Source: an uncultured Gammaproteobacteria bacterium (GTDB lineage: Bacteria > Patescibacteriota > Microgenomatia > UBA10105 > UBA927). From it: a DNA stretch of 64,000 nucleotides. The notes under the pieces are model-generated. The model was not told the DNA's origin, did not search any database, and saw only the letters and a program-made list of their open reading frames with translations. Location of the stretch: assembly GCA_964596355.1 (NCBI GenBank), contig CAZQTD010000001.1:68446-132445 (forward strand), written 5' to 3'. Below are positions 1 to 64,000 of the stretch, in pieces (the stretch's first letter is position 1; each line of letters begins with the position of its first letter). The translations under genes were made by a program, and so were the position numbers.

Positions 1-765
1 GGCAGCGACCTGGCGAAGTATTGGCCGGTTCGCGCGTACGCGACAATTGTCAACTTTTTTTTGCGACAATATGACTTTGAGACTGCGCAAAGCGTCGATT
101 ATTTCGTTGCGAATTCTAAGGAGACCGCGCGGAGGGTTCGTAAGTTCTATAGGAGAGAGTCGACGGTGATCTACCCGCCGGTGGAGATACATTCCAAAAT
201 CCAACATTCAACATCCAACATAAATCCAAAAATCGAAATTCAAAACGGCTCCTATTACCTATCTGTCGGCCGGCTGACGTGGGCAAAGCGGGTGGATCTT
301 GCGATCGCGGCGTGTAATAAGCTCACACTGCCGCTAAAAATTGTAGGTACCGGTAAAGAAGAGGCATATTTGCGCTCGATTGCCGGCCCAACGGTTGAAT
401 TTCTTGGTGGCGTTTCGGATACTGAGTTGGCCTACCTGTACGCAGGAGCGCGGGCGCTCATTTTTTGCGCGCTGGATGAAGATTTTGGAATGGTGCCGGT
501 TGAAGCCATGGCGCATGGGACGCCGGTTGTTGCGCTTGCGCAGGGAGGCGTTTTGGAGACTGTACAAGATGGGAAAACCGGAGTACTTTTTCACGCGCCA
601 ACGCCTGAAGCGCTAGTGGAAGCGATAAAGAGATTAAAGAGATTAGGAAGCACCATGGAAAAACAGTGCAGGCAGCAGGCGATACAGTTCAGCAAAGAAC
701 GGTTTAAAAAAGAATTCAAACAGTTTGTTCAAGAGCAGTATGTTGCACATTGTTCACAACGGTAG
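1..765 (+). CDS. Glycosyltransferase family 4 (GT-B fold), C-terminal part; 5' end lies outside the window
   Basis: The frame is open from nt 1. The motif ...EDFGMVPVEAMAHGTPVV...GKTG... is the typical GT4 C-terminal nucleotide-sugar binding region. The first ATG at 61 is internal. Confidence 0.8.
   Translation, partial: GSDLAKYWPVRAYATIVNFFLRQYDFETAQSVDYFVANSKETARRVRKFYRRESTVIYPPVEIHSKIQHSTSNINPKIEIQNGSYYLSVGRLTWAKRVDLAIAACNKLTLPLKIVGTGKEEAYLRSIAGPTVEFLGGVSDTELAYLYAGARALIFCALDEDFGMVPVEAMAHGTPVVALAQGGVLETVQDGKTGVLFHAPTPEALVEAIKRLKRLGSTMEKQCRQQAIQFSKERFKKEFKQFVQEQYVAHCSQR
188..247. repeat. AT-rich in-frame insertion element (family member) in GT4 gene
   Basis: ccaaaatccaacattcaacatccaacataaatccaaaaatcgaaattcaaaac, translated SKIQHSTSNINPKIEIQN. 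Confidence 0.5.
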
Positions 766-862
766 TCTTACGGTGTATACTACACTTTACCCCCTCAAAA
801 AATCCCCGTTCGGCGGCTAACGACAGGGCTTTTTTCAGGATATATTGACGGGAGCACGTACG

Positions 863-1789
863 ATGCCCCATGCAGTTTTAGAAGTCCGTCATCTGACAAA
901 ACGGTTTGGTCCCCCGGGAACGGGAGTAACCGCCGTCGACGACATTTCCTTTTCCGTGAAGGAAGGGGAGATTGTGGGGATGTTAGGCAGAAACGGCGCG
1001 GGAAAAACAACGACTGTTTCCATGCTCATGGGGCTTTTGACGCCAACGAGCGGTGAAATTCGGATATTTGGTCGCGATTTTGAAACGCATCGGGAGGAAC
1101 TGTTAGGGCAGGTAAATTTTTCATCTGCTTACATCAATTTTCCATACATGCTAACTGTTAGAGAAAATCTTGAGATCTTTGCCATGCTCTACGACGTGCC
1201 GGATCGGCGGAAACGGGTAGAGGACGTTATCCGGCTTTTTGAAATTGAACAGTTGGCAACCAAGCAATACCTCTATCTTTCAGCAGGTCAGCAAGCGCGG
1301 GTTCATTTGGCTAAGGCAGTTATTAACACTCCGCGGATACTGTTCCTTGATGAACCCACCGCTGCTTTGGATCCAAATATCGCGGACATAGTGCGCAAGC
1401 TCATCATATCCATGCAAAAAAAACAGCGCATGACAGTGCTTTTAACCTCTCACAACATGGCGGAGGTTGAGGAGATTTGCGATCGCGTGCTTTTTATCGA
1501 TAACGGCGTGCTTATCGCTCAAGATACGCCGTATGGGTTGGCCAAACGCATTACAAAGACAACCATCAACCTGATGATCAAAGACGGAATGAAGCGGACG
1601 CTTGAATACTGTAAAAAACACGGGTTTGTAGCCAAGCAGGAAGGAAGATACGTGACGATTCCGCTTTCGGAAGAAGACATCGTCTATTTCTTGACATTTT
1701 TGGCAGAGCGAAACATCGTCTATGAAGAAATAAGCATCGACCGGCCGACGCTTGAAGATTTTTTTCTGGAGCACGCAAGGGGGAAGTGA
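863..1789 (+). CDS. ABC transporter ATP-binding protein (ABC-2 exporter ATPase, Wzt/TagH-like)
   Basis: Walker A GRNGAGKTT, signature LSAGQQARV, Walker B LFLDEPTAALD. The ATG at 863 has GGGAG 8-10 nt upstream; the track ORF begins at a TTG at 845. Confidence 0.85.
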   Translation: MPHAVLEVRHLTKRFGPPGTGVTAVDDISFSVKEGEIVGMLGRNGAGKTTTVSMLMGLLTPTSGEIRIFGRDFETHREELLGQVNFSSAYINFPYMLTVRENLEIFAMLYDVPDRRKRVEDVIRLFEIEQLATKQYLYLSAGQQARVHLAKAVINTPRILFLDEPTAALDPNIADIVRKLIISMQKKQRMTVLLTSHNMAEVEEICDRVLFIDNGVLIAQDTPYGLAKRITKTTINLMIKDGMKRTLEYCKKHGFVAKQEGRYVTIPLSEEDIVYFLTFLAERNIVYEEISIDRPTLEDFFLEHARGK

Positions 1790-2574
1790 TGAACTGGACG
1801 CGCGTTTTTGGCATGATCAGACGCAATTTTTATGTGTGGATCCGAGACCTTGACCGGCTGTTTGACGCCTTTTGGTGGGCGTTTTTTGATCTTGTCATCT
1901 GGGGACTCATGAGCACGTACTTTACTCAAGGTGTCTCCCACTCAAACCTTGTACAACAGATACTGATTGGTATTATTCTCTGGAGCGTGCTTGCCCGGTC
2001 ACAATGGGAAATGTCTTCGTCCATGCTCTTGGAGTCTTGGGAAAAGAATCTCATTAATATATTCGCGTCGCCATTGACTGTTGGCGAATTCATAGTATCG
2101 AGTATCCTTTTGGGTGTCGGTAAGCTTCTCCTCGTCTTTTTCTTTATGTCAGGTGTTGCATTTCTTTTCTACCACTTCAACATCTTCGCCATGAGCTGGT
2201 GGATCGTGCCGCTTCTTGTCAACGTCTTTTTAACCAGTATTTGGATTGCGCTTGTAGTCAACGCGCTCATCCTTCGGTTTGGCAAGCGCGTCATGTCATT
2301 TGCCTGGACGCTCGTTGTTGTTGTCAATCCGCTTTCCGGCGTCATGTACCCGATTGCCGCGCTTCCCAAAGCGCTTCAGATTATCTCGTACGCAGTTCCC
2401 ACTTCTTACGTGTTTGAAGGGATGCGGTCGCTTTTGACAACTGGATCCATGGATGTAACGTATATATGGATGAGCATGCTTCTTAATGGCGTCTATACGG
2501 CATTGAGTGTCCTTTTATACGTTTCTACGTTTCAAAAGGCGCGCGCGAACGGATGGCTCATCAAACTGGCCTGA
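1786..2574 (+). CDS. ABC-2 type transporter permease (6 TM)
   Basis: Start overlaps the ATPase stop by 4 bp (ATGA). Hydrophobic multi-TM protein typical of Wzm/TagG permeases. Confidence 0.8.
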   Translation: MMNWTRVFGMIRRNFYVWIRDLDRLFDAFWWAFFDLVIWGLMSTYFTQGVSHSNLVQQILIGIILWSVLARSQWEMSSSMLLESWEKNLINIFASPLTVGEFIVSSILLGVGKLLLVFFFMSGVAFLFYHFNIFAMSWWIVPLLVNVFLTSIWIALVVNALILRFGKRVMSFAWTLVVVVNPLSGVMYPIAALPKALQIISYAVPTSYVFEGMRSLLTTGSMDVTYIWMSMLLNGVYTALSVLLYVSTFQKARANGWLIKLA

Positions 2575-2653
2575 CAATTGTTTGACAAATTGGGTCTTTT
2601 CTCTTACTATAGTTGGAGTTGCGCGTCAGGACGCGCTTTTGTAACTGCGCGAT

Positions 2654-3352
2654 ATGACAAACCATAAAGACGCCTACGTTTTGTCTCTAGGGGGATCGCT
2701 TATCGTCCCCAACGGCGGCATTGACACCCGCTTTCTTCAGAGCTTTAACAGCTTCATTCGAGAACAAATCTCCTCCAAAAAGAGGAGATTTTTTATCGTG
2801 GCAGGCGGCGGCGGCACGAGCCGCAATTATCAAAAAGCGGCTCGCCAGGTCCGCGGAGAGATAGAACACGAAGATTCGGACTGGCTGGGGCTCCATGCCA
2901 CTCGGCTCAACGCACAGCTTATTCGCACTATTTTTCGCGATGTGGCTGACCCGAGGGTCATCAAGCACTATGAAATAATTTTGAAAATTGACAAGCCTGT
3001 CGCGGTTGCCGCAGGCTGGAAACCCGGGTGGAGCACGGATTACTGCGCGGTAACTCTCTGTCAGGACTACGGCGTTTCGCACGTCATGAACCTCACCAAC
3101 ATTGACCGCGTGTATGACAAAGACCCTCAAAAATATCCCAACGCAAAACCGCTTCATGAAATTACCTGGGACGCATATCGCTCAATGATCGGCGATGTGT
3201 GGGAGCCGGGCTTGAATACACCGTTTGATCCAATTGCCTCCAAGCTGGCACAGGAGCTTGGCATCACGGTCAAAATTCTTAACGGAAAGGATCTGGAGAA
3301 TGTGGGCAAAGCGCTTGACGGCAAACCGTTCCACGGGACGACGATAAAATAA
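2654..3352 (+). CDS. pyrH: UMP kinase, archaeal-type (amino-acid kinase family)
   Basis: Motifs LSLGGSLIVP, IVAGGGGTSRNY, GWKPGWSTD, NIDRVYDKDP and C-terminal HGTTI line up with archaeal PyrH. Confidence 0.65.
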   Translation: MTNHKDAYVLSLGGSLIVPNGGIDTRFLQSFNSFIREQISSKKRRFFIVAGGGGTSRNYQKAARQVRGEIEHEDSDWLGLHATRLNAQLIRTIFRDVADPRVIKHYEIILKIDKPVAVAAGWKPGWSTDYCAVTLCQDYGVSHVMNLTNIDRVYDKDPQKYPNAKPLHEITWDAYRSMIGDVWEPGLNTPFDPIASKLAQELGITVKILNGKDLENVGKALDGKPFHGTTIK

Positions 3353-3397
3353 GCGATAAACGGATACGCAATACAGGAAACGTGGTACAATCGCGCC

Positions 3398-4477
3398 ATG
3401 GTGATTGATCTTCTCGCGCTTCGGCAGTTTCGAAGTTATTTAAACGCCTCCTTTTCGTTCTCGCCGGCAGTGACGCTGATTGTCGGAGGCAACGCCGTTG
3501 GAAAAACCAACATCATAGAGTCAATCTACTTATTGGCCACAGCGAGAAGTTTCCGGACAGCGCACGATCGCGAAGTCATCCGGTGGGGGGGCGAGTTGTC
3601 AGTTGTCAGTTGTCAGTTGTCAACCACAGACGAACCTGTCACGCTGGAACTAACGATTACTTCAGGAATGGTGGGCGGGCAAAAAGCGCCGCTTAAAAAA
3701 TATCTCGTCAATGGCGTTGCGAGGCGGCAGATTGATTTTGTAGGGACGATGCGCGCGGTATTGTTTTGGCCGGAAGACTTGCAACTTGTGACGGATAGTC
3801 CCAGTATCAGGCGCAGGTATTTAGACAGCGTGCTTGTTCAGGTAGACCGAGAGTATCGCAGAAACCTTGTTTCCTATGAACGGGGTTTGCGGCAGCGAAA
3901 TAGACTGCTAGACGCCATCAGCGAGGGGAAAGCGTCCAGAAGCCAGCTTCTTTTTTGGAATCAACTGTTAATCAAAGCAGGATCGTTCCTTACGGACGCG
4001 CGGGCACGGTATATTGACACTATCAATGCGTATCCTGCATTGAGCGTCGCGTGCCGCTTAGAGTACGATAAAAGCGTTATTTCCGAATCGCGGCTTGAAC
4101 AGTACAAAGACGAGGAGGTCGCGGCAAAGGCAACGCTGGTTGGGCCGCACAGGGACGATTTCACGTTTATGATACGCAACAAGCGGAAGCAGGCAAGCAA
4201 TACGATGGATGTATCACTTTGTTCGTATGGAAGCAGAGGAGAACAACGGTTGGCGATCTTATGGTTGAAACTTGCGGAGCTTGCGTTTATTCAACACGAG
4301 ACGGGAGAGCGGCCGATCCTCCTTCTTGATGATATTTTTTCCGAACTTGATGATGATCACCGAAGAATTGTTTTGGACATCGTTGACAAGCAGCAGACAA
4401 TTGTTACCAGTTCTGAAAAAGACGTAATAGACGCAGTGGAGCGTGTGCACCGAGCGCATGCAATTATTCGATTATGA
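3398..4477 (+). CDS. recF: DNA replication and repair protein RecF
   Basis: N-terminal Walker A GGNAVGKTNIIESIY and C-terminal LLLDDIFSELD (SMC-like signature/Walker B). Confidence 0.9.
   Translation: MVIDLLALRQFRSYLNASFSFSPAVTLIVGGNAVGKTNIIESIYLLATARSFRTAHDREVIRWGGELSVVSCQLSTTDEPVTLELTITSGMVGGQKAPLKKYLVNGVARRQIDFVGTMRAVLFWPEDLQLVTDSPSIRRRYLDSVLVQVDREYRRNLVSYERGLRQRNRLLDAISEGKASRSQLLFWNQLLIKAGSFLTDARARYIDTINAYPALSVACRLEYDKSVISESRLEQYKDEEVAAKATLVGPHRDDFTFMIRNKRKQASNTMDVSLCSYGSRGEQRLAILWLKLAELAFIQHETGERPILLLDDIFSELDDDHRRIVLDIVDKQQTIVTSSEKDVIDAVERVHRAHAIIRL
3597..3624. repeat. Tandem 7-bp repeat (GTTGTCA)x4 inside recF
   Basis: Read directly as gttgtcagttgtcagttgtcagttgtca; the unit length is not a multiple of 3. 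Confidence 0.8.
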
Positions 4478-5397
4478 AACACGTAACTGCACGTGACATG
4501 AATGAGCTGTATATCCCCCCGAAGGGATCGCATAAGGGTCAAAACGGCAAACTCCTCATTATTGGCGGCAGTCATCTGTTTCATGCCGCGAGCCTGTGGG
4601 CGTTGACGGTAGCGTCGCGCATCGTCGATCTCGTGCACTACTCATCTGTGCCGGAAAATAACGAGCTCGTTGTCAAAGCCAAAGAGAAATTTCGCAACGG
4701 CATTGTGGCTCCACGAGGCGAGGTTGAGAGTTATATTGAAGAAGATGATTGCATCCTGATTGGACCGGGAATGGTCCGACCGCACGGTTTGGATGCTCCA
4801 CACTCTACGCTCGAAGTTCAAAATACAATCCAAATTCAAAATCTCAATGAGCTTAGTGAGATTCAAGAAGAAGGGCAACAGACGGCTGCATTAACCAATT
4901 ATTTACTTGCTAAACACCCAAACAAGCAGTGGGTGATAGACGCTGGCGCGCTCCAGACGCTTGATGTAGCGGTCATTCCAAAAAACGCGATACTGACGCC
5001 GCACCGTAGAGAGTTTGACGGGCTTTGGAACAAATTCCACACGCTGAATGCCACATACCAAAGAGAATCTATTTTAGACGAGGAGAGGGTTCATTTATTT
5101 GCGAACGAATATCGTTGCATCGTGCTTCTGAAAGGGCAGAAAGATATTGCGTCGAACGGAAAAGAAATGAGGGAAATTATCGGCGGGAATGCCGGCATGA
5201 CCAAAGGCGGTACGGGCGACGTGCTTGCCGGACTGATTGCTGCTTTGGCATGCAAAAACGATCCGTTTCTGGCAGCTATCGCCGGCAGCTTCATCAACAA
5301 AAAGGCAGGAGACGCGCTTTACAGCAGGGTTGGACCGTACTTTAACGCGACGGATCTTGTCAATCAGATTCCGCTGACAATGAACCAGCTGCACTAG
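4474..5397 (+). CDS. nnrD: ADP-dependent NAD(P)H-hydrate dehydratase (YjeF C-terminal domain)
   Basis: HKGQNGKLLIIGGS and GGNAGMTKGGTGDVLAGLIAAL motifs. ATG overlaps the recF stop. Confidence 0.8.
   Translation: MKHVTARDMNELYIPPKGSHKGQNGKLLIIGGSHLFHAASLWALTVASRIVDLVHYSSVPENNELVVKAKEKFRNGIVAPRGEVESYIEEDDCILIGPGMVRPHGLDAPHSTLEVQNTIQIQNLNELSEIQEEGQQTAALTNYLLAKHPNKQWVIDAGALQTLDVAVIPKNAILTPHRREFDGLWNKFHTLNATYQRESILDEERVHLFANEYRCIVLLKGQKDIASNGKEMREIIGGNAGMTKGGTGDVLAGLIAALACKNDPFLAAIAGSFINKKAGDALYSRVGPYFNATDLVNQIPLTMNQLH
4815..4875. repeat. AT-rich in-frame insertion element in nnrD
   Basis: gttcaaaatacaatccaaattcaaaatctcaatgag, translated VQNTIQIQNLNE. Confidence 0.5.
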
Positions 5398-5657
5398 GTT
5401 TCCAACGTTTCAATCAGCCTCGAGAGATTTACCGTGATCACAACGGCAATCGTGGTTACAAGAACAGCATAGAGCGCAAGAGACAGAAGTCCGCTTCCTT
5501 TCGGAAGGAAGGGTTCAATGTAATCATTGATGAGTTTCTGCACGACATTGTTCCACGCAAGCGCGGCAACCAAACTAAATCCGCCGGTGGCAAGCGACAC
5601 TATCTGCTTGAGAACCGCAAGATGCACCTTCCGTTTTGATTGCTTTTTGAGAACCAT
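5394..5657 (-). CDS. Small 2-TM membrane protein (88 aa), hypothetical
   Basis: The track ORF 5394..5948 contains an internal start MVLKKQSKRK... followed by two hydrophobic helices. The longer upstream extension would overlap the Fic gene. Confidence 0.5.
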   Translation of the reverse strand: MVLKKQSKRKVHLAVLKQIVSLATGGFSLVAALAWNNVVQKLINDYIEPFLPKGSGLLSLALYAVLVTTIAVVITVNLSRLIETLET

Positions 5658-5709
5658 GCGGGTATTATACGGGATAAGAAGACGTTTGTTAAAGTGCCAT
5701 ATTGTTATT

Positions 5710-6756
5710 ATGTACGCTCCCACGTTCACGATCACAAATGCAATCTTAAAATACATCGGCATTATAGAAGCGGCCAAAGAGGTCATTGAAAATTCACCGC
5801 TTGTGCCTGCGTGGGAAGCGAGGTTCCGCGAAGACGCGCTGGTTCGCACCGTGCACCACGGGACGCATATTGAAGGAAATGAGCTGAACATGTCTGAAGC
5901 CGAGCGCGTGCTTGCCGGCGCAAAAGTGTTGGGTCGCGAGAGGGACATTCAGGAAGTATTGAATTACCGAAACGTCCTTAAATTTATCGAAGAATTTGAC
6001 AAATCGGAGATTACAGAAGAAACGCTCAAGCATATCCATAAACTGACAGTTCATAGAATCCTTGCGGATCACGCCGTGGGGGACTACCGCAAGACGCAGG
6101 TGGTTGTAAAAAACAGTCAAACCGGCGAAGTAACGTTCCGGCCGCCTCCGGCTGTAGAGGTGCCGTTTATGATCGCTTCGTTTTTGCGATGGGTGAGCGA
6201 CACCACGCCGGAACAGATGCATCCGGTTTTGAAAGCCGGTGTTTCACAGTATGAGATTGTACGCATCCACCCGTTTCTTGACGGCAACGGCAGGGTCGCG
6301 CGGGCGATGGCGACACTGGTTCTCTGTATGGATGGGTATGACATCAAGCGGTTTTTTTCACTCGAAGAGCATTACGATCGTGAGCCAACGGCCTACTATG
6401 ATGCTCTTCAGGCGGTAGGCAGGCAGCAGGGCAACATGACGCCGTGGCTTGAGTATTTTACTCAAGGTCTTGCGATAGAATTAACGCGCATCAAGGAAAA
6501 AGTTAAGTCACTATCCACAGATCTCAAGATTAAAAAATCGCTTGGAGGGCAGCAGATGGCGCTCACCGAGCGGCAAATAAAAATCATTGAATTTATACAG
6601 GAGAACGGATTTTTGCAGAACAAGGCTTTTTTTGAGCTTTTTCCGATGATTTCTGAAGACACCGTGCTACGCGAATTGAAGGATCTCATTAAAAAGGGTA
6701 TAGTGAAAAAAGAAGGCACGACCAAAGGCGTACGATACGTACTGCGGAGTGCGTAA
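5710..6756 (+). CDS. Fic/DOC family protein (Fic_N + Fic core + C-terminal winged-helix)
   Basis: Fic motif HPFLDGNGRVAR. The upstream region carries THIEGN. The C-terminus is HTH-like. The ATG at 5710 is chosen over the track start at 5527, which looks like an over-extension. Confidence 0.85.
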   Translation: MYAPTFTITNAILKYIGIIEAAKEVIENSPLVPAWEARFREDALVRTVHHGTHIEGNELNMSEAERVLAGAKVLGRERDIQEVLNYRNVLKFIEEFDKSEITEETLKHIHKLTVHRILADHAVGDYRKTQVVVKNSQTGEVTFRPPPAVEVPFMIASFLRWVSDTTPEQMHPVLKAGVSQYEIVRIHPFLDGNGRVARAMATLVLCMDGYDIKRFFSLEEHYDREPTAYYDALQAVGRQQGNMTPWLEYFTQGLAIELTRIKEKVKSLSTDLKIKKSLGGQQMALTERQIKIIEFIQENGFLQNKAFFELFPMISEDTVLRELKDLIKKGIVKKEGTTKGVRYVLRSA

Positions 6757-6841
6757 AATGGCATTGGTTCATCGTTCAACGTTATGAGCAATTCAAACAA
6801 TGTTCTGTCAACCATGAACAATTAACGATGGACATGTAACT

Positions 6842-7027
6842 ATGGATCTATCCGGCTCCGGCGTTATCTACGCGTTTCTCATAGTGCCGCTCCTATTCGC
6901 TGTTGTGGTCATCATTCAGGGGATTGAGAAGGCCGTGCGAAATGAGGCTGAAGGCTATGTGGCACTGGGATTTGGCGCTGCGTTTATTGTACTCATTGCC
7001 GCTGCCTACATTCTATTCATAAAGTGA
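6842..7027 (+). CDS. Small membrane protein (61 aa), hypothetical
   Basis: Two hydrophobic helices; an ORF only. Confidence 0.4.
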   Translation: MDLSGSGVIYAFLIVPLLFAVVVIIQGIEKAVRNEAEGYVALGFGAAFIVLIAAAYILFIK

Positions 7028-7072
7028 TAGGAAATACGACCGCCTTTCGCGCATGACGTATCGCAACGCACT

Positions 7073-8797
7073 ATGTACTTCTCGGATCTTGCACGGTATT
7101 TCAAAAAACTTGAAGATACTCCGTCGCGAAACGCGATGACGGAGATTCTTGCAGACCTTTTTCGTCATGTGACAGGCGATGAGATTAGGAAAATCTGCTA
7201 CCTCCTGCAGGGACGCGTTGTTCCCTTGTATGAAGCGCTTGAGTTTGGCGTTGCGGATAAGTTTATGATTCGCGCGGTTGCGAAGGCATATGAAGTGAAC
7301 GAGAAGCGCGTTGAGCATGAATTGAAAAGAACAGGGGATTTAGGCGTCGTTGCGTTCGTCTGTTACCATGTTTTAAAACATAGTAACAGACGAATGCTGT
7401 CGGTTCAGGATGCCTACGACGCGCTATACGACTTGGCGCACGCTTCTGGCGAAGGTTCACAGGAAAAGAAAATAGAGCTGCTTGCTGATCTGTTAAGATC
7501 AGTTGAGGCGCTCTCGGCCCGCTACCTTGCGAGGATTCCACTTGATAAGCTGCGCCTTGGATTTTCCGATATGACAATGCTGGACGCGTTGTCGTGGATG
7601 GAAAAAGGCGATAAGTCACTGCGGGGAGCGCTTGAAGATGCGTACAACGTGCGGCCGGACATCGGCTACATTGCACAAACCCTCAAAACACATGGCGAAA
7701 ACGGTTTGAGCCATATACATGCGAAAGTCGGTGTACCAATCCTTGCGGCGCTCTGTCAGCGGCTTCCGAGTGCCGATGATATGATCAAAAAAATGGGCAA
7801 GGCAGCAGTTGAGCCTAAATTTGATGGCGTGAGGGTGCAGATCCATTATCAGCAATCAACGGTAAAAACGTTTTCCAGAAACCTTGAAAATACCACGGCG
7901 ATGTTTCCCGAGTTATCAGATATCGGGAGAAGCATTGCCGGCCGTGAAGTGATCCTCGATAGCGAAGCCGTGGGCATTGACCCTGCAACGAACCGTCTAA
8001 TTCCGTTTCAAGAAACGATGACGAGGAAGCGCAAGTATAATATTGAGGGAGCTCGGCGAAGCGTGCCGCTTCGATTTTTTGTCTTTGATATTCTCTACAA
8101 AGACGGCAGAGATTTGCTCCATACGCCGCTTTCCGACCGGCGGCGCATTCTGGAGGCGACGCTTACAAAACGTACCGTCTGCGCAATTTCACCGCAGATT
8201 GTCACAAGCGATCCGGGGACGCTTCGGGAGTATCATGAGGAACAGCTCCGGAGGGGGCTGGAGGGCGTCGTCGTGAAAAAATGGGAAAGCTTCTACGAGC
8301 CGGGCAGGAGGGGGTATTCGTGGGTTAAATTTAAGGAGGAAGAAGGCAAAACCGGAAAACTCAACGATACGATTGATGCGGTTATCATGGGATACTATGC
8401 CGGGGAAGGAAAACGTGCGGGATTTGGCATCGGCATGTTTTTGGCGGGAATCAGAAAAGGCGAGCACTTTGTGACGGTGACCAAGATTGGCACGGGCGTT
8501 TCCGATGAACTGTGGAAGCTTCTGCGCAAGCAGCTTGAAGACATAAAGGTTAAGGGTCAGCCAAAGGAATATGCACAGGTAGCAAAACAGCTTGTTCCTG
8601 ATGTTTGGGTTGCGCCAAAGATCGTCGTTGAGATTGCAGGAGATGATTTGACCCGTTCGCCTTCTCACGGGGCGGGGTTTGCCGTACGCTTTCCGCGGCT
8701 CGTGCGGATCCGCACGGATAAGTCGCCTTCCGAAGCAACAACGGTGCGCGAAATACACGCGATGTATACGCAGCAAAGAGGAGGCGTCACGCCATGA
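7073..8797 (+). CDS. lig: ATP-dependent DNA ligase (archaeal/eukaryotic LigB-type)
   Basis: Adenylation motif I KFDGVRVQIHY, with a DNA-binding N-terminal domain and an OB domain. 574 aa. Confidence 0.9.
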   Translation: MYFSDLARYFKKLEDTPSRNAMTEILADLFRHVTGDEIRKICYLLQGRVVPLYEALEFGVADKFMIRAVAKAYEVNEKRVEHELKRTGDLGVVAFVCYHVLKHSNRRMLSVQDAYDALYDLAHASGEGSQEKKIELLADLLRSVEALSARYLARIPLDKLRLGFSDMTMLDALSWMEKGDKSLRGALEDAYNVRPDIGYIAQTLKTHGENGLSHIHAKVGVPILAALCQRLPSADDMIKKMGKAAVEPKFDGVRVQIHYQQSTVKTFSRNLENTTAMFPELSDIGRSIAGREVILDSEAVGIDPATNRLIPFQETMTRKRKYNIEGARRSVPLRFFVFDILYKDGRDLLHTPLSDRRRILEATLTKRTVCAISPQIVTSDPGTLREYHEEQLRRGLEGVVVKKWESFYEPGRRGYSWVKFKEEEGKTGKLNDTIDAVIMGYYAGEGKRAGFGIGMFLAGIRKGEHFVTVTKIGTGVSDELWKLLRKQLEDIKVKGQPKEYAQVAKQLVPDVWVAPKIVVEIAGDDLTRSPSHGAGFAVRFPRLVRIRTDKSPSEATTVREIHAMYTQQRGGVTP

Positions 8798-9417
8798 ATG
8801 AAGAATTACGACAGCACCTGAAAATCAAGCAATTTTTCTACGGCGCGATCCACATAACGTTTGTCAGCAGCATCCTCTATGCGTTTTATCACTTCGTCCG
8901 AACGCCCCGGATTTTTATCGTCACCAGACGCATGTGGGCGTATGAGTTTTGGATCATCATTTCATTTTATGCCTTGTTTATCTACCTCATTCTTACCGAT
9001 AGAGAGGGGAGGCTCAAGCGCCGGGAAGTACTAGAAAAGTTTCAGCGGATTCTGCGCGTCAACCTTCTCCTTCTTCTTTTCCCGTGGGGGTTATTTCTGA
9101 TTCTGGTTCCAAAGGAGTTATTGCTCCTTGTGGGACTGGGAGCTTTTTATTGGCGGGTGTTGGGACTGTTTTCTCTTTTTGGGTTTTTGCTGTACCTTTT
9201 TCCGTATAAATTTCACAGGCACAAGGTGTCTTACTACATTCTCTTTTTTGGCATCATTGACAATTTTCTTGCGGCGACGATTGTCCTTATCCTCTTCCTT
9301 GAGCGGCAGGTGCCGCTTGCCGCTTTATCCGCTGTTCCGCTTCTTTATTATTTTTCCTTCTTTTTCTACGAGCAGGTGCGTCGGTTTAAGGAAATCGCCT
9401 CCCGTCGCGCGCCATAG
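8794..9417 (+). CDS. Polytopic membrane protein, hypothetical
   Basis: About 6 predicted TM helices. Start overlaps the ligase stop (ATGA). Confidence 0.6.
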   Translation: MNEELRQHLKIKQFFYGAIHITFVSSILYAFYHFVRTPRIFIVTRRMWAYEFWIIISFYALFIYLILTDREGRLKRREVLEKFQRILRVNLLLLLFPWGLFLILVPKELLLLVGLGAFYWRVLGLFSLFGFLLYLFPYKFHRHKVSYYILFFGIIDNFLAATIVLILFLERQVPLAALSAVPLLYYFSFFFYEQVRRFKEIASRRAP

Positions 9418-9459
9418 TTTGTAGGGGGCAAGAGTGCCGTATACTGCGCACATACTCAT

Positions 9460-10284
9460 ATGAATACGTTAAGATTCTCCGTCATTATTCCGGCGCTCAA
9501 TGAAGAAAAATTTCTGCCCCATCTTCTGCGTTCTCTTGTTCGGCAAACCGTGAAGAACTTTGAAGTGATTGTGGTAGACGGAAATTCTAAAGACAAAACC
9601 GTACACGTCGCCAACCAGTTTTCTGGCAAAGTTCCGCGCTTTCGCGTCATTGAGCTGGCACAAAGAGGCGTTTCGCGCCAACGAAACGCAGGCGCCAAAA
9701 CAGCCGGGGCTAACTGGTTGGTTTTTGTGGATGCCGACAGCGTCCTTCTTTCCAACTTTTTTGAACGGATAGAGAAGTTTATCACGCTTAAAAAACCGCA
9801 ATTTTTTACGACGTGGTTTAAAACAGACAGCGAAGAACCCGGAGACGCAATCGCCGGATTCTTTGGCAATATGATGCTTGAAGGATACTTGCTTGTGTCC
9901 CGTCCGTGGGCGCCGGGTCCGCTGACGATCGTAAAAAAAGATGTGTTCTGGCAGGCAGGGGGCTATGATGAAGACGCATCGTTTGGCGAAGATCATGATT
10001 TGGGGATGAAGATATTTGAACAGGGAGTGAAATTCCAAATTCTTCGGGAAATACTGTATATTTATTCGCTGCGGCGCTACCGGCAGGAGGGGAGTCTAAA
10101 AACGTGGGAACGCTACGCACAAAGCGCCATGCGCGTGCTTCTCACGAGGCGCGGCCCCAAGCACATCCCCGGGTTTATCGCAGGAGGCGAGCTCTACAAT
10201 CATCGGCGCAAGCGAAAAACATCGCTGTTTTCGAAATCATTTGAACAGAAAGTCAAACGATTCATGAAGGAGCTGATAGAGTAG
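9460..10284 (+). CDS. Glycosyltransferase family 2
   Basis: N-terminal VIIPALNEEKFLP...VIVVDGNSKD...FVDADS (GT-A DXD region). Confidence 0.8.
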   Translation: MNTLRFSVIIPALNEEKFLPHLLRSLVRQTVKNFEVIVVDGNSKDKTVHVANQFSGKVPRFRVIELAQRGVSRQRNAGAKTAGANWLVFVDADSVLLSNFFERIEKFITLKKPQFFTTWFKTDSEEPGDAIAGFFGNMMLEGYLLVSRPWAPGPLTIVKKDVFWQAGGYDEDASFGEDHDLGMKIFEQGVKFQILREILYIYSLRRYRQEGSLKTWERYAQSAMRVLLTRRGPKHIPGFIAGGELYNHRRKRKTSLFSKSFEQKVKRFMKELIE

Positions 10285-10287
10285 CCT

Positions 10288-11103
10288 ATGTTTTCCATCA
10301 TCATTCCGACGCTCAACGAAGAAAAGTTTTTGCCAAACCTGCTTGCGTCACTGGCGTCTCAAACGAGAAAAAATTTTGAGGTAATCATCGTTGACGGGTG
10401 TTCAACCGATGAGACTGTGCGCGTGGCGAAATCATTTCAACAGAAGTTTTCCAGATTCAAAATATTGGAAGGCGTTGCGCGGGGCGTATCGCATCAAAGA
10501 AATGAAGGAGCAAGGGTGGCAAGCGGAGAGTGGCTAATTTTTGTGGATGCCGATAGCGTCCTTCTGCCATACGCGCTTGAGCGGTTTTCTTGGTTTATCA
10601 ACGCGTATCATCCGCAACACTTTACGTCGTGGGTTAAGCCGGACAGTGAGAAAGGCGATGAGGTCATTGTTTCCATCCTTGCAAATTTTCTTATCGAAGG
10701 GGCGCAACTTCTCAAGCGTCCGTTTGCCGTCGGCGCGCTGACAGCGGTAACGCGGCCCCTGTTTGCCGCAATCGGCGGATTTGACGAATCTATTACATGG
10801 GGAGAAGATTATGATTTGACGCTGCGCATATACAAGCGAAAGATCCCGCTTTACATTATCCGCGAGACGCTCTACATATTTTCCATGAGACGGTATAGAA
10901 CGCAGGGGACGTTTCGTTGGTTTCAGACTATAGCAAAAGCCATCGTTTCCGTACTGGTAACGAAAAAAGCGCCGCGAGATATGCCCGGATACATTATGGG
11001 CGGGCATGTGTATACCGTAAAACGAACGCCGATTCAACGATCTGTGATAAAACAATTTAACGCAGGTGTACGGAAGCTCATGAAAGAATTGTTTGAATTA
11101 TAA
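10288..11103 (+). CDS. Glycosyltransferase family 2 (tandem paralog of 9460..10284)
   Basis: Colinear with the upstream GT2 (IIIPTLNEEKFLP...IIVDGCSTDE...FVDADS). The pair looks like a tandem duplication. Confidence 0.8.
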   Translation: MFSIIIPTLNEEKFLPNLLASLASQTRKNFEVIIVDGCSTDETVRVAKSFQQKFSRFKILEGVARGVSHQRNEGARVASGEWLIFVDADSVLLPYALERFSWFINAYHPQHFTSWVKPDSEKGDEVIVSILANFLIEGAQLLKRPFAVGALTAVTRPLFAAIGGFDESITWGEDYDLTLRIYKRKIPLYIIRETLYIFSMRRYRTQGTFRWFQTIAKAIVSVLVTKKAPRDMPGYIMGGHVYTVKRTPIQRSVIKQFNAGVRKLMKELFEL

Positions 11104-11114
11104 CTTGTACGACA

Positions 11115-12662
11115 ATGCACATCATCGCTGATTTGCAGTTGCACTCTCGATTTTCTCGGGCCGTATCCAAGGAGATGACGATACCCACTATTGCCGCATG
11201 GGCGCGCAGGAAGGGGATTGGATTGGTGGCAACAGGCGACTGGACCCACCCGCTGTGGATGCGGGAGATTAAAGAACATTTGGAAGAGGTGGGGAATGGA
11301 TTATTGAAATTCAAGAACACGATATTAGAAACTGGAAGCAAGAAGTTGGACAATGAAGTTGGAAGTTCGACATTAGATAAACCCAAGTTACCCTCAAACA
11401 TCCAATCTCAAGATCTTATGTCCAACCTCTATCATCCACTGTCGCCATTGTTTTTGTTGGCCACTGAAATCTCATCTATTTATTCCCAAGGAGGAAAAGG
11501 CAGGAGAGTGCATACGCTCATTTGGGTTCCCACGCTTGATAGTGCGGACAAAATAAACAAGGAAATGACGCGTCAGGGATGCAATCTGATGAGCGATGGG
11601 AGGCCGATTATCGGGTTATCGTGCATTCAAGTGGCTGAACTTGTTCTTTCAATCGAGCCCAAGGCGCTTGTTATCCCGGCTCACGCGTGGACACCATGGT
11701 TCTCTGTGTTTGGTTCCATGAGCGGGTTTGACAGCTTGGAAGAGGCGTTTGGGCCGTATGCCAAGCATATTTATGCCGTGGAGACAGGATTATCGAGCAA
11801 CCCTTCGATGAATTGGCAGATAAACGAGCTTGACAGCCGCAGCATTGTTTCGTTTTCCGATGCCCACAGCGGGCCGAAGCTGGGGAGAGAGGCAACGGTG
11901 TTTGATGTTCCAAACGGGAAAGTTAGTTACGATGCAATTTTTCAAGCAATTCGCATGCCGTCGCTGGTATTTGCAAACAATAGATTAGCTCCCCCGGTGA
12001 AAGCTCGCGGCACGGCGCGTGAAGCCGCACCGCATGGCGCTGGCTCGTCGCGAAGGCAGTCCAGCATTGCCTATACCATTGAGTTTTATCCCGAGGAAGG
12101 CAAATATCACTACTCCGGCCACCGCGCGTGCAACATCCGCTGGGGGCCGACTGAAACCAAGAAAAACGGCACGACGTGCCCGGTGTGCGGCAGGCCGCTT
12201 ACCCAAGGCGTCGTGCAACGGGTGGAAGAATTGGCCGGCAGAAGCCAGGAAGAGCTGCAAATTACAAAAGACAATGTCCAAATCTCAAATTCCGATGCGG
12301 CCGTGCGGATGATCGCAAGCAAAGCGTTCCCTGATCGGCCGCCGTTTGTCATGCTCGTTCCTCTTCAAGAGATCATTGCTGAGTGTATCGGATCGCCGGT
12401 AGCTAGCCCCAAAGTGCAGATTCCATATTTCAAGCTCACTGACGCATTGGGCGGTGAATTTGCCGTTTTGCTCTATGCGTCCAAAGAAGATATTGCGAAG
12501 ATAGTCGGTGAGCGCATTGCGGCAGGGGTCGAAAAAGTTCGCGCCGGCGACATCGTCATTGACCCGGGCTACGACGGCGTGTTTGGCGTTGTCAAGCTCT
12601 GGCGCGAAGGAGAAACGCCTCCGCTTGTTGATGCTTCGAAAGAACAATTGTCAATGTTCTAA
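11115..12662 (+). CDS. PHP-domain protein, EndoQ-like (TIGR00375-like) with C4 zinc ribbon
   Basis: N-terminal HIIADLQLHSRFS PHP motif, a CPVCGRPLTQG zinc ribbon, and two low-complexity insertions. Confidence 0.6.
   Translation: MHIIADLQLHSRFSRAVSKEMTIPTIAAWARRKGIGLVATGDWTHPLWMREIKEHLEEVGNGLLKFKNTILETGSKKLDNEVGSSTLDKPKLPSNIQSQDLMSNLYHPLSPLFLLATEISSIYSQGGKGRRVHTLIWVPTLDSADKINKEMTRQGCNLMSDGRPIIGLSCIQVAELVLSIEPKALVIPAHAWTPWFSVFGSMSGFDSLEEAFGPYAKHIYAVETGLSSNPSMNWQINELDSRSIVSFSDAHSGPKLGREATVFDVPNGKVSYDAIFQAIRMPSLVFANNRLAPPVKARGTAREAAPHGAGSSRRQSSIAYTIEFYPEEGKYHYSGHRACNIRWGPTETKKNGTTCPVCGRPLTQGVVQRVEELAGRSQEELQITKDNVQISNSDAAVRMIASKAFPDRPPFVMLVPLQEIIAECIGSPVASPKVQIPYFKLTDALGGEFAVLLYASKEDIAKIVGERIAAGVEKVRAGDIVIDPGYDGVFGVVKLWREGETPPLVDASKEQLSMF
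11300..11440. repeat. AT-rich in-frame insertion element in PHP/EndoQ-like gene
   Basis: Contains GAAGTTGGA x2, TTGGAAGTT and GACATTAGA, the same modules as in the 23S insertions. Confidence 0.5.
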
Positions 12663-12739
12663 TTCGCCAGCTGGCGGATTCCCCATTGACGATGAAATTT
12701 TAAGCTGATAAGGTGAGTAAAGAAGGGGGGTGAAGTAAA

Positions 12740-13066
12740 ATGGCAGAAAAAGGAAATGAAAATCTCATGGGAGCGGCAAGCTACCTGTTAGGGTTCATAA
12801 CCGGAATCATTTTTCTGCTTGTTGAAAAGCAAAGCAAGTTTGTTCGATTCCATGCTATGCAGTCAACGATTCTCTTTGGCGGCATTTTTATTATTAACAT
12901 TGCCTTGGGCTTCATCCCGATTTTAGGATGGCTCTTGGGCTTATTGTTGTCTTTTGTTGCATTTATACTTTGGATAGTCTGCATGTGGAAAGCATTTCAG
13001 GGAGAGATGTACAAAGTGCCGTACGCCGGTGCCCTTGCAGAACAACAATTGGCAAAGATGAAGTAA
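12740..13066 (+). CDS. DUF4870-like small membrane protein
   Basis: FHAMQS motif between two TM helices. Strong SD GAAGGGGGG upstream. Confidence 0.6.
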   Translation: MAEKGNENLMGAASYLLGFITGIIFLLVEKQSKFVRFHAMQSTILFGGIFIINIALGFIPILGWLLGLLLSFVAFILWIVCMWKAFQGEMYKVPYAGALAEQQLAKMK

Positions 13067-13067
13067 C

Positions 13068-13706
13068 GTGGGCTTCAAAGATCGTATTGAGGCAGGACAG
13101 TTGCTTGCCCAAAAACTTAGCCACAGCGGCGAGGAACCAAATATCGTGGTAGGGCTTGCGCGCGGAGGGCTCATTGTTGCACACCAGATAGCGCGCGCAT
13201 TGTCAATTCCCTTTGACGTTCTCGTCGTTAAAAAAATCGGCGCGCCTCACAACAGCGAATTTGCTTTGGGCGCGCTTGCTCCTGACGGCGTTCGTGAAAT
13301 ACGTTGGAGAACCGCTGCTTCTGTCGGCGCAGACGAACACTATATTGCAACTCGCCTTGCCGCGCTGTCTAAAGAAATAAAAGAAAAAACACGTCTGTAT
13401 CGCAGGGGAAGGAAGCCGCTCGTCGTGAAAGATAACGCAGTGATTTTAACAGACGATGGTATTGCAACCGGAGCGTCATTTGAAGCCGCGATCAAGTGGT
13501 GCAACGTCAAACAAGCAAAGAGTATCACAGCGGCGGTGCCGGTTATGCCGTTTGACGCAGTTGCCCGCATACGACCGAAAGTTGACCAGCTCGTCACGCT
13601 TATGACGCCGCAGAATTTTGGCGCAGTGGGGCAGTATTATGAACAGTTTGATGAAATTGAAGACACGCGCATAGTTGATCTTCTAACGGAAGGAGGAAAG
13701 GCGTGA
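13068..13706 (+). CDS. Phosphoribosyltransferase family protein (COG1926-like)
   Basis: PRPP-binding motif VILTDDGIATGAS. GTG start. Confidence 0.7.
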   Translation: MGFKDRIEAGQLLAQKLSHSGEEPNIVVGLARGGLIVAHQIARALSIPFDVLVVKKIGAPHNSEFALGALAPDGVREIRWRTAASVGADEHYIATRLAALSKEIKEKTRLYRRGRKPLVVKDNAVILTDDGIATGASFEAAIKWCNVKQAKSITAAVPVMPFDAVARIRPKVDQLVTLMTPQNFGAVGQYYEQFDEIEDTRIVDLLTEGGKA

Positions 13707-14293
13707 AAATCATTGCCGGATTGGGGAACCCGGGAGAGCAGTATCAGGATACTCGCCACAACATTGGATTTATGGTGGTAGAAAAACTATCCCGCGAACT
13801 TGCCCGTGAAGCGCTTGCATGGGAAAAAAAGCGAGAGTGGGACGCTTTAATTGCCACAATCGGCGAGGTCGTTCTTGTCAAACCCCAGACGTATATGAAT
13901 AATTCCGGCATTGCAATCCAGAATATTCTTTCCTATTACAAGCTTGACGCCAATGATCTGTGGGTTATCCACGATGACATTGATTTGCCTCTTGGGAAAA
14001 TTCGTATCCGGATGGGAGGAGCAAGCGCAGGGCACAATGGTATTGAGTCTATCATGAGGCGTGTAGGAACTGATGCGTTTGTTCGGTTTCGTCTCGGCAT
14101 CGGACGCGGAAAAGAAGCGAGCAAAAGACACACAGATCAAAACTTGCGCCACCGGTCGGTCATTCAATTTGTTCTGTCGCGTTTCAGTCAGAGCGAAGCC
14201 GGCAGTCTTAAACACTTGGTAAAACGTGGCGTCATGGCTGTAAGAATCGCTTTAACGGAAGGAATAGACAAATCAATGAATAGGTTTAACTAG
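13703..14293 (+). CDS. pth: Peptidyl-tRNA hydrolase
   Basis: IIAGLGNPG...RHNIGF N-terminal signature. Confidence 0.9.
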   Translation: MKIIAGLGNPGEQYQDTRHNIGFMVVEKLSRELAREALAWEKKREWDALIATIGEVVLVKPQTYMNNSGIAIQNILSYYKLDANDLWVIHDDIDLPLGKIRIRMGGASAGHNGIESIMRRVGTDAFVRFRLGIGRGKEASKRHTDQNLRHRSVIQFVLSRFSQSEAGSLKHLVKRGVMAVRIALTEGIDKSMNRFN

Positions 14294-14388
14294 GAACAGC
14301 GCTCCATGGTTACCCCGCCCGTGTTGCATGGGGATTCGGTATAATAAAACCATGGACCATAGATCAAGTCCGGTATGACATAGAGCAT

Positions 14389-14643
14389 ATGCAGATTGTC
14401 GGCGACATACTGAAAACATTCAATCCGCTGGAGGATAAGTACATCTCGCGTGAATTTCAATCATACGGCATATACCTTGCGGAAACACTGGAGGATTATC
14501 CGCACAAATCGCTGTATATCCGGCTTGCAAAAACCGTGCCGCGGGCAATCCTTGAAAAAGCGCTGTCGTTTGTGAAGGACAGCAAGGCAAAAAGCAAGGC
14601 AAAATTGTTTATGTGGAAGATGAAGGAGCTCAAGAACGCATGA
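14389..14643 (+). CDS. Hypothetical protein (84 aa)
   Basis: An ORF only; the Lys-rich C-terminus overlaps the acyP start. Confidence 0.45.
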   Translation: MQIVGDILKTFNPLEDKYISREFQSYGIYLAETLEDYPHKSLYIRLAKTVPRAILEKALSFVKDSKAKSKAKLFMWKMKELKNA

Positions 14644-14909
14644 AGCGCGTGCACCTTATCATATGTGGCGATGCGCAAGGGGTGGGATTTCGCATGTGGG
14701 CTTTGCGGTATGCGCAGAGCAACCATCTCGTCGGCTGGGTAAAAAATAGAGACGACGGAACTGTGGAGCTCGTCGCCGAAGGATTGAGAAGTCAGCTGGA
14801 GGAGCTTATTAAACAGTGCCAGCACGGGCCTGATGTAGCGTGGGTGACGCGTGTGGACAGTGTGTGGAGCGACGGAACAGGAGAATTTGCTACATTCCAC
14901 GTGCGGTAG
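14640..14909 (+). CDS. acyP: Acylphosphatase
   Basis: VxGxVQGVGFR signature (ICGDAQGVGFRMWA) and GWVKNRDDGTVE. Confidence 0.85.
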   Translation: MKRVHLIICGDAQGVGFRMWALRYAQSNHLVGWVKNRDDGTVELVAEGLRSQLEELIKQCQHGPDVAWVTRVDSVWSDGTGEFATFHVR

Positions 14910-14939
14910 CACACGAATGTACGGTGTACAATAGACGGT

Positions 14940-15401
14940 ATGGAAATCATTGCAAACAGTATTCGCGGGAAGCCAGTGTTTTTTCTTCTGATTTCACTGG
15001 GATACATGGGTTTTGTGGGATTCATGAAGTGGAATGTTCGCCCGCCGGTTCTGTCGCTTGGATTTTTCGGCGGCGGACTATTGGGAATATATTTTTTGGA
15101 TATTGCAGAAGCGTTTTTCCGCCTATCGCCGTCGCCGTTTCGGAGCGTTTTGTTTGCCGCGGCTTTCGCTGCCGTAAGTTTCTTTATTGTGACGTCATCC
15201 GGCAGTTTGCTCGCGAGTGGTCTTGTGTTGTCGCTTTATCTTACGCTTATTCTCCGGCAGGCGGGCGAGTGGCACGTTGTGGGCAACCTAAACAGTTGGT
15301 ACCGGATGATTGCAGAACCGGTGGACGCGCGCACACAGCTTCTGGTATTCATTGGATTTATGATTCTTTTTCTAGTTGAAACGTTTTTGTTTATACGATA
15401 A
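14940..15401 (+). CDS. Membrane protein (4 TM), hypothetical
   Basis: Hydrophobic ORF only. Confidence 0.5.
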   Translation: MEIIANSIRGKPVFFLLISLGYMGFVGFMKWNVRPPVLSLGFFGGGLLGIYFLDIAEAFFRLSPSPFRSVLFAAAFAAVSFFIVTSSGSLLASGLVLSLYLTLILRQAGEWHVVGNLNSWYRMIAEPVDARTQLLVFIGFMILFLVETFLFIR

Positions 15402-15404
15402 GGT

Positions 15405-15884
15405 GTGATTCAGGAAGGTTCAAGACTTTGGCAGTATCTTTCTTACCCCATGCGCGTGTTGGCCGGCGATGGCGCGTTTCTTTTGCGTGACAGCGATATA
15501 CATCGCGACGAGGAGCCTACCGACTACTCGTATCTGGTATTTCCCTTCGCTAAGCTTTACGAAGGCTTTCTCAAGCAGCTTTTTTTAGATCTTCACATCA
15601 TTGACGAGCGGGACTATCAAAGCGAGCATTACCGCATCGGACGGGCATTGAGCCCAAATCTCAAACGCAGACTTGGAACATTAAGCGCGTATGCGCAGAT
15701 TGAAAAAAGATTCGGCAAAGGACTTGCAATGAGGCTCTGGCGCACGTGGAAAGACGGAAGAAACCTCGTCTTTCACTATTTTCCCGGCAACGACAGCGCG
15801 CTGTCGCTTGCGCGAGCCAAAGAAATTATTGCAACCATAGTTGACAGCATGGATGCCGCAATTGACCAAACGCATGTGAATTAA
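15405..15884 (+). CDS. Hypothetical protein (159 aa)
   Basis: An ORF only. It contains an R-x4-H dipeptide-spaced motif (RNLVFH), which is not enough to call HEPN. Confidence 0.5.
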   Translation: MIQEGSRLWQYLSYPMRVLAGDGAFLLRDSDIHRDEEPTDYSYLVFPFAKLYEGFLKQLFLDLHIIDERDYQSEHYRIGRALSPNLKRRLGTLSAYAQIEKRFGKGLAMRLWRTWKDGRNLVFHYFPGNDSALSLARAKEIIATIVDSMDAAIDQTHVN

Positions 15885-15939
15885 CACTTGCGCAGGGGAT
15901 TGCTGCGGAGTATCGTAGAAGGAGGGGAGAAGGCAGTCA

Positions 15940-16596
15940 GTGAAAAAATCCATACCATCGCCACAGATGACCGTTTTCCAATTGTGGGGCTGGATTCTTT
16001 TGGCGTGGGCTCTCTACCGGTATTTTCTGAAGCTTCCGGAATGGGCAGACGAGTTCGTGGCAAAGCCGCTTGTTTTTGTTGCTCCTGTCATCTGGTACGT
16101 TCAAAAAAAGGAGAAACGCGACCTATCCTCTATTGGTCTAACCTTCAAGAATATGGTTTCCAGCATGTACATCGGCTTGGGGTTTGGCATGATTTTTGCA
16201 ATTGAAGGAGTAGTTGCTCACGCGCTCAAATACGGCACGATGGATGTGAATCCCATCGCCGCGTTTCAGAAGTACGGCTTCCTACTCATTTTGATTTCTC
16301 TGGCCACCGCGTTTTCTGAAGAGCTTCTCAATCGGGGATTTATTTTTAACAGACTGTATGAAAAGACGGGGAATCTCATGAAGGCGGCAACGCTGGGCGC
16401 CGTCATGTTTGTGTTTCTTCATATCCCCATTCTCGTGACGCTTAATAAGCTGCAGGGCTTAACGCTGGTCATGTTTTTTGTCACAGATGTGATTTTGGCC
16501 TACGCCAACAGCATGCTGTTTCTCAATACCGGATCTCTCATCGCGCCGATCCTCGTTCACGTTTTCTGGAACATGACCGTGGCGCTGTATTTGTAA
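15940..16596 (+). CDS. CPBP family intramembrane glutamic endopeptidase (CAAX protease/Abi)
   Basis: EELLNRG, FLHIP and HVFWN motifs across TM helices. Confidence 0.8.
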   Translation: MKKSIPSPQMTVFQLWGWILLAWALYRYFLKLPEWADEFVAKPLVFVAPVIWYVQKKEKRDLSSIGLTFKNMVSSMYIGLGFGMIFAIEGVVAHALKYGTMDVNPIAAFQKYGFLLILISLATAFSEELLNRGFIFNRLYEKTGNLMKAATLGAVMFVFLHIPILVTLNKLQGLTLVMFFVTDVILAYANSMLFLNTGSLIAPILVHVFWNMTVALYL

Positions 16597-16653
16597 ACGG
16601 AGCAACAAAAACCCCCGCGAAACACGCGTTTTTAACGGTTGCTACGGGGTTTA

Positions 16654-16821
16654 TCATTTCGCCATTTGCTGGACCGGTTGTTGACACAGGCTCATGACGC
16701 GGACGACTGCGCTCCCCTGACCTAAATAATAGCCGATGATGCCGCCGAAGATGACCATCACCAATAAGACGGTGACGCTCATCATGTCCAGCTTAACCTT
16801 CGTTGTTTTCCCTTTTGCCAT
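16654..16821 (-). CDS. Small single-TM protein (55 aa) with strong RBS
   Basis: AGGAGGTG lies 8 nt upstream of the ATG. Protein MAKGKTTKVKLDMMSVTVLLVMVIFGGIIGYY... Not in the ORF track (<60 aa). Confidence 0.5.
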   Translation of the reverse strand: MAKGKTTKVKLDMMSVTVLLVMVIFGGIIGYYLGQGSAVVRVMSLCQQPVQQMAK

Positions 16822-16913
16822 AGAGTGTCACCTCCTTTCTGGTGCAGACATAGATGATACGGTCTATATCCATACTAACAATACGTAGGCGAGACGGTCA
16901 AGAGTGAAGGCCG

Positions 16914-17534
16914 TTATTGCGGCAGGACTTCGTTGACGGCAGTGAGAAGATCGGTAAACGATGTCAGTTCAAGTTTTTTACCGTTGAGGAAAAACGTCGG
17001 TGTGGCATTGACGCCGAAACGGCTCCCAGCGGCAACATCTGACAGCACCGCGTCTCGGTATGTTCCGGAGGCGAGCTCTTGAGTAAATTTGGCCTCGTCC
17101 AGTCCCAGTTCCTTGGCAAGCGCGGGAAACAACGTATCGTCAATTTTCTCCTGATTGGCAAACAGAAGCGCCGCGTATTCCCAGAATTTCCCTTGGGCGG
17201 CTGCTGCTTCTGCCGCCTCGGCGGCTTTTTGGGCGAAGGGATAGCGGCCCAGCGGGAAGTGGCGGTAAGCAACAAACACCCGATCGTTATATGTACGTAT
17301 GATCTGTTCAACAATAGGTTGAGCGGCTTTACACGCCGGACACTGAAAGTCAGAGAATTCCACAAGATACACCGACGCCTGACGGTTGCCTGTGGTGTGC
17401 GCCGAAGCGGGAACAAGATCATCTCTTGTAAATTGGGGCGCGGGTTTGGTAAACACTACCGCGGCAATGCCGATGATGACAATGGTGGCGGCGACAATAG
17501 CAAGGAGCACTTTTGATTCGTTCGTCAGCTTCAT
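16914..17534 (-). CDS. DsbA-family thiol:disulfide oxidoreductase (membrane-anchored)
   Basis: CPAC active site in a thioredoxin fold, with an N-terminal TM anchor. Confidence 0.8.
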   Translation of the reverse strand: MKLTNESKVLLAIVAATIVIIGIAAVVFTKPAPQFTRDDLVPASAHTTGNRQASVYLVEFSDFQCPACKAAQPIVEQIIRTYNDRVFVAYRHFPLGRYPFAQKAAEAAEAAAAQGKFWEYAALLFANQEKIDDTLFPALAKELGLDEAKFTQELASGTYRDAVLSDVAAGSRFGVNATPTFFLNGKKLELTSFTDLLTAVNEVLPQ

Positions 17535-18026
17535 TCACTCCTCCAGCTGGGTGCGCGGCGGATTACGGGTCAGCATCATGCTTCGTACGGTGAGTACAAA
17601 CAGTACTACCATATTTACTGCCGAAAGAACGCACCATGTACAGACGCCTTTGATAAGAAATACTTCAGTATAGGTAAACCACGCGACGAATCCTACGCCA
17701 AAGACGGTTATCCCCAGCATTGCTTTTAAAAGATTCCTGTTATCGCTCGTTGTGCGAAGAAAAGCCAACGCGGCAAGCGCGCTATAGCCAACGAGCCCGA
17801 TCGCCGGTACCGGAATGCCCATGGGGTAGGAAAGGGGGCTTTTGCGCACGAGCGCGCACCCCTCGCCGGTTAAGCACACGACCTGGGACTGCCGTAAGAA
17901 ACTTTGGAGGACGTAGGCGGCCATTGCGATGCCTACGATTGCAAGGATGAATATCACGCGATTGAGGAGCTTGATTGTGTCCGGTGTTTTGTCTTCGAGC
18001 ATAAATGTCTTTGCACAATACATCAC
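17535..18026 (-). CDS. Vitamin K epoxide reductase (VKOR) family protein
   Basis: Loop cysteines CLTGEGC and the active-site CTWC in TM4, four TM helices; adjacent to and co-oriented with dsbA. Confidence 0.8.
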   Translation of the reverse strand: MMYCAKTFMLEDKTPDTIKLLNRVIFILAIVGIAMAAYVLQSFLRQSQVVCLTGEGCALVRKSPLSYPMGIPVPAIGLVGYSALAALAFLRTTSDNRNLLKAMLGITVFGVGFVAWFTYTEVFLIKGVCTWCVLSAVNMVVLFVLTVRSMMLTRNPPRTQLEE

Positions 18027-18096
18027 CTTGGGATGATTTTCAATATGTGAGTTGGTCTGCGCTGTGACTGTATGGTATAGTACAAATCAGCGAGGT

Positions 18097-18756
18097 ATGA
18101 TATCCAATCCCAAAAAGATCGTCGAGGAATTTTTTGCTCACTACTCGTTCGTTCTCTACAAAAAAGGCGAAACTATTATTCGCGCAGAAGACCAGCCGCC
18201 GGGCGTGTTTTACCTGAAGAAGGGCTTCGTGCGCATGTCTTTGCTTTCTGAAAAGGGTGAATTTTTGATACTTCACATCTTTAAGCCCGGATCGTTTTTT
18301 CCCATGACGTGGGTGGTCAACAACACGCCAAACCGATACTATTTTGAAGCCCTCACGGTGGCAGAACTTTACCGCGCGCCCAAGCAAGATGTCCTTGCGT
18401 TTCTTTCGCGGCATCCGGAAGTACTTTTTGACGTCGGCGGAAGAATTTTAGCAGGAGTCAGCGGGATGCTTGCCCGTTTGGAACAGCTGGTACTGGAGAA
18501 TGCGTATGCCAAAACACTGCTCCTTCTTCTTTATTACGCCAGACAATTTGGAACCAAAACACACGGCAGTGTCACTTTAACTGTACCTTTGACGCACCGC
18601 GAGGTCGCGGCGTGGATCGGAACCACGCGGGAAACGGCTAGTCTGCAGATTGAGGCGCTCAAGCACAAGAGGGTCATCTCGTATAAAGGACGTCAGCTTG
18701 TGATCAACGACGTTGCCAAACTTGAAGAAGAGCTTGGCAACGGGTCTATCCATTGA
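18097..18756 (+). CDS. Crp/Fnr family transcriptional regulator
   Basis: cNMP-binding beta-roll plus a C-terminal HTH (REVAAWIGTTRETASLQ). ATG at 18097 with GAGGT upstream. Confidence 0.75.
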   Translation: MISNPKKIVEEFFAHYSFVLYKKGETIIRAEDQPPGVFYLKKGFVRMSLLSEKGEFLILHIFKPGSFFPMTWVVNNTPNRYYFEALTVAELYRAPKQDVLAFLSRHPEVLFDVGGRILAGVSGMLARLEQLVLENAYAKTLLLLLYYARQFGTKTHGSVTLTVPLTHREVAAWIGTTRETASLQIEALKHKRVISYKGRQLVINDVAKLEEELGNGSIH

Positions 18757-18820
18757 CTGTTCCTGCCTCCTTTATTTTTGTTATGTACATTACAAAATAC
18801 ATATGGTAGTGTAATAGTAT

Positions 18821-19309
18821 ATGAACAAAATCCTTCCTGTTTTTGTACTGGTTGTTGTGGGTTTGGGTCTCGGGTGGTATGCCTTGAAAGGGCAAACACG
18901 CGTTCCCGCTACGAGGAGTGAATCGATGGTGGAAGAGGCGGCGACTGGCCCTTCGGGCATGATGGAGGAAACCGACGAAGCCATGATAAAACAGGGCGAA
19001 ACCAAAGAGTTTACGCTGGATTCCTTTGAGTTTGGGTATGACCAGAAGACGCTGACAGTTGCCGCGGGCGACACGGTAACCATTACGCTCACAAATAGCG
19101 GCACAATGGTGCATGACTGGGTGGTCGATGAATTTAACGCGCGGACGAAACGAATTAAAAACGGCGAAACCGATTCAGTGACGTTTGTCGCAGACAAAGC
19201 AGGAACTTACGAATTTTACTGCAGCGTGGGCAACCACCGCGCACAGGGCATGGTGGGGAAGCTCATCGTGGAGCAGGCAATGAAGGATGAGTCGGGCAAC
19301 AAGGACTAG
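18821..19309 (+). CDS. Secreted/membrane-anchored cupredoxin (plastocyanin/azurin-like blue copper protein)
   Basis: N-terminal TM/signal, then type-1 Cu ligands H (MVHDW), C-x2-H-x4-M (YCSVGNHRAQGM). Confidence 0.75.
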   Translation: MNKILPVFVLVVVGLGLGWYALKGQTRVPATRSESMVEEAATGPSGMMEETDEAMIKQGETKEFTLDSFEFGYDQKTLTVAAGDTVTITLTNSGTMVHDWVVDEFNARTKRIKNGETDSVTFVADKAGTYEFYCSVGNHRAQGMVGKLIVEQAMKDESGNKD

Positions 19310-19629
19310 AAGGAATAGAATATTATAGGAAAGTTACCGATTCTATCGTTCTTTACAACAATACCTTCTTTTGAAAGAAAAGCAATTTTCTTTTTGATTT
19401 CCCGACCTCTGGTCCTCCCCATGAATCCGCCGATCGTGCCGTCGCTGGCTACGACCCGATGGCAAGGGGTATGCGGCCCGTCAGGATTTCGTTTGAGGAT
19501 CTGGCCGATACGCCGGTATGCTTTCACCCCAAGCGCGTCACCCAGCGCTTTGTACGTCGTCACGCGGCCCCTGGGGACGGTTTTTAGAAGCGCGTACACG
19601 CGGTCGGCGAGCGTTGGAGTAAACGTCAT
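19306..19629 (-). CDS. ogt: Methylated-DNA--protein-cysteine methyltransferase (C-terminal catalytic domain only)
   Basis: Active-site PCHRVV and DNA-binding HTH YKALGDALG. Lies immediately downstream of copA on the same strand. Confidence 0.75.
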   Translation of the reverse strand: MTFTPTLADRVYALLKTVPRGRVTTYKALGDALGVKAYRRIGQILKRNPDGPHTPCHRVVASDGTIGGFMGRTRGREIKKKIAFLSKEGIVVKNDRIGNFPIIFYSF

Positions 19630-19638
19630 AGCATTCCA

Positions 19639-21918
19639 CTATAGTCGAATGCGCTTAAGCCGTAAAGAGTTGGTGACGACAGAAATGCTGCTTGCGGCCA
19701 TGGCGAAAGCGGCGAGCGCGGGATTCAAAAGCCAGCCGGTTAACGGGTAAAGGATGCCCATGGCCACAGGGATAAGGATGACATTGTAGCCAAACGCCCA
19801 CAAGAGATTTTGCTTGATAATAGACAGCGTTGCACGCGACAACCTGATAGTGGATACAACATTCTGCAGATTATTTGTAAGAAGCGTTACACCCGCAGAT
19901 TCAATGGCAACGTCGGTGCCAGTTCCCATCGCAATGCCCACGTCTGCGGCAGCAAGCGCCGGCGCGTCGTTAATGCCGTCGCCGATAAAGGCAACGACCG
20001 AGCGACGAGAGGGAAGAGGGTAAATCGTTCGATTAGAGGGAGAAGGAGGACTCGTTTTTAGTTGTGCAATTATTTTTGCTTTGTCTTTCGGCAGGACGCC
20101 TGCAAGGACGTTGTCAATGCCTGCCTGCTTGGCAACGGCGCGCGCCGTCCGTTCGTTATCTCCGGTAATCATCCAGACGGCGATTCCCAGACGCTTCAGG
20201 TTTGTTATCGTATCCCTCGCTTCTTTTTTCAGCGTGTCGGCGGCGGCAATTACCCCGATGGGTCTTTGTGCGTCAGCAAGAACCATCACGGTTTTTCCTT
20301 GTTTTTCAAGATCGCCAAACGGTTTGCTGGGTTTGCCAAAAACGTACTTCTTGCCGTCGATGGTTCCAGATACGCCGCGGCCCGGAATTGCTTGAAATCC
20401 TTCGACGGTTTTTAGACCAAGCTGTTTGTGTCGCGCGGCATTCACGACGGCTTCTGCGAGAGAATGCTCACTGCCTTGTTCGAGGGAGGCGGCGAGCGAC
20501 AAAATGGATCGAGGGGATAGGGAAGATGCTTGCGACAGGGGGATAACATCCGTTACCGTGGGTTTTCCTACGGTAAGTGTGCCGGTTTTATCAAAGACCG
20601 CTACGGTTAGCCTATGTGCAATTTCTAGACTCTCCGCGTTTTTAATGAGGATCCCGTGCGCGGCGCCTTTTCCAATGCCGACAATAATTGCTGTGGGGGT
20701 CGCAAGCCCCAGCGCGCACGGGCAGGCGATAATAAGGACGGCAACGAAGTTGGTGAATGCAGGTGGAAACGATCGTAGATCATACCAGACCACAAAGGTG
20801 GCAACAGCAAGCATAAGCACGATGGGGGTAAAGTAGCCGGACACAACATCAGCCAGCCGCTGGATGGAAGCTCGGGAACCTTGAGCCTCGGACACCATCC
20901 GCACAATCTGCGCAAGCAGGGTGTCGCTGCCAACGTTGGTAGCGCGAAACAGGAAGGTACCGGTTTTATTTATCGTTGCTCCGATGACCCTGTCGCCCTT
21001 TTTCTTATCAACGGGAATTGACTCGCCCGTAACCATGGATTCGTCTATTGAGCTGGTTCCCGATATGATTACCCCATCCACAGGTATCTTTTCCCCCGGA
21101 CGAACCCGCATGATGTTTCCGACCTGAATTTGATCGACGGGAACGTCTTTCTCATCGAATTCAATGCCACTGGTAAATTGTTGCACTGTTAAATTGTTGC
21201 ACTGTTTGTCTTGTAAAACGCGCGCGGTTTTTGCCTGCAGATGCAGGAGTTTTTTGATTGCGTCACTGGTGTGGGATGTAGCTTTAGCTTCAAGGTAGCG
21301 GCCCAAAAGAATGAGCGTGATGATAATCGCCGCGGTATCGTAATACATGACATGTGGTAGTCCCCATGAAGCGAGAGACTGTGCAAAAAACGTTGTCAAC
21401 ACGGAAAAGCCGTACGCCGCCGTCGTGCCTATGGCAATGAGCGTATCCATGCTGGCAGTGCGATTGTTGAGTCCTGACCACGCAGCTTGATAAAACCTCC
21501 AGCCTGCCCAGAATTGCACCGGCGTAGCTAACGCAAGGAGAAATAAGGGGGCGTTAAGAATTTTGGGGACAAACGGAAACCATTCGGGGAAGCTTCCCAA
21601 CAATACCAGCGCGCTTACGATGCCGGAAAGAAGGACTTTGGTTTTCAAATCAGCCAATTCTTTTTTCTGCGCTTCCTGCTTAAGTTCATCAGGGGATTTT
21701 CCGGCGTCTCCAGTTGTGATCGCGTTATAGCCAAGATTCTTAATTGCGTCGCCTAAGGCTTGAAGGCTGGTTAACGATGGGTTAAACGAAACAGACGCCT
21801 GTTGGCTGCCGTAGTTGACCGAAGCGTCCACGACCCCCGGAGTTTTTTTAAGCTTCCTTTCAATGAGCGTTGCGCAGCTTGCGCAGTGCATGCCGACGAT
21901 GGGGAAGGAGGCGTTCAT
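19639..21918 (-). CDS. copA: Copper-translocating P1B-type ATPase
   Basis: N-terminal [14 protein letters not shown] in TM6, [15 protein letters not shown], plus a low-complexity insertion [18 protein letters not shown]. Confidence 0.95.
21172..21201. repeat. 15-bp in-frame tandem duplication within copA ([10 protein letters not shown])
   Basis: cagtgcaacaattta is directly repeated. Confidence 0.6.
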
Positions 21919-22037
21919 ATCACACGTTTTTGCCCAAGAAGAACCAGTAGATTGCGGCTATAGAGAGTATCCCTATGATGGTAACGATACATTTATCCAT
22001 GTTCTATTGCTAAATTGTTAATAAAACTTCAATAATT

Positions 22038-22316
22038 TTATTGTTTTTCCATTACTTTCATAACTTCTTCGATAACCTCTTTTTCGTTGCCCTTGCGGAT
22101 TTCCTCGGCGACACAGGTTTCCAGATGGTTTTTAAGGATCGCCTCATTGATGGCTTTCAATGATGCTTGAACCGCCATGGACTGATGGATGATGTCAATG
22201 CAATAACTGTCAGTTTCTACCATCGCAAGGACTCGGCTAAGGTGTCCTTGGGCGATTTTGAGCCTATGGATGAGTGAATGCTTGATTGAATGATCTCTGG
22301 GAACTCCTTTTGGCAC
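22038..22316 (-). CDS. csoR: CsoR/RcnR family metal-sensing transcriptional repressor
   Basis: DUF156 fold with conserved H (IIHQSM) and C (ETCVAE). GTG start with AGGAG upstream. Confidence 0.85.
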   Translation of the reverse strand: MPKGVPRDHSIKHSLIHRLKIAQGHLSRVLAMVETDSYCIDIIHQSMAVQASLKAINEAILKNHLETCVAEEIRKGNEKEVIEEVMKVMEKQ

Positions 22317-22327
22317 AAGCTTTCTCC

Positions 22328-22358
22328 TTGACTTCTATCCCCCCATAGGGGATATAAT
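22328..22358 (+). promoter_or_regulatory. Divergent promoter region with palindromic CsoR-type operator TATCCCC(CC)ATAGGGGATA between -35 TTGACT and -10 TATAAT
   Basis: The GC-rich inverted repeat sits in the spacer of a sigma70-like promoter facing the permease/copZ genes. The csoR transcript would start just upstream of it. Confidence 0.5.
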
Positions 22359-22402
22359 CATACTACGGAGTTTGACAACAGTTGTCAAGCGGCCGTTTCG
22401 TT

Positions 22403-23434
22403 ATGCAGTTCGTTTGGTTGGCGCTTTTGACGGGTCTGACAACTGGTGGGTTATCGTGTCTGGCTGTGCAGGGAGGACTTTTGGCTGCGTCGGTTACAAA
22501 TAATCCGGGCGATCCGGAAGACAAGGGAGTCAAGGGAGAGGGCAGATGGATCAGAGTCGGCATGTTCCTCGCGGCGAAGCTGGTGGTCTATACCGTCTTG
22601 GGGTTTTTCCTTGGGCTTGCAGGGTCAACCCTTGTTCTTTCGCCAAAAACATTGGGATTGGTTCAGATCGCCGTCGGACTTTTTATGCTTGCGACTGCCG
22701 CGCGGATTATTGAGCTTCACGGGGTATTTCGTTACGTCGTCATCCAGCCGCCGCGATGGGCATACCGATTGCTGAAAACGAAAAGCCGCGACGCATCGTG
22801 GTTTGCGCCTGCTGCTTTAGGCGCTCTCACCATCCTCATTCCCTGCGGCGTCACGCAAACGACGATGGCTGTGGCGGTAGCGAGCGCCAGTCCATTGATG
22901 GGAGCCGCAATTATGTTTGCGTTTGTGTTGGGCACGAGCCCGATTTTTTTTGCGTTGGGTGCGGCAGTCGTCGAGCTTCTGAAGCGGAAGGCATTTTCCT
23001 ACGCCGCCGCGGCGGTCGTACTGGTCTTTGGCCTTATGTCCGTGAATGGGGGACTGGGCCTAATGGGATCGTTCTATACGCTGCAGAATTTGTATGCCAT
23101 TGCGATGACGCCGGCGGATACGCTTGTCCAAGGAGGGGGAGCTATTGCCGAAGTAAACAGCCAAGGAATGCAGGAGGTAATTATCAATGTGACAGATAGA
23201 GGATACGCGGCATCAGCCACAACGCTCAAAGCGGGTGTCCCTGTGCGGCTCATCCTTCGAACTAATAATACGAGAGGATGCTCGCGGGCATTCACGCTAC
23301 CGGAATTCGGCATATCCAAAGTGCTGCCCCAGTCGGGGAGTGAGACAATCGAATTTACGCCGACACGGGTTGGGAGGCTTGCGTATTCCTGCAGCATGGG
23401 GATGTACACGGGGCAATTTACTGTCATAAATTGA
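22403..23434 (+). CDS. Polytopic membrane protein (TauE/SafE- or CcdA-like permease, uncertain) fused to C-terminal cupredoxin-like Cu(I)-binding domain
   Basis: About 8 TM helices. C-terminal beta-sandwich pattern VIINVTDRGY...GCSRAFTLPEFGI...YSCSMGMYTGQFTV carries Cys/Met ligands. Start is uncertain: ATG at 22403, track TTG at 22382. Confidence 0.6.
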   Translation: MQFVWLALLTGLTTGGLSCLAVQGGLLAASVTNNPGDPEDKGVKGEGRWIRVGMFLAAKLVVYTVLGFFLGLAGSTLVLSPKTLGLVQIAVGLFMLATAARIIELHGVFRYVVIQPPRWAYRLLKTKSRDASWFAPAALGALTILIPCGVTQTTMAVAVASASPLMGAAIMFAFVLGTSPIFFALGAAVVELLKRKAFSYAAAAVVLVFGLMSVNGGLGLMGSFYTLQNLYAIAMTPADTLVQGGGAIAEVNSQGMQEVIINVTDRGYAASATTLKAGVPVRLILRTNNTRGCSRAFTLPEFGISKVLPQSGSETIEFTPTRVGRLAYSCSMGMYTGQFTVIN

Positions 23435-23474
23435 ATAAACGAAATCAAATAAGCAAAGAAGCGAATGGAAACGT

Positions 23475-23693
23475 ATGACAAAGAAAACATATAAAGTGGA
23501 CGGCATGCATTGCAATAGTTGCGCGACCATGATCGAATTGGATCTCGAAGACGCAGGGATCACAGCAAGTTGCAGCTACGCCAAGCAGACGTTAGCGGTG
23601 GAGTTTGACGAGAAAAAAATAACGGAAGATGTCATTCGCGCCGTTGTTTCAGATGCCGGTTACACGCTTCACGAACAGGCAAGCACAGCGTGA
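23475..23693 (+). CDS. copZ: Heavy-metal-associated copper chaperone
   Basis: GMHCNSC metal-binding motif; 72 aa. Confidence 0.85.
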   Translation: MTKKTYKVDGMHCNSCATMIELDLEDAGITASCSYAKQTLAVEFDEKKITEDVIRAVVSDAGYTLHEQASTA

Positions 23694-23835
23694 GACATCT
23701 CACGCATTTGTCATGGTCATATCAGGCATTGGCGACAGATATGAACCGACTATCCGGAGATGAGCTTGATATACACGGCGCTTGCTGCGGTCCGCAGGCC
23801 TCATCCCAAGCATCAATAACAGCAATCACGGCGTC

Positions 23836-25227
23836 TCATTTTCGCTTAAAGACTGCCTGATTGTCCGTCAAAAACACCGCTTCGTACAAGGGATCGCGCA
23901 GAAGTTTTGCCCGCAGAAACGTTAACCGTTCATAGTCTTGCGGAAAGAAATTATTGGGGTTTTGGCCGGTTCTAAGGTCAAAAACGACGTAGTCCGGCAT
24001 GTACCCTGTGTAATCTCTTCGGAAAAGCCAGACAGTCTGGTGGCTGAAGCGGGCAGCAAGATTGTTTTGCGTCATGACGGTGGCTCTCGCCGGCACGCGG
24101 CCAACGACATCATCGAGAAATCTAAAATTCTTGGTATGGCGGTAAAACGCCGGATTGTAGGAAAGAGCAAGCGGGCCCCGCAGGCGGTAGTGCAGGAATG
24201 CGGAAACAAAAAGAAGTGTTGCGCCGATGAGCCACGCGTGGCGAACACCCCGTTTCCACCACTTCAGAATCCAGCGCAGGGAATAGAGGCTTGAGACGGC
24301 AAGAAGTGGGGCAAGCTGTGCGCTGTAATGAAGCCCCAGTCCCCATCGAATGGTTGACTGCGGCAGAAAAAATCGCGACGCGAGATCCTGAAGGATGGCG
24401 GGGTAAAGCGGCGGAAACCCAAGCGGCAGAAAAAGAAAGCTTCCAAATGAAACGAAGAGGGTGTTTCGTTTGATCGGGTCATCGACAAAGCCGGCAAGGA
24501 AAGAGGCGGGATTTATTGGAATCGTTGGAACATACTGCGACGCTCTGCCGGCAAAATAAGGGAGGAGGAGCGTATTGGCGATAAAACCCCACAATAGCGA
24601 AAGCGCTATTGTGGGGAGTGCAATTGCACGCCATGATTTCTGCGTCAACCACAGAAACAGTCCGATGCTTGCTCCCAGAAGAAACATGTTTTCCTTGATT
24701 CCCAGACAGAGGATAAGGAAAATAAAAAATCGCCGCTTCCAGCCTTTGGCAATCGCATAAAAAAGTACAATCAAAGGGAGCGTGAGGATTGTCGTTTCAT
24801 GGAAGTCGGAAATAATGGCATTCTGAATGCCTATAAACAACGCATACGCAATCGCGTTAGCGAACGCAAGGAAACGGTTGTTGAGCAGTTGAATGCCCAG
24901 ACGGTAGAGAACAGGTACGCTGGAAGCGACAATCACGGCTTGAGCAATGAGGATAATTTCGCTTCGGCTCGTTATCCAATACAACGGAGAAAGAAGGAAG
25001 ATCGTGGGACTGATGTGGTCGGCGAATATGACCTTGCCGCCCACAGCCAAGTGGTCAATAACAGGCGCCGCAAAGCGCGAAACACGCCATATGGCTCCAT
25101 CAAAAATGCCAAAGTCATAGTAAAAAACATCGTACTGCCAGAAGCGGTGGAGAGAAACCAAGGAGCCGGCGAATCCGTAGAGCGCGGTAAAAAGAATCGC
25201 GAGAAGATCAAAGACGTTTTTGCGCAT
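23836..25227 (-). CDS. Large polytopic membrane protein with C-terminal soluble domain (DUF2079-like/GT-C-like, uncertain)
   Basis: More than 10 TM helices, then a C-terminal globular domain. The track start at 25608 would overlap trxA, so the ATG at 25227 (MRKNVFDLL) is preferred. Confidence 0.6.
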   Translation of the reverse strand: MRKNVFDLLAILFTALYGFAGSLVSLHRFWQYDVFYYDFGIFDGAIWRVSRFAAPVIDHLAVGGKVIFADHISPTIFLLSPLYWITSRSEIILIAQAVIVASSVPVLYRLGIQLLNNRFLAFANAIAYALFIGIQNAIISDFHETTILTLPLIVLFYAIAKGWKRRFFIFLILCLGIKENMFLLGASIGLFLWLTQKSWRAIALPTIALSLLWGFIANTLLLPYFAGRASQYVPTIPINPASFLAGFVDDPIKRNTLFVSFGSFLFLPLGFPPLYPAILQDLASRFFLPQSTIRWGLGLHYSAQLAPLLAVSSLYSLRWILKWWKRGVRHAWLIGATLLFVSAFLHYRLRGPLALSYNPAFYRHTKNFRFLDDVVGRVPARATVMTQNNLAARFSHQTVWLFRRDYTGYMPDYVVFDLRTGQNPNNFFPQDYERLTFLRAKLLRDPLYEAVFLTDNQAVFKRK

Positions 25228-25324
25228 GATGCAATTGTAATGAAACGTCATGGTATTATGAAGAGAGGACTTGTAGAATTTATCGTTGAATGATAGAGTG
25301 ATAATTCTTAAAAGGAGGGTACTT

Positions 25325-25648
25325 ATGGCAGGCATTACGATAACCGATGCAAATTTTGATAGCGAAGTGTTGACATCGGATAAACCGGTGCTCGTGGACT
25401 TTTGGGCTGCGTGGTGCGGGCCGTGCCAGATGCAGGGGCCGATTATTGAAGAGGTCGCAAAAAGCATCGGGTCCAAAGCGAAGGTTGGCAAACTCAATGT
25501 TGATGAAAATCCGGTCGTAGCCCAGAAATACGGCATCATGAGCATTCCGACCTTGATGATTTTTAAGGGAGGCACGGTGGTCAAACAGCTTATCGGTGTG
25601 CAGAGCAAAGAAACCTTGCTCCGTGAGTTAAATACATTGCTTAGTTAA
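25325..25648 (+). CDS. trxA: Thioredoxin
   Basis: WAAWCGPCQM active site. SD AAAGGAGGG upstream. Confidence 0.9.
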   Translation: MAGITITDANFDSEVLTSDKPVLVDFWAAWCGPCQMQGPIIEEVAKSIGSKAKVGKLNVDENPVVAQKYGIMSIPTLMIFKGGTVVKQLIGVQSKETLLRELNTLLS

Positions 25649-25668
25649 CTCCCGATCACAAAAGCTCA

Positions 25669-26631
25669 ATGAGCACGCAACAGTACGATATTATCATTCT
25701 CGGGTCGGGGCCTGCCGGGCTTACAGCAGCGCTCTATGCGTCGCGAGCGCTTCTGGCAACTGTCGTTATCACCGGTGCGGAACCCGGGGGGCAGTTGACA
25801 ACGACCACGGAAGTTGAAAATTACCCAGGATTTCCCAACGGAATCATGGGGCCGCAATTAATGGCGGACATGAAAACACAGGTTGAGAAGTTTGGGACGC
25901 ACATAAAACAGCATCGAGTATCGAGCATCGAGTATCGAAACAACACAAGAACATTTGCCGCAAAGGGTGACGGCGCTGAATTTGAGGGACGTTCGGTCAT
26001 TATCGCAATCGGCGCGTCTGCACAGTACTTAGGATTGCCCAGCGAAGATCGACTGAAAGGCAAGGGCGTTTCTGCGTGCGCCACCTGCGACGGCTTTTTC
26101 TTTCGGGGGAAAGACGTTGTGGTTATAGGAGGCGGCGATACGGCGATGGAAGAGGCGATATTTCTTACCGCGTTTGCCACGAAGGTCACGATTATTCACA
26201 GGAGGGACGAGTTCCGCGCAAGCCCGATTATGCGCAAGCGCGCGCAAGAGAATCCAAAGATTGCATTTCGCACCAATAGCGTGGTAGAAGAAATACTTGG
26301 AGACACCGCGGTATCGGGTGTTCGGCTTAAGGACACAAAAACCGGCACAACATCAGAGGTTAAAACGCAGGGCGTGTTTTTGGCTATCGGGCATAAACCC
26401 AATACGGAATTTCTCAAGGGGTTCGTCGCGCTTGATGAACGGGGATATATTCAGCTTATTCGGCCCGCGAGCGCTCGTGAAGCACAAACACGAACCAGCG
26501 TGCCGGGCGTTTTTGCCGCAGGGGACTGCGTTGACCCCCGATACCGTCAGGCCGTGGTGGCCGCCGGCATGGGCTGCATGGCGGCAATGGATGCGCAGAA
26601 ATGGCTTGAAGACAAAGGGATGAATAGCTGA
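25669..26631 (+). CDS. trxB: Thioredoxin-disulfide reductase
   Basis: FAD GSGPAG, redox CATC, NADPH GGGDTAMEEA. Confidence 0.9.
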   Translation: MSTQQYDIIILGSGPAGLTAALYASRALLATVVITGAEPGGQLTTTTEVENYPGFPNGIMGPQLMADMKTQVEKFGTHIKQHRVSSIEYRNNTRTFAAKGDGAEFEGRSVIIAIGASAQYLGLPSEDRLKGKGVSACATCDGFFFRGKDVVVIGGGDTAMEEAIFLTAFATKVTIIHRRDEFRASPIMRKRAQENPKIAFRTNSVVEEILGDTAVSGVRLKDTKTGTTSEVKTQGVFLAIGHKPNTEFLKGFVALDERGYIQLIRPASAREAQTRTSVPGVFAAGDCVDPRYRQAVVAAGMGCMAAMDAQKWLEDKGMNS

Positions 26632-26640
26632 AAGGCCTTT

Positions 26641-27369
26641 ATGGGCATGCAGTTTACGAAGCCGCAACACTATAAAGCTGTTATAGAAAAAAAGGAGCAG
26701 TTGACGAATGACGTTATTCTCGTGACGTTTGCGCTTCTTGAACCTTCCACAATTTCCTTCATTGCCGGCCAGACGATCATGCTTAACGTTGCTCCGGGAA
26801 TTAACCGCGCTATGTCGATTGCGTCACCGCCAAGCGACACCGGGCATATCCTCATGCTTCACGATATACGCCCCGGCGGCCCGGGAAGCCAGTGGACGAT
26901 TAATCATAAAGAGGGCGATGAGGCGTCATTTATTGCGCCGCTTGGAATGTTTGTCATGAATGCCGAGAGTAGCCGAAAAAAAGTGTTTGTAGCAACCGGC
27001 ACCGGTGTCGCGCCGTTTCACGCGATGCTTCTGGAGTATCTTCCTAAAGGTCAGACCGATGAAGTAACGCTTTACTGGGGGTTGCGGTATGAAGCGGATA
27101 TCTACTGGAAAGACGAATTTGAACAACTCGCCAAGCGGTATACATATTTTCACTTTGTCCTGACGCTTTCCAAGCCATCTGATAGGTGGCAGGAGTCCGC
27201 AAGCCAGCGGAGGGGTCATGTGACGGATCACGTCGTGCAAAACGAGCAAAATGTTAAGGGCTGCGAGTTTTACCTGTGCGGCAATCAGATGATGATCAAA
27301 GAAATGGAACATCAGCTGCTCACTGCGGGCGTGTCTTCTGAGCAAATACGCAAAGACCCGTACTTCTAA
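26641..27369 (+). CDS. FNR-like FAD/NAD(P)-binding oxidoreductase (ferredoxin-NADP+ reductase family)
   Basis: RAMSIAS (RxYS-type FAD motif), GTGVAPF NAD(P) motif, C-terminal YLCGNQ. Confidence 0.7.
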   Translation: MGMQFTKPQHYKAVIEKKEQLTNDVILVTFALLEPSTISFIAGQTIMLNVAPGINRAMSIASPPSDTGHILMLHDIRPGGPGSQWTINHKEGDEASFIAPLGMFVMNAESSRKKVFVATGTGVAPFHAMLLEYLPKGQTDEVTLYWGLRYEADIYWKDEFEQLAKRYTYFHFVLTLSKPSDRWQESASQRRGHVTDHVVQNEQNVKGCEFYLCGNQMMIKEMEHQLLTAGVSSEQIRKDPYF

Positions 27370-27453
27370 TAGTGTCCATGACGTGCTTGAGAATTGTCAA
27401 ACTGCAGCGCTTGCAAAATCAGAGAATTCTCCTATACTACGAAGTGTACGCGT

Positions 27454-28857
27454 ATGAACCACACAAATCCGTTTGACAGTGCGATGATCCAGCTTGAAAC
27501 CGCCTCGCGCTTGCTGGAGGCAAGCGACAAGAGAAAAGCGATGCGCAAAATAAAGCAACAATTGGAAATTTTCAGGCAGCCGCAGCGAATTCTCAACGTA
27601 ACGATCCCGGTCGCGATGGATGACGGGAATATCAGGATATTTCAAGGATATCGCGTGCAGTACAACAACGCGCTGGGGCCGTATAAAGGGGGCATCCGTT
27701 TTCATCCGCAGGTTTCCATGGATGAAGTGAAGGCGCTTGCGTTTTGGATGGCGATGAAGTGTGCGGTTGCCGATCTTCCTTTAGGCGGCGGCAAAGGCGG
27801 CGTTATTGTAGACCCCAAAACGCTTTCAGCGCGTGAATTGGAGCTTTTGAGCCGCGGCTACGTTCGCGCGATAGCCGACTGCATCGGCCCGGATAAGGAC
27901 GTTCCTGCGCCCGATGTTAATACCAATGGGATCATCATGGGATGGATGGTGGACGAGTATATTAACGCAGCAGGGAGAAAGCATCAGATATCAAGCGAAG
28001 AGAAAGAGAAGCTGCGAGCGACGTTTACCGGAAAACTCATGAAAGACGGCGGGAGCGAGGGCAGGGAAGAGGCAACAGGGAAAGGGGGAGTATATGTTTT
28101 GGAAGCAGTGCTTAGCAAAATGAAATCCAAAATCCTAAATCCACAATACAAAACAAATTCAAATGGTAAAAGAGTCAATAACCACAGAAGTTTAGAATTG
28201 AGGGCTTTGCATGTTGATTTTCCGCAGCCGCTCACGGTTGCGGTGCAGGGTTTTGGGAATGTGGGATACAACGCGGCGAAATTTTTGGATGAAGCAGGAT
28301 TTAATGTTGTTGCCGTGTCCGACAGCAAGGGCGGCATTTACGTGCCGGATGGCATAAATCCGGCGTTGACGCTTGAATGCAAGCGGAAAAATGGAACGCT
28401 TGCCGGATGTTATTGCACGGGGTCGGTATGCGATGTGAAAAAGGGCAGATACATCAGCAATGATGAAGTATTGGAGTTGCCGGTGGATGTCTTGGTGCCT
28501 GCGGCGCTTGAGAACGTCATTACGAAAGACAATGCGCCGAAGATTAAAGCAACGATTGTGTTAGAGATGGCCAATGGCCCCACAACGCCGGAAGCGGACA
28601 GGATCCTTTACAAGCGCGGAATCACGGTTATTCCCGATATCCTCGCAAACAGCGGCGGCGTGACGGTATCGTGCTTTGAATGGGAGCAGAATTTGAAAGG
28701 CGAGCATTGGAGCAAAGATGAGGTAAACAAAAAGTTAAGAAAAAAGATGGAGGCGGCGACGGATGCCATCTGGAAAACTTCCAATAAGCTCAAAACCGAC
28801 CTTCGCACCGCGGCATTCGTCGTTGCGCTTAGGAGAATTATGACGAGAATGGAATAA
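27454..28857 (+). CDS. gdhA: Glutamate dehydrogenase (Glu/Leu/Phe/Val dehydrogenase family)
   Basis: Catalytic KGGIRFHP...GGGKGG, Rossmann GFGNVG. Carries an AT-rich in-frame insertion, residues ~KSKILNPQYKTNSNGKRVNNHRS. The track start at 27394 is a TTG. Confidence 0.85.
   Translation: MNHTNPFDSAMIQLETASRLLEASDKRKAMRKIKQQLEIFRQPQRILNVTIPVAMDDGNIRIFQGYRVQYNNALGPYKGGIRFHPQVSMDEVKALAFWMAMKCAVADLPLGGGKGGVIVDPKTLSARELELLSRGYVRAIADCIGPDKDVPAPDVNTNGIIMGWMVDEYINAAGRKHQISSEEKEKLRATFTGKLMKDGGSEGREEATGKGGVYVLEAVLSKMKSKILNPQYKTNSNGKRVNNHRSLELRALHVDFPQPLTVAVQGFGNVGYNAAKFLDEAGFNVVAVSDSKGGIYVPDGINPALTLECKRKNGTLAGCYCTGSVCDVKKGRYISNDEVLELPVDVLVPAALENVITKDNAPKIKATIVLEMANGPTTPEADRILYKRGITVIPDILANSGGVTVSCFEWEQNLKGEHWSKDEVNKKLRKKMEAATDAIWKTSNKLKTDLRTAAFVVALRRIMTRME
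28120..28200. repeat. AT-rich in-frame insertion element in gdh
   Basis: gaaatccaaaatcctaaatccacaa matches 22 of 24 positions to the element in the DUF2298 gene (50497..50548). Confidence 0.6.
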
Positions 28858-28962
28858 CGGAATTCCAAGGGGTGTGAACACTGTTCACTCCGGGGGTGAA
28901 CTAGCTAGACACCGTCGGGATGAAGGACGAAGGTGCCTTTCCCATATTTGCCCCGTAGCTCT

Positions 28963-28991
28963 TGACAACGTTCGCAGGAGCGGGGTACAAT
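28963..28991 (+). promoter_or_regulatory. Consensus sigma70 promoter TTGACA-17-TACAAT
   Basis: cTTGACAacgttcgcaggagcggggTACAATa read directly. It faces the tRNA-Ala/23S/5S unit. Confidence 0.6.
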
Positions 28992-29121
28992 ACATTTTTG
29001 CCTTATGATGCAGGGCAACTGATGCGACGTGTTTCACCACACTCCATCCTTTTCATGAGAACCAACACGATACAAAACCTACCAAACCGCTTGGACCGTT
29101 TGCGTATGTAGAGAGTGTTGT

Positions 29122-29155
29122 TTCTCTGTTGAAAGCCCCGCATGAGGCGGGGTTT
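29122..29155 (+). terminator. GC hairpin plus T-rich tract (intrinsic terminator or rRNA-leader attenuator/boxB-like)
   Basis: aaagCCCCGCatgagGCGGGGtttatttgtt, ~130 nt downstream of the promoter. Confidence 0.5.
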
Positions 29156-29287
29156 ATTTGTTCGTCCTGAACCTTACTATCATTGGAATGAAGCTGATAC
29201 AGCTACATCAAGGGGACCGTTCGCGCACTATGGCTACTTGCTTCTGTCAACAATGTAGCGTTTTAGCGCCGTGCCAATGTGCTTATT

Positions 29288-29360
29288 GGGCCCGAAGTTT
29301 AGCTGGTTGAACGCTTCATTTGCAATGAAGAGGCAGGCGGTTCGACTCCGCCCGGGTCCA
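29288..29360 (+). tRNA. tRNA-Ala (anticodon TGC)
   Basis: Manual cloverleaf: acceptor GGGCCCG/CGGGTCC with G3:U70, D-arm with AGCTGG, anticodon loop TTTGCAA, T-arm GGCGG-TTCGACT-CCGCC, discriminator A. Positions 8-9 are AA, which is unusual. Confidence 0.8.
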
Positions 29361-29765
29361 CTTAAAATACTTGTTATATTGCTACATTGCTGCATTGTTG
29401 GAAAACAATGCAGCCATTTGACAATGTAACAATTGAGTAGCACGTTAACAACTCAATGACTCTATGAAATCAGGTGAAATTCCTGATGCATAGAATGTTA
29501 TAAGTAGTTGCATCGTAAGGGGTAATCCAATCCGCCAGACGGCGGAGATTACCTTTACATTTTAATTTTGTTGATGATTGAACAGTGGACCGTCAGCAGA
29601 CGGATCCTTTGTTCTCTGCAACGCTACAAGCTGACAATGGATGCCTAGGGCGCTCATGCCGAGGAAGGACGCATATGACGGCGATACTCGTCGGGTAGGA
29701 GTCATAATCCGATCATCCGGCGATTTCCGAATGGGGCAACCCATCTATCGCAAGATAGAGACTGT

Positions 29766-29905
29766 ATTGCAAAAACGGTTCGCATGGTGTTTATAAATAG
29801 TATTTTTTGAGATTAGACATTGGACAGTAGAAGTTGGATGAAGAAATTGGAAGTTAGAGATTAGAAAATCAAACCTCAAGCTTCTAATTTCTATCTGTCT
29901 ACCAT
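29766..29905. repeat. AT-rich expansion/insertion in 23S 5' domain, bounded by inverted GTTTATAAATAG/ATTTATAAACAG
   Basis: Contains GAGATTAGA x2, GAAGTTGGA and AAATTGGAAGTT, modules that also occur in CDS insertions and in intron 2. Confidence 0.55.
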
Positions 29906-30239
29906 CAAATTTATAAACAGCATGCGGATCGGGATAGCAGTACAGGGGATACCATCCGAACTGAAACATCTCAGTAGGGTGAGGAAAAGAAATCAAGCAC
30001 GAGATTCCGTTAGTAGCGGCGAGCGAAAGCGGAACAGCCTAAACCCGCAAGGGTGTTGTGGGTCAGGAGTTATGGGATGTGTTGAGGATAGGAGAATACT
30101 GTGGAATAGGTAACCAAAGGGAGTGAAAGTCTCGTATCCGAAATCCAAAACACCTCTATTCTGTTCCCAAGTACCATGGGCCACGAAGGGCCTGTGGGAA
30201 GCTGGGTCAACCACGATCCAAGGCTAAATACATGAGTGC

Positions 30240-30278
<39 letters not shown>

Positions 30279-30344
30279 CACCCCGGAAGGGGAATGAAAG
30301 AGTACCTGAAATTGTCAGCTAACAAACAGCGAGAGGCGTGCTTT

Positions 30345-30445
30345 GCACGCTGGTAGTTCATTGTTCATCGTTCATGGTTCATAGCCACAATGAATTTTTC
30401 ATTATACCTATGAACTAATAACTATGAACCAATAACTATCAGCAT
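30345..30445. repeat. Second AT-rich expansion in 23S (GTTCAT/ATGAAC repeats)
   Basis: Low-GC palindromic segment between conserved 23S blocks. Confidence 0.5.
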
Positions 30446-31902
30446 GCAGAGCATGCTGATCGCGTGCCTATTGAAGAATGATCCGGTGAGTTTTCCGTCA
30501 ATGCGAGCTTAACCGCGTTCAACGCGGGAAGGCGCAGTGAAAGCGAGCCCTAAATAGGGCGACAAGTATTGGCGGACAGACCCGAAACCAGGTGAGCTAA
30601 CCATGAGCAGGGTGAACCCCGCAGAAGTGCGGGGGGAGGCCCGAACTCGTCAGAGTTGCAAATCTGTGAGATGACTTGTGGTTAGGGGTAATATGCCTAT
30701 CGAACCTGGAGATAGCTGGTTCTCCCCGAAATATATTTAGGTATAGCGGTATTGTTATCTCATGAAGGGGGTAGAGCACTGAATGATGTCGGTTTCGCAA
30801 GGAATCGGCATCAATCAAACTCCGAATACTTTCATGAGTATCTTGCCAGTCAGACATGCACGGCTAAGCGCGTGTGTCAAAAGGGAAACAGCCCAGACTC
30901 ACATCTAAGGTCTCTAACTGCATGCTAAGTTGGTAAGGAAGTCATGGTTTTAAGACACCCAGGAAGTTGGCTTAGAAGCAGCCACCTTTTAAAGAACGCG
31001 TAACAGCGCACTGGATGAAAGCCGTGGCGCCGAAAATGATCGAGGATTAAGCATGCGACCGACGATTGAGCTTTCGGAGAATAGAAAACAGAGGAAGGAA
31101 CAGTTGCAATTCCGTCAATTGCGTCATCTAAATGCGTTGTCTGTCCTTTGTTTTCTGTTCTCCGGAGGGGTAGGGGAGCGTCTTCTGTGCGGTGAAGGTC
31201 AGGCTGTAAGGCCGGCTGGAGCGCAGAGGAGTGCGAATGCCGGAATGAGTAGCGTTTGAGGGTGAGAATCCTTCATGCCGAATGCGCAAGGTTTCCGAAG
31301 CAACGTTCGTCGACTTCGGGTAAGTCGGACCTAAGGCGAGTCCCGCTCCAAGCGGGGGTAGCTCGATGTAGAAACGGTTGATATTCCGTTGCAACTGTGT
31401 GTCGATTCAGACTCAAAGGAATGACAAAGGGGGACAGGTCTCGCCGTGTTAAGCGCGGCCAAGCTTCAAAGTAGCGATAACTGGCAAATCCGTTATTGTG
31501 TTAAACATGAGGAGCGATGGGGAGGTCAAACCGCAAGGGGCGGCCAAGAGAGATAGTTTCGCTTTCGAGAAAAGTTTCGTTGAGGAGCACATAGTTTCCG
31601 TACCGCAAACCGACACAGGTGCGCTGGTAGAGTATACCAAGGCAAGCGGGTGATCGTGGTTCAAGGAACTCGGCAACAAAAACTAGGCGTAACCTATGGG
31701 AGATGCCTTGCCCAGCCACTGGCTGGGCCGCAGTTAACGACGCTAAGCGACTGTTTAACTAAAACACAGGTCTCTGCGAAGCCGCAAGGCAATGTATAGG
31801 GGCTGACACCTGCCCAGTGCCGGTAAGTTAAAAATAGTTGATGACTTGAAGCAATTTGAGAAGTTAGCTATTTAAGCTCCGGTGAACGGCAGCAGTAACT
31901 AT

Positions 31903-32636
31903 TAACACAGTTAGTAGTTGTAAAAGTTGACTAAATGCTGGAAGAGCCGTACCTAGTTCTGAGAAAAATCGAAGAACGAACGGTTGAAGTATCTGACGCT
32001 ACCAGGTATACTGGTAACAATGCGGTCAGTGCGGCAAATCAGCAGGAAAGACTTGAAAAAGGAAAAACTTGGCTATTTCTTAGCAGGGTTTGTAGAAGGT
32101 GAGGGAAGTTTTAATGTATCTCTACGGCGGAAAGCTGACTACAAAGTCAACTGGCAAGTCGTGATGAGCTTTAATGTTTCGCAAAAGGATCCTACAATAC
32201 TTAAAATATTGAGAGAAGAAATTGGATGCGGGATTATTAAAGTTCGAAAACAGGATGGTCTTCACTCCTACGACGCTACAAATCCAGAAGATTTAATTAA
32301 GTACGTCATTCCATATTTTCGTAAATACCAGATGGTATCCGAATCCAAAAAGCGAAACTTTGCGATTTTTTGCAGAATTGCGAAACTTATGGAAAAAGGA
32401 GGACACAGAACGAAATCCGGATTAAAGCAAATCCTTCTTCTTCGTGAAGGAATCAATGAAGGGAGGGGAAGGACAAGAAAATATGGTATTCACGACGTAT
32501 TTCCTCTTCAAGAATCCTCAGAGACTACACGTCAACCCCCGCCTTCATCATAATGTATGAGGGATTGGCGGGGATGATATAGTCCGACCTCATGGGCGAC
32601 CATGAGAGCCGTACCCAATCGGCGTATAACAAAGTG
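31903..32636 (+). mobile_element. Group I intron in 23S rRNA (helix 69 region, near E. coli L1915-1917) carrying a homing endonuclease gene
   Basis: Joining the exons restores GTAACTAT|AACTGTTCTATGGTAGCGAAATTCC. The 5' exon ends in U and the intron ends in G. It encodes a LAGLIDADG ORF and shares a ~80-nt conserved 3' core with intron 2. Confidence 0.7.
32020..32553 (+). CDS. LAGLIDADG homing endonuclease (intron-encoded)
   Basis: LAGFVEGEGSF motif, single-motif type. Lies within the 23S intron. Confidence 0.85.
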   Translation: MRSVRQISRKDLKKEKLGYFLAGFVEGEGSFNVSLRRKADYKVNWQVVMSFNVSQKDPTILKILREEIGCGIIKVRKQDGLHSYDATNPEDLIKYVIPYFRKYQMVSESKKRNFAIFCRIAKLMEKGGHRTKSGLKQILLLREGINEGRGRTRKYGIHDVFPLQESSETTRQPPPSS

Positions 32637-33296
32637 AACTGTTCTATGGTAGCGAAATTCCTTGTCGGGCAAGTTCCGACCCGCACGAAAGGTAGAACGA
32701 CTTAGCGACTGTCTTGAACCATTACCCGGCGAAATTGAAATGGCTGTGAAGATGCGGCCTACTTGCACATGGACAAAAAGACCCCGTGAAGCTTTACTGC
32801 AGTTTGGCACTGAGGACTTTATTTTGACTGTCGAGCATAGGTGGGAGACTTCGGTCGCAACATGGAATACCACTCTTCGAAATGAGGAAATCTTACTTAC
32901 TCCTGCATAAAAATCCAGGAGGAGGACACTGTCTGACGGGCAGTTTAACTGGGGAGGTTGCCTCCAAAACTGTAACGGAGGCGTACAAAGGTTGGCTAAC
33001 CCTGAATGGAAACCAGGGCGTGTCGTGCAAACGCGATAAGCCAGCTTGACTGCGAGAGTTACCGCTCGAGCAGATGCGAAAGCAGGTGTTAGTGATCCTC
33101 GCATCCCTCGTGGGAGGGAGCGGGCTTAACGAATAAAAGCTACTCCGGGGATAACAGGCTGATCGCTTCCGAGAGTCCATATCGACGAGGCGGTTTGGCA
33201 CCTCGATGTCGGCTCATCCTATCCTGGGGCTGGAGAAGGTCCCAAGGGTCCGGCTGTTCGCCGGTTAAAAGGGTACGCGAGCTGGGTTCAGAACGT

Positions 33297-33689
33297 AGGT
33301 GATACTGCGTTTGGCAACAGTGATGTTGCTTTAGTATCGGCTGTATCGGTGAAGCCTAATGTCATACCGAACATGACTATGGTAATACCGAGGGAAGTCG
33401 GTCTCATTGAGACTAGACATTAGACTTTAGAAGATTGAATTTGAAGTTTGAAAGATAGAAGATAGATTTACATGATTAAGACATTTCGAGATCTTGAAGT
33501 CTATCAAGAAGCATATCAGCTTATGCTGATAATCCATTTCACTATCTATTTTCTAATTTTCTATTGTCTAGCGACAATTGACTTGACCCCGTAGAGACTA
33601 CACGCCGACCCCCGCCTTCATCATAATATATGAAGGATTGGCGGGGTGAAGATATAGTCCATACCACTGGAAACAGTTGGAACAATATG
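33297..33689 (+). mobile_element. Second group I intron in 23S (E. coli L2593-equivalent site), HEG-less, with nested AT-rich MITE-like insert
   Basis: Exons AGAACGT|CGTAAGACAGTTCGG. The 3' core GACTACACGCCGACCCCCGCCTTCATCATAATATATGAAGGATTGGCGGGG is nearly identical to intron 1. Confidence 0.65.
33407..33567. repeat. AT-rich ~160-bp element with terminal inverted repeats (GACTAGACAT...TGTCTAGC) nested in intron 2
   Basis: The terminal inverted repeats are read directly. The interior shares AGACATTAGAC / GAAGATTGA-type modules with the 23S 5' insertion. Confidence 0.5.
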
Positions 33690-34102
33690 CGTAAGACAGT
33701 TCGGTCTCTATCCTGTGCAAGCGCTCGATTCTTGAGGGGAGTTCTCCGTAGTACGAGAGGACCCGGAGGAACAGATCCCTGGTGTGTCTGTTGTCGGTAA
33801 ACCGGCATCGCAGAGTAGCTAGATCTGGAAGGGATAAGTGCTGAAAGCATCTCAAGCACCAAGCCCACCCCAAGATAAGGAATCGTTTGAGACTCGTTGT
33901 AGATGACAACGTTGATAGGCGAGGAGTGTACGCCCCGTAAGGGGCTCCAGCTTACTCGTACTAATCAGTCGAAGTTGCGGAGAACAAAGGAACGCACCAG
34001 TCGGTGCATTCTGCTTGTTCAACCAACGAAATGAATAAGAGGTAATCTACCGGGTTGCCCCTTATGATGTAACTACGTATGGAAAGATTTTGCGTTGAGA
34101 CC

Positions 34103-34218
34103 TTCGGTCTCTTGAGCCGTATGGAACCACCCTTTCCCATTCCGAACAGGGAAGTGAAACATACGAGCGCCAACAATAGTTGATCCGCGAGGGTCCGCGA
34201 AGATAGGTCGAGGCCGGG
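34103..34218 (+). rRNA. rrf: 5S rRNA
   Basis: CCCATTCCGAACAGGGAAGTGAAAC and GAAGATAGGTCGAGGCC conserved blocks; terminal helix TTCGGTCTC/GAGGCCGGG. Confidence 0.75.
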
Positions 34219-34243
34219 GATCCCAGCGCAACATCAGTGCCTA

Positions 34244-34957
34244 TCATTGAGACGCTGCAGACCAATTCAAATGCGCGGCATTGCCGGGTTTAGGCGATGA
34301 CGGTTCAATGCCAACACTGAGCAAATCTCCCGTAACAAACGCTTCGCTGTGTATTACATCAGAACATGCAGTATTCGCATCGGCTATGGTACACGTTGTT
34401 GGCGTATTCACTCCATTTTTTCTCAGTGTGATGACCCAAAATTTTCCAGTTCCCGGAGCAGAAGAGACATGAACAAGCAGGGTGTTGATGGTCCCTGCGC
34501 GAATCGGCACCTGTCTTTCGGCTTCGGTATCATGGAATGTAAATGACCCTGCTGTACTGTATGTAGGGCCGTTTTCATCAGGATTTCCTGCGCCAGCAAG
34601 CAGCATATATCCATTCATTCCCTGCGGCCCGGTTGGTCCGGTCGGACCTGTTTCTCCGGTTGCGCCTTGACTTCCTGTAGCGCCTGTGGGACCCTGACTG
34701 CCCGTTGCCCCGACTGCCCCTGAAAGCTTTAGTGTGACAAGCGTATCTCCCCTCATGCATTGATTTCTCAACAGTCCATCGCCAATGACAACAACCAATC
34801 CGCTCCGTTTAATACACAGTTCTAGCGTCTCGTGGGTATAGGGCTTGGGGAAATGCAGGCGGTTGAGGATATCGTCGTTGTCTTTTGCATACACAGTTAT
34901 TGATGGAACGATAAGCGAGGCAAGAGCAAGGACAATGACATATTGAACATGGTTCAA
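34244..34957 (-). CDS. Collagen-like triple-helix repeat protein with C-terminal BclA/C1q-like globular domain, signal peptide
   Basis: A (G-x-T)n run GAVGATGSQGPTGATGSQGATGETGPTGPTGPQGMNG, an N-terminal signal peptide, and a ~110-aa C-terminal beta domain. Confidence 0.75.
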   Translation of the reverse strand: MNHVQYVIVLALASLIVPSITVYAKDNDDILNRLHFPKPYTHETLELCIKRSGLVVVIGDGLLRNQCMRGDTLVTLKLSGAVGATGSQGPTGATGSQGATGETGPTGPTGPQGMNGYMLLAGAGNPDENGPTYSTAGSFTFHDTEAERQVPIRAGTINTLLVHVSSAPGTGKFWVITLRKNGVNTPTTCTIADANTACSDVIHSEAFVTGDLLSVGIEPSSPKPGNAAHLNWSAASQ

Positions 34958-35230
34958 ACGAATTCACCTCCTTTCGCAATAACTATATTCCTGTTAGCGA
35001 GCGGTATTTGTTCTAACAAAGAGCCAGCGCACCGTCACTATAAATGTTTATGACAATAAATCAACTGGTGTAAAGCATATACGACCATATCGCACATGTC
35101 ATGCCAAGAGTAATACTGTTTTTTTTGCGTGATGACGGTTGGAGTTGGGCGCAAGTACGCAGTTCTTCTTGAGTTCGGTGCGCGTTTCCGATATAATACC
35201 ACTATTCCAAACGAAAGGCGGTAGGTGTGA

Positions 35231-36427
35231 ATGCGAAAAAAACAGAAAACAGAACGTCGAAGTGAGAAATTAGACAAAAAAAATTCACCTTCCAAGCGCA
35301 AACCTCAAGATCCAGCATCCAGCGTCAAGCGTCCAGCATCAACACATGCACCCCAGACCATGGACGAACTGCTTTCCATGACGGGCTATTCCCTCAAGGG
35401 TGTCAAAAAAGGAGATCAGGTGGAAGGCGTCGTTGCGCGCGTGACTCCCAAAGAAGTTACCATTGACATCGGCAGTAAAACCGAGGGCGTCGTCATTGAC
35501 CGCGAGCTGGAGACATATAGAGACGCGCTCATGATGCTTACGCCCGGGGAAAAAGTGGTTGCCCAGGTGATTGTGGCGGAAAACGACCGCGGGCAGTCGG
35601 TTTTATCACTTCGAAAGAGCATTTTTGACAAGCGGTGGGAGGCACTTGCTGATCACCAGAAAAGCGGTACGCCGGTTGACGTCATCGTCAAAGAGGTGGT
35701 GCGCGGCGGGGTTTTGGTGGATTTCGGCGGACTTCGCGGGTATATCCCGCAGTCGCAACTTGACGGTGGCCTTACCAAGCAGCTGGATAAAATAATCGGC
35801 CGGAAAATACAGGTAAAAATCGTTGAAGTTGATAAAGCGACGAACCGACTCGTTTTTTCCCAGCGCGCCATTTCTGACGGTGCGCTCCTTGCCAAGCAAA
35901 AGGAAGTTCTTGACGCGCTTGCTGTGGGCGATACGGTGACGGCGACGATTACCGGCGTTGTGCCGTTTGGCGCATTTGCCAAAATCAAAGTTTCCAAAGA
36001 TGAAAAGGAGTTTGAGGTAGAGGGCCTCATCCACATCTCGGAAATCGCATGGGAAAAGGTCGAAGATCCCGGCCAATACCTGAAAGTCGGCGACACGGTG
36101 AAAGTAAAAGTGATCGGTATTGATACGGAAACGGGCAAGCTTACCTTATCCTTAAAACAGCTTCTGCCGGATCCATGGGAGAACGTTCTTGATATGTTTG
36201 AAAAAGACAGTAACGTCAAAGGGACGGTTTCCCGCGTGTCGCCCTACGGGATATTTGTCACATTAAGCCCGGGGATCGAGGGGCTCATCCACATCAGCAA
36301 AATCACCCCGGGCGAAGAGCCCAAAGCAGGGGATGAAATGACGTGCCTCATTGAAGACATTAAACCGGAACAGAGGAAAATCAGCCTCTCTGTGGCGTTA
36401 ACCGAAAAGCCGATAGGGTATAGATAA
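35231..36427 (+). CDS. rpsA: 30S ribosomal protein S1 (4 S1 domains) with basic N-terminal extension
   Basis: Four repeated S1 OB-fold modules, for example GxVxG...GLIHISEI. Confidence 0.7.
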   Translation: MRKKQKTERRSEKLDKKNSPSKRKPQDPASSVKRPASTHAPQTMDELLSMTGYSLKGVKKGDQVEGVVARVTPKEVTIDIGSKTEGVVIDRELETYRDALMMLTPGEKVVAQVIVAENDRGQSVLSLRKSIFDKRWEALADHQKSGTPVDVIVKEVVRGGVLVDFGGLRGYIPQSQLDGGLTKQLDKIIGRKIQVKIVEVDKATNRLVFSQRAISDGALLAKQKEVLDALAVGDTVTATITGVVPFGAFAKIKVSKDEKEFEVEGLIHISEIAWEKVEDPGQYLKVGDTVKVKVIGIDTETGKLTLSLKQLLPDPWENVLDMFEKDSNVKGTVSRVSPYGIFVTLSPGIEGLIHISKITPGEEPKAGDEMTCLIEDIKPEQRKISLSVALTEKPIGYR

Positions 36428-36535
36428 TATCAAAGTGGATTGTTTCACAAACAGGGCGGTTCCAACTGCGCGCACGGCAAAATTTCTGGATGAACGATAG
36501 ATCGTCATTTGCCTGTCAGCAGTTTTTACGACGGG

Positions 36536-38182
36536 TCACCGAACGTTATACATCGTCACCGTGGCGTTATTCCACACCGGCGTAAGAAACGGGTACTGCA
36601 TGGGGTGCGTTTGAAAAGCTTTTGATTCCGTGTCATCAAACACATACCGTATGTCGTTGTCATGGAGGAACGCGTATGCTTCATCATTCGTCATCTTGGA
36701 AGCGTAAAAGAGCGCAGTTTTATCCATTTTTTCATTCCAACGATATGTAAGGAAATAATATCCGACAAATGAGATGACTGGAGTAAAGCTCGGTATCACG
36801 TTTGATAACACCTCTCCGGCTAGGATATGGGTATCAGGGGGAATTCGTTTGTCCGCCTCGCGGATGGCTTCCATATAGTCGGCCGGAAGGTAAATATGGG
36901 AATAAAACGGAGATTCTCTCATAGCTTCGCTCCACATGGTTTTGCCCCATACCCCGACCATGAAAAAAGAATACAGGATATACAGTATTGTGACGGAGAT
37001 AAGGAGCGCCTTTGGAACATATGTTGGGAGAATTGATGTTAGCGCGTAGGTTGCTGTGATAGCAAGCGGGATTTGGATGACGCAATGGATGAGCCTAAAT
37101 TTACTTATCACCAGCGGGTCAAGAAATGGATACATCAGAATGGGCAATGCTGTCCAACCGGCAAGACTTAGCAACGCTATGTTTTTTTTGCGGACGGCAT
37201 ACAGCCACGTAATGATTGATGGAATAATAAGGGGAGCAAACGAAAGATACATATGATATCCAAAATACGGATCTGTGTTCCAAAACTGCGGTTCAAAGCT
37301 TCGATAGAACGACCAGACGCTATCAGTCACTGCGTACTGCTGGAAGAGCCAAATGACGCCCAGCGCAGGGGCAGAAAGGACGAGAACGGTTGCCCACAAA
37401 GGACCAATGTCTGCCATTGGTCTGTGACGAGAAAACAACGGTATCGTCTGGAGTAAACTAACGGTTCCTACAATAAACAGAAACGGTACGACGCCTTGAG
37501 GGATCATCAGTGCGCACAGCGCGCCGCTGATACTTGAGCCGACCAAAAACGTCATCTTTTTGGTGCGGCGGAAGCGGAAATACCAAGCGATAGCCAAAGC
37601 CAGAAATGCTCCGGCTACGGCGTAATGCGGTCTATTGTCTAATCGTCCCACGGCGCTCAAGTGCTCTTTCCACCACGGCATAAATGAGTGGATGACGGTT
37701 TGATCGTACAGCCAATCAGGGAGCGTCGTTGTGACCAGAGCGATGATGGTGGCAAGACTGGCGACCCATGGTTTTTTCAGAATAACGCGGGCAAGGTAAT
37801 ATATAGCGATGACAAACCCAGCCTCTGCCACCAGCTTTGCGAAATGATAGACATAGGGCGGCCACAGGTGAAACGGTCCGGTGATCCAGCCGAAGAAGAG
37901 GTAGTAAACATAATACGGAAGGGAAAGGACGGGTTCTGTGGTATTGGGGTTGCGATACATCGTGTAGCCATGTTGTCCGAGGGTGATTTTGGAAAGATAG
38001 GCGTGGTAGTCTTGAGCAAGACCTTTATGCTGCCATATGCTTGTTCTTCCCATTAAATCCGTCCGGGTGAAACGAGCAATCATTGGCATATAGCTCGTAG
38101 TGAGGATAATGAGGAATGTTACAATGATGGCAAGGTGCCACAGTGTCGCATTTCGGAAAAAGGGCTTGTTACTACGTGGCAT
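36536..38182 (-). CDS. Large polytopic membrane protein, GT-C-fold glycosyltransferase-like (uncertain)
   Basis: More than 12 TM helices with an aromatic-rich loop. Start taken at MPRSNKPFF (38182); the track start at 38395 would overlap radA. Confidence 0.6.
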   Translation of the reverse strand: MPRSNKPFFRNATLWHLAIIVTFLIILTTSYMPMIARFTRTDLMGRTSIWQHKGLAQDYHAYLSKITLGQHGYTMYRNPNTTEPVLSLPYYVYYLFFGWITGPFHLWPPYVYHFAKLVAEAGFVIAIYYLARVILKKPWVASLATIIALVTTTLPDWLYDQTVIHSFMPWWKEHLSAVGRLDNRPHYAVAGAFLALAIAWYFRFRRTKKMTFLVGSSISGALCALMIPQGVVPFLFIVGTVSLLQTIPLFSRHRPMADIGPLWATVLVLSAPALGVIWLFQQYAVTDSVWSFYRSFEPQFWNTDPYFGYHMYLSFAPLIIPSIITWLYAVRKKNIALLSLAGWTALPILMYPFLDPLVISKFRLIHCVIQIPLAITATYALTSILPTYVPKALLISVTILYILYSFFMVGVWGKTMWSEAMRESPFYSHIYLPADYMEAIREADKRIPPDTHILAGEVLSNVIPSFTPVISFVGYYFLTYRWNEKMDKTALFYASKMTNDEAYAFLHDNDIRYVFDDTESKAFQTHPMQYPFLTPVWNNATVTMYNVR

Positions 38183-38298
38183 TCCTTTAATTGTAGCACA
38201 CGACGTCGTTTGGATAGACGCAAATGCTTGCCTCTTTACGTTCAGAAATGGTGTACAATAGCTCAACGATACACTCGTATTCGTGATATACACCGCGT

Positions 38299-39630
38299 AT
38301 GAGCAAATTGAAATCGTCTTTCGTCTGCCAGCAGTGCGGGTATGAGACATCTTCATGGTTTGGGAAATGTCCAAATTGCGATACGTGGAATTCATTGGTA
38401 GAGACTGTCAAAGAATCACCGGGAATTAAGAATTCAGAATTAAGAACTACGAGCGGAAAGCAAGTAGCTCCGCAGAAACTTTCTGAAGTCAGACATATCG
38501 AGAAAAACCGGCTCAAGAGCGGGTTTGAGGAGTTTGACCGCGTGATGGGCGGGGGGATTGTGCCCGGATCTGTTACCTTACTTGCGGGCGATCCGGGGAT
38601 TGGCAAATCGACGTTGCTCCTCCACGTGCTTGCCAAAACAGGCGGACTGTACGTTTCCGGTGAAGAATCGGCAGAGCAGATTAAGCTGCGGGCCAAGCGG
38701 CTGGGGATACGTGGTGAAAACATAGAAATTCTTGCAGAGACGAACGTTGAGTTAATTTCTGATGTTATTGGTGCTTATCAAAATCGAACGCCCACTGTCC
38801 ACGCGTCAGCTTCTTTGGTTATCATTGATTCCATCCAAACGCTTTCCTCCGGCGACCTTGAAGGGATGGCCGGAAGCGTTGGGCAGATTCGACACTCGGC
38901 GGAAGTACTCATCGGCGCTGCGAAAAGCTTCGGCGTGCCGGTTATTATCATCGGACATGTGACAAAAGAAGGGGCGATTGCCGGTCCCAAAGTACTTGAA
39001 CACATGGTTGATACTGTCCTCTATCTTGAAGGCGAGCGGTTTGCGGATGCCAGGATTCTGCGGACGCTTAAAAACCGGTTCGGGGCAATTGAAGAAGTGG
39101 GCATTTTCCAAATGGTAGAAAAAGGACTAATAGAAGTAGAAAATCCCAGCGCGCTATTTTTGCAAGATCGAGTAAAAAATGTACCGGGCAGTGTCGTCAC
39201 TGTTATTTTGGAAGGGACGCGGCCAATGCTCGTGGAAATTCAGGCCTTGACGGTTCCAAGTCAGCTGGCAATGCCAAGGAGAGTGGGAAACGGGATTAAC
39301 TACAATAGGCTGCAGCTTCTCGTGGCAATACTGCAAAAGCGTCTAAACCTTCCGCTTGGAACGTTTGACGTATTTGTGAACGTAAGCGGCGGCATAAAAG
39401 TAGAAGAGCCGGCTGTGGATCTGGCAATCTGCATGGCGATACTTTCTTCATTTAAAAACAAACCGCTTGACAGTCAAACCGCGGTGTTTGGCGAGGTGGG
39501 CCTGCTTGGCGAAGTACGACGGACGACCGGAGAAGAGCGCAGGACCAGAGAGGCTAAACGGTTAGGATTCAGCACCATTATTTCTCCCAAGGCGCTCCGT
39601 TCTCTCAAACAGGTAAGCGCCCTTCTGTAA
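38299..39630 (+). CDS. radA: DNA repair protein RadA/Sms
   Basis: N-terminal C4 zinc finger CQQCGYETSSWFGKCPNC, Walker A GDPGIGKST, KNRFG motif, Lon-like C-terminal domain. Confidence 0.9.
   Translation: MSKLKSSFVCQQCGYETSSWFGKCPNCDTWNSLVETVKESPGIKNSELRTTSGKQVAPQKLSEVRHIEKNRLKSGFEEFDRVMGGGIVPGSVTLLAGDPGIGKSTLLLHVLAKTGGLYVSGEESAEQIKLRAKRLGIRGENIEILAETNVELISDVIGAYQNRTPTVHASASLVIIDSIQTLSSGDLEGMAGSVGQIRHSAEVLIGAAKSFGVPVIIIGHVTKEGAIAGPKVLEHMVDTVLYLEGERFADARILRTLKNRFGAIEEVGIFQMVEKGLIEVENPSALFLQDRVKNVPGSVVTVILEGTRPMLVEIQALTVPSQLAMPRRVGNGINYNRLQLLVAILQKRLNLPLGTFDVFVNVSGGIKVEEPAVDLAICMAILSSFKNKPLDSQTAVFGEVGLLGEVRRTTGEERRTREAKRLGFSTIISPKALRSLKQVSALL
38421..38452. repeat. AT-rich in-frame insertion in radA
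   Basis: GAATTAAGAA-ttca-GAATTAAGAA direct repeat. Confidence 0.45.
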
Positions 39631-39663
39631 AAAAACGTCGAAAAACCGCGTATGAAGGGGTGA

Positions 39664-39678
39664 ATTTTCTGACGACCG
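39664..39678. repeat. 15-bp direct repeat ATTTTCTGACGACCG (copy 1), flanking the PaaX-like gene
   Basis: An exact second copy lies at 40519..40533. Confidence 0.7.
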
Positions 39679-39714
39679 TCTCCATATTGACACTTATCTT
39701 TTGAATGCTGTACA

Positions 39715-40527
39715 GTGAAGGCGATGGGGAAACGAGGGGCGACAAAACAAGTCAGCCGCGCAGTGCTGGCGCTGACCGATGGGCTATTTTCTCACATGGT
39801 GGATGTTGCGTTGTGGTTTGCTGTGTATATGGCGGAGTTGAGCGTTCCATTTAAAATGTATGGAAACGCATGGCGAGCGCAAGCAACTGCAGACCGTGTT
39901 CTTGACCATGTCAATTATCAGGCATTAAAGCGTGCGATTAAAGAAGCGCGCAAGAAAGGATGGCTTAAAAAGGCAAATCGCAGAGGCGCGCCGCCGGAGA
40001 TAACAGCAGCAGGAAAACGTCGGCTTATTCGGATCGTGCCAACGTACGATGAGAAAAGGGTATGGGATGGGCGGATGCACTTGATTACTTATGACATTCC
40101 TGAAAAACGACGGAAGGAGCGCGGAGTATTACGGGAGTATTTGCAGCGGATTGGATGCGGTAGGCTTCAGGATTCTGTATGGATGACCCCGTATAATCCG
40201 ATAGACACCATTCGGAGGTTTATTACTGAACGAAATCTTGGCGGGACGATTCTCATATCTGATCTTGGGAAAGACGGATCGATAGGAGAAGAGGATCTGG
40301 GCTCTTTGATCGTTAGCGTGTATAAGCTCGATGCGCTCAATGACCGGTATATCGAATGGCTTGATGATATCGACGATACAGGCGTCACCCACTGGTCAGT
40401 GATGCGGTATCTTTCTATCTTACGTGATGATCCGCAGCTTCCTTTTGCCCTGCTTCCAAAGTGGTGGAAAGGAGATCAAGCCTATCAGCGTGTTAAAGAG
40501 CGGCTTGGGAAGGTGTCGATTTTCTGA
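39715..40527 (+). CDS. PaaX-family transcriptional regulator-like protein
   Basis: N-terminal wHTH (KKGWLKKANRRGAPPEITAAGKRRL), then WDGRMHLITYDIPEKRRKERGVLREYLQRIGCGRLQDSVWMTP, which matches the PaaX middle-domain pattern WDGKW...QGFG...P. GTG start. Confidence 0.6.
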   Translation: MKAMGKRGATKQVSRAVLALTDGLFSHMVDVALWFAVYMAELSVPFKMYGNAWRAQATADRVLDHVNYQALKRAIKEARKKGWLKKANRRGAPPEITAAGKRRLIRIVPTYDEKRVWDGRMHLITYDIPEKRRKERGVLREYLQRIGCGRLQDSVWMTPYNPIDTIRRFITERNLGGTILISDLGKDGSIGEEDLGSLIVSVYKLDALNDRYIEWLDDIDDTGVTHWSVMRYLSILRDDPQLPFALLPKWWKGDQAYQRVKERLGKVSIF

Positions 40528-40533
40528 CGACCG
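40519..40533. repeat. 15-bp direct repeat ATTTTCTGACGACCG (copy 2), overlapping the stop codon of the PaaX-like gene
   Basis: Exact match to 39664..39678. Confidence 0.7.
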
Positions 40534-40794
40534 GAACCACAAAATCCTCTTTGTCTATGTTTCACACCACACCTCCTTATCAATCTTTATTCTTTATTAT
40601 CTGATCAGAAGTGGTGTTTTGCATGAGAGCGAACCGATGGGTCTTTTGTACGAGCAGCCTTACTCTGTTTCCATAGCCTTACTCTGTTTGCGCCTCAAGC
40701 GCGCGAGCGATACTTTTGCCTACAGCAACGCTCTTTATAGCTCGTTACCTTCCCACCTTCAATGTTCCCTTCATGCGGGTTATTTCTTCATCGT

Positions 40795-41067
40795 TCAAAA
40801 TGTCCCATCCTTGAGATATTTGGCAACATGCGTGCGGCGCGCTTCCATGTCCATACCTTCTGTTTTTTGTGGCATCTTTAGTTCGTCTGTTGTGAGATAG
40901 TGTAAATCATACTCGTCGAAACCATATCCATCTTCTTCTTCTTCTTCTTCTTCGATGGTTAGCTTTCTTGACTGGCCATCAATGCCATCGTCGATCAACC
41001 TGCGAAGCGCGACCAAATGGTGCATGGGACTGGAAGAACCTGCAGGCGATGGAAAGCATAAATGCAA
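40795..41067 (-). CDS. Acidic small hypothetical protein containing a poly-Glu tract encoded by (GAA)7
   Basis: An ORF only, inside an 830-bp low-coding stretch; the (TTC)7 run on the + strand is at 40935..40955. Confidence 0.3.
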   Translation of the reverse strand: MHLCFPSPAGSSSPMHHLVALRRLIDDGIDGQSRKLTIEEEEEEEDGYGFDEYDLHYLTTDELKMPQKTEGMDMEARRTHVAKYLKDGTF

Positions 41068-41357
41068 GAGCAGAGCTCTTTTTTTTTACCTTGCTTTCCC
41101 AAGTGCCAGTACAGGGGACACTGACAGCCTTAACCTCATTTCTATCAAAAGAAAATATGGTGCGGCCGATCCGGCTGTTTTCCCCCTGGTGATACATTGG
41201 GATAAAAGAGACATAATGAACGCCCCCCCAACGTGCATGTACTTGGGCCTGTTTGATCAAGAAGATCATCGATCGCGGCGTTTCTTGACTCATGCGTGCA
41301 GGGGATAAAGCGGAACGTGTCGCATTGACGCGGGCTTTGGAAGTGGAAGGTTATTGC

Positions 41358-42791
41358 TTACTCCTCCTTCGGGGCGGGTTCACTAGATGTTTGCGTATCC
41401 TCCGGAGGCGTGGAGACTTCTGGGGGTGTGGAGACGCCCATCCCGCTTATTGCCTTTTCCATCATCGGTACAATGCCGCTGCGATACATAACCGGATACT
41501 GGCGCGGGCTTGATAAAACGATAATCGCGACAGCAACAAGCGCTATAGTGAGCCACACAACAGTGAGCCCTGCAGTTCCCAAACCGTATCCCGCGCCGCG
41601 CTTCAGCCCCATAAAGAGGCTTGGGGCGATGAGGAATAATCCGTAGACGCCCAGCGATACGATGACGATAAACGCCGTGACGAGCATCTGGCTTTCATAA
41701 GGAACTACCTGTGAAAGCGAGCGCATGATGATGACGAGCCCCACCGTGAACGCGACGATGACGAATGCAGAAACGAAACTTAGACCGAACGCGAGGAGCA
41801 CGTTTTGTGCCTTGGTGTCCACTGCTGGCTCTTGTTTTGGAGGTGCGCCGCCGTCCTTTACCAGCGTACGGATGATCAAAAACAGGAGGGCTGAGACAAC
41901 AATCAATGCCGCGCCGCCGCCGGCAAGCTCTGTGCCGTAGAGTTTGAGGATCGAATCCGCGTACGCACCTTTCGTGGTGTAGGAGTCAAGCGGCTGGAGG
42001 TTGGTTGCGGTTTTGACGATCTCTCCCTGACCGACCTCTTGGTAAAACCGGTCAATCTGCGCGCTGGCAACCGGCGCTGCCATCGCATCAGCGGCTTTGA
42101 GCGCCATGTTGGCTTCTTCTATGCGGTAGTTCACGCTTCCTTTCACGCCGCGAAGAACCAAGTCCGAATCCGTGCGGATGCCGATCTGAACGTGTTCAAT
42201 CGGCGCGTCGACTTTGAGCGTTTCAAACGTATAGGTGCGCGCGCCAACGATGGTTTTTTTGGTATAGCCTGACGCGCGAAAAGAAAGGAGAATGCTTGCC
42301 GATGCGTTGGGTTTAACGGTTTTTGGGAGAGCAATGGTCAGCGTATCGGTTTTCATTGTCGTTGCCGCCTTTTGGTACTTGGCGGTGCCGTCCCAGATAT
42401 ACAAGTAGTTTGGCTCTTCGTACCGGTCACACACCGGGCTTCGAGATTCCGCCACAAGCGGCTTGTAGCTTACGCAGCGCGGTTCTTTGATGACCTGGTA
42501 GACAACCAAATCTCGGGGCTCCACGCGCGGAACGCGCAAAACAAGCTCGCGCAGGGGCGTTTCTTCGGTATTGGTGAAGATAATGCGCGCGTGTACGACG
42601 GCTTCACCATTGCCGCGAAACGTGACGGTGTAGGCGTGGTTTTGACCAAAGAGCTGGGTGGGATCGCCCGGATAGATCATCATTTCCGAGCGCTTGCCGA
42701 CCGTCTCGTCAATCGTTTGGGCATTGGTGACGGCAGTAGAGACGAACAAGAGAAAAAGGACAGTAACGAGGCTCGCAAGTTTTTTCATCAT
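41358..42791 (-). CDS. Exported protein: signal peptide + ~300-aa extracytoplasmic domain + C-terminal 4-5 TM block + Pro/Glu/Ser/Thr tail
   Basis: Start MMKKLASLVTVLFLLFVSTAVTNA is signal-like. The track start at 42887 is probably too long. Confidence 0.6.
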   Translation of the reverse strand: MMKKLASLVTVLFLLFVSTAVTNAQTIDETVGKRSEMMIYPGDPTQLFGQNHAYTVTFRGNGEAVVHARIIFTNTEETPLRELVLRVPRVEPRDLVVYQVIKEPRCVSYKPLVAESRSPVCDRYEEPNYLYIWDGTAKYQKAATTMKTDTLTIALPKTVKPNASASILLSFRASGYTKKTIVGARTYTFETLKVDAPIEHVQIGIRTDSDLVLRGVKGSVNYRIEEANMALKAADAMAAPVASAQIDRFYQEVGQGEIVKTATNLQPLDSYTTKGAYADSILKLYGTELAGGGAALIVVSALLFLIIRTLVKDGGAPPKQEPAVDTKAQNVLLAFGLSFVSAFVIVAFTVGLVIIMRSLSQVVPYESQMLVTAFIVIVSLGVYGLFLIAPSLFMGLKRGAGYGLGTAGLTVVWLTIALVAVAIIVLSSPRQYPVMYRSGIVPMMEKAISGMGVSTPPEVSTPPEDTQTSSEPAPKEE

Positions 42792-43130
42792 GTAAACGTA
42801 GTGTACACTACGAAAGTCCATTGCTGTCAACCAGTGTGACGCGCGGGTCGTGCCGTGTTTACTATTATTTGCGCCCAGTCGTAACAAAATTTCCTAAGAT
42901 CCCGGCTCGCAGGGTTATCATCATGCGTGCCTCTTCTTGTTTATCTGGCTCGCGTCATCCACCGCATAAGCTGGTGGGTTCCGCGTTCATTGCTCGAGCC
43001 TTCTGGAGTTTAGCTCGGGTGGGATCTACGGAAATTTTATTCTGCCCGCGTGCTTCTCTGTCATAGTGCTTATCTACCAACAGATACATATACAGGTATA
43101 CGTCCGTAATGTGTGTTACAATTTGAAAAC

Positions 43131-43943
43131 ATGAAAAAGGCAGTCAAGCCGGCGCCGCCGAAACCCGGTACGCGGTTTGAGTCATTTACCAAGCCCACAA
43201 CAGAATTTACTAAGGCGCTTGCCGAAGAAATCGTCAAAGGATTGACGAGCTTTGGCAGGTTTACCGCGCGGCCGTTTACCCGCCCTCCGGTCGAAGTGCC
43301 CAGCGAGCCTGCGGGCGTTCCCAAAAAACCGTTTGACCCCGGAGAGCACCCGATCGTTGTGGACACAAGCGCGCTTATTGACGCGCGGATTTTGCCTATC
43401 GTCAACAGCGGATTTTTAAGCGGCACGCTTATCATCCCTGAATTTGTCTTGGGCGAAGTCCAGCACATCGCAGACAGCGCCGATTCGCTTCGGCGCGCCA
43501 AAGGCAGGCGGGGACTGGATATTGCCGGCAAAATACGCACGCAAAAGGCCAACAGCCTCGTTAAGACGGTTGTCGTTTCTGAAGATCCGCAGGACATAAA
43601 CGAAGTGGACCATAAGCTTGTGGCGCTTGCCAAGCGGTGGCATGCGCGGCTTTTAACCGTAGATTTTGCCTTGGGACACCTTGCACGCGCTCACGGCGTG
43701 TGGGTCATCAACGTGACCGATCTTGCGCAGGCACTGAAAGCGTCGCTTATGCCGGGCGAAGAACTCACAATCAAAATTGCCCATGCAGGCAAAGAGCGGG
43801 AGCAGGGCGTTGGATACCTTGGCGACGGCACGATGGTTATTGTCGATAACGCAAAAGATAAAGTAGGTCAGGAACTCATTGCTGTGGTTACTAAAATCCA
43901 CCAAACCCCCGCGGGTCAGCTGTTTTTCGCGAGACTGAAGTAA
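43131..43943 (+). CDS. PIN and TRAM domain protein (YacL-like)
   Basis: PIN acidic residues (VVDTSALID...), C-terminal TRAM beta-barrel GELTIKIAHAGKEREQGVGYLGDGTMVIV. Confidence 0.8.
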   Translation: MKKAVKPAPPKPGTRFESFTKPTTEFTKALAEEIVKGLTSFGRFTARPFTRPPVEVPSEPAGVPKKPFDPGEHPIVVDTSALIDARILPIVNSGFLSGTLIIPEFVLGEVQHIADSADSLRRAKGRRGLDIAGKIRTQKANSLVKTVVVSEDPQDINEVDHKLVALAKRWHARLLTVDFALGHLARAHGVWVINVTDLAQALKASLMPGEELTIKIAHAGKEREQGVGYLGDGTMVIVDNAKDKVGQELIAVVTKIHQTPAGQLFFARLK

Positions 43944-44094
43944 CGCTCTCCTGCGTCCACACGAATGTCGAGGACGGCACACGTTATCCTAAACTTATCC
44001 ACAAAATAATTTGTAAAAGTTTTTGGCGCGCCATAAAGGGATAAATAGTAATTAAAAAACTATAAGTCTATGTTTTTTTTCATATGAAAATCCT

Positions 44095-44340
44095 ATGGGA
44101 CTTGACAAACAGCGTTGGACGGTGTTTGATAGATATGTGATACGGCTACTGCTAGAAACATTTGGGCTCTCTTCCGCAAACGGCGGAGAAGAGAAGGGTT
44201 TCGCACATTTTTTGGGCAAGAGGCGCGAAAAGCGGGAATCGCCGCTTGCGGCCGAACGCAAACGCTACAGTCGCGAGGTAGGCGATCAGCTTGCGGCACT
44301 TACAAAGAAGGGGCTGCATATCCCCGTATTTACGCTGTAA
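44095..44340 (+). CDS. Hypothetical basic protein (81 aa)
   Basis: An ORF followed by a canonical terminator; no recognisable domain. Confidence 0.35.
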   Translation: MGLDKQRWTVFDRYVIRLLLETFGLSSANGGEEKGFAHFLGKRREKRESPLAAERKRYSREVGDQLAALTKKGLHIPVFTL

Positions 44341-44360
44341 AAGACATTGGGCACAAAAAG

Positions 44361-44384
44361 ATCCAGCCGACGCTGGATTTTTTT
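44361..44384 (+). terminator. Rho-independent terminator
   Basis: ATCCAGC-cgac-GCTGGAT followed by TTTTTT. Confidence 0.6.
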
Positions 44385-44763
44385 GTGGGAAACTGTTTGA
44401 GGCGAAACCCTTCGTGAGGTTATGTCCTGAATGGGAAGTTGATCGCCTGCCCAACAATCAACTCCCCATTCAGCACACGTCTCGTCAACGGCACAACACT
44501 CAAGCCTATTATCGTCCGCACACCAATGCTACTCGATTATTGATAGAAAGATTGTTTCGTTGGGATTGTATATCGCAACATGCGGCTTGTCAAATGGTTC
44601 CGTGCGACCGCTTTTCAGGGAGATGATTTTATCGCGTCACAACAATCTAAAGAAAACAAGTTGGCTTCGACAAAAAAGTTGACAGAAAAATCAGAGGTCT
44701 GTTAGTGTAGGAAGTTAGGCATCGTTCTTTTTGCCCAATGAGGACGCTGCCAACATTAAAAGG

Positions 44764-44820
44764 CATTACTACTCGTAGCGAGACCCAAACCCAAAGCTAG
44801 CGGTAGTGATGCTTTTTTTT
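44764..44820. terminator. Long imperfect hairpin flanked by A-run/T8; likely bidirectional terminator
   Basis: CATTACTACTCGTAGC...GCTAGCGGTAGTGATG followed by CTTTTTTTT. Lies at the 3' end of the minus-strand GT-C gene. Confidence 0.55.
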
Positions 44821-44837
44821 CGTGAACAAGCGTTTTG

Positions 44838-46535
44838 TTACGGGCAGATTGTTTCTGTTGCAAAAATTGCCGAGCGCCTGTCAGAAGAAACAAACGCCGG
44901 CTGGTATGTCGCAAGGTAGTACGAAAGATCGATCCGCGGCAAATTAGAATCGCCCTGCACGTCTTTCACCGTGATAAACGAGATGTTATACCGCGCAAGG
45001 AGCGGACAGATGACGCTCGTGTCGCGGCTTTCATACATGGTGTTCATCACAGGCATTCTGTTTTCGCGGTATCCCGCGCTCCAGGGAAAGTACGGCCAGC
45101 CCAGAAAAATCCGTCGTCCCGCAATGGAAGCGGGATGATACAGATACTGGTGGTTGAGAAAAATAGCGCCCGGATCCGTGTTGCGGGCGATCCAAGTCGC
45201 TGCCTCATCGGCGGCCACATCCGGCACTCGTCCACGCGTGTCGTTAAATACAACGAAAAAATCGATGAGGCCGCTTAGTGTGAGCGCGCCCACAAGGCTA
45301 AGCGCGGTAACCGCCTGAAGAAGCAGCCTCAATGGCCTCATGGGTACGCGGCTCCACTGGTGAAGAATCCACACAATGGCGTATGCAGAAAGCATGGCGC
45401 CCAGAATCATCATGAAGTTAAAGAATTTGTGGTTCGCGGTAACTTCTACAGAGAACTTAAAGAGGTTGGGGATCAGAAACAGGGGGATAAGAGGGAGGAA
45501 AAGCCTTTTGGTTTTGAGCGGGACAAGGAGGAATCCGATCGGGACAAGGATCGCATGGAGGCCAAGATTGTAGAACCAGTGGGTAACGAATGCGGAAACG
45601 GTCAGCTCATTATGGAGAATGTACCCGGGGTGCCACTCAAACGCTTGTGCGCTGCCTTCTGGCATCGTAAGGATTTGTGGGAGAATCAGAAGCAATCCCA
45701 GAGCGCCAGTTGCTACAAGAAACCATCGAAGGCGCGGAAAACCAAGGAAATATACTGCCATGATGATTGCAGTGATAAGAAGCGTAGGCTGGTGGAAATA
45801 CGGGAGGATGCCCATGGCGATGCCCCAGAGGACTGCCCATGGGAGCTGCGTGCGACGTGGTTTGCGCATGAGCGTTAGGCAGTGTAGGATAAACAGGAGA
45901 ACGAGCGCAAATGCGGCGGCCAAGTGACGCTGGTTCGTGTAGATATTCAGATTCCAAAACGCAGTCACCCAGCCTTCGCCCCACGGCGCAAACGCAGGGA
46001 ACTCGCGGGCGTTGATGATGTCCTGAATTGTGCGGGTCGAAAGCGGGTGGGTGTGGAAAAACCGCAGGAATGCAAGCGATCCGTTGAACAAAAAAAACAC
46101 GAGCGACAACAGGGCAACCGCGGGCTTCTTGAAAACTTGTAGGGCAAACAGATAGATGCCGGCAAGCAGCAAAAAGAATCCCAGCGCGCTGGGCACATTG
46201 AGCGCCCAATCAATGCGAACGCCGATACGCTCAAGCAAGCCCACGAGCATGTAAAAGAGGAAGTGATAGCGGATTGGCTCTCCTGGGAAGATGGGGTACT
46301 CGACCCCCCGGCCGTCGAAGAGCCGCGAGAGATTGTCTCCCATGGAGAAGGAGCGGATGAGCGGGATGTGCGCGCCAAAATCGCTCCAGAGCTTTAAGGC
46401 AATGGTGATGGACTGCCGTTTGGCGTCATATCCGAACGTGTGGAACATGAGGAAGAAAGAAAAGAGAAGCAGGAATGTCATCCCGGCGGAAGCTGGGATC
46501 CATTGTTTTCGTATAACCTTACAAGATTTTTTCAT
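44838..46535 (-). CDS. GT-C-fold glycosyltransferase, ArnT/PMT (GT39/GT83)-like polytopic membrane protein
   Basis: About 13 TM helices; an N-terminal periplasmic-loop acidic motif region. Confidence 0.65.
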   Translation of the reverse strand: MKKSCKVIRKQWIPASAGMTFLLLFSFFLMFHTFGYDAKRQSITIALKLWSDFGAHIPLIRSFSMGDNLSRLFDGRGVEYPIFPGEPIRYHFLFYMLVGLLERIGVRIDWALNVPSALGFFLLLAGIYLFALQVFKKPAVALLSLVFFLFNGSLAFLRFFHTHPLSTRTIQDIINAREFPAFAPWGEGWVTAFWNLNIYTNQRHLAAAFALVLLFILHCLTLMRKPRRTQLPWAVLWGIAMGILPYFHQPTLLITAIIMAVYFLGFPRLRWFLVATGALGLLLILPQILTMPEGSAQAFEWHPGYILHNELTVSAFVTHWFYNLGLHAILVPIGFLLVPLKTKRLFLPLIPLFLIPNLFKFSVEVTANHKFFNFMMILGAMLSAYAIVWILHQWSRVPMRPLRLLLQAVTALSLVGALTLSGLIDFFVVFNDTRGRVPDVAADEAATWIARNTDPGAIFLNHQYLYHPASIAGRRIFLGWPYFPWSAGYRENRMPVMNTMYESRDTSVICPLLARYNISFITVKDVQGDSNLPRIDLSYYLATYQPAFVSSDRRSAIFATETICP

Positions 46536-46809
46536 ACAAATCTAACCATTTTGGATTGGTCTTTTTGATTAACTCCATTTTCCAATTTCTTTTCCACCAT
46601 TTTAATTGTTTTTCTCTATGAAGAGCCTCTTTAATATCAGTATACATTTCGTAATATACAAGTCGATGCACATGATATTTTTTCGTAAAGCCGTCAACAA
46701 AACCGTATTTATGTTGGGTGACTCGTTTTGGAAGATTATTGGTGACACCGATATACAACGTTCCCCATGGCTTGTTTGCTAGGATATAGACAAAATAGTG
46801 TTTCAGCAT
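46519..46809 (-). CDS. GIY-YIG nuclease family protein (small free-standing, YhbQ/UPF0213-like)
   Basis: YFVYILANKPWGTLYIGVTNNLPKRVTQHK GIY-YIG motif. The gene is ~35% GC against ~52% for its neighbours and overlaps the upstream gene start by 17 bp. Confidence 0.85.
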   Translation of the reverse strand: MLKHYFVYILANKPWGTLYIGVTNNLPKRVTQHKYGFVDGFTKKYHVHRLVYYEMYTDIKEALHREKQLKWWKRNWKMELIKKTNPKWLDLYEKIL

Positions 46810-46824
46810 GGTATGGATTCCGGC

Positions 46825-48132
46825 TCAAGGCCGGAATGACATGAGAGACTGAGCGGCGCGTTTGCCCAGTTCGACCGCGTAGTTCGTGCCGCGGTCCCAC
46901 GGGTAGATGCTGTCGAGGTTTGCCAGATAGACGTTCGGGATTCGAGTTTCGAATTTCGCAGCGCGGGCACTGTAGTGGAGCTCGTGGACGGGCTGGGCGT
47001 ACAATCCAATAAACAAGCGGCAACTGCGCACATCAGACGCACGAAATGAAGGATTCAAGCGCTTGATATACGGGAGAAATGTCTTGAAAATCTGGGCCTT
47101 GGTCATCGCCAGATACGGGTGGCCGTCGGGCAGATAGTTGCCGAAGTAGGTGATGTGGCATCCGCCATAATACCTCGTGTCGATCATGTTGGTGTGGGCA
47201 ACGACGGCCAGGAACGGAAACGACCGGTCGGTGACGTTGAGCCAGTAGATGGAATGAAGGATCGGACTTCGAGTTTCGAGAATCAGCGTCTGCGCGTGGA
47301 GGTGGGGAATTTGAGTTGTGAGGTGTGAGTTGTGGGTCGCAAGTAGTTTTGCGGCGATGGGGGTGGGGACAGTGAGCAACACGGTATCAAAGAGGCCCTT
47401 TTTATGCCCCTGCGTCACTACCAGTTTTGTCGCCGTTTTTCTCAAGCGTTGTTGCGTTGTTGCGTTGTTGCGTTGAACAGAAGAAACAGAGGCATTGGTG
47501 TGAATTGTTCCCCCTCGGTTTTTTATTTCCTTAGCCAGCGTTTCGACCACGGTGTGGAACCCGCCCTCGATGTAGTAGAGGCGGGGTGTGCGCTTTTTAA
47601 TTCTGGCCCACAGCCATGAGGCGGCAACCGTTGGCGCAAAATCACCGAATTTTCCAATCATGAGTGGTTGCCATAGTGTCTGCCAGGCCCGTTTGCCACC
47701 TATTGAAGTAAAAAGTTGTTCAGCGGTTATGTTTTCCAGCGGCTGCCAGAAGGGATTGAGTTTCATCGCGGCGATAAGCGCGCCGGTGCGCAGGCGGTCA
47801 AACAAGGAAAGTAAGGGAAATTGCAAAAGGCGGATGGGCGAGTCGAGCTGGTAGAAAGCGCCGTTATAATAACTTGCCGTAATCGGCCGCGTAAGGAGGA
47901 GCGTATCGGTGAGGCCCAGTTCGTTGATAAGGCCGATGATCGCATGGTCGTTGGTGAACAGGTGGTGGTAGGCGTTTTCCAGATGCCAATCCCACCCGTT
48001 TTCCTTAAATCCGTGCGCCAGTCCACCCAACTGTGTATCGCGCTCAAACACGGTCACCTGATGACCCTTCTTGAGAAGCTCGTACGCCGCAGTAAGGCCG
48101 GTAAATCCTCCGCCGATAATTGCCACGTTCAT
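46825..48132 (-). CDS. FAD-dependent oxidoreductase (flavin amine-oxidase/protoporphyrinogen-oxidase-like family)
   Basis: N-terminal dinucleotide motif VAIIGGGFTGLTAAYEL...VFERDTQLGG. Start at MNVAIIGGG (48132). Contains an 8-bp tandem repeat. Confidence 0.75.
   Translation of the reverse strand: MNVAIIGGGFTGLTAAYELLKKGHQVTVFERDTQLGGLAHGFKENGWDWHLENAYHHLFTNDHAIIGLINELGLTDTLLLTRPITASYYNGAFYQLDSPIRLLQFPLLSLFDRLRTGALIAAMKLNPFWQPLENITAEQLFTSIGGKRAWQTLWQPLMIGKFGDFAPTVAASWLWARIKKRTPRLYYIEGGFHTVVETLAKEIKNRGGTIHTNASVSSVQRNNATTQQRLRKTATKLVVTQGHKKGLFDTVLLTVPTPIAAKLLATHNSHLTTQIPHLHAQTLILETRSPILHSIYWLNVTDRSFPFLAVVAHTNMIDTRYYGGCHITYFGNYLPDGHPYLAMTKAQIFKTFLPYIKRLNPSFRASDVRSCRLFIGLYAQPVHELHYSARAAKFETRIPNVYLANLDSIYPWDRGTNYAVELGKRAAQSLMSFRP
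47442..47472. repeat. Tandem 8-bp repeat (GCGTTGTT)x3.5 inside the oxidoreductase CDS
   Basis: gcgttgttgcgttgttgcgttgttgcgttg read directly; the unit is not a multiple of 3. Confidence 0.8.
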
Positions 48133-48783
48133 GCATTGATTGTACCACGCGCGACGTGTCCGAAAAGCTCTCTTGTCTTTTTTCCCCGCGTTGTATATAC
48201 TAGCGATATCGTGATGCATATGGCCCTCATTATCAGCCTGATTGCCATCCTCTTTATTGAGGACCGGCTGGTGTGGGGGAGTTGCGAAGTAACCAAGGAA
48301 CCAAGGAACGAAATAAGTCCCCACACCAGGGGGTTTTTACGTGGAATCGTTGCTCTTTTGAGTCATCGAAAAAGAGCGTATGAGCCATGCATCCTCCCAA
48401 CGTCGCACTTCGAGCCGCGCTACGAACAGGAAGTAAGGCGAGAAGGAAGGCGGGGAGGATTGATGCGAGAGAGGTAAGGATTCTACGGAATGATGCAGAA
48501 ACGGAGGAGAATTGTATGAGAAAAGGTCCGGAAAATGATGCCATTAACAGGCAGGAAGGAGGAAGCGGGCCGCAGCTGCCAGAACCTGCAGTGAGCTTAA
48601 CGCAGACGGGGGTTCCTGTTTTTTCAACTGACAAAGCCGCCATACGGCACAGAATAGTGACAGGCGGCGGCTCCGCATTTGTCCAAAATCCTGATGGATC
48701 AGCACGGTTACCAGTGGTTGATGGATATCCATATATTTACCCGGGATCAGAATAATGATGATTTGTTAGACCGTTAATGCTGT

Positions 48784-48831
48784 GCGGCCGCATGGAACAA
48801 AGCAGAAACCTACATGTCCATGCGGCCGCAA
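48784..48831. promoter_or_regulatory. 13-bp perfect inverted repeat TGCGGCCGCATGG...CCATGCGGCCGCA (22-nt loop) spanning the start codon of the DUF2298 gene
   Basis: Read directly. The right arm contains codons 2-5 of the gene, so the hairpin would sequester the translation initiation region. Confidence 0.45.
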
Positions 48832-51117
48832 CAGGGATTATACTATAATCAATCCATGGGTTCGGATATCTGGCTTGTCCTGCGCTTTTGGGGGACGCTG
48901 TTTCTCATCGGGGCAGTGGCGTTTCCCCTGACGAAACTGCTGTTTTCACCATCGGGGTTAAACCGTAAAGAACATCAAGGCCTGACGCCGGGTTGGTTTG
49001 ACGACGGTTATTTGTTTTCCAAAGCCGTCGGCATGGCGGTCGTAACGTACTTCGTATACCTCGCGGGCATGCTCGGCGTCGCGCCGTTTACCGTGCCAAC
49101 GATTGCTGGAGCAATGGGCGTCGTGTTTGTTGGGGGAATTGTACTCCTTCTGGTGTTGAGGGGAGAGAGGGGAGAGAACAAGCGCATGGTTTTTTTGCTT
49201 GCGGCGGAAGAGCTGTTTTTCCTCGTCGCGCTCGTGTTTTGGTCCTGGGTAAAAGGCCATGAGCCGGATATCCACGGGCTGGAGAAGTTCATGGACTTCG
49301 GCTTCACAAAGTCTATCCTCAACAACTTATGGTTTCCCGCGCCGGACATGTGGTATGCGGGGTTGCCGATCAACTACTACTACTTTGGACATACCGTCCT
49401 TGCCGTTCTTACCAAATTGTCGGCATTAGATCTTGCCCACACGTTCAATCTGATGCTTGCGGCACTGTTTGCTCTCACGCTGACGATGAGCTTTTCCCTA
49501 GGGGTGCAGCTCGTACGGGGAGTACGGGGGATAGGGATGAGGGGGAAGATGGCAGGAGGGATCCTGACTTCCTTCCTTGTCACGCTTGCCGGCAACATGC
49601 AGACGATCTACGCGTTCACCAAAGGCTACGTCGGAGAAAACGTCCGACCGTTTTGGACGTTGGCGTGGAGCATTGGGGAAATAGGAGAGAAGCTCGCAGA
49701 GGGCATGGAGCGCTACTGGTACGCCAACGCGACGCGCTTTATCCCCTATACGATCCACGAGTTTCCCAGCTACTCATTCGTCGTGTCTGATATCCACGGG
49801 CACGTATTGAGTTTGCCGTTTGTTTTACTTGCTGTCGCGCTTCTTATCCATATGTTTAACTTACAGGGGGATAAGGGGGATAAGAGGGATAAGGGGGAAA
49901 AGATACGGTGGGGGAATATCCTGTTTTACGGCTTTCTGTGCGGCGTGCTTCTGATGACCAATGCGCTTGATGGGCCGATATACCTCGGACTGTTTGTTGT
50001 TTTGCTTGTGGCGACTCGTTGGACAAACTGGAAACAGATCATGGTTCCGGCGGGGCTCGTGGCAGCCAGTGCAGCACTCACAAGTCTTCCGTTTCTTTCG
50101 CACTTCACATCGTTTGTGTCAGGCGTTGCGATTAACTGCCCGCCGGCATTTCTTGCAAACTCCACCATCGGGCCGTTCCTGTTTGAAGGCGTGGAGAAGT
50201 GCCAGCATTCGCCTCTCTGGATGCTCTGGCTCCTGTGGGGGTTTTTCCTGTTTTGCGGGGCATTTCTGATTGTGCGGGCGGCACGGAAGGCTGATATGAC
50301 AGAGCGTTTGCTTGTGGTAGTGTTCCTTTTTAGCATCGCGCTCATCGTGTTTCCGGAGTTTTTTTACTTCAAAGACATCTATCCCGCGCATTTTCGGAGT
50401 AACACGATGTTTAAGCTGGGGTACCAGGCATACATCCTGTTTTCGATTGTCTCGGGATATACCATTGTTACCGTTGGTTTCAGAGATCATTATGATCCTG
50501 AAGGAAAATCCAAAATCCTCAATCCAAAGCACAAAATCCACATTGGAAGAACAGTATTCCTTATGCTGCTTGCGCCGCAGTTGTTTCTCGTTTCCATCTA
50601 TCCCATTTTTGCCGTGCGGTCGTACTTTGGAGAATTGCGGCAGTACAAAGGGCTGTACGGACTGGCGTGGCTGAAGATGCGCTATCCGGACGATTGGCAG
50701 GCGATTCGCTGGCTCAATGATCAAGTCGTCAGAGAGTTGCCCGTCATCGTTGAAGCGGATGGTGACAGCTATACAGACTATGCCAGGTATAGCGCCTTCA
50801 CCGGGCTTCCAACCATTATCGGCTGGCCGGTGCACGAGTGGTTGTGGCGCGGTAGCTACGACGTGGTTGGCCCGCGCAGGGAGGACGTGCGAAGGATCTA
50901 TGAATCCACTGACGTTAATGAGACCAGAGAGCTCCTTGCGGCCTACGGCGTGCGGTACATCGTCGTTGGGCTGCTTGAGCGGGAGAAGTTTCAGAACCTT
51001 GCCGAGTGGAAGTTTGCGGCACTGGGAACGGTGGTGTTCCGGCAGGGGATTACGACACTCTATCAAGTTCGCGAGCCTATTGACAAGAAGGCCGGAAGGT
51101 GGTTAAATACCCGCTAG
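48814..51117 (+). CDS. Chlor_Arch_YYY / DUF2298 family polytopic membrane protein (GT-C-like)
   Basis: LPINYYYFGH motif, more than 15 TM helices, 9-bp tandem repeats (GDKGDKRDKGEK), and an AT-rich insertion encoding KSKILNPKHKIH. Confidence 0.75.
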   Translation: MSMRPQQGLYYNQSMGSDIWLVLRFWGTLFLIGAVAFPLTKLLFSPSGLNRKEHQGLTPGWFDDGYLFSKAVGMAVVTYFVYLAGMLGVAPFTVPTIAGAMGVVFVGGIVLLLVLRGERGENKRMVFLLAAEELFFLVALVFWSWVKGHEPDIHGLEKFMDFGFTKSILNNLWFPAPDMWYAGLPINYYYFGHTVLAVLTKLSALDLAHTFNLMLAALFALTLTMSFSLGVQLVRGVRGIGMRGKMAGGILTSFLVTLAGNMQTIYAFTKGYVGENVRPFWTLAWSIGEIGEKLAEGMERYWYANATRFIPYTIHEFPSYSFVVSDIHGHVLSLPFVLLAVALLIHMFNLQGDKGDKRDKGEKIRWGNILFYGFLCGVLLMTNALDGPIYLGLFVVLLVATRWTNWKQIMVPAGLVAASAALTSLPFLSHFTSFVSGVAINCPPAFLANSTIGPFLFEGVEKCQHSPLWMLWLLWGFFLFCGAFLIVRAARKADMTERLLVVVFLFSIALIVFPEFFYFKDIYPAHFRSNTMFKLGYQAYILFSIVSGYTIVTVGFRDHYDPEGKSKILNPKHKIHIGRTVFLMLLAPQLFLVSIYPIFAVRSYFGELRQYKGLYGLAWLKMRYPDDWQAIRWLNDQVVRELPVIVEADGDSYTDYARYSAFTGLPTIIGWPVHEWLWRGSYDVVGPRREDVRRIYESTDVNETRELLAAYGVRYIVVGLLEREKFQNLAEWKFAALGTVVFRQGITTLYQVREPIDKKAGRWLNTR
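50497..50548. repeat. AT-rich in-frame insertion element in DUF2298 gene
   Basis: aaaatccaaaatcctcaatccaaag; encodes the same KSKILNP heptapeptide as the gdh insertion. Confidence 0.6.
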
Positions 51118-51265
51118 CAAACAATACGCGTGTTTCCTCATTAATAGTAACTAGCTGAACTTTCCCTTAAGAACGGACATTCTGCATGACGCATCAGTTG
51201 ACGAGTACATGATCAAATACCATCTGATGAGCAGATGATCATCTCGTGCTCATCGATTATAATCC

Positions 51266-52774
51266 ATGGCATTCCGAGCATCCGCACGATCAGGAAGTAA
51301 GAAGCACCCAGCTAAAGAGACCGTCAAGACCGAGCCAAACGCGGGTACGGTCGAACCGTCTGCGCCCGAGGCGATGCCCGCGGCGGCTCTAAGCGTAGAG
51401 GATTTGGTCGGTGCTGTGAAAGACGATCGTCCGGAAGGCGCTGTGCCCGCGGTAGAGCCTGCTTCTCTTCGGAAGAAGGAAGTCAAGCCGCCTCGTCGGG
51501 AGTCGTACGTTCGGCCGCCCAAGCTTCGTGATGAACCTTCCAGGATCGGGTTTTCCGGCAGAGGGCCCCGCCCATGGCGGAATCAGACCTTCACCCGCTC
51601 CAGTTTTCGGCGCGAGTGGAATAACCACGGCGCAAGCGGCGGCGAGGGATTTACCCAAGACATCGATGTTCCGACGGAAACCGTGCGCGGGATTTTAGAT
51701 ACCATGCCGGAAGGGCATGGATTTTTGCGCCCCAAATTTGCTCCAAGTGATCGTGACGTCTACATCTCGCAATCGCAAATCCGCCGATTTCTCCTTCGAA
51801 ACGGCGACATGGTGGAGGGGCAGGCAAGGCCTCCAAAAGATAACGAGCGGTATTTTGGCCTCCTGAAAGTGGAGAAAGTTAACGATCAGGATGCAGAAGG
51901 GTTGGGCGTGCGGCCTCGGTTTGACGATCTGACGCCCATTTATCCAAATAGGCACCTCAAGCTGGAAATCGGACAACAGCCGCTTTCCATCCGGATGATC
52001 GATTTGGTTGCTCCCATTGGATTCGGGCAGCGCGGTCTCATTGTTTCTCCGCCCAAGGCAGGCAAAACAACGATCCTCAAAGAACTTGCTGCTGGTGTTG
52101 CAGCCAACTACCCCGACGTCCACCTGATGGCGGCGTTAATCGGCGAGCGGCCGGAAGAAGTGACCGATCTATCCAGAAACATCAAAGGTGAAGTATTGGC
52201 GAGCAACTTTGATCAGTCTCCCAGTGAACAGACGAGAATAGCGGAAGTTGCCCTTGACCGCGCCAAGCGTCTGGTAGAAATGGGTAAAGACGTCGTCGTC
52301 CTTTTGGATTCCATCACCCGGCTTGCCCGCGCGTACAATCTGGTCGTCAACCCGTCGGGGCGGACGCTTTCCGGTGGGTTTGATCCGGCGGCGCTTTATC
52401 CTGCCAAGCGGTTTTTGGGAGCAGCTCGCTGTGTGGAAGCCGGCGGATCGTTGACCGTCATCGGTACTGCTCTTGTTGATACGGGCAGCCGCATGGATGA
52501 CCTCATTTACGAAGAGTTCAAGGGCACCGGCAACATGGAACTCCACCTGTCGCGGGCGCTTCAGGAGCGCAGGATTTTTCCGGCGATAGACTTAAGTAAA
52601 TCCGGCACGCGGCACGACGAGCTTCTTCTTGGTGACGATGTCATGAAAAAAATTGTGACGCTCCGCCACATGCTGTCGCTTCTGGGCGATGAGGAGCGTA
52701 CGTTGATGGTCATAGAGCGCCTTAGCAAGGCAAAATCAAACGAAGAATTCCTCGCCTCACTTGCCCAAGGGTAA
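51266..52774 (+). CDS. rho: Transcription termination factor Rho, with N-terminal insertion domain
   Basis: Walker A PPKAGKTT and the Q/R loops, with a ~150-aa Ala/Pro/Glu/Arg-rich N-terminal extension. Confidence 0.9.
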
Positions 52775-52830
52775 AACACGTTTGACTAATTGGGCAAATG
52801 GGATAAATTTGCTATACTCAAACGAGGAGC

Positions 52831-53907
52831 ATGATCAAGGCATTCCGCGTGTTTTTTTCCGATGTTGCCATCTGGCGTGACGGATGGAAAAACTATCTCG
52901 AACGCCGCCTCAAACGCTTCGGCGTGTGGTTTGAGGCACAAAAAAGCGTCCTGGTTGACATCCTCATGGCAAGACGCGGTACGTACCAGCGTCCATTTTT
53001 GCATCTTTCGCTTGGACTTCTTTTGGTTGGCGGCGTGGTGAGCGCGCCGATGATTGCAAACGCGTACCCGGGCGGCATCCCCGACGCAGTCAATGAATAC
53101 ACGCCGTCAAGCGCTGTCGTCACGTCGCTTGACATGAGCGACTACGGCGTGCAGACGCAGGTGTCACAAAAGCCGCGCGATCAGGTAATTAGCTATAAAG
53201 TGCAGGAAGGCGACACGCTTAACAAAATCGCAAGCAAATTTGACATTTCTATTGAAACGATAGAGTGGGCAAATGATCTAAAAAGTGATACTTTGAGCTT
53301 AAATCAAGAACTCAAAATTCCGCCTGTGACCGGCATCGTGCACAAAGTGCGTGAAGGAGAAACAGTACAAAGTATAGCTAAAAAGTATCGAACTGATCCA
53401 CAAAACATCGTGAATTTTCCGTTTAACGACTTTTCTGATATGGACACGTTTGCACTCAACGTGGGGCAGACGCTCATTGTCCCCGACGGCATCCAGCCGC
53501 AGGCTGCACCGGTTGCCATCCCCATGCCGCAAATCGTTGCCGGCGGCACCGGGCATTTTATCTGGCCCACAAGCGGCACGATCACGCAGTATCCGATCTG
53601 GTACCATATGGCCTATGACATTGCCAACCCCGCAGCCCCCGGCATCATGGCGGCAGATAGCGGCGTGGTTACACTCGTAGACTACATGCGCTACGGCTAC
53701 GGCAATCACGTGATCGTGGAACACGGCGGCGGCATTTCTACGCTTTACGGCCACATGTCTGATATCTACGTTAAGCCGGGGGACAGGGTGGCGCGCGGCC
53801 AGGTGATCGGCCGCATGGGTAATACCGGCAGGTCGACCGGCACCCACCTCCATTTTGAGACACGCGTCAACGGCTCTGCAATCAATCCTGTAGGGTACTT
53901 CAGATAA
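52831..53907 (+). CDS. LysM (x2) + M23 family metallopeptidase, membrane-anchored
   Basis: Two LysM modules (VQEGDTLNKIASKF, VREGETVQSIAKKY) and M23 HxxxD/HxH (GNHVIVEHGGG...GTHLHFE). Confidence 0.85.
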   Translation: MIKAFRVFFSDVAIWRDGWKNYLERRLKRFGVWFEAQKSVLVDILMARRGTYQRPFLHLSLGLLLVGGVVSAPMIANAYPGGIPDAVNEYTPSSAVVTSLDMSDYGVQTQVSQKPRDQVISYKVQEGDTLNKIASKFDISIETIEWANDLKSDTLSLNQELKIPPVTGIVHKVREGETVQSIAKKYRTDPQNIVNFPFNDFSDMDTFALNVGQTLIVPDGIQPQAAPVAIPMPQIVAGGTGHFIWPTSGTITQYPIWYHMAYDIANPAAPGIMAADSGVVTLVDYMRYGYGNHVIVEHGGGISTLYGHMSDIYVKPGDRVARGQVIGRMGNTGRSTGTHLHFETRVNGSAINPVGYFR

Positions 53908-53949
53908 CCCAAATTTGACTAATTCGTCCAATTAGACTAATTTGGCCTT

Positions 53950-54522
53950 ATGGGCGGATACAAAACCCTCCTCGTCTACCGGTGCGCCGTGACGATTTTT
54001 GATTTTAATGCGATCTTTTGTGAACGATTCCTCGCTGAACCCAAGCACCGCCGGACCGTGGAGCAGATGCACCATGCAGCCAGAAGCGGCAAACAAAATA
54101 TCGCCGAAGGGTCAAAAGAGCTCTCTGCGGCAAGCGATATCACGCTCAACAGCGTCAGCAGGAGTTCATATGCCGAGCTTTCCGAGGATTATGAGGACTT
54201 TTTGCGGTTACGGGGTTTGCCTGTTTGGGCAAAAACTGATCGGCGAGTTCTCCGTATCCGAGCATTCCGAGAATTAGTGGATCGTCCGACCAGTTTATCT
54301 GATATGGCCAGTTGGGCACATTTGGACGTTTTAAATCCGGAGCATTTTGCAAATCTCATGATCACGCTGTGCCAAAAACAGGGGTATCTCATGGATCAGC
54401 TGCTGCGTTTCAAGGAAAAGAAATGTGTGAAAGAAGGTGGATTTCGTGAGAACCTGTTCAAAAAACGAAAGATGTTTAAAGACAAATTCGTCAAATTTGA
54501 CAAATTGGGCTATTTAGGCTAA
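53950..54522 (+). CDS. Four-helix-bundle protein (23S rRNA IVS-protein family) with C-terminal suffix domain
   Basis: YKTLLVYRCA...GKQNIAEGSKE...SYAELSED matches the four-helix-bundle family; a basic C-terminal extension. Confidence 0.7.
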   Translation: MGGYKTLLVYRCAVTIFDFNAIFCERFLAEPKHRRTVEQMHHAARSGKQNIAEGSKELSAASDITLNSVSRSSYAELSEDYEDFLRLRGLPVWAKTDRRVLRIRAFRELVDRPTSLSDMASWAHLDVLNPEHFANLMITLCQKQGYLMDQLLRFKEKKCVKEGGFRENLFKKRKMFKDKFVKFDKLGYLG

Positions 54523-54534
54523 TTTGCATGGCAC

Positions 54535-54608
54535 GGGCCCGTAGCTCATTTGGCTAGAGCGTCTCTATGGCATAGAGAAGGTGGTCGGTTCGAATCCGAT
54601 CGGGTCCA
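54535..54608 (+). tRNA. tRNA-Ala (anticodon GGC)
   Basis: Manual cloverleaf: acceptor GGGCCCG/CGGGTCC (G3:U70), anticodon loop ATGGCAT, T-arm GTCGG-TTCGAAT-CCGAT. Confidence 0.9.
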
Positions 54609-54679
54609 CTCATTCGTTGCTTTGCTCCTCATGGCAAGCCGTTTGAAGGTTTATCCTAAGTGACGCTCGGCGTCACGAA

Positions 54680-54752
54680 GGGCCAGTAGCTCACCTGGTA
54701 GAGCGCTGCATTCGCATTGCAGAGGTAGGGGGTTCGATTCCCCCCTGGTCCA
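54680..54752 (+). tRNA. tRNA-Ala (anticodon CGC)
   Basis: Acceptor GGGCCAG/CTGGTCC (G3:U70), anticodon loop TTCGCAT, T-arm GGGGG-TTCGATT-CCCCC. Confidence 0.9.
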
Positions 54753-54787
54753 CAGAAGCCAAATTGGTCTCAGTGGCCCACTGTGCG

Positions 54788-55000
54788 TTATCGGGAGGTC
54801 GTCGCGCCGGCAACCATCGGTGCGGTTGGGGCAAGCTGGGTGTTAAGGAAGTTGCCGACGATCGCGCCGATGCCAAGCATCAGGGCAAACGCGACGACAA
54901 ACATCCACCCGCGCACAACAACCAGATAGTCGCCTTTGGCTTTCGTGCGCCTTGCTGAAAGAGGACGATGGTGCGCTCGCTTGAGAGCACGTTTTTTCAT
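54788..55000 (-). CDS. Possible small membrane protein (70 aa)
   Basis: An ORF with a basic N-terminus and one TM helix; no clear RBS. Confidence 0.25.
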   Translation of the reverse strand: MKKRALKRAHHRPLSARRTKAKGDYLVVVRGWMFVVAFALMLGIGAIVGNFLNTQLAPTAPMVAGATTSR

Positions 55001-55155
55001 ACAAGTCTAGTGTGGCACGGAATTTCCCTCCTTGTCAACGTGTAATTTCACAAGGGATACATCAGAGATTGGTCCTTGACACGGCATTTCACGCCCTCCA
55101 TTATATATAATAAGGGTATCGGACGGTTTTCGGGTTTGAAACAGTCGGGTATTCC

Positions 55156-55926
55156 TTGAGACACGTGCCAGGAGTCATCGCCCGGTTTTTTGGCGTTTTA
55201 CGAATACTACGAGTACCACGTCTTGCCATTCTGGTTGTTGGTGCGGTCATTTGTATCACTACTATATATTTTGTTCTTGATTCGAAATTTACCCACCCGC
55301 GCCCCAAACCCACTTCCGCCGTAGTTAGTGACGTTTCTGCGCGATCATTCAACGTCGTCGTGACGTTTCAAGCTCCGGCGCCATTGTGCGCGGTTGCTGT
55401 TACGGTGATCCCGCCGTTTGTGTCTTTTCGTTGTTCTCACACACTGCGCGACATTCACCGCCTGTCGTTTTCCGGATTGTACCCACGGATGCCCTACGTG
55501 GTACTCGTGGGATACGGCACGAGCTGGTGGGTGCGCGCGCCTGCGCACGCAAGCTCTCTGCAGGGAACAACGCAGACAGTTCGTTTCCTTGCAACGACCA
55601 CGCGGGCAAAGGACTTCCTTCCGGCTGAACCCACGTGGCTTCTGGTGGGCACGGTCGTTGATGCCGTGGGCGTGCCGGTTCCTGACGCGGTTGTGACCGC
55701 GCAGGTGGGGCAGAGGAATCTGTTTTTCAGCACCACCACCAACCGCTTCGGCGGTTACCTCATGTCCATTCCGCTGTCTAGTATCCCCCCGAAAGGCGCA
55801 ACGCCGGACGATGATGCGGCAACGATACTCGTGCGCAAAGACGGGAAAGAAACCAGCGTTGTCCAGTCGCTTTCCCGCGTGTCACGGATCCCGCAGGAAA
55901 TGACACTAGAGTTAGTGCAACGGTAA
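55156..55926 (+). CDS. Membrane-anchored hypothetical protein with carboxypeptidase-regulatory-like beta domain
   Basis: N-terminal TM, then a C-terminal LLVGTVVDAVGVPVPDAVV...RFGGY beta-sandwich pattern. Start ambiguous (TTG 55156 or GTG 55165). Confidence 0.55.
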   Translation: MRHVPGVIARFFGVLRILRVPRLAILVVGAVICITTIYFVLDSKFTHPRPKPTSAVVSDVSARSFNVVVTFQAPAPLCAVAVTVIPPFVSFRCSHTLRDIHRLSFSGLYPRMPYVVLVGYGTSWWVRAPAHASSLQGTTQTVRFLATTTRAKDFLPAEPTWLLVGTVVDAVGVPVPDAVVTAQVGQRNLFFSTTTNRFGGYLMSIPLSSIPPKGATPDDDAATILVRKDGKETSVVQSLSRVSRIPQEMTLELVQR

Positions 55927-55936
55927 CCATATCATA

Positions 55937-58900
55937 ATGACTACGAAAAACACCAAACGATATCAGATTCTCAAAAGCGCAGGGATCATCCAGCTTCTGC
56001 CGCTCGTTCTTCTGGTTGGGTTCGCCACGACGATATTCGTTGTCGTGGGGCAGGTTGTCCGGAACCGGCAGGAGGTGCGGAGCCGTGCGGCGATCAATTG
56101 TTCCATGCTTCCTCCGGAAGATAAGGCTGCGTGCTTAGCTGCGAAAGAAGACGAAGAGCAAAATGAGCCCACCGGGCCATCCGGAGGTGGGTCTTCTACC
56201 GGAGGGACCGGAGGGACCGGAGGGATCGGAGGGACCGGAGGGACCGGAGGGACCGGTGGGACCGGTGGGACATCGGGGGGTACAGCAAGCTTCACGAGCG
56301 AGAAATCACAAAAAGCTAAATGCACCGACGGAAACACCCGGTGTCATAACGGCATCAGGCAATTTTGCGATGGCGGATCATGGGTGCCGGCGGGGGGAAC
56401 GTGTGGAGCTGGCGGTACGACGCCCGCGCAACCAACAGTTGTGGAAACTTCCCCGGCGACAACAGGGTGTACAACCGGTCAGAGCCGGTGCATTGATCAT
56501 ATACGGCACTACTGTATCGATGGCATGTGGCAATCACAGGGAACGTGTGACTTGGGAACAAACGCGACGCCTCCGCCGGTAATCACAGGAGAAGGTGGAC
56601 ATTGCGGGCAGAACGGCTACCGGCCATGTCCTGCGGGCGATTCCTGTGCCGCGGGATTAGTGTCGCTCGGCGGCATCTGCCAACCACCTCCGGCTGCTCC
56701 ACCGGCCGGTCAGGCGCCGGTTGTTGGGAATGAATGTTCAGGTCAAGGCTCATGGGCTTTAGGCGGCGTGATTTATAACTGTGTGGGCGGCACGTGGTCG
56801 ATAACCGGTGTTTATGAAACACCATCGCCCGCGCCACCGGCCGATGGAGGCGGGTGTACCGATGGGCAAACACGGTGCACCAATAATGTGAGACAACTTT
56901 GCGATGGCGGCGCATGGCATGACGTTGGTGCGTGCACCATCACCCGTGAGATACAATTTGTGGTTACACCAACATCAATAACTCCTAGCACCACCCCACC
57001 ACCTTCTGGTGTAGAACGTGGCAAGGGGCGTGACGGTAGGATTAATAGACGTGTCCGTTCGCTAACACCACCGCAACAGGCACCGGTCGTGGCAAACGTG
57101 ACGCCAACCAGAACTCCTGCGCAGCAAGCTAACTATATGGCCTGTATTGATGCTGCAACGTCATTTGGTCAGATTGTTGCATGTGATAAAAACAGCCGCC
57201 GCCCGCCGACGCCGACAGCTCCAGTCGAACCAGAACAGCCGTCAGGAGGATTCGGGGTATTGCTAGCATTCGACACATGCATAGGAACTCCAGGACAAAC
57301 TGCGTCTAGCTGTCGACGGTACCTATCAACCACGTCGACGACTCAACCATTAGAACCTTCCGCTAACGATGAGACAGGCGCTTCAGTCGTTGATGAGGGA
57401 GGGGGGACTCCTTCTGTGCCTGCCGCAACCACGCCTGTGGCTGGTGGCGCGGCGCTCACTTCAGGCGGAGAACTTGCCAGCACTGTTTCTTTAGGAAGTG
57501 ATATCGTCATCCACATTACCGCGGATCCGGTGCCTCAAACGAATTTGTTTGGACCCGATATGGTCAATCCGGTGCAGGCAGGCTCGGATGCGTATTCCGC
57601 GTGTATCCAGGGCGGCGGGGATCACGGCGGGTGCGAGGCGGTTGCGCGCGAAGCATATATCGCCGCCGAGCGCGCCTTGCCGGCGGGCATGTGGGACAAT
57701 CCGCAGTATCAACTGTATAAAGCAATCACCAATGCGCACAATGATGCGCGCGCGGCGTTTGTCGCGGTGCAGGAAAGCCAAGGCAGTACGTTTTCCGGAG
57801 ATGCGGCGCTGGACGATGTGACGGCGCTGGGTCAGGCAAGTGAGGCGCTCCTTCGGGCAATCGCTCAAGCAGCTGCTGAAGGGGCAACTCCTGAAGAACT
57901 TCACGAACTGGCGCTCTCCATGGCATCCAACCTCGGATCACAGGTTGGCACGGATGGATTCGCCAATATGCTCGCAAGTGTCAACAGCCCCGGTCCGGTA
58001 GGCGGCGCGCCGGCACCTGCTTCTGCGCAGGACCTTGCCATTGACTGCGAGGGCGCGGTGACGGATGACTGCGGAACGCTTGCGACCGTGGGCGTGGGCG
58101 CAAATACACCGGATATCTGGGACGACGGCGTCTGCACGGTCCAGCGGCAGGCAAACGGTTTATATAGAAATCTGGGGTGTACTGGCGCGGTATGGGGGCG
58201 CGTCGATCCAACCGGTGTTGTCATTGCCGTCTACACGTGTGCCGGCGGGCAAAATAGTTGCCGGTCAAATAGCGATGGGAACGGGATCTGTGATTACGGT
58301 GAAAATGGGAGCGAAAATCCCAATGATTGCCTTCCCGGAGTCACCGGAGGGTTAGGACTTGCGGAACAGAGTACGGGCACGGTCAATCCCAACTACCGCG
58401 AGGTCGACACGATTGAGGCTATTAGAATGAGAAACACGTTACAGCAGGTGCTGGAGGAGCACCCAGAACTTGTAGAAGAGCATGTTTCGAGTGATACCAG
58501 TTCGGGAGAAAACATTTTACCTGCTGCCATGATCCAAACGGCGCTCAACCAACTGGGGCTCACCGGATCTGCCGGACAACTGACGCTTGAGGACGTCTAT
58601 CGTACGTACTACGTCGATCAAATTTGCCAGCCCGATGACACGACCTGTGTGAACGCGCACGCCGATACACCCCTTGCCGACCTGCGGATAGAAAGTGAGG
58701 CGGTGAATTTATGCGCACTTCGCGGGGATACCACTGACAGTTGTGTTAGCGAGGTTATTGAAGATTTTGGCGGGAATGAAGAAGAGCTCCTTGCGGCGAT
58801 TAATCAGCAACAACTGTCCAATGACCGCCGCGCCGCATGCGGGTATGCAGAGGGTGGAGGCGCCGTTGGCAGACAGGATGCCGCGTACATCGCGTGCGTA

Positions 58901-61900
58901 AATCAACTGCCGGATGATCCGGCAGAGGTTCACCGGTTGGGGGTAATAGGGCAGTTCTGCGCCACACAACCAAATCCTGCGCAATGCAGAACAGCAAATC
59001 GTACGGTTGAACAGATGGACCAAGTGATTGCAGATGCACAGGCATTTTATGACGCCCTTTATCAGAAATATGTAGAGACGGGTACTGAATCACTGCTAAC
59101 ACTCTTACCGGCTCAATTACAAGATTCGGCTCAATCAGATCGGCACATTCAAGAACTTTACTCTATTGCCGTAGAGTATACCGATCAAGAGCTTATTGAC
59201 CGCTGCACAGCAGGCGCACGTACAGAGAATGCGCTTCAATGGTGTCGAGATGCAGGAAGGATTCGCGCTTCGTATATTAACAGCCTCCCGACTGCCGAAC
59301 TTCGACAACAGGCACAAACCGATAGAAACATATATGTTGCATATCAATCCTATGTGCAAAAAGGAAATAATATTGACCTCAACCAACTTCCTCAAGACAT
59401 GCGTGATGATGCACAACAAGCGCGCGAAGAACAACAGCGGATGGTGGAGCTTGCGCAAGCGTATGCTAATGGAGGGTCTGAGCTGGCTGCTGCCTGTGAT
59501 CAGGAGTTTAGACGATTTTGTACTAATCAAGATTTGGAAGCATTTACCAATCAAATAGAAAGGGTTTTTGGACAAGCGGTAACAGTAGAACTTCAGGCGC
59601 AGCGGCAGCAGAATACCATCGTTCAGCATTCAATAGAAGCGATTCTTAACGGTGATAGAGCAGGAGTTTTATCTGGTTGTGAGGAAATGTTTTCCGGTTC
59701 AGAGCGTGAACGAATGTGCGGCGATAATTTGAATAATTACTATGAATACATTACCGGGTTGTATGAATCCGGACAGGTACAAGAAACCGTTCAGTACGCA
59801 GTTAATAGGCTTCAGGCGTATGAGCGGTACCGTGCCACCCACGACGTTACTTACCATCAATTTGTGACAGAACAAGAAGAGGCGCTCAATGCGATGAGAA
59901 CGAGGCTTCTGAACCTTGGAGCGTATGAACTTGCGCAAGCTCAATGGGAGCGGGGAGAGGTTTTACCTACCGACATGCGTGACGTGGTCGCCGCAAATTC
60001 AAACCTTTTCCGCAATCCAGCAGGATTTTTGGCGATGCAATTCAATAATTTGACCGGCGGCGCGTACCTGCGAAATCGCCTTGGCGAAGGGTATACACAA
60101 GCGCGCGTCGATATGCTTCTTGCCTCCCGAAGCCCTGCAGAACAGGCCGCTGATCTTGCTGCCATTAGGGTGTCAGAAGCGTTTCGTAGTTATATAAGTA
60201 ATAATAAAATTAGTATCACACCCGAAGCGTATCAACGCCAATTGCTTACCGAGTATGTGGAGAACGAACAGGCGCTGCGCGTCCATGGGACAGTAACCGA
60301 CCAGACACAACAAACGTTCCTTAATCTCGTGTTCCGCGGAGATTCTTTAGCGCTGGAGACCGTGCGGGAAGCTCGGCCGACATCGCAGGACAGAGCTGCA
60401 GGTATCGTAAACCGGCTTCCGATTATTTCTAATATCAACAACCTTTTTATCCCCGAGTCAGTACGAGTTGAGCAGCGTAACTGGACAGCAGAACTTATTA
60501 TCCGAGATAGAGAAGGAGCCAATCCGGAAGAGATGGAACACGTACGGCAAAACATTGCCGAGTCAGACACGTTCCAGACATGGTGCGACTATCACAGTGA
60601 CCATTCGTGCAACAATGAGGACGTGCGGGATTTTCAAAAGTACCAGTTGTCTGGCGTGCTGGCGCTGGAAGAAAACTCTCGATATCGGGATGTGTTTGCC
60701 ATGGTGGACACGCAATGGATGCGCGACGCGGCACTCAATGGAACCATGAGTGTCGATGATCTGGAGAGCGCATTAATTCAAGCCCGCATACATGAACAGC
60801 AGGCGAGTGACGATCTCGTTTCACAAGCTGGCAGAAGTGCGGGTGGCATGGGGGCCGCTATCGTACAATCCAGAGCGACACGCATTGCACGGGAAACGTT
60901 CCGCACACAAGTAGCAGATATCTTCTATGATGCGTTTCGAAATAGTTTATCAGAGGAAGAACGGCAACAGCTTGATACTGTCACGAGACAATCTGCATGG
61001 TTTCAGCAGTGGGGGATGGAATCGCCAGGACAGTTCGACGTTGAAGTGTTTCAGAGGCAACAGGCCGAAAGTTTTATGAGGCGTGCTGACGATATAAATC
61101 TTCTGTTAACTGCGGCAAACACGAGGGTAACGTTTGCGGAAGCAATAAGCGGACAGATCAATGCTATCGGCATGGAACAGGCGCTTGACGACCCAAACCT
61201 GATTGTTCAAGCAGCGCTTGGAATTAACCGATTTACCAACGGTTCACTTGTCCGCGGAAGAATCGTGATGACTCAAGGGGCAGAAGATTGGCGGGAAAAC
61301 GGACCAAGCCTTAGAGCGGCGTGGGACGTAACCCGCGGAGCAGTGATGCAAACGGCAAAGCCCGTCGGCGCGGTTCTTGCGGTGGCAATTCCCGGCGGCC
61401 AGCTGGTAGGAGCAGTTGCCAGCGGAGCGTCGGCGGCTGCGCTTGCGCCGGTTGTCATCAGCAGTATCTCAACAGGCGCAGGGGTGTATTTCGCCGGAGA
61501 AAGCACCGCGGCAACAGCAGAAGTCTGCGGAGGGACGAACGTAAATACGATGGAATGCGTTGGATCGGCAACGATGACCGTATTTTCCTGGTCGATTGCC
61601 GCACAGGGGCTAACCGGCCTCGGTCGCACCGCAGCGATTGCGAGAGCAACGGGAAATGCCGGGACAGCGGCAGCAGCGGAAGTTGCAGTAGCAAGCGGCC
61701 AAGCGCTTGCGCAATTCAGTGAGCAAAACGTCCAGCAGATAGAACAGGCCGCAATAGAAGCGATACGCAGGGCAAGCACGCTTTCGCCGCTTCAACAGGC
61801 GTTCGTATCCAGACCTGCGCAGGCAGTGACACAAGCCCTTGGCGCTGCGACGTTCGGCATACAAGCGGCACAGGTATGTTCGCAAGAAGGGTTTACCTCG

Positions 61901-64000
61901 AACTGCCTGTTGACCGGCGCGATGGCTGCAATGTCGATAGCGCACTTGGGAACAGGCATAACACATCCTGCTGTCGCCGAACAGGCAGGATTTCGCGTAG
62001 CCAACGGCATCATAGCCGGCGGCTTTGCTTTAAATGCCTGCGGATTGGGAGCAGAAGGTCCCGGCGGGATAGAACAGTGTAGCTTGGCTATTGCCATGGC
62101 AGTCCCTGCGCTTACGCCGCAGGGACTTATGCGCGGGCCTGAACAGTCTCGCTTATCTCTTGAAAAACTTGAAAGCGAGGTGACGGCTGCAAGAACAGAT
62201 ATCGGCCGGTTGAACCGCGCATCAGAAAGCGAGGAATTCACGATTCTCAAACCTGACGGGAAACAAGAGATCGTTAGACTCAACGAATCAAACAAACCAA
62301 TTATTCAAGCAGGACTGATGCGCAGGTATCAGGCGGCAATGATTGATCTGGGTATTGTGGAGGGCGCAGTGAGCAATGCCCAGCGTATCCTTCGGGACAC
62401 GCCGATAGCAGAAAGAACTGATCTACAGAGACAACTGGCTCGCGCACAGCAGGAGGTAAACACCATGATGGGTGAAGGCGGAAGGCCGCGCGAGGGATTT
62501 AACCAAGAGCAGGTTCGTGCGGCACGAGAACGCCTGCTGATTGCTGCGCTTGCGGCAAACGGAGAATACCTGCTTCTTACAGCACAACCCGCTCGGCAGA
62601 CGCTGGTAGAGCGGGCGATAGCAGGTATCCGGCGCGCACTGGGCATACAGGAATCGGGTGCGGCGCTCGCGTACGAACAAGCCAGGCAAGCGTTCCTGGA
62701 CGTTGCCAGGCATGACGGAGCGGTAACGACGCCGGAATATTTGGAACGATTAACCAACCTTACCGCTGCATACAATGCGCTTCGGCCCAGAGACACCCTT
62801 ACCGTCGGATACCGCAGCGGATCCGCACTTGAGGAAGCAACAGCGGTGGTTCGCGAGATGGAAACTCGTAATGAAAAACAATTTAACACAGCTCAAGAGC
62901 GTCAGGAGTTGATACGAGAAATTGCCCGGCAACTGACTATTGCGCGGGGAGTAGAGGATGTTCCGGTTGATATTCGCCTAGAGATTGAGAGAATTGTTGC
63001 ACAATCGAATAGATTTCGCGAAAAGTTTACCACCTTCAACATGGACGATCAGAATTTCCGCGCAGAAGACAGTGTCTATGAGCTGTGGAGAAAGATCGTC
63101 AACGGTGAAAATCTCGCAAAGGGACAAGATTATTATACGGATTCAGGCTCCGAAGCTTTACAAGTGCGCCAAGAGGCGATGGCGCTTGCCCGCGACGTGT
63201 GGGCGAGGCTTCACCCGGAATTGCCTGCGGCGCAATCATGGATTGCCGCAGGCGTTATCGGCGAGGTTGAAGGCGCGTTCCGATCGATCATTTACGATCG
63301 ATTACGTACTATCGTGGATAAACTCAATAGTGGCGTGGGATTGACCGGACAAACGAGATATGACGATGCTGGCAAGCAGCTCGAAGGTATCGTTAACGAC
63401 CGGGGACAAATCATAGATCAAGCTGTCCGCGAGCGGCTTATTGGTGACATTGCAACGAGATTAGGAGATCGGGTTCCGGTGGAGCAACGTCGGGACATGG
63501 CGCGCCGCATCGTGGAATCATTTGAAGGAATGCTCGGCGCCCACAGGCAGGACATTCTCAATGAAGCGCGAGGGCTCATATCGATTGAAGGAGACGCCAC
63601 CACCACTGACGCGACTATTGCGTTAGGTGATTCAAATACGTTTCAAAGAACCGTTATTGATGTTTCGTCCCAGCGTCAGCGAATGCTTGCTGACGCGCAA
63701 ACGCGGGGACTGGGAGCGTACGAGGTTCCTATTGCCAGACGTCCGGAGTCGCCCGGCGGACCAATCGCTCGGCTTGCGCAGCGGCTGGAGATTCCCGGGC
63801 GCATACAAATACTGCGCGATGCGGCAATTGAAGGACTCTGGGGGACGCTCGATAAGCCCACGCTTCTTAGGCGCATCCTAGATCCCGTTGCAGGAAGAAA
63901 CATTGAACTTGCGGTACTTGGTAATGCAGTGCGCGATGGAACGCTTACCGTGCGCTACGAAGTGACGGAGCTTAATGGCAGTGTAACGTCGTTTAAAGAG
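55937..64000 (+). CDS. Giant surface protein, >=2688 aa, 3' end outside window: TM anchor, (GGT)n linker, 4 Cys-rich modules, long helical region, Ala/Gly-rich hydrophobic segments
   Basis: Codon-by-codon checks at six spread positions found no stop from 55937 to the window end. The ORF track lists no complete + strand ORF in this frame, consistent with no stop. N-terminal IIQLLPLVLLVGFATTIFVVV. Cys modules CTDGNTRCHNGIRQFCDGGSW, CTTGQSRCIDHIRHYCIDGMW, CSGQGSWALGGVIYNCVGGTW, CTDGQTRCTNNVRQLCDGGAW. Confidence 0.8.
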   Translation, partial: MTTKNTKRYQILKSAGIIQLLPLVLLVGFATTIFVVVGQVVRNRQEVRSRAAINCSMLPPEDKAACLAAKEDEEQNEPTGPSGGGSSTGGTGGTGGIGGTGGTGGTGGTGGTSGGTASFTSEKSQKAKCTDGNTRCHNGIRQFCDGGSWVPAGGTCGAGGTTPAQPTVVETSPATTGCTTGQSRCIDHIRHYCIDGMWQSQGTCDLGTNATPPPVITGEGGHCGQNGYRPCPAGDSCAAGLVSLGGICQPPPAAPPAGQAPVVGNECSGQGSWALGGVIYNCVGGTWSITGVYETPSPAPPADGGGCTDGQTRCTNNVRQLCDGGAWHDVGACTITREIQFVVTPTSITPSTTPPPSGVERGKGRDGRINRRVRSLTPPQQAPVVANVTPTRTPAQQANYMACIDAATSFGQIVACDKNSRRPPTPTAPVEPEQPSGGFGVLLAFDTCIGTPGQTASSCRRYLSTTSTTQPLEPSANDETGASVVDEGGGTPSVPAATTPVAGGAALTSGGELASTVSLGSDIVIHITADPVPQTNLFGPDMVNPVQAGSDAYSACIQGGGDHGGCEAVAREAYIAAERALPAGMWDNPQYQLYKAITNAHNDARAAFVAVQESQGSTFSGDAALDDVTALGQASEALLRAIAQAAAEGATPEELHELALSMASNLGSQVGTDGFANMLASVNSPGPVGGAPAPASAQDLAIDCEGAVTDDCGTLATVGVGANTPDIWDDGVCTVQRQANGLYRNLGCTGAVWGRVDPTGVVIAVYTCAGGQNSCRSNSDGNGICDYGENGSENPNDCLPGVTGGLGLAEQSTGTVNPNYREVDTIEAIRMRNTLQQVLEEHPELVEEHVSSDTSSGENILPAAMIQTALNQLGLTGSAGQLTLEDVYRTYYVDQICQPDDTTCVNAHADTPLADLRIESEAVNLCALRGDTTDSCVSEVIEDFGGNEEELLAAINQQQLSNDRRAACGYAEGGGAVGRQDAAYIACVNQLPDDPAEVHRLGVIGQFCATQPNPAQCRTANRTVEQMDQVIADAQAFYDALYQKYVETGTESLLTLLPAQLQDSAQSDRHIQELYSIAVEYTDQELIDRCTAGARTENALQWCRDAGRIRASYINSLPTAELRQQAQTDRNIYVAYQSYVQKGNNIDLNQLPQDMRDDAQQAREEQQRMVELAQAYANGGSELAAACDQEFRRFCTNQDLEAFTNQIERVFGQAVTVELQAQRQQNTIVQHSIEAILNGDRAGVLSGCEEMFSGSERERMCGDNLNNYYEYITGLYESGQVQETVQYAVNRLQAYERYRATHDVTYHQFVTEQEEALNAMRTRLLNLGAYELAQAQWERGEVLPTDMRDVVAANSNLFRNPAGFLAMQFNNLTGGAYLRNRLGEGYTQARVDMLLASRSPAEQAADLAAIRVSEAFRSYISNNKISITPEAYQRQLLTEYVENEQALRVHGTVTDQTQQTFLNLVFRGDSLALETVREARPTSQDRAAGIVNRLPIISNINNLFIPESVRVEQRNWTAELIIRDREGANPEEMEHVRQNIAESDTFQTWCDYHSDHSCNNEDVRDFQKYQLSGVLALEENSRYRDVFAMVDTQWMRDAALNGTMSVDDLESALIQARIHEQQASDDLVSQAGRSAGGMGAAIVQSRATRIARETFRTQVADIFYDAFRNSLSEEERQQLDTVTRQSAWFQQWGMESPGQFDVEVFQRQQAESFMRRADDINLLLTAANTRVTFAEAISGQINAIGMEQALDDPNLIVQAALGINRFTNGSLVRGRIVMTQGAEDWRENGPSLRAAWDVTRGAVMQTAKPVGAVLAVAIPGGQLVGAVASGASAAALAPVVISSISTGAGVYFAGESTAATAEVCGGTNVNTMECVGSATMTVFSWSIAAQGLTGLGRTAAIARATGNAGTAAAAEVAVASGQALAQFSEQNVQQIEQAAIEAIRRASTLSPLQQAFVSRPAQAVTQALGAATFGIQAAQVCSQEGFTSNCLLTGAMAAMSIAHLGTGITHPAVAEQAGFRVANGIIAGGFALNACGLGAEGPGGIEQCSLAIAMAVPALTPQGLMRGPEQSRLSLEKLESEVTAARTDIGRLNRASESEEFTILKPDGKQEIVRLNESNKPIIQAGLMRRYQAAMIDLGIVEGAVSNAQRILRDTPIAERTDLQRQLARAQQEVNTMMGEGGRPREGFNQEQVRAARERLLIAALAANGEYLLLTAQPARQTLVERAIAGIRRALGIQESGAALAYEQARQAFLDVARHDGAVTTPEYLERLTNLTAAYNALRPRDTLTVGYRSGSALEEATAVVREMETRNEKQFNTAQERQELIREIARQLTIARGVEDVPVDIRLEIERIVAQSNRFREKFTTFNMDDQNFRAEDSVYELWRKIVNGENLAKGQDYYTDSGSEALQVRQEAMALARDVWARLHPELPAAQSWIAAGVIGEVEGAFRSIIYDRLRTIVDKLNSGVGLTGQTRYDDAGKQLEGIVNDRGQIIDQAVRERLIGDIATRLGDRVPVEQRRDMARRIVESFEGMLGAHRQDILNEARGLISIEGDATTTDATIALGDSNTFQRTVIDVSSQRQRMLADAQTRGLGAYEVPIARRPESPGGPIARLAQRLEIPGRIQILRDAAIEGLWGTLDKPTLLRRILDPVAGRNIELAVLGNAVRDGTLTVRYEVTELNGSVTSFKE
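56198..56269. repeat. 9-bp tandem repeat (ACCGGAGGG)n encoding (GGT)n in the giant ORF
   Basis: accggagggaccggagggaccggagggatcggagggaccgg... read directly. Confidence 0.85.

Follow-up and report, generated by a model that had tools for sequence, protein, structure and literature searches.

Sites bound by type-2 CsoR repressors are G-tract pseudo-palindromes with AT-rich dyads on their flanks (PMC3902906), and DsbD_2/HMA membrane proteins (COG2836) have been inferred to be members of the CsoR regulon in gut Firmicutes (PMC4938975). The cysteines of CupA reduce Cu(II) in vitro (PMC7558416), and ScsB/ScsC are an earlier case of copper defence that involves a DsbD-type protein (PMC10907172). The window analyzed here (the whole stretch of DNA, 64,000 nucleotides) holds an ordinary, probably CsoR-regulated copper-detoxification and efflux locus, from a Gottesmanbacteria-like genome of the Patescibacteria (CPR), in which a chaperone gene is preceded by a gene for a membrane protein fused to a CupA-like domain (Table 1).

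Table 1. Positions of genes and candidate regulatory elements in the window.
Feature	Position	Strand	Description	Basis
Type-1 cupredoxin	18821..19309	+	Ligands H98, C134, H139, M144; Met/Glu-rich linker	PF13473, PF00127
ogt	19306..19629	-	Short MGMT-family alkyltransferase, 107 aa, catalytic Cys56	PF01035, E = 5.6e-22
ogt promoter candidate	19638..19666	-	TTTACG, 17 nt, TATAGT, 8 nt, ATG	Scan, 9/12 matches
copA	19639..21918	-	Cu(I)-exporting P1B-1 ATPase, 759 aa, one N-terminal HMA	TIGR01511, E = 1.6e-179
Micro-ORF	21920..22000	-	26 codons, single TM, inside the csoR-copA gap	
csoR	22038..22316	-	Cu(I)-sensing CsoR-family repressor, 92 aa, GTG start	PF02583, E = 2.9e-22
Rightward promoter candidate	22328..22358	+	TTGACT (22328-22333), 19 nt, TATAAT (22353-22358)	Read from sequence
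CsoR operator candidate	22336..22354	.	TATCCCCCCATAGGGGATA; TATCCCC-N5-GGGGATA, G/C-tract pseudo-palindrome	Position and conservation
csoR promoter	22360..22388	-	TTGACA (22388..22383), 17 nt, TAGTAT (22365..22360)	Promoter scan
Perfect palindrome	22372..22388	.	TTGACAAC-A-GTTGTCAA; putative 5'UTR of permease mRNA	
DsbD_2::CupA-like fusion	22403..23434	+	343 aa	PF13386, E = 6.8e-25; PF13473, E = 9.8e-11
copZ	23475..23693	+	Cytoplasmic HMA copper chaperone, M-H-C13-N-S-C16, 72 aa	PF00403, E = 4.5e-10
Hairpin	23688..23705	+	Weak terminator candidate of the rightward operon; overlaps copZ stop	Terminator scan

Gene content and the leftward transcript

The genes named in a sequence-only reading of this DNA were borne out, in their ORF coordinates and, by profile matches, in their domain identities, and the proposed CsoR/CopA/CopZ copper locus, with a CsoR-type candidate operator in the divergent promoter region, was supported at the sequence level. 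The best PDB match of CsoR was the M. tuberculosis protein (2hh7, E = 1.3e-16), and residues Y38, C39, H64 and C68 corresponded in the alignment to Y35, C36, H61 and C65 of the latter. As had been proposed, the GTG start of csoR was accompanied by a ribosome-binding site (AAGGAG at 22329..22324, 7 nt 5' of the GTG). CopA carried the P1B-1 signature motifs (CASC12, TGE297, CPC399, DKTGT443, GDGIND646, YN711 and MAASS740).

The csoR, copA and ogt genes had been described as contiguous, with gaps of 8-10 bp; this held for copA and ogt (9 bp), but csoR and copA were found to be 119 bp apart. The stop of the micro-ORF inside this gap lies 1 nt ahead of the copA ATG, and its product showed no match to any Pfam or NCBIfam family and was homologous to the N-termini of proteins of 114-120 aa, composed of a TM segment and Cupredoxin_1, encoded at the same position in relatives. 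Full TM plus Cupredoxin_1 proteins were present in L001, L002, L003, L021, L023, L029, L035 and L051, an ORF of 88 aa in L048, and TM-only forms of 25-39 aa in L022, L016/L019, L017, L018 and L004. As judged by homology, the micro-ORF is the conserved membrane anchor of a CupA-like chaperone, minus the soluble domain. Both the micro-ORF and the relationship to CupA were absent from the sequence-only reading. The leftward transcript would encode CsoR, the 26-aa single-TM micropeptide and the Cu(I) pump CopA, and transcription from copA would probably read through into ogt; the scan detected no terminator-like site between these two genes.

The permease-cupredoxin fusion and its chaperone partner

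The fusion protein consists of a 6-TM DsbD_2 core with two invariant membrane Cys and a C-terminal domain carrying C293...C330-x-M332-x-M334, and residues C19, C148, C293, C330, M332 and M334 were invariant in 131 sequences. Two observations confirmed its ATG at 22403, namely the 100%-identical P0001 and the conserved M1; no recognisable ribosome-binding site was found for the gene. The proposal that the C-terminus is a cupredoxin with Cys/Met ligands agreed with the predicted structure: the AF2 model of this domain (mean pLDDT 82) folded as a cupredoxin, with the metal-binding domain of S. pneumoniae CopA (4f2f) and CupA (4f2e) as top Foldseek matches (target TM-scores of 0.88 and 0.86, respectively). 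CupA was also the best sequence match (2mry/4f2e, E = 2e-10). A blue-copper site was rejected for this C-terminus, where the ligands form a Cu(I) chaperone site of the CupA type (C...CxMxM).

The fusion had been regarded as atypical, a view that did not survive comparison with databases: PF13386 and PF13473 occurred together in all 120 best database matches. Plasmids from members of the Actinomycetota, Deinococcota and Chloroflexota, as well as a Firmicutes (Acetoanaerobium) record of the same collection, carried nearly full-length copies (covering 93-95% of the query), and most of these copies bear the annotation 'sulfite exporter TauE/SafE'. The fusion is a very common, unstudied protein. 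All 19 evaluable relatives sharing at least 40% identity carried an HMA gene downstream of the fusion; in 26 of 38 loci, copA was located at most 5 kb away. In those phyla outside the CPR, the fusion was usually found beside genes for an HMA chaperone and for a P-type ATPase, and the same trio of P-type ATPase, fusion and HMA was present on a Tsukamurella plasmid. The CopZ of the window matched the CopZ family NF033795 with E = 9.2e-10, under the cut-off, and the hairpin at the copZ stop combined a 7-bp stem, 5 of whose pairs were GC, with a T-poor tail.

Loops 1, 3 and 5 of the fusion carried a mean of 8.9 K+R, and loops 2 and 4 carried 0. The CupA-like domain is predicted to lie outside the membrane by the positive-inside rule alone, loops 2 and 4 being only 3-4 residues long; S. 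pneumoniae CupA, in contrast, is cytoplasmic.

The fusion might instead serve as an electron carrier. Its DsbD_2 core would then move no copper but act as a CcdA-like conduit for thiol-disulfide electrons, using cytoplasmic thioredoxin to keep both cysteines of the attached extracytoplasmic CupA-like domain reduced, as ScsB serves ScsC, and leaving this domain free to capture Cu(I) or to reduce Cu(II) extracellularly. A weak co-match to PF02683 (DsbD_TM) in many homologues, one invariant Cys each in TM1 and TM4, as in CcdA/DsbD, and the predicted outer position of the Cys-bearing domain are consistent with such a role, as are the DsbA/VKOR oxidising machinery and the Trx/TrxB genes syntenic with the locus; the CupA and ScsB/ScsC precedents cited above also count in its favour. 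We consider it possible but unlikely, since the near-universal partner of the fusion is a cytoplasmic HMA chaperone and no thioredoxin, and members of the family also occur in mercury and multi-metal islands. Many members of the LysE superfamily are metal exporters, and the TM motifs of the fusion (SC-LAVQGG and PCGVTQ) appear unlike those typical of CcdA. Transport of Cu(I) by the fusion, although preferred here, is a putative function, because the superfamily of its TM core also includes pure electron carriers (CcdA/DsbD).

The ogt and cupredoxin genes

The ogt product had been read as a catalytic-domain-only methyltransferase with a PCHRVV motif, which was confirmed, PF01035 being its sole domain. 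It aligned with S. solfataricus OGT (4zyg), PCHRV included, residues Y26, R39, N48, C56, H57, R58 and E88 were found, and PF01035-only proteins of about 104-110 aa were the norm among its homologues. As for the proposed coupling of ogt to the copper transcript, the adjacency is real and read-through plausible, but an arrangement directly 3' of copA was found in one other lineage only (L017), and ogt appears to have its own -10. The promoter candidate lies within the 3' end of copA and has a leaderless-type geometry; TATAAT was found 6-7 nt from the ATG in orthologues from L001, L051, L052, L053 and L055, and TAGTAT 8 nt from the ATG in L054. The position and orientation of ogt varied among relatives. 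Judging from these contexts, ogt is a resident neighbour with its own predicted promoter and no conserved part of the copper system; its co-orientation between copA and VKOR-DsbA within this clade (L017, L051 and L055) leaves a small probability of a functional link.

Membership of ogt in the copper regulon would make sense if Cu(I) poisoned the nucleophilic suicide cysteine and co-induction with CopA replaced the inactivated protein. The short copA-ogt gap without a terminator after copA fits this idea, as does the translational coupling of copA-ogt-VKOR-DsbA in L017 (3-nt gap, overlapping junctions). Moreover, all close ogt orthologues examined (at least 64% identity) had a copper or disulfide-bond gene within a few kb (in four contexts this was copA, cupredoxin or csoR; in the fifth, L052, it was VKOR-DsbA alone); however, these contexts all belong to a single clade, and their agreement may therefore reflect shared synteny. 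The ogt copies of L001/L015/L020, L051, L053 and L055 are placed head-to-head with the cupredoxin gene, not directly 3' of copA, and have their own TATAAT, to which the TATAGT of the window is equivalent. In addition, L016/L019 carry copA-VKOR-DsbA without ogt, a Collierbacteria orthologue lies in housekeeping surroundings between dnaE and gatB, and ogt was absent from all but 2 of 38 distinct fusion loci, which together make a place in the regulon improbable.

The product of the remaining neighbour, described earlier as a secreted blue-copper protein, is indeed a type-1 cupredoxin, which aligned, with its ligands conserved, to H. denitrificans nitrite reductase (2dv6, E = 1e-16) in the cupredoxin domain at the N-terminus of that enzyme. 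As read from the sequence, however, the hydrophobic N-terminus of the window's cupredoxin looks uncleaved, and anchoring in the membrane is therefore more likely than release. A conserved promoter and dyad were found upstream of its gene, and no CsoR-type site was detected there in the window-wide scan (at most 3 mismatches). The cupredoxin gene is a neighbour that probably has its own promoter, outside the control of the CsoR operator, and the adjacent CRP/FNR-family regulator probably controls it.

The divergent control region and copper handling

The csoR and fusion genes diverge from a region of 86 bp. Its csoR promoter was the top promoter-like site in 18000-24200 (10/12 matches), and relatives keep TTGACA-17-TAnnAT there; the predicted transcription start falls inside the candidate operator. 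The proposed GC palindrome of the CsoR-operator type, TATCCCCCCATAGGGGATA, was the sole match in the window at up to 3 mismatches (0.02 expected by chance), and an ATCCCC-N3-5-GGGGGAT element occurred 0-5 nt past the csoR-promoter -10 in at least 11 related lineages (L018, L019, L020, L017, L022, L055, L035, L048, L004, L003 and L002). It shares the architecture of the type-2 sites described above, with ATC/GAT where characterised CsoR sites have TAC/GTA as the anchor dyad. Operator-type palindromes (7-bp arms, 5-bp spacer) were not statistically unusual in the window (9 vs. about 3.9 simulated), and the case for the operator thus depends on position and conservation rather than symmetry. Since it is unique in the window and recurs at the same position upstream of csoR in these lineages, 22336-22354 is a credible CsoR operator, a single site that may serve both divergent promoters.

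The palindrome had also been placed between TTGACT and TATAAT boxes of a rightward promoter. The boxes, identical in L001, do flank it, and the operator occupies the spacer and overlaps the -10, but the 19-bp spacer is non-optimal and the promoter scan, which allowed spacers of 16-18 nt, made no call. The operator would overlap both the leftward csoR transcription start and the rightward spacer and -10, and we therefore propose that apo-CsoR represses both promoters; Cu(I) bound at C39/H64/C68 would, from knowledge of the family, release the operator. We infer each step of this regulation.

Such derepression by copper bears on whether the fusion and its HMA partner could import thiophilic metals (Cu(I), Hg(II), Ag(I)) much as MerT/MerP do, delivering them to cytoplasmic CopZ/CopA, or to MerA in other hosts. 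On the Tsukamurella plasmid, the fusion/HMA pair has merA and a multicopper oxidase as direct neighbours, and on a Deinococcus plasmid it is close to merB and a MerR regulator; TM cysteines with an outer metal-binding domain resemble the MerT/MerP architecture. Import from a copper-derepressed promoter, however, would aggravate copper stress, the constant partner in CPR loci is the exporter CopA, and the HMA protein has no signal peptide, as read from its sequence, and is therefore not MerP-like; we find an importer quite improbable.

A second palindrome, TTGACAAC-A-GTTGTCAA, had been reported at 22373-22389 over the csoR -35; it does contain the -35, but lies one position lower (Table 1). Its right half is the -35 itself and its left half is lineage-specific, occurring in none of the relatives, so that conservation, limited to the -35 half, did not uphold it as a regulatory element. 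As an RNA hairpin it had dG = -14.2 kcal/mol (z = -2.2), and the window held 18 perfect palindromes (8-bp arms, spacers 0-5) vs. about 6.5 in simulations. That a second regulator, such as the CRP/FNR-family protein encoded 3.6 kb away, uses its perfect 8-1-8 symmetry across the -35 for dual control of the divergent promoters is extremely unlikely, given the 18 comparable palindromes, 11 related promoters that retain TTGACA alone with a different opposite arm in each, a half-site spacing unlike that of FNR, CRP and NtcA boxes, and the better CRP-type dyad upstream of the cupredoxin gene.

The whole model, a CsoR-controlled divergent copper locus of proposed regulation with a thiol route for Cu(I) and separate promoters for ogt and the cupredoxin gene, is considered likely. 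The rightward transcript would encode the DsbD_2::CupA-like fusion and CopZ. The two invariant membrane Cys of the LysE/CcdA-superfamily core would take over Cu(I) from cytoplasmic CopZ, and the core would deliver it to the CupA-type Cys/Met site, placed outside by the positive-inside rule; both the direction and the substrate of the transfer from CopZ are what we infer. The fusion/CopZ pair would thereby constitute a putative second, thiol-based route for Cu(I) handling.

Copper regulon and its candidate operator

The genes of the copper locus and its flanks are collected in the table below, and several of the encoded proteins had their best matches in Candidatus Gottesmanbacteria and other Patescibacteria. 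A compositional island was considered and rejected, as GC content is flat (0.48-0.54) across 12-30 kb, and an Rfam scan of positions 16500-26000 matched no RNA family. Most statements of the sequence-only reading about this locus hold, and four were corrected; the 8-10-bp gaps that it described, for instance, apply to copA-ogt (9 bp) but not to csoR-copA (119 bp).

Features of the copper locus, in window coordinates
Feature	Position	Strand	Basis or remark
DsbA-like	16914-17534	-	ORF listing and family scans
VKOR	17535-18026	-	ORF listing and family scans
CRP/FNR-family regulator (crp)	18052-18756	+	ORF listing and family scans
Cupredoxin dyad	18778-18795		Overlaps the -35 of the cupredoxin promoter
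Cupredoxin promoter -10	18807-18812
Cupredoxin, 162 aa	18821-19309	+	PF13473/PF00127
ogt, MGMT-family protein, 107 aa, PCHRVV	19306-19629	-	PF01035 only
ogt promoter-like site	19638-19666	-	Within the last codons of copA
CopA	19639-21918	-	ORF listing and family scans
26-codon single-TM micro-ORF	21920-22000	-	csoR-copA gap; TGA 1 nt before copA ATG
CsoR, GTG start	22038-22316	-	ORF listing and family scans
Palindrome 1 (CsoR operator candidate)	22336-22354
Palindrome 2	22372-22388		Overlaps the csoR -35
Fusion, DsbD_2 + Cupredoxin_1, 343 aa	22403-23434	+	ORF listing and family scans
HMA chaperone (copZ)	23475-23693	+	ORF listing and family scans
DUF2079 membrane protein	23836-25608	-	ORF listing and family scans

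CsoR matched PF02583 (E = 2.9e-22; 79 bits vs. a 22.8-bit cut-off) and aligned with M. tuberculosis CsoR (2hh7, E = 1.3e-16), its Y38, C39, H64 and C68 corresponding to Y35, C36, H61 and C65 of the latter. Judged from this alignment, these residues are the predicted Cu(I) fingerprint (x-C-H-C ligands plus a second-shell Tyr) of the Cu(I)-sensing branch of CsoR/RcnR. CopA scored 598 bits against TIGR01511 (cut-off, 397 bits) and contains the motifs CPC399, YN711, MAASS740, DKTGT443 and CASC12, i.e. the set of a predicted P1B-1 Cu(I)-ATPase, with CPC in TM4 (CopA numbering), YN in TM5, MxxSS in TM6, DKTGT, and an N-terminal CxxC HMA domain.

The proposal of a CsoR-type operator in the divergent promoter region was supported: palindrome 1 (TATCCCCCCATAGGGGATA) has no other occurrence in the window within 3 mismatches, overlaps the csoR promoter, and keeps its position in at least 11 relatives. 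The strongest evidence for this candidate operator came from phylogenetic footprinting, in which 11 related, non-identical csoR upstream regions repeated the order TTGACA, 17-18 nt, TAnnAT, with (T)ATCCCC-N3-5-GGGGGAT(A) 0-5 nt after the -10; in the closest relatives, AAAGTCAAGGAG and then the start codon follow 3' of the element. The csoR promoter was the top promoter-like site of the region in a promoter scan (10/12 matches), and since the element lies just after its -10, palindrome 1 would cover the predicted csoR transcription start. On the opposite strand, palindrome 1 fills the spacer and -10 of TTGACT-19-TATAAT, an arrangement identical in L001, the closest genome-derived relative (L numbers denote related or comparison loci). 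The TTGACT...TATAAT promoter of the sequence-only reading stands insofar as its hexamers flank the palindrome, but they are 19 nt apart and were not called by the promoter scan. The architecture matches that of a type-2 CsoR site, with a G-tract pseudo-palindrome between AT-rich dyads; for such sites, and for the TAC/GTA dyad that anchors S. lividans CsoR, see PMC3902906. The 5'-TAC-X9-GTA-3' anchor dyad was not found in palindrome 1, where the candidate site reads ATC-X11-GAT and the anchor bases differ. In L001 (~7790-8000, plus strand) operator and promoter are identical to those of the window, but an extra small membrane ORF of ~65 aa separates them from the fusion gene, and the intergenic region spans 414 bp vs. 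86 bp in the window.

Neither palindrome was reported by an inverted-repeat tool with arms of at least 12 nt, and both were confirmed by reading the sequence directly and with a custom script. Palindrome 2 exists, but one base away from where it had first been placed. The window contains 18 perfect palindromes (8-bp arms, spacers of 0-5), where simulations gave ~6.5; perfect palindromes of this size are thus common, and symmetry alone proves nothing. A role of palindrome 2 as operator found no backing, as only the arm holding the -35 hexamer is conserved and the other is different in every relative. The hairpin that it would form in the RNA, within the putative 5'UTR of the permease message, does not stand out (z = -2.2), and palindrome 2 is taken here for a -35 box whose mirror image is fortuitous.

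The locus shares with the cso/copZA systems (M. tuberculosis cso, B. subtilis copZA, S. lividans csoR/copZA) a four-helix-bundle CsoR with a C-H-C Cu(I) triad, predicted autoregulation with csoR first in an operon with a P1B ATPase, a candidate G-tract pseudo-palindromic operator overlapping the promoter, and an HMA chaperone in the regulon. Unlike these systems, one operator would serve two divergent promoters, the regulon adds the DsbD_2::CupA-like fusion and the micro-ORF, and the operator dyad is ATC...GAT instead of TAC-X9-GTA. The CsoR regulon of this CPR genome is a standard one and carries the familiar CsoR/CopA/CopZ logic over to the CPR; the locus as such adds little, and its value lies in three by-products, namely the fusion family, the range of CupA, and the micropeptide.

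Neighbouring genes: ogt, VKOR-DsbA and the cupredoxin

The catalytic network of Ogt is complete (Y26, R39, N48, C56, H57, R58 and E88, comprising the active site PCHR(V), Tyr, Arg-finger, Asn-hinge and Glu), and suicide transferase activity is predicted for the protein. The N-terminal Methyltransf_1N domain, which would be expected of classical Ogt/Ada-C, was not found in its 107 aa, where PF01035 stands alone; this single-domain form (~105 aa) is usual for its homologues ('MGMT family protein') and typical of those from CPR. The PF01035 helix-turn-helix domain and a similar length are shared with the ATLs Atl1 (3gva, 116 aa) and vpAtl (2kif, 108 aa), but unlike these the protein of the window retains the catalytic Cys (PCHRV).

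Coupling of this repair enzyme to the copper-efflux transcript, as had been suggested, is not supported by conservation, and the arrangement amounts to clade-specific synteny with an independent (predicted) promoter. Gene order is copA-ogt-VKOR-DsbA, tightly coupled, in L017, ogt-VKOR-DsbA in L052, and copA-VKOR-DsbA, with ogt absent, in L016/L019; ogt is head-to-head with the cupredoxin gene in L001/L015/L020, L051, L053 and L055, on the strand opposite to a copA-fusion-HMA operon in the contig of database protein P0143, and between dnaE and gatB in L054 (Collierbacteria). All genes of the clade's backbone, csoR > (cupA) > copA > ogt > VKOR > DsbA, point the same way, with crp and the cupredoxin gene inserted on the opposite strand. 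In five relatives TATAAT stands 6-7 nt ahead of the ATG of the ogt orthologue, and in a sixth, L054, TAGTAT at 8 nt, while the promoter-like site of the window reads TTTACG-17-TATAGT-8 nt-ATG; this -10 geometry suggests a leaderless ogt transcript, independent of copper. Because there is no terminator-like site after copA, ogt probably receives copA read-through in addition to having its own promoter.

The VKOR-DsbA pair (window 16914-18026, minus strand; L016 3064-4139; L017 2916-3997; L052 3580-4645) follows copA or copA-ogt immediately and on the same strand in several relatives, in L017 with an overlap; the window has crp and the cupredoxin gene between the pair and copA-ogt. This synteny may represent a conserved link of copper efflux and oxidative protein folding in the clade. 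DUF2933 and DUF5676-like small membrane proteins and an ICMT-family methyltransferase are also interspersed in related copper loci (L002 5504-5821, L052 1925-3062).

Residues H98, C134, H139 and M144 of the cupredoxin align with the type-1 site of the Hyphomicrobium NirK N-terminal domain (2dv6, E = 1e-16), and the protein falls far short of the cut-off score of each named NCBIfam equivalog. Its His-Cys-His-Met ligands, cupredoxin fold and N-terminal hydrophobic segment are those of a predicted type-1 (blue) copper protein. Ligands, fold and predicted extracytoplasmic targeting are common to the type-1 cupredoxins (plastocyanin family, Hyphomicrobium NirK N-terminal domain, CopI), from which it differs in a Met/Glu-rich linker and in an organism group that is generally without respiratory chains. 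The gene was rejected as a CsoR target, no CsoR-type site being present upstream. A dyad, TTGT(A/T)-N8-TACAA, overlaps the -35 of its promoter here as well as in L001 (3362-3379) and L055 (5961-5978), and the -10 lies 8 nt before the ATG, a leaderless-type geometry. L001, L051, L053 and L055 share the right half of the dyad and the -10 geometry, and the window, L001/L015/L020 and L055 have the dyad in full. The dyad is similar to an NtcA/CRP-family box, on which the CRP/FNR-family regulator encoded next to it may act; the window, L001, L051 and L055 each have a CRP-family gene alongside or close by. Lacking a CsoR site, and having its own dyad and promoter with a crp gene close by, the cupredoxin is thus a syntenic neighbour, probably under separate control. 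The cupredoxin gene and ogt are convergent, their stop codons overlapping by 4 bp (19306-19309). No terminator-like site was found at this junction on either strand, so that copper-induced transcription reading through from copA-ogt would enter the cupredoxin gene and crp in antisense.

DsbD_2 permease with a CupA-like domain

The fusion of a permease to a cupredoxin-like domain had been taken as atypical, a view contradicted by its 120 best database matches, all of which (120/120) carry PF13386+PF13473; E values ≤ 1e-5 were obtained for 5,602 of 8,000 scored candidates. Homologues with 93-95% query coverage were present in a plasmid collection, in Chlorohelix, Deinococcus, Tsukamurella, Streptomyces, Mycolicibacterium and Acetoanaerobium records, and those annotated were uniformly labelled 'sulfite exporter TauE/SafE family protein'. 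The TauE model (PF01925) did not match the fusion, for which PF13386 and PF13473 alone were detected at E ≤ 0.01, and the label appears to be an annotation carry-over. PF13386 scored 88.6 bits (cut-off, 24.9 bits) over profile positions 2-198 of 199, and the TM region drew no match from any NCBIfam model, including the SO_0444 family Cu/Zn efflux transporter, with the limit relaxed to E ≤ 10. An alternative TTG start (22382) was rejected, as the homologues and P0001, a 100%-identical database protein, begin at ATG 22403. The literature search retrieved no paper pairing PF13386 with copper, and the search for DsbD_2 led to a metagenomic CsoR-regulon paper only.

That the C-terminus is cupredoxin-like with Cys/Met ligands was confirmed by structure prediction, which returned the fold of CupA and the CopA metal-binding domain (MBD). 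In phmmer searches the domain matched S. pneumoniae CupA (E = 2e-10) and the CopA metal-binding domain (E = 1.3e-8), and C293 and C330-S-M332-G-M334 aligned to the S1/S2 ligands of CupA. The AF2 model had a mean pLDDT of 82 (86-95 in the C-terminal domain), and the top Foldseek matches of the domain were 4f2f and 4f2e (target TM-scores 0.88 and 0.86; rmsd 1.5-1.6 Å, 1.5 Å for 4f2f). From sequence and model, the domain is predicted to be CupA-like, not blue copper, the C...CxMxM binuclear-site residues and fold of S. pneumoniae CupA (4f2e) and CopA MBD (4f2f) being conserved. Residues C19 (TM1), C148 (TM4), C293, C330, M332 and M334 are invariant across 131 sequences, down to 30% identity. Loops 1, 3 and 5 carry a mean of 8.9 Lys+Arg and loops 2 and 4 none, so that by the positive-inside rule an N-out/C-out topology is predicted, with the CupA-like domain outside the cell. 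The single N-terminal TM anchor and cytoplasmic soluble domain of CupA were not found in the fusion; unlike in S. pneumoniae CupA, the domain lies C-terminal to six TM helices, and its predicted outward-facing position is without a described counterpart.

Gene partners were counted in 38 distinct fusion loci. A copA gene occurs within 5 kb in 26 of these 38 and csoR in 13, and an HMA gene lies 3' of the fusion gene in all evaluable relatives with at least 40% identity (19/19). DsbD_2/HMA membrane proteins (COG2836) have been inferred to be members of CsoR regulons in gut Firmicutes (PMC4938975). The Tsukamurella plasmid NZ_LR134469.1 (L056, 2360-9421) encodes, in this order, a P-type ATPase, fusion, HMA, merA and a multicopper oxidase, and the Deinococcus plasmid NZ_CP097150.1 (L057, 4950-9257) fusion and HMA near merB and MerR; given this company in cultivated Actinomycetota and Deinococcota, Hg(II) or other thiophilic metals may be handled besides Cu(I).

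In the preferred reading, CopZ would feed the fusion, opening a thiol-based route of Cu(I) export or hand-off. The main rival, drawn by analogy with ScsB/ScsC (PMC10907172), is that the membrane core would be a CcdA-like reductant conduit for the fusion's own outer Cys site. CcdA/DsbD and ScsB/ScsC share with the fusion a membrane core of one Pfam family group (PF13386, weak PF02683), one essential-looking Cys each in TM1 and TM4, and a tie to copper stress and Dsb genes, but the fusion is without their thioredoxin-fold partner domain, the domain fused being a predicted copper-binding cupredoxin and the partner gene a copper chaperone. Thioredoxin genes just beyond the fusion-copZ operon fit a thioredoxin-fed CcdA-like core, a fit and not a proof. 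They were found in the window (25286-26631, plus strand), L015 (8922-9245), L016 (11748-13081), L017 (8311-9648) and L055 (3536-4802), accompanied by thioredoxin-reductase genes except in L015, and the L017 pair directly follows the operon. Uptake in the manner of MerT/MerP, which likewise combine a thiophilic-metal membrane protein bearing membrane cysteines with a small HMA protein and resemble the fusion also in that its homologues occur beside merA and merB, is argued against by the copper-efflux context; the fold of the fusion is unrelated, its TM number different, and its HMA partner cytoplasmic.

CupA-like chaperones and the anchor micropeptide

A full-length CupA-like gene (114-120 aa) was found in L001/L015/L020, L002/L027, L003, L021, L023, L029, L035, L036 and L051, between csoR and copA except in L036, where it is elsewhere in the locus; L048 has an 88-aa ORF. 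The encoded proteins combine an N-terminal TM helix with a Cupredoxin_1 domain bearing C...CGMNM, and that of L001 matches CupA (E = 1.4e-17). Repressor, TM-anchored cupredoxin chaperone and copA thus follow one another in L001, L002, L003 and others in the same order as in S. pneumoniae copY-cupA-copA. The window differs from S. pneumoniae in its repressor (CsoR vs. CopY), in the metal-binding domain of CopA (HMA-type vs. cupredoxin-type), and in a free CupA cut down to a 26-aa anchor.

Among the retrieved loci, anchor-only ORFs were counted in the window and L022 (26 aa each), L016/L019 (25 aa, GTG start), L017 (28 aa), L018 (36 aa) and L004 (39 aa), the latter two with a His-rich tail. Their consensus is MDKxIVTIxGIxLIxxIYWFFFGKK, and the ORF abuts or overlaps the next gene in every case; those of the window and L022 share 64% nucleotide identity and are both intact. 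No family of Pfam or NCBIfam matched the micropeptide. On comparison with the relatives, the micro-ORF is the anchor helix of a CupA-like chaperone whose soluble domain is gone in the window. Its retention as an intact anchor-only ORF in six lineages suggests that the helix by itself is functional, perhaps in association with CopA as a subunit.

Tentatively, and with more doubt than confidence, the fusion and its obligatory HMA partner might be viewed as an uncharacterised multi-phylum soft-metal module, in which a CcdA-like two-Cys core would be wired to an outer CupA-type binuclear Cu(I) site and act either as a thiol-mediated Cu(I) exporter of a new class or as an extracellular copper trap that reduces itself, together with a conserved 25-39-aa single-TM peptide, coupled translationally to copA, which would be a dedicated P-type-ATPase micropeptide subunit derived from the CupA anchor.

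Regarding the fusion family, a very abundant group of proteins labelled 'sulfite exporter TauE/SafE', for which no experimental work was found, consists of a DsbD_2 core and a CupA-type Cu(I) domain; in several phyla its genes are set in loci for resistance to copper and at times mercury, and its cultivable hosts (Streptomyces, Deinococcus, Tsukamurella) make this reading directly testable. CupA has been described in a review as restricted to a few streptococcal species (PMC7558416); CupA-like chaperones are standard in these CPR copper operons, far from streptococci, and the CupA anchor, kept as a free conserved micropeptide before copA, is a testable candidate for an accessory subunit of a P-type ATPase.

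Follow-up and report, generated by a model that had tools for sequence, protein, structure and literature searches.

Several short AT-rich segments that interrupt unrelated protein-coding genes, the 23S rRNA and one of its introns in a Gottesmanbacteria-like CPR bacterium are probably STRR-like heptanucleotide tandem-repeat arrays, often arranged as inverted pairs, that selection leaves standing only in permissive loops and at helix tips. The underlying process looks like a microsatellite type known from cyanobacteria and Xanthomonas and not a new jumping element. Evidence on the host genome was drawn from 64 kb of its DNA, the whole stretch analyzed here (the window), and a wider census of arrays covered 1.39 Mb (the window and 83 gdh loci from Patescibacteria).

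All of the AT-rich segments are degenerate tandem arrays of 7-nt units (NNATCCA, TTGGANN or GTTCATN). Nine lag-7 arrays were observed in the window versus 0.05 in shuffles, and the counts at lags 3, 6, 8 and 9 were 2, 1, 3 and 4, respectively. TRF detected more than 12 period-7 arrays with differing units (Table 1), and 13 of 15 sub-segments from the previously noted inserts matched themselves best at lag 7. This tandem periodicity, which unites all the segments, is absent from an earlier, sequence-only reading of the window that drew attention to them for their low GC. Values of 0.29–0.37 were indeed obtained at or near the positions it gave, and low GC by itself is not distinctive, because ~90 further 40-nt stretches of the window have a GC content of 30% or less. 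Additional heptamer arrays of higher GC occur in recF, trxB, an S1 gene and an amine-oxidase gene; a period-8 array (47446-47475) lies close to those of the latter.

Table 1. Heptamer arrays and associated inserts in the window.
Feature	Coordinates	Strand	Detection or support
GT4 glycosyltransferase array, ~8 degenerate units NNATCCA/TCCAACA	189..247	+	TRF period 7, lag-7 array
recF, perfect (AGTTGTC)x4, encodes ELSVVSCQLS, not AT-rich	3594..3622	+	TRF, 100% match
nnrD (Carb_kinase) degenerate array, CAAAATA/CAATCCA/AATTCAA	4815..4848	+	lag 7 best, p=0.01
EndoQ-like insert, ~37 aa	11319..11444	+	gap in PDB EndoQ alignment; best lag 7
trxB array, (ATCGAGY), equal to a perfect 14-mer x2	25910..25938	+	TRF
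gdh insert, ~31 aa	28109..28225	+	orthologue alignment and PDB 1gtm, TRF, orthologue DNA comparison
23S helix 10 extension, 161 nt	~29776..29936	+	cmscan insertion; helix by alignment to E. coli
23S helix 25 extension, ~107 nt	30336..30456	+	cmscan, MAFFT, inverted repeat, TRF period 7 and 14
Nested AT-rich hairpin of 23S intron 2	33402..33587	+	inverted repeats, fold z=-4.8
S1-domain protein array, (ATCCAGC/GTCAAGC), N-terminal extension	35305..35342	+	TRF, lag-7 scan
radA array, GAATTAA x3.4	38421..38450	+	TRF, lag-7 match 0.71
Amine-oxidase-family gene, two arrays (46933-46961 and 47309-47340)	46933..47340	-	TRF, lag-7 scan
DUF2298 array, (AAAATCC)-type	50497..50548	+	TRF, alignment of 60 orthologues

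Period-7 arrays are a general trait of many Patescibacteria loci. The wider census recovered 162 lag-7 arrays versus 31, 36, 48 and 50 at lags 3, 6, 8 and 9, and their density was patchy, between 0 and 6.6 per 10 kb. At least two perfect units are present in 106 of the 162 arrays and at least three in 23, and recent expansion therefore seems to have occurred. Approximately 17 of 36 neighboring array pairs are inverse complements of each other.

Within protein-coding genes, the host frame is open in all of the CDS segments, with zero to four stops in the other two frames, and the joint composition-based probability of a stop-free host frame over 164 codons is ~9e-6. The gdh insert follows the final helix of domain I and precedes the NAD-binding domain's first strand, and an AlphaFold2 model predicts residues 227-255 there to be coil (pLDDT<50). 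The left arm of the insert is (AAATCCN)x4, and decayed complementary units (TTTAGAA/TTGAGGG) form the right arm. Depending on the lineage, the same site carries (AAATCCN)n, a perfect (TTGGACA)x4, (GCGTCAN)n, (TNTCACN)n, (TTCAAAG)n or nothing. In the DUF2298 gene, a short loop that links two hydrophobic, putatively transmembrane segments is lengthened by ~15 aa (GKSKILNPKHKIH) through the array. Across an alignment of 60 orthologues, unrelated inserts of 0–30 aa occupy this loop, which bears KSKILNP, FSIFNFQFS (a translated (TTTTCAA)n) or unrelated peptides. The EndoQ-like insert consists of GAAGTTG/GACATTA units on the left and a degenerate TCCAATC/TCAAGAT complement on the right; many Gottesmanbacteria orthologues lack the insert, and the two closest have it in a related form. 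In the 5'-truncated GT4 gene, the array (lag-7 match 0.62, p<0.0005) encodes IHSKIQHSTSNINPKIEIQNG immediately upstream of the C-terminal Rossmann domain, and both Pfam and PDB alignments start downstream of it.

The proposal that such segments are lineage-specific insertions is borne out by orthologue alignments for gdh, the EndoQ-like gene and the DUF2298 gene, all of which show net insertions, and fails for radA, whose array lies in the linker that joins the zinc finger to the ATPase domain, with no net insertion in a gap-free alignment to Streptococcus pneumoniae RadA (5lkm; only +2 aa). The nnrD segment is an intermediate case, falling in a loop that is hypervariable among homologues and that exceeds its TM0922 counterpart by ~22 aa but those of the closest homologues by only ~3 aa. 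Among the additional arrays, recF is ~6 aa longer in the RecF PDB alignment, spread nearby, and trxB changes by ~+2 aa in PDB and orthologue alignments.

The existence of related AT-rich segments, carried in frame by unrelated genes of one genome and also by its rRNA and intron helices, is upheld by these open frames and by the sharing of 7-mers beyond composition-matched shuffles (13 vs 2.4 for EndoQ and 23S helix 10, 13 vs 1.3 for gdh and DUF2298, and 12 vs 2.0 for gdh and GT4). For example, AAATCCAAAATCC is identical in the gdh and DUF2298 segments, both of which encode KSKILNP as originally noticed, and a longer stretch matches at 27 of 31 nt; the strings first quoted for this pair agree at 20 of 22 nt, not 22 of 24. 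The EndoQ-like insert has 13–15 7-mers in common with the helix 10 and intron inserts and, as previously described, shares the modules GAAGTTGGA, TTGGAAGTT and GACATTAGA with both. One could conceivably attribute all of this to chance low complexity or an assembly artefact, given how frequent AT-rich 40-mers are in the window and that GAAGTTGGA, at one mismatch or fewer, is only marginally enriched (26 vs 15). That reading is barely credible, being effectively refuted by shuffle controls for shared modules, lag-7 arrays and lag-7 self-match, by the preserved reading frames, and by the recurrence of the same kinds of arrays in independent NCBI, ENA, JGI and Logan assemblies.

The extension in the loop of helix 10, formerly placed at 29766-29905, is a long closed hairpin with arms of GANNTTR heptamers and their complement (-68.5 kcal/mol, z=-9.0; lag-7 match 0.59 and 0.51). 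That of helix 25 is a hairpin with 59-nt arms, the left one composed of GTTCATN units and the right one of ATGAACN-type units (-58.7 kcal/mol, z=-11), and a separate, non-heptameric extension occurs in the neighboring helix 45. What had been described as a TIR-bounded insert in intron 2 is present as a hairpin of GACATTA/GAAGATA units and their complement (lag-7 match 0.61 and 0.55), at a peripheral position of a 399-nt, group-I-like cmscan insertion (33297-33695) with a sub-threshold Intron_gpI match of 29 bits. The copies in RNA fold at z-scores of -3 to -11, and a fold test of the window's CDS copies gave no significant hairpin, with copies that are single-armed or have decayed arms.

These hairpins bear on whether non-autonomous, RPE- or MITE-like palindromic mini-elements have transposed into genes, rRNA and introns, with the heptamers representing internal element structure. 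Such an origin would fit the hairpin architecture of many copies, the sharing of modules within the genome well above composition, and a mean unit distance that is smaller within genomes than between them (2.49 vs 2.78; permutation p ~0.0002), a similarity for which GC content is a possible confounder. Moreover, the helix 25 hairpin resembles one inside the copA gene of another genome (21 of 22 nt in the left arm), and the gdh and EndoQ genes of sister Gottesmanbacteria carry an in-frame palindromic element with conserved termini, so the lineage is able to host such elements; this RPE-like element is absent from the 64-kb window. Mini-elements are nevertheless unlikely, and the original claim of a discrete RPE-like family is not supported. 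Similarity among copies is restricted to the repeat unit, at the level expected for two arrays of one unit, and no conserved full-length consensus was found among them in comparisons that did not include a systematic mapping of termini or target duplications. The single or decayed arms of the window's CDS copies and their lack of a significant fold, the different units at one orthologous site and the presence of perfect in situ tandem copies also speak against transposition, as does the fact that at least 109 metagenome stretches, of 35–66% GC and many unrelated backgrounds, contain the identical (AAATCCN)n array.

The heptamer arrays are better viewed as STRR-type long simple-sequence repeats whose units contain A-tracts (TCCAAAA/TTGGANN and GTTCATN, for instance) and that would arise and turn over locally through replication slippage in a 7-nt register. 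Intramolecular template switching may generate or preserve their inverted partners, with selection for pairing presumably contributing in rRNA; since many arrays are paired with an inverse complement, a long hairpin is possible in RNA or single-stranded DNA. Selection would act only as a filter on otherwise neutral arrays. In coding DNA, the survivors would be those that keep frame by their total length, lack stops and lie in permissive surface or linker loops, in most cases with the A-rich strand as sense and a K/N/Q/S/I-rich, probably disordered peptide; in structural RNA, they would be confined to helix-tip extensions (23S helices 10 and 25 and the peripheral intron loop). Slippage alone does not account for the frequency of inverse-complement partners, nor does it explain the greater resemblance of arrays within genomes or those in recF, trxB and radA with little or no net length change, and it gives no reason for the 7-nt register.

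The arrays could instead be functional and positively selected, whether as generators of disordered surface loops (a role that has been suggested for the tandem repeats of Borgs), as rRNA expansion segments or RNase III-processed IVSs with a role in ribosome biogenesis, or as slippage-prone contingency switches in which a heptamer copy number that is not a multiple of three shifts the frame, a behavior known from NeuO of E. coli K1. Periodicity at the gdh site persists in orthologues with only ~70% protein identity, the extensions of helix 25 and helix 45 occupy classical IVS positions (PMC2801512, PMC4990558), and recF holds four perfect units, such that the gain or loss of one would switch the gene off; translated heptanucleotide repeats also have precedent (PMC13001214). 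Positive selection is quite improbable, however, as the hosts are housekeeping enzymes without obvious benefit from on/off switching, most arrays are degenerate and would therefore make poor switches, and the insert peptides differ among orthologues (as in the DUF2298 and EndoQ-like genes). Furthermore, arrays are depleted in long open frames (55% vs 77% for random positions), a deficit that points to purifying filtering and not recruitment.

Heptameric SSRs are over-represented in bacteria, and known examples include the STRRs of heterocystous cyanobacteria (Calothrix/Nostoc), GGGAATC of Xanthomonas and GGGGA(T/C)T arrays of Nostoc; inverted pairs have also been described, and polymerase slippage has been hypothesized (PMC4692102 and works cited there). 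Like STRR-type repeats, the present arrays consist of tandem 7-nt units that fall into several families per genome, occupy tens of dispersed loci, and show a strong period-7 excess, frequent inverted pairs, and same-site variation in length and sequence between related genomes. One related locus carries (AATGACC)n, a reverse-complement rotation of the STRR2 unit TTGGTCA. The arrays differ in their CPR/Patescibacteria host and A-tract-rich rather than G-rich units, in that more than half lie within coding-length open frames, with in-frame translation in housekeeping genes, and in forming extended helices in 23S rRNA as well as in a group I intron. A cyanobacterial STRR inside RNase P RNA offers a partial precedent for arrays in RNA.

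RPEs are likewise short in-frame sequences tolerated in unrelated ORFs and RNA genes, where they add hydrophilic loops, but they are discrete elements of ~100–150 bp with a full-length family consensus, whereas the copies described here have nothing but a 7-nt unit in common, are of freely varying length and in many cases are not palindromes. Similarly, 23S IVSs are known from helices 25 and 45 of Salmonella, Campylobacter, Leptospira and Coxiella (PMC2801512, PMC4990558). The inserts in both helices here likewise exchange the terminal loop for a stem-loop of ~80–110 nt, although a third extension is found in helix 10, and the stems of helices 10 and 25 are built of heptamer repeats.

In neuO, a phase-variable O-acetyltransferase gene of E. 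coli K1, translation continues through coding-region heptamer repeats as long as their copy number preserves the frame (PMC13001214). Three units therefore encode seven residues. The neuO repeats are perfect copies found at the gene's 5' end, where they serve as a switch, whereas most arrays in the present case are degenerate and internal to housekeeping genes. The units of in-ORF tandem repeats of Borgs are reportedly multiples of 3 nt, in contrast to the 7-nt unit seen here, through which the reading frame therefore rotates. Like the present arrays, Borg repeats are rapidly evolving, originate independently inside ORFs and add disordered segments (PMC9879509).

The 64,000-nt window has a GC content of 50.7% and contains a 23S rRNA gene of 4371 nt (29614-33984), along with 5S rRNA and tRNA-Ala genes; no 16S rRNA gene was found upstream of the 23S gene in the window. 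The glutamate dehydrogenase gene (gdh) lies directly upstream of the rRNA, and its best named relatives belong to Candidatus Gottesmanbacteria. This relationship places the organism in CPR/Patescibacteria (Microgenomates), a group previously known to have rRNA genes that are not linked to each other and insertions within rRNA (PMC9297842).

A sequence-only reading of this DNA had described AT-rich segments in the 23S rRNA gene, in an intron and in at least six protein-coding genes (gdh, nnrD, radA and those for an EndoQ-like, a DUF2298 and a GT4 protein), and had interpreted them as a family of mini-elements that, like Rickettsia palindromic elements (RPEs), insert in-frame. Its observations were partly confirmed, and its interpretation is partly supported. 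The segments are present at or near the places proposed, and in each coding segment the host frame is open and stops occur in the other frames. Given their composition, the probability that all 164 codons would be free of an in-frame stop is approximately 9e-6, which argues that the coding segments are under selection for read-through.

Comparison with orthologues and solved structures upheld the segments as insertions in three of these genes. In the gdh product, alignment with orthologues and structures placed ~31 extra residues after the final helix of domain I and ahead of the strand that opens the NAD-binding domain, and residues 227-255 form a low-confidence coil in the AlphaFold2 model. 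The EndoQ-like protein has ~37 extra residues that are missing from many Gottesmanbacteria orthologues and take a diverged form in the two closest ones, and the ~15 extra residues of the DUF2298 protein sit in a short loop separating two hydrophobic, putatively transmembrane segments. The nnrD segment is not clearly an insertion, as it lies within a loop that ranges from 3 to about 80 residues across homologues, and the insertion claimed for radA did not hold, its segment aligning to Streptococcus pneumoniae RadA without a real gap. In all, radA, trxB and recF were rejected as insertions on the basis of little or no net length change in PDB and orthologue alignments.

Other repeats and in-frame sequences were noted as well. 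In the window, another loop of the DUF2298 protein contains an in-frame period-9 tandem repeat (AGGGGGATA x4, or GDKGDKRDKGEK; 49865-49902), to which the 18-mer ACAGGGGGATAAGAGGGA at 45479-45496 is related, and a further in-frame period-9 tandem repeat consists of eight copies of ACCGGAGGG (56198-56271). A dispersed motif of ~40 nt with period-9 substructure, TTTGACTAATTGGGCAAAT..., is found in intergenic spacers and beside the pair of tRNA-Ala genes that lie at 54535 and 54680 (copies at 52772-52811, 53905-53944 and 54478-54526), and may be a promoter or regulatory repeat. Finally, this set of genes is also host to inteins, in-frame insertions of a further class, which occur with Pfam intein-splicing and LAGLIDADG_3 matches in some Gottesmanbacteria EndoQ-like and DNA-ligase genes (proteins P0291 and P0354; DNA loci L194, 1-355, and L195, 41-2839).

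The sequence likeness reported among the AT-rich segments was borne out. The gdh and DUF2298 segments have AAATCCAAAATCC exactly in common, match at 27 of 31 nt and both encode KSKILNP, and the inserts of the EndoQ-like gene, the 23S 5' region and the intron have the modules GAAGTTGGA, TTGGAAGTT and GACATTAGA in common. Pairwise sharing of 7-mers exceeds that of composition-matched shuffles and defines two overlapping groups, one comprising EndoQ, the extension of 23S helix 10 (H10), intron 2 and nnrD, and the other gdh, GT4, DUF2298 and nnrD. This sharing is accounted for by common heptamer units. Of the 15 arms and segments that had been pointed out, 13 match themselves best at lag 7 (a 7-nt shift), the exceptions being the right arm of the gdh insert, which is decayed, and the extension of 23S helix 45 (H45). 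Since lag 7 dominates in this way, the modules are units of degenerate heptamer arrays, approximately GANNTTR or the complement YAANNTC.

Period 7 is prominent in the window by other measures as well. Tandem Repeats Finder listed more than a dozen period-7 arrays of 3.3-5.1 copies each, with the units TCCAACA, AAATCCA, AAAATCC, GAATTAA, GTTCATC, AGTTGTC, ATCGAGT, ATCCAGC and TGAGTTG, and a lag-autocorrelation detector found nine lag-7 arrays versus 0.05 in dinucleotide-type shuffles, and 2, 1, 3 and 4 arrays at lags 3, 6, 8 and 9, respectively. GC-richer heptamer arrays occur in recF, trxB, the S1 gene and an amine-oxidase gene, and all heptamer arrays of the window lie in coding sequence, rRNA or intron. 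Perfect arrays in the window are limited to recF (four AGTTGTC units) and trxB (a perfect 14-mer x2). The recF array (3594-3622) is a possible slippage-prone switch, judging from its sequence, as adding or losing a single unit would put this recombination-repair gene out of frame. A TTGG/CCAA core was also considered as a common denominator of all units and was unsupported; the enriched sub-words are A-tracts plus TCA/GTCA.

The structural-RNA copies are found among five extra pieces of the 23S rRNA gene, namely three helix extensions (H10, H25 and H45) and two intronic insertions.

Extra pieces of the 23S rRNA gene in the window
Feature	Coordinates	Size	Site or content
H10 extension	about 29776-29936	161 nt	non-classical IVS site
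H25 extension	30340-30446	~107 nt	classical IVS site
H45 extension	31084-31160	77 nt	second classical IVS site; hairpin in helix loop
Intron 1		~734 nt	near E. coli position 1918; LAGLIDADG ORF at 31984-32553
Intron 2	33297-33695	399 nt	model position 2619, near E. coli position 2595

Long closed hairpins are formed by the H10 extension (z -9.0), the H25 extension (z -11) and a stretch nested in intron 2 (33402-33587; z -4.8), and in these rRNA and intron hairpins one arm holds a heptamer array and the other its inverse complement. The H45 extension is non-heptameric, its best self-match lag being 9. The two introns have a 54-nt block of 93% identity in common near their 3' ends (32520-32573 and 33593-33646), and they therefore represent one intron family, in which only intron 1 carries the LAGLIDADG ORF and intron 2 has the heptamer hairpin instead. 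No Rfam family matched any of the inserts, the gathering score being reached only by LSU rRNA, 5S rRNA and tRNAs; the group I introns matched below threshold, with intron 2 scoring 29.2 bits against covariance model RF00028 (gathering threshold 50; E=2e-5) over 33287-33680.

The proposed RPE-like family stands insofar as the segments are tolerated in frame in unrelated ORFs and in RNA genes, but it fails on the defining test for RPEs, a consensus of element length. Neither a window-wide repeat search nor pairwise alignment found a full-length consensus among the copies, and similarity is restricted to the heptamer units. Likewise, hairpin folding holds for the rRNA and intron copies (z -3 to -11) but not for the window's coding copies (z +0.9, +1.4, +0.6, -0.2, +2.2 and 0.0), and a universal palindrome was rejected since the latter fold no better than shuffles. 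The host also differs, RPEs being elements of Rickettsia and the bacterium here being Gottesmanbacteria-like, the tie to RPEs being judged by host alone. MITEs, for their part, possess defined terminal inverted repeats and a target-site duplication, whereas the arms here are repeat arrays without unique termini, and no target-site duplication was evident in the sequences inspected, a look limited by the fuzzy boundaries of the inserts.

A genuinely RPE- or MITE-like palindromic element of ~110-120 nt was seen elsewhere, in different host genes of different Gottesmanbacteria genomes: the gdh gene of protein P0021 (locus L194, 10540-10700) and the EndoQ-like gene of P0256 (locus L195, 4720-4860). 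It has conserved inverted termini, AAAATTTAGATCCGTCTTC ... GAAGCCGGACRAAATTTT, a variable centre and the in-frame translation '..ANENLDPSSV....SEAGQNFVRSP..'. The peptide signature LDPSSV...NFVRS also occurs in orthologue proteins P0027, P0052, P0110, P0252 and P0264; neither the window nor any of the other loci fetched contains the element.

Related genomes were informative as to how such sites change. Three gdh orthologue loci have the architecture seen in the window at the same site, with different units: (AAATCCN)n opposite (TTTAGAA/TTTGGAG)n in L001, (AAATCCC)n opposite a perfect (TTGGACA)x4 in L003, and decayed arms in L002. The gdh copies of L001 (z -3.1) and L003 (z -2.7) fold significantly, whereas that of the window does not. 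In further orthologues the site is occupied by (GCGTCAN)n, (TNTCACN)n, (TTCAAAG)n or a GC-rich palindrome, or is empty, and both units and copy number vary between related genomes at the gdh, DUF2298-loop and EndoQ sites. The P-type ATPase gene of L001 has a GTTCATN/ATGAACN hairpin resembling the H25 extension of the window, the likeness being restricted to the units.

With 80 more gdh loci taken from GTDB genomes, 1.39 Mb was examined in total. This total held 162 lag-7 arrays versus 31, 36, 48 and 50 at lags 3, 6, 8 and 9, with a very patchy density of 0 to 6.6 per 10 kb. Two or more perfect units were present in 106 of the arrays and three or more in 23. Their units are diverse, with A-tracts, and about 17 of 36 adjacent array pairs are inverse complements. 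Coding DNA is under-populated by arrays but far from avoided, since open frames of 600 nt or more hold 55% of the 162 versus 77% of random positions. Arrays of one genome resemble each other modestly but significantly, a likeness that genome GC may confound. In a 65% GC MAG of Acidobacteriota (L081), nine heptamer arrays, including inverted pairs, occur within 21 kb (for example, at 1954-2001, 14702-14743 and 20914-20964; units TTGGGAT, GTGATTG and others), and a high heptamer density is thus not limited to Patescibacteria. Moreover, the exact pattern AAATCCAAAATCCTNAATCCA was found in 109 metagenome stretches, and the 80 inspected had a GC content of 35-66%, many with the pattern in an intergenic position just 5' of a start codon and some with inverted partners; given such diverse stretches, the unit is not confined to one lineage or element.

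The best-supported interpretation is that the segments are heptanucleotide simple sequence repeat (SSR) arrays of the STRR kind. On this reading, the window holds STRR-like heptamer arrays of a CPR bacterium that are read in-frame in housekeeping genes and form helix extensions of the 23S rRNA and an intron. As to mechanism, the arrays would be born and turned over locally, through replication slippage, and this would give rise to perfect lineage-specific copies, differing units at one orthologous site and the lack of a full-length consensus. Selection would then filter the sites, leaving helix tips in RNA and, in permissive protein loops, arrays that preserve the frame, are free of stops and are mostly A-rich in the sense strand. 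Inverse-complement partners could stem from intramolecular template switching, together with selection for pairing in rRNA.

Slippage and local turnover leave unexplained the frequency of inverse complements, the likeness within a genome, the near length-neutral arrays of recF, trxB and radA, and the 7-nt register itself. It is because of these features that a mobile or dedicated mechanism is kept in consideration, albeit as an improbable one: a process with its own 7-nt register, or a self-propagating heptamer hairpin, that plants one set of repeat families in proteins, in rRNA helices and in introns throughout Patescibacteria. Such a process would be compatible with the genome-specific unit families, the pairing of inverse complements and the length-neutral arrays, and, were it real, the bacterial rRNA expansion or intervening segments and lineage-specific protein loops of these streamlined genomes would come from one microsatellite-like source spreading within genomes.

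CPR bacteria stand out for unusual ribosomes, for insertions in their rRNA and for lineage-specific extensions of their proteins; to our knowledge, the origin of the short insertions has not been explained. If heptamer arrays are a common raw material, one simple mutational source would underlie part of the 23S helix extensions, the insert nested in a putative group I intron and many of the K/N/Q/S-rich loops that housekeeping enzymes carry. This would be a concrete, testable way in which rRNA expansion segments and disordered protein loops could arise in bacteria. The bias of bacteria toward 7-nt repeats, itself unexplained, would also be shown for a further superphylum and for coding DNA. 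On the practical side, such arrays will mislead annotation by alignment, the trimming of phylogenomic data sets and the classification of Patescibacteria from rRNA.

In the literature searched, no account of heptamer repeats in CPR/Patescibacteria was found, and the known systems each resemble the present arrays in part. Translated heptanucleotide repeats are described for neuO of E. coli K1 (PMC13001214); repeats of that type are perfect and switch the frame by copy number, whereas perfection here is confined to the recF and trxB arrays. Intervening sequences (IVSs) of 23S rRNA are excised by RNase III, leaving the rRNA fragmented. Their classical sites are helices 25 and 45, where a stem-loop takes the place of the terminal loop, and it is these sites that the H25 and H45 extensions occupy (PMC2801512, PMC4990558). 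Heptanucleotide SSR arrays were first described as STRR in heterocystous cyanobacteria and later as an over-represented long SSR class in bacteria generally, and the literature gives polymerase slippage as a hypothesis for the preference for 7 and mentions inverted pairs in Xanthomonas and Nostoc (PMC4692102). Head-to-tail 7-nt units in at least three copies, over-representation of period 7 at many dispersed loci, and variation in copy number and unit at the same site between related genomes are all seen here too. The units of the window differ from the named cyanobacterial STRR1-3 units; the sole match is an (AATGACC)n array of L003 (20360-20391), which we take to be a reverse-complement rotation of the STRR2 unit TTGGTCA. 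The arrays of Nostoc and Xanthomonas are described as mostly intergenic, whereas those of the window lie in coding sequence, rRNA and intron, and it is in host lineage, in unit composition and, above all, in their location in coding DNA and structural RNA that the present arrays depart from STRR.
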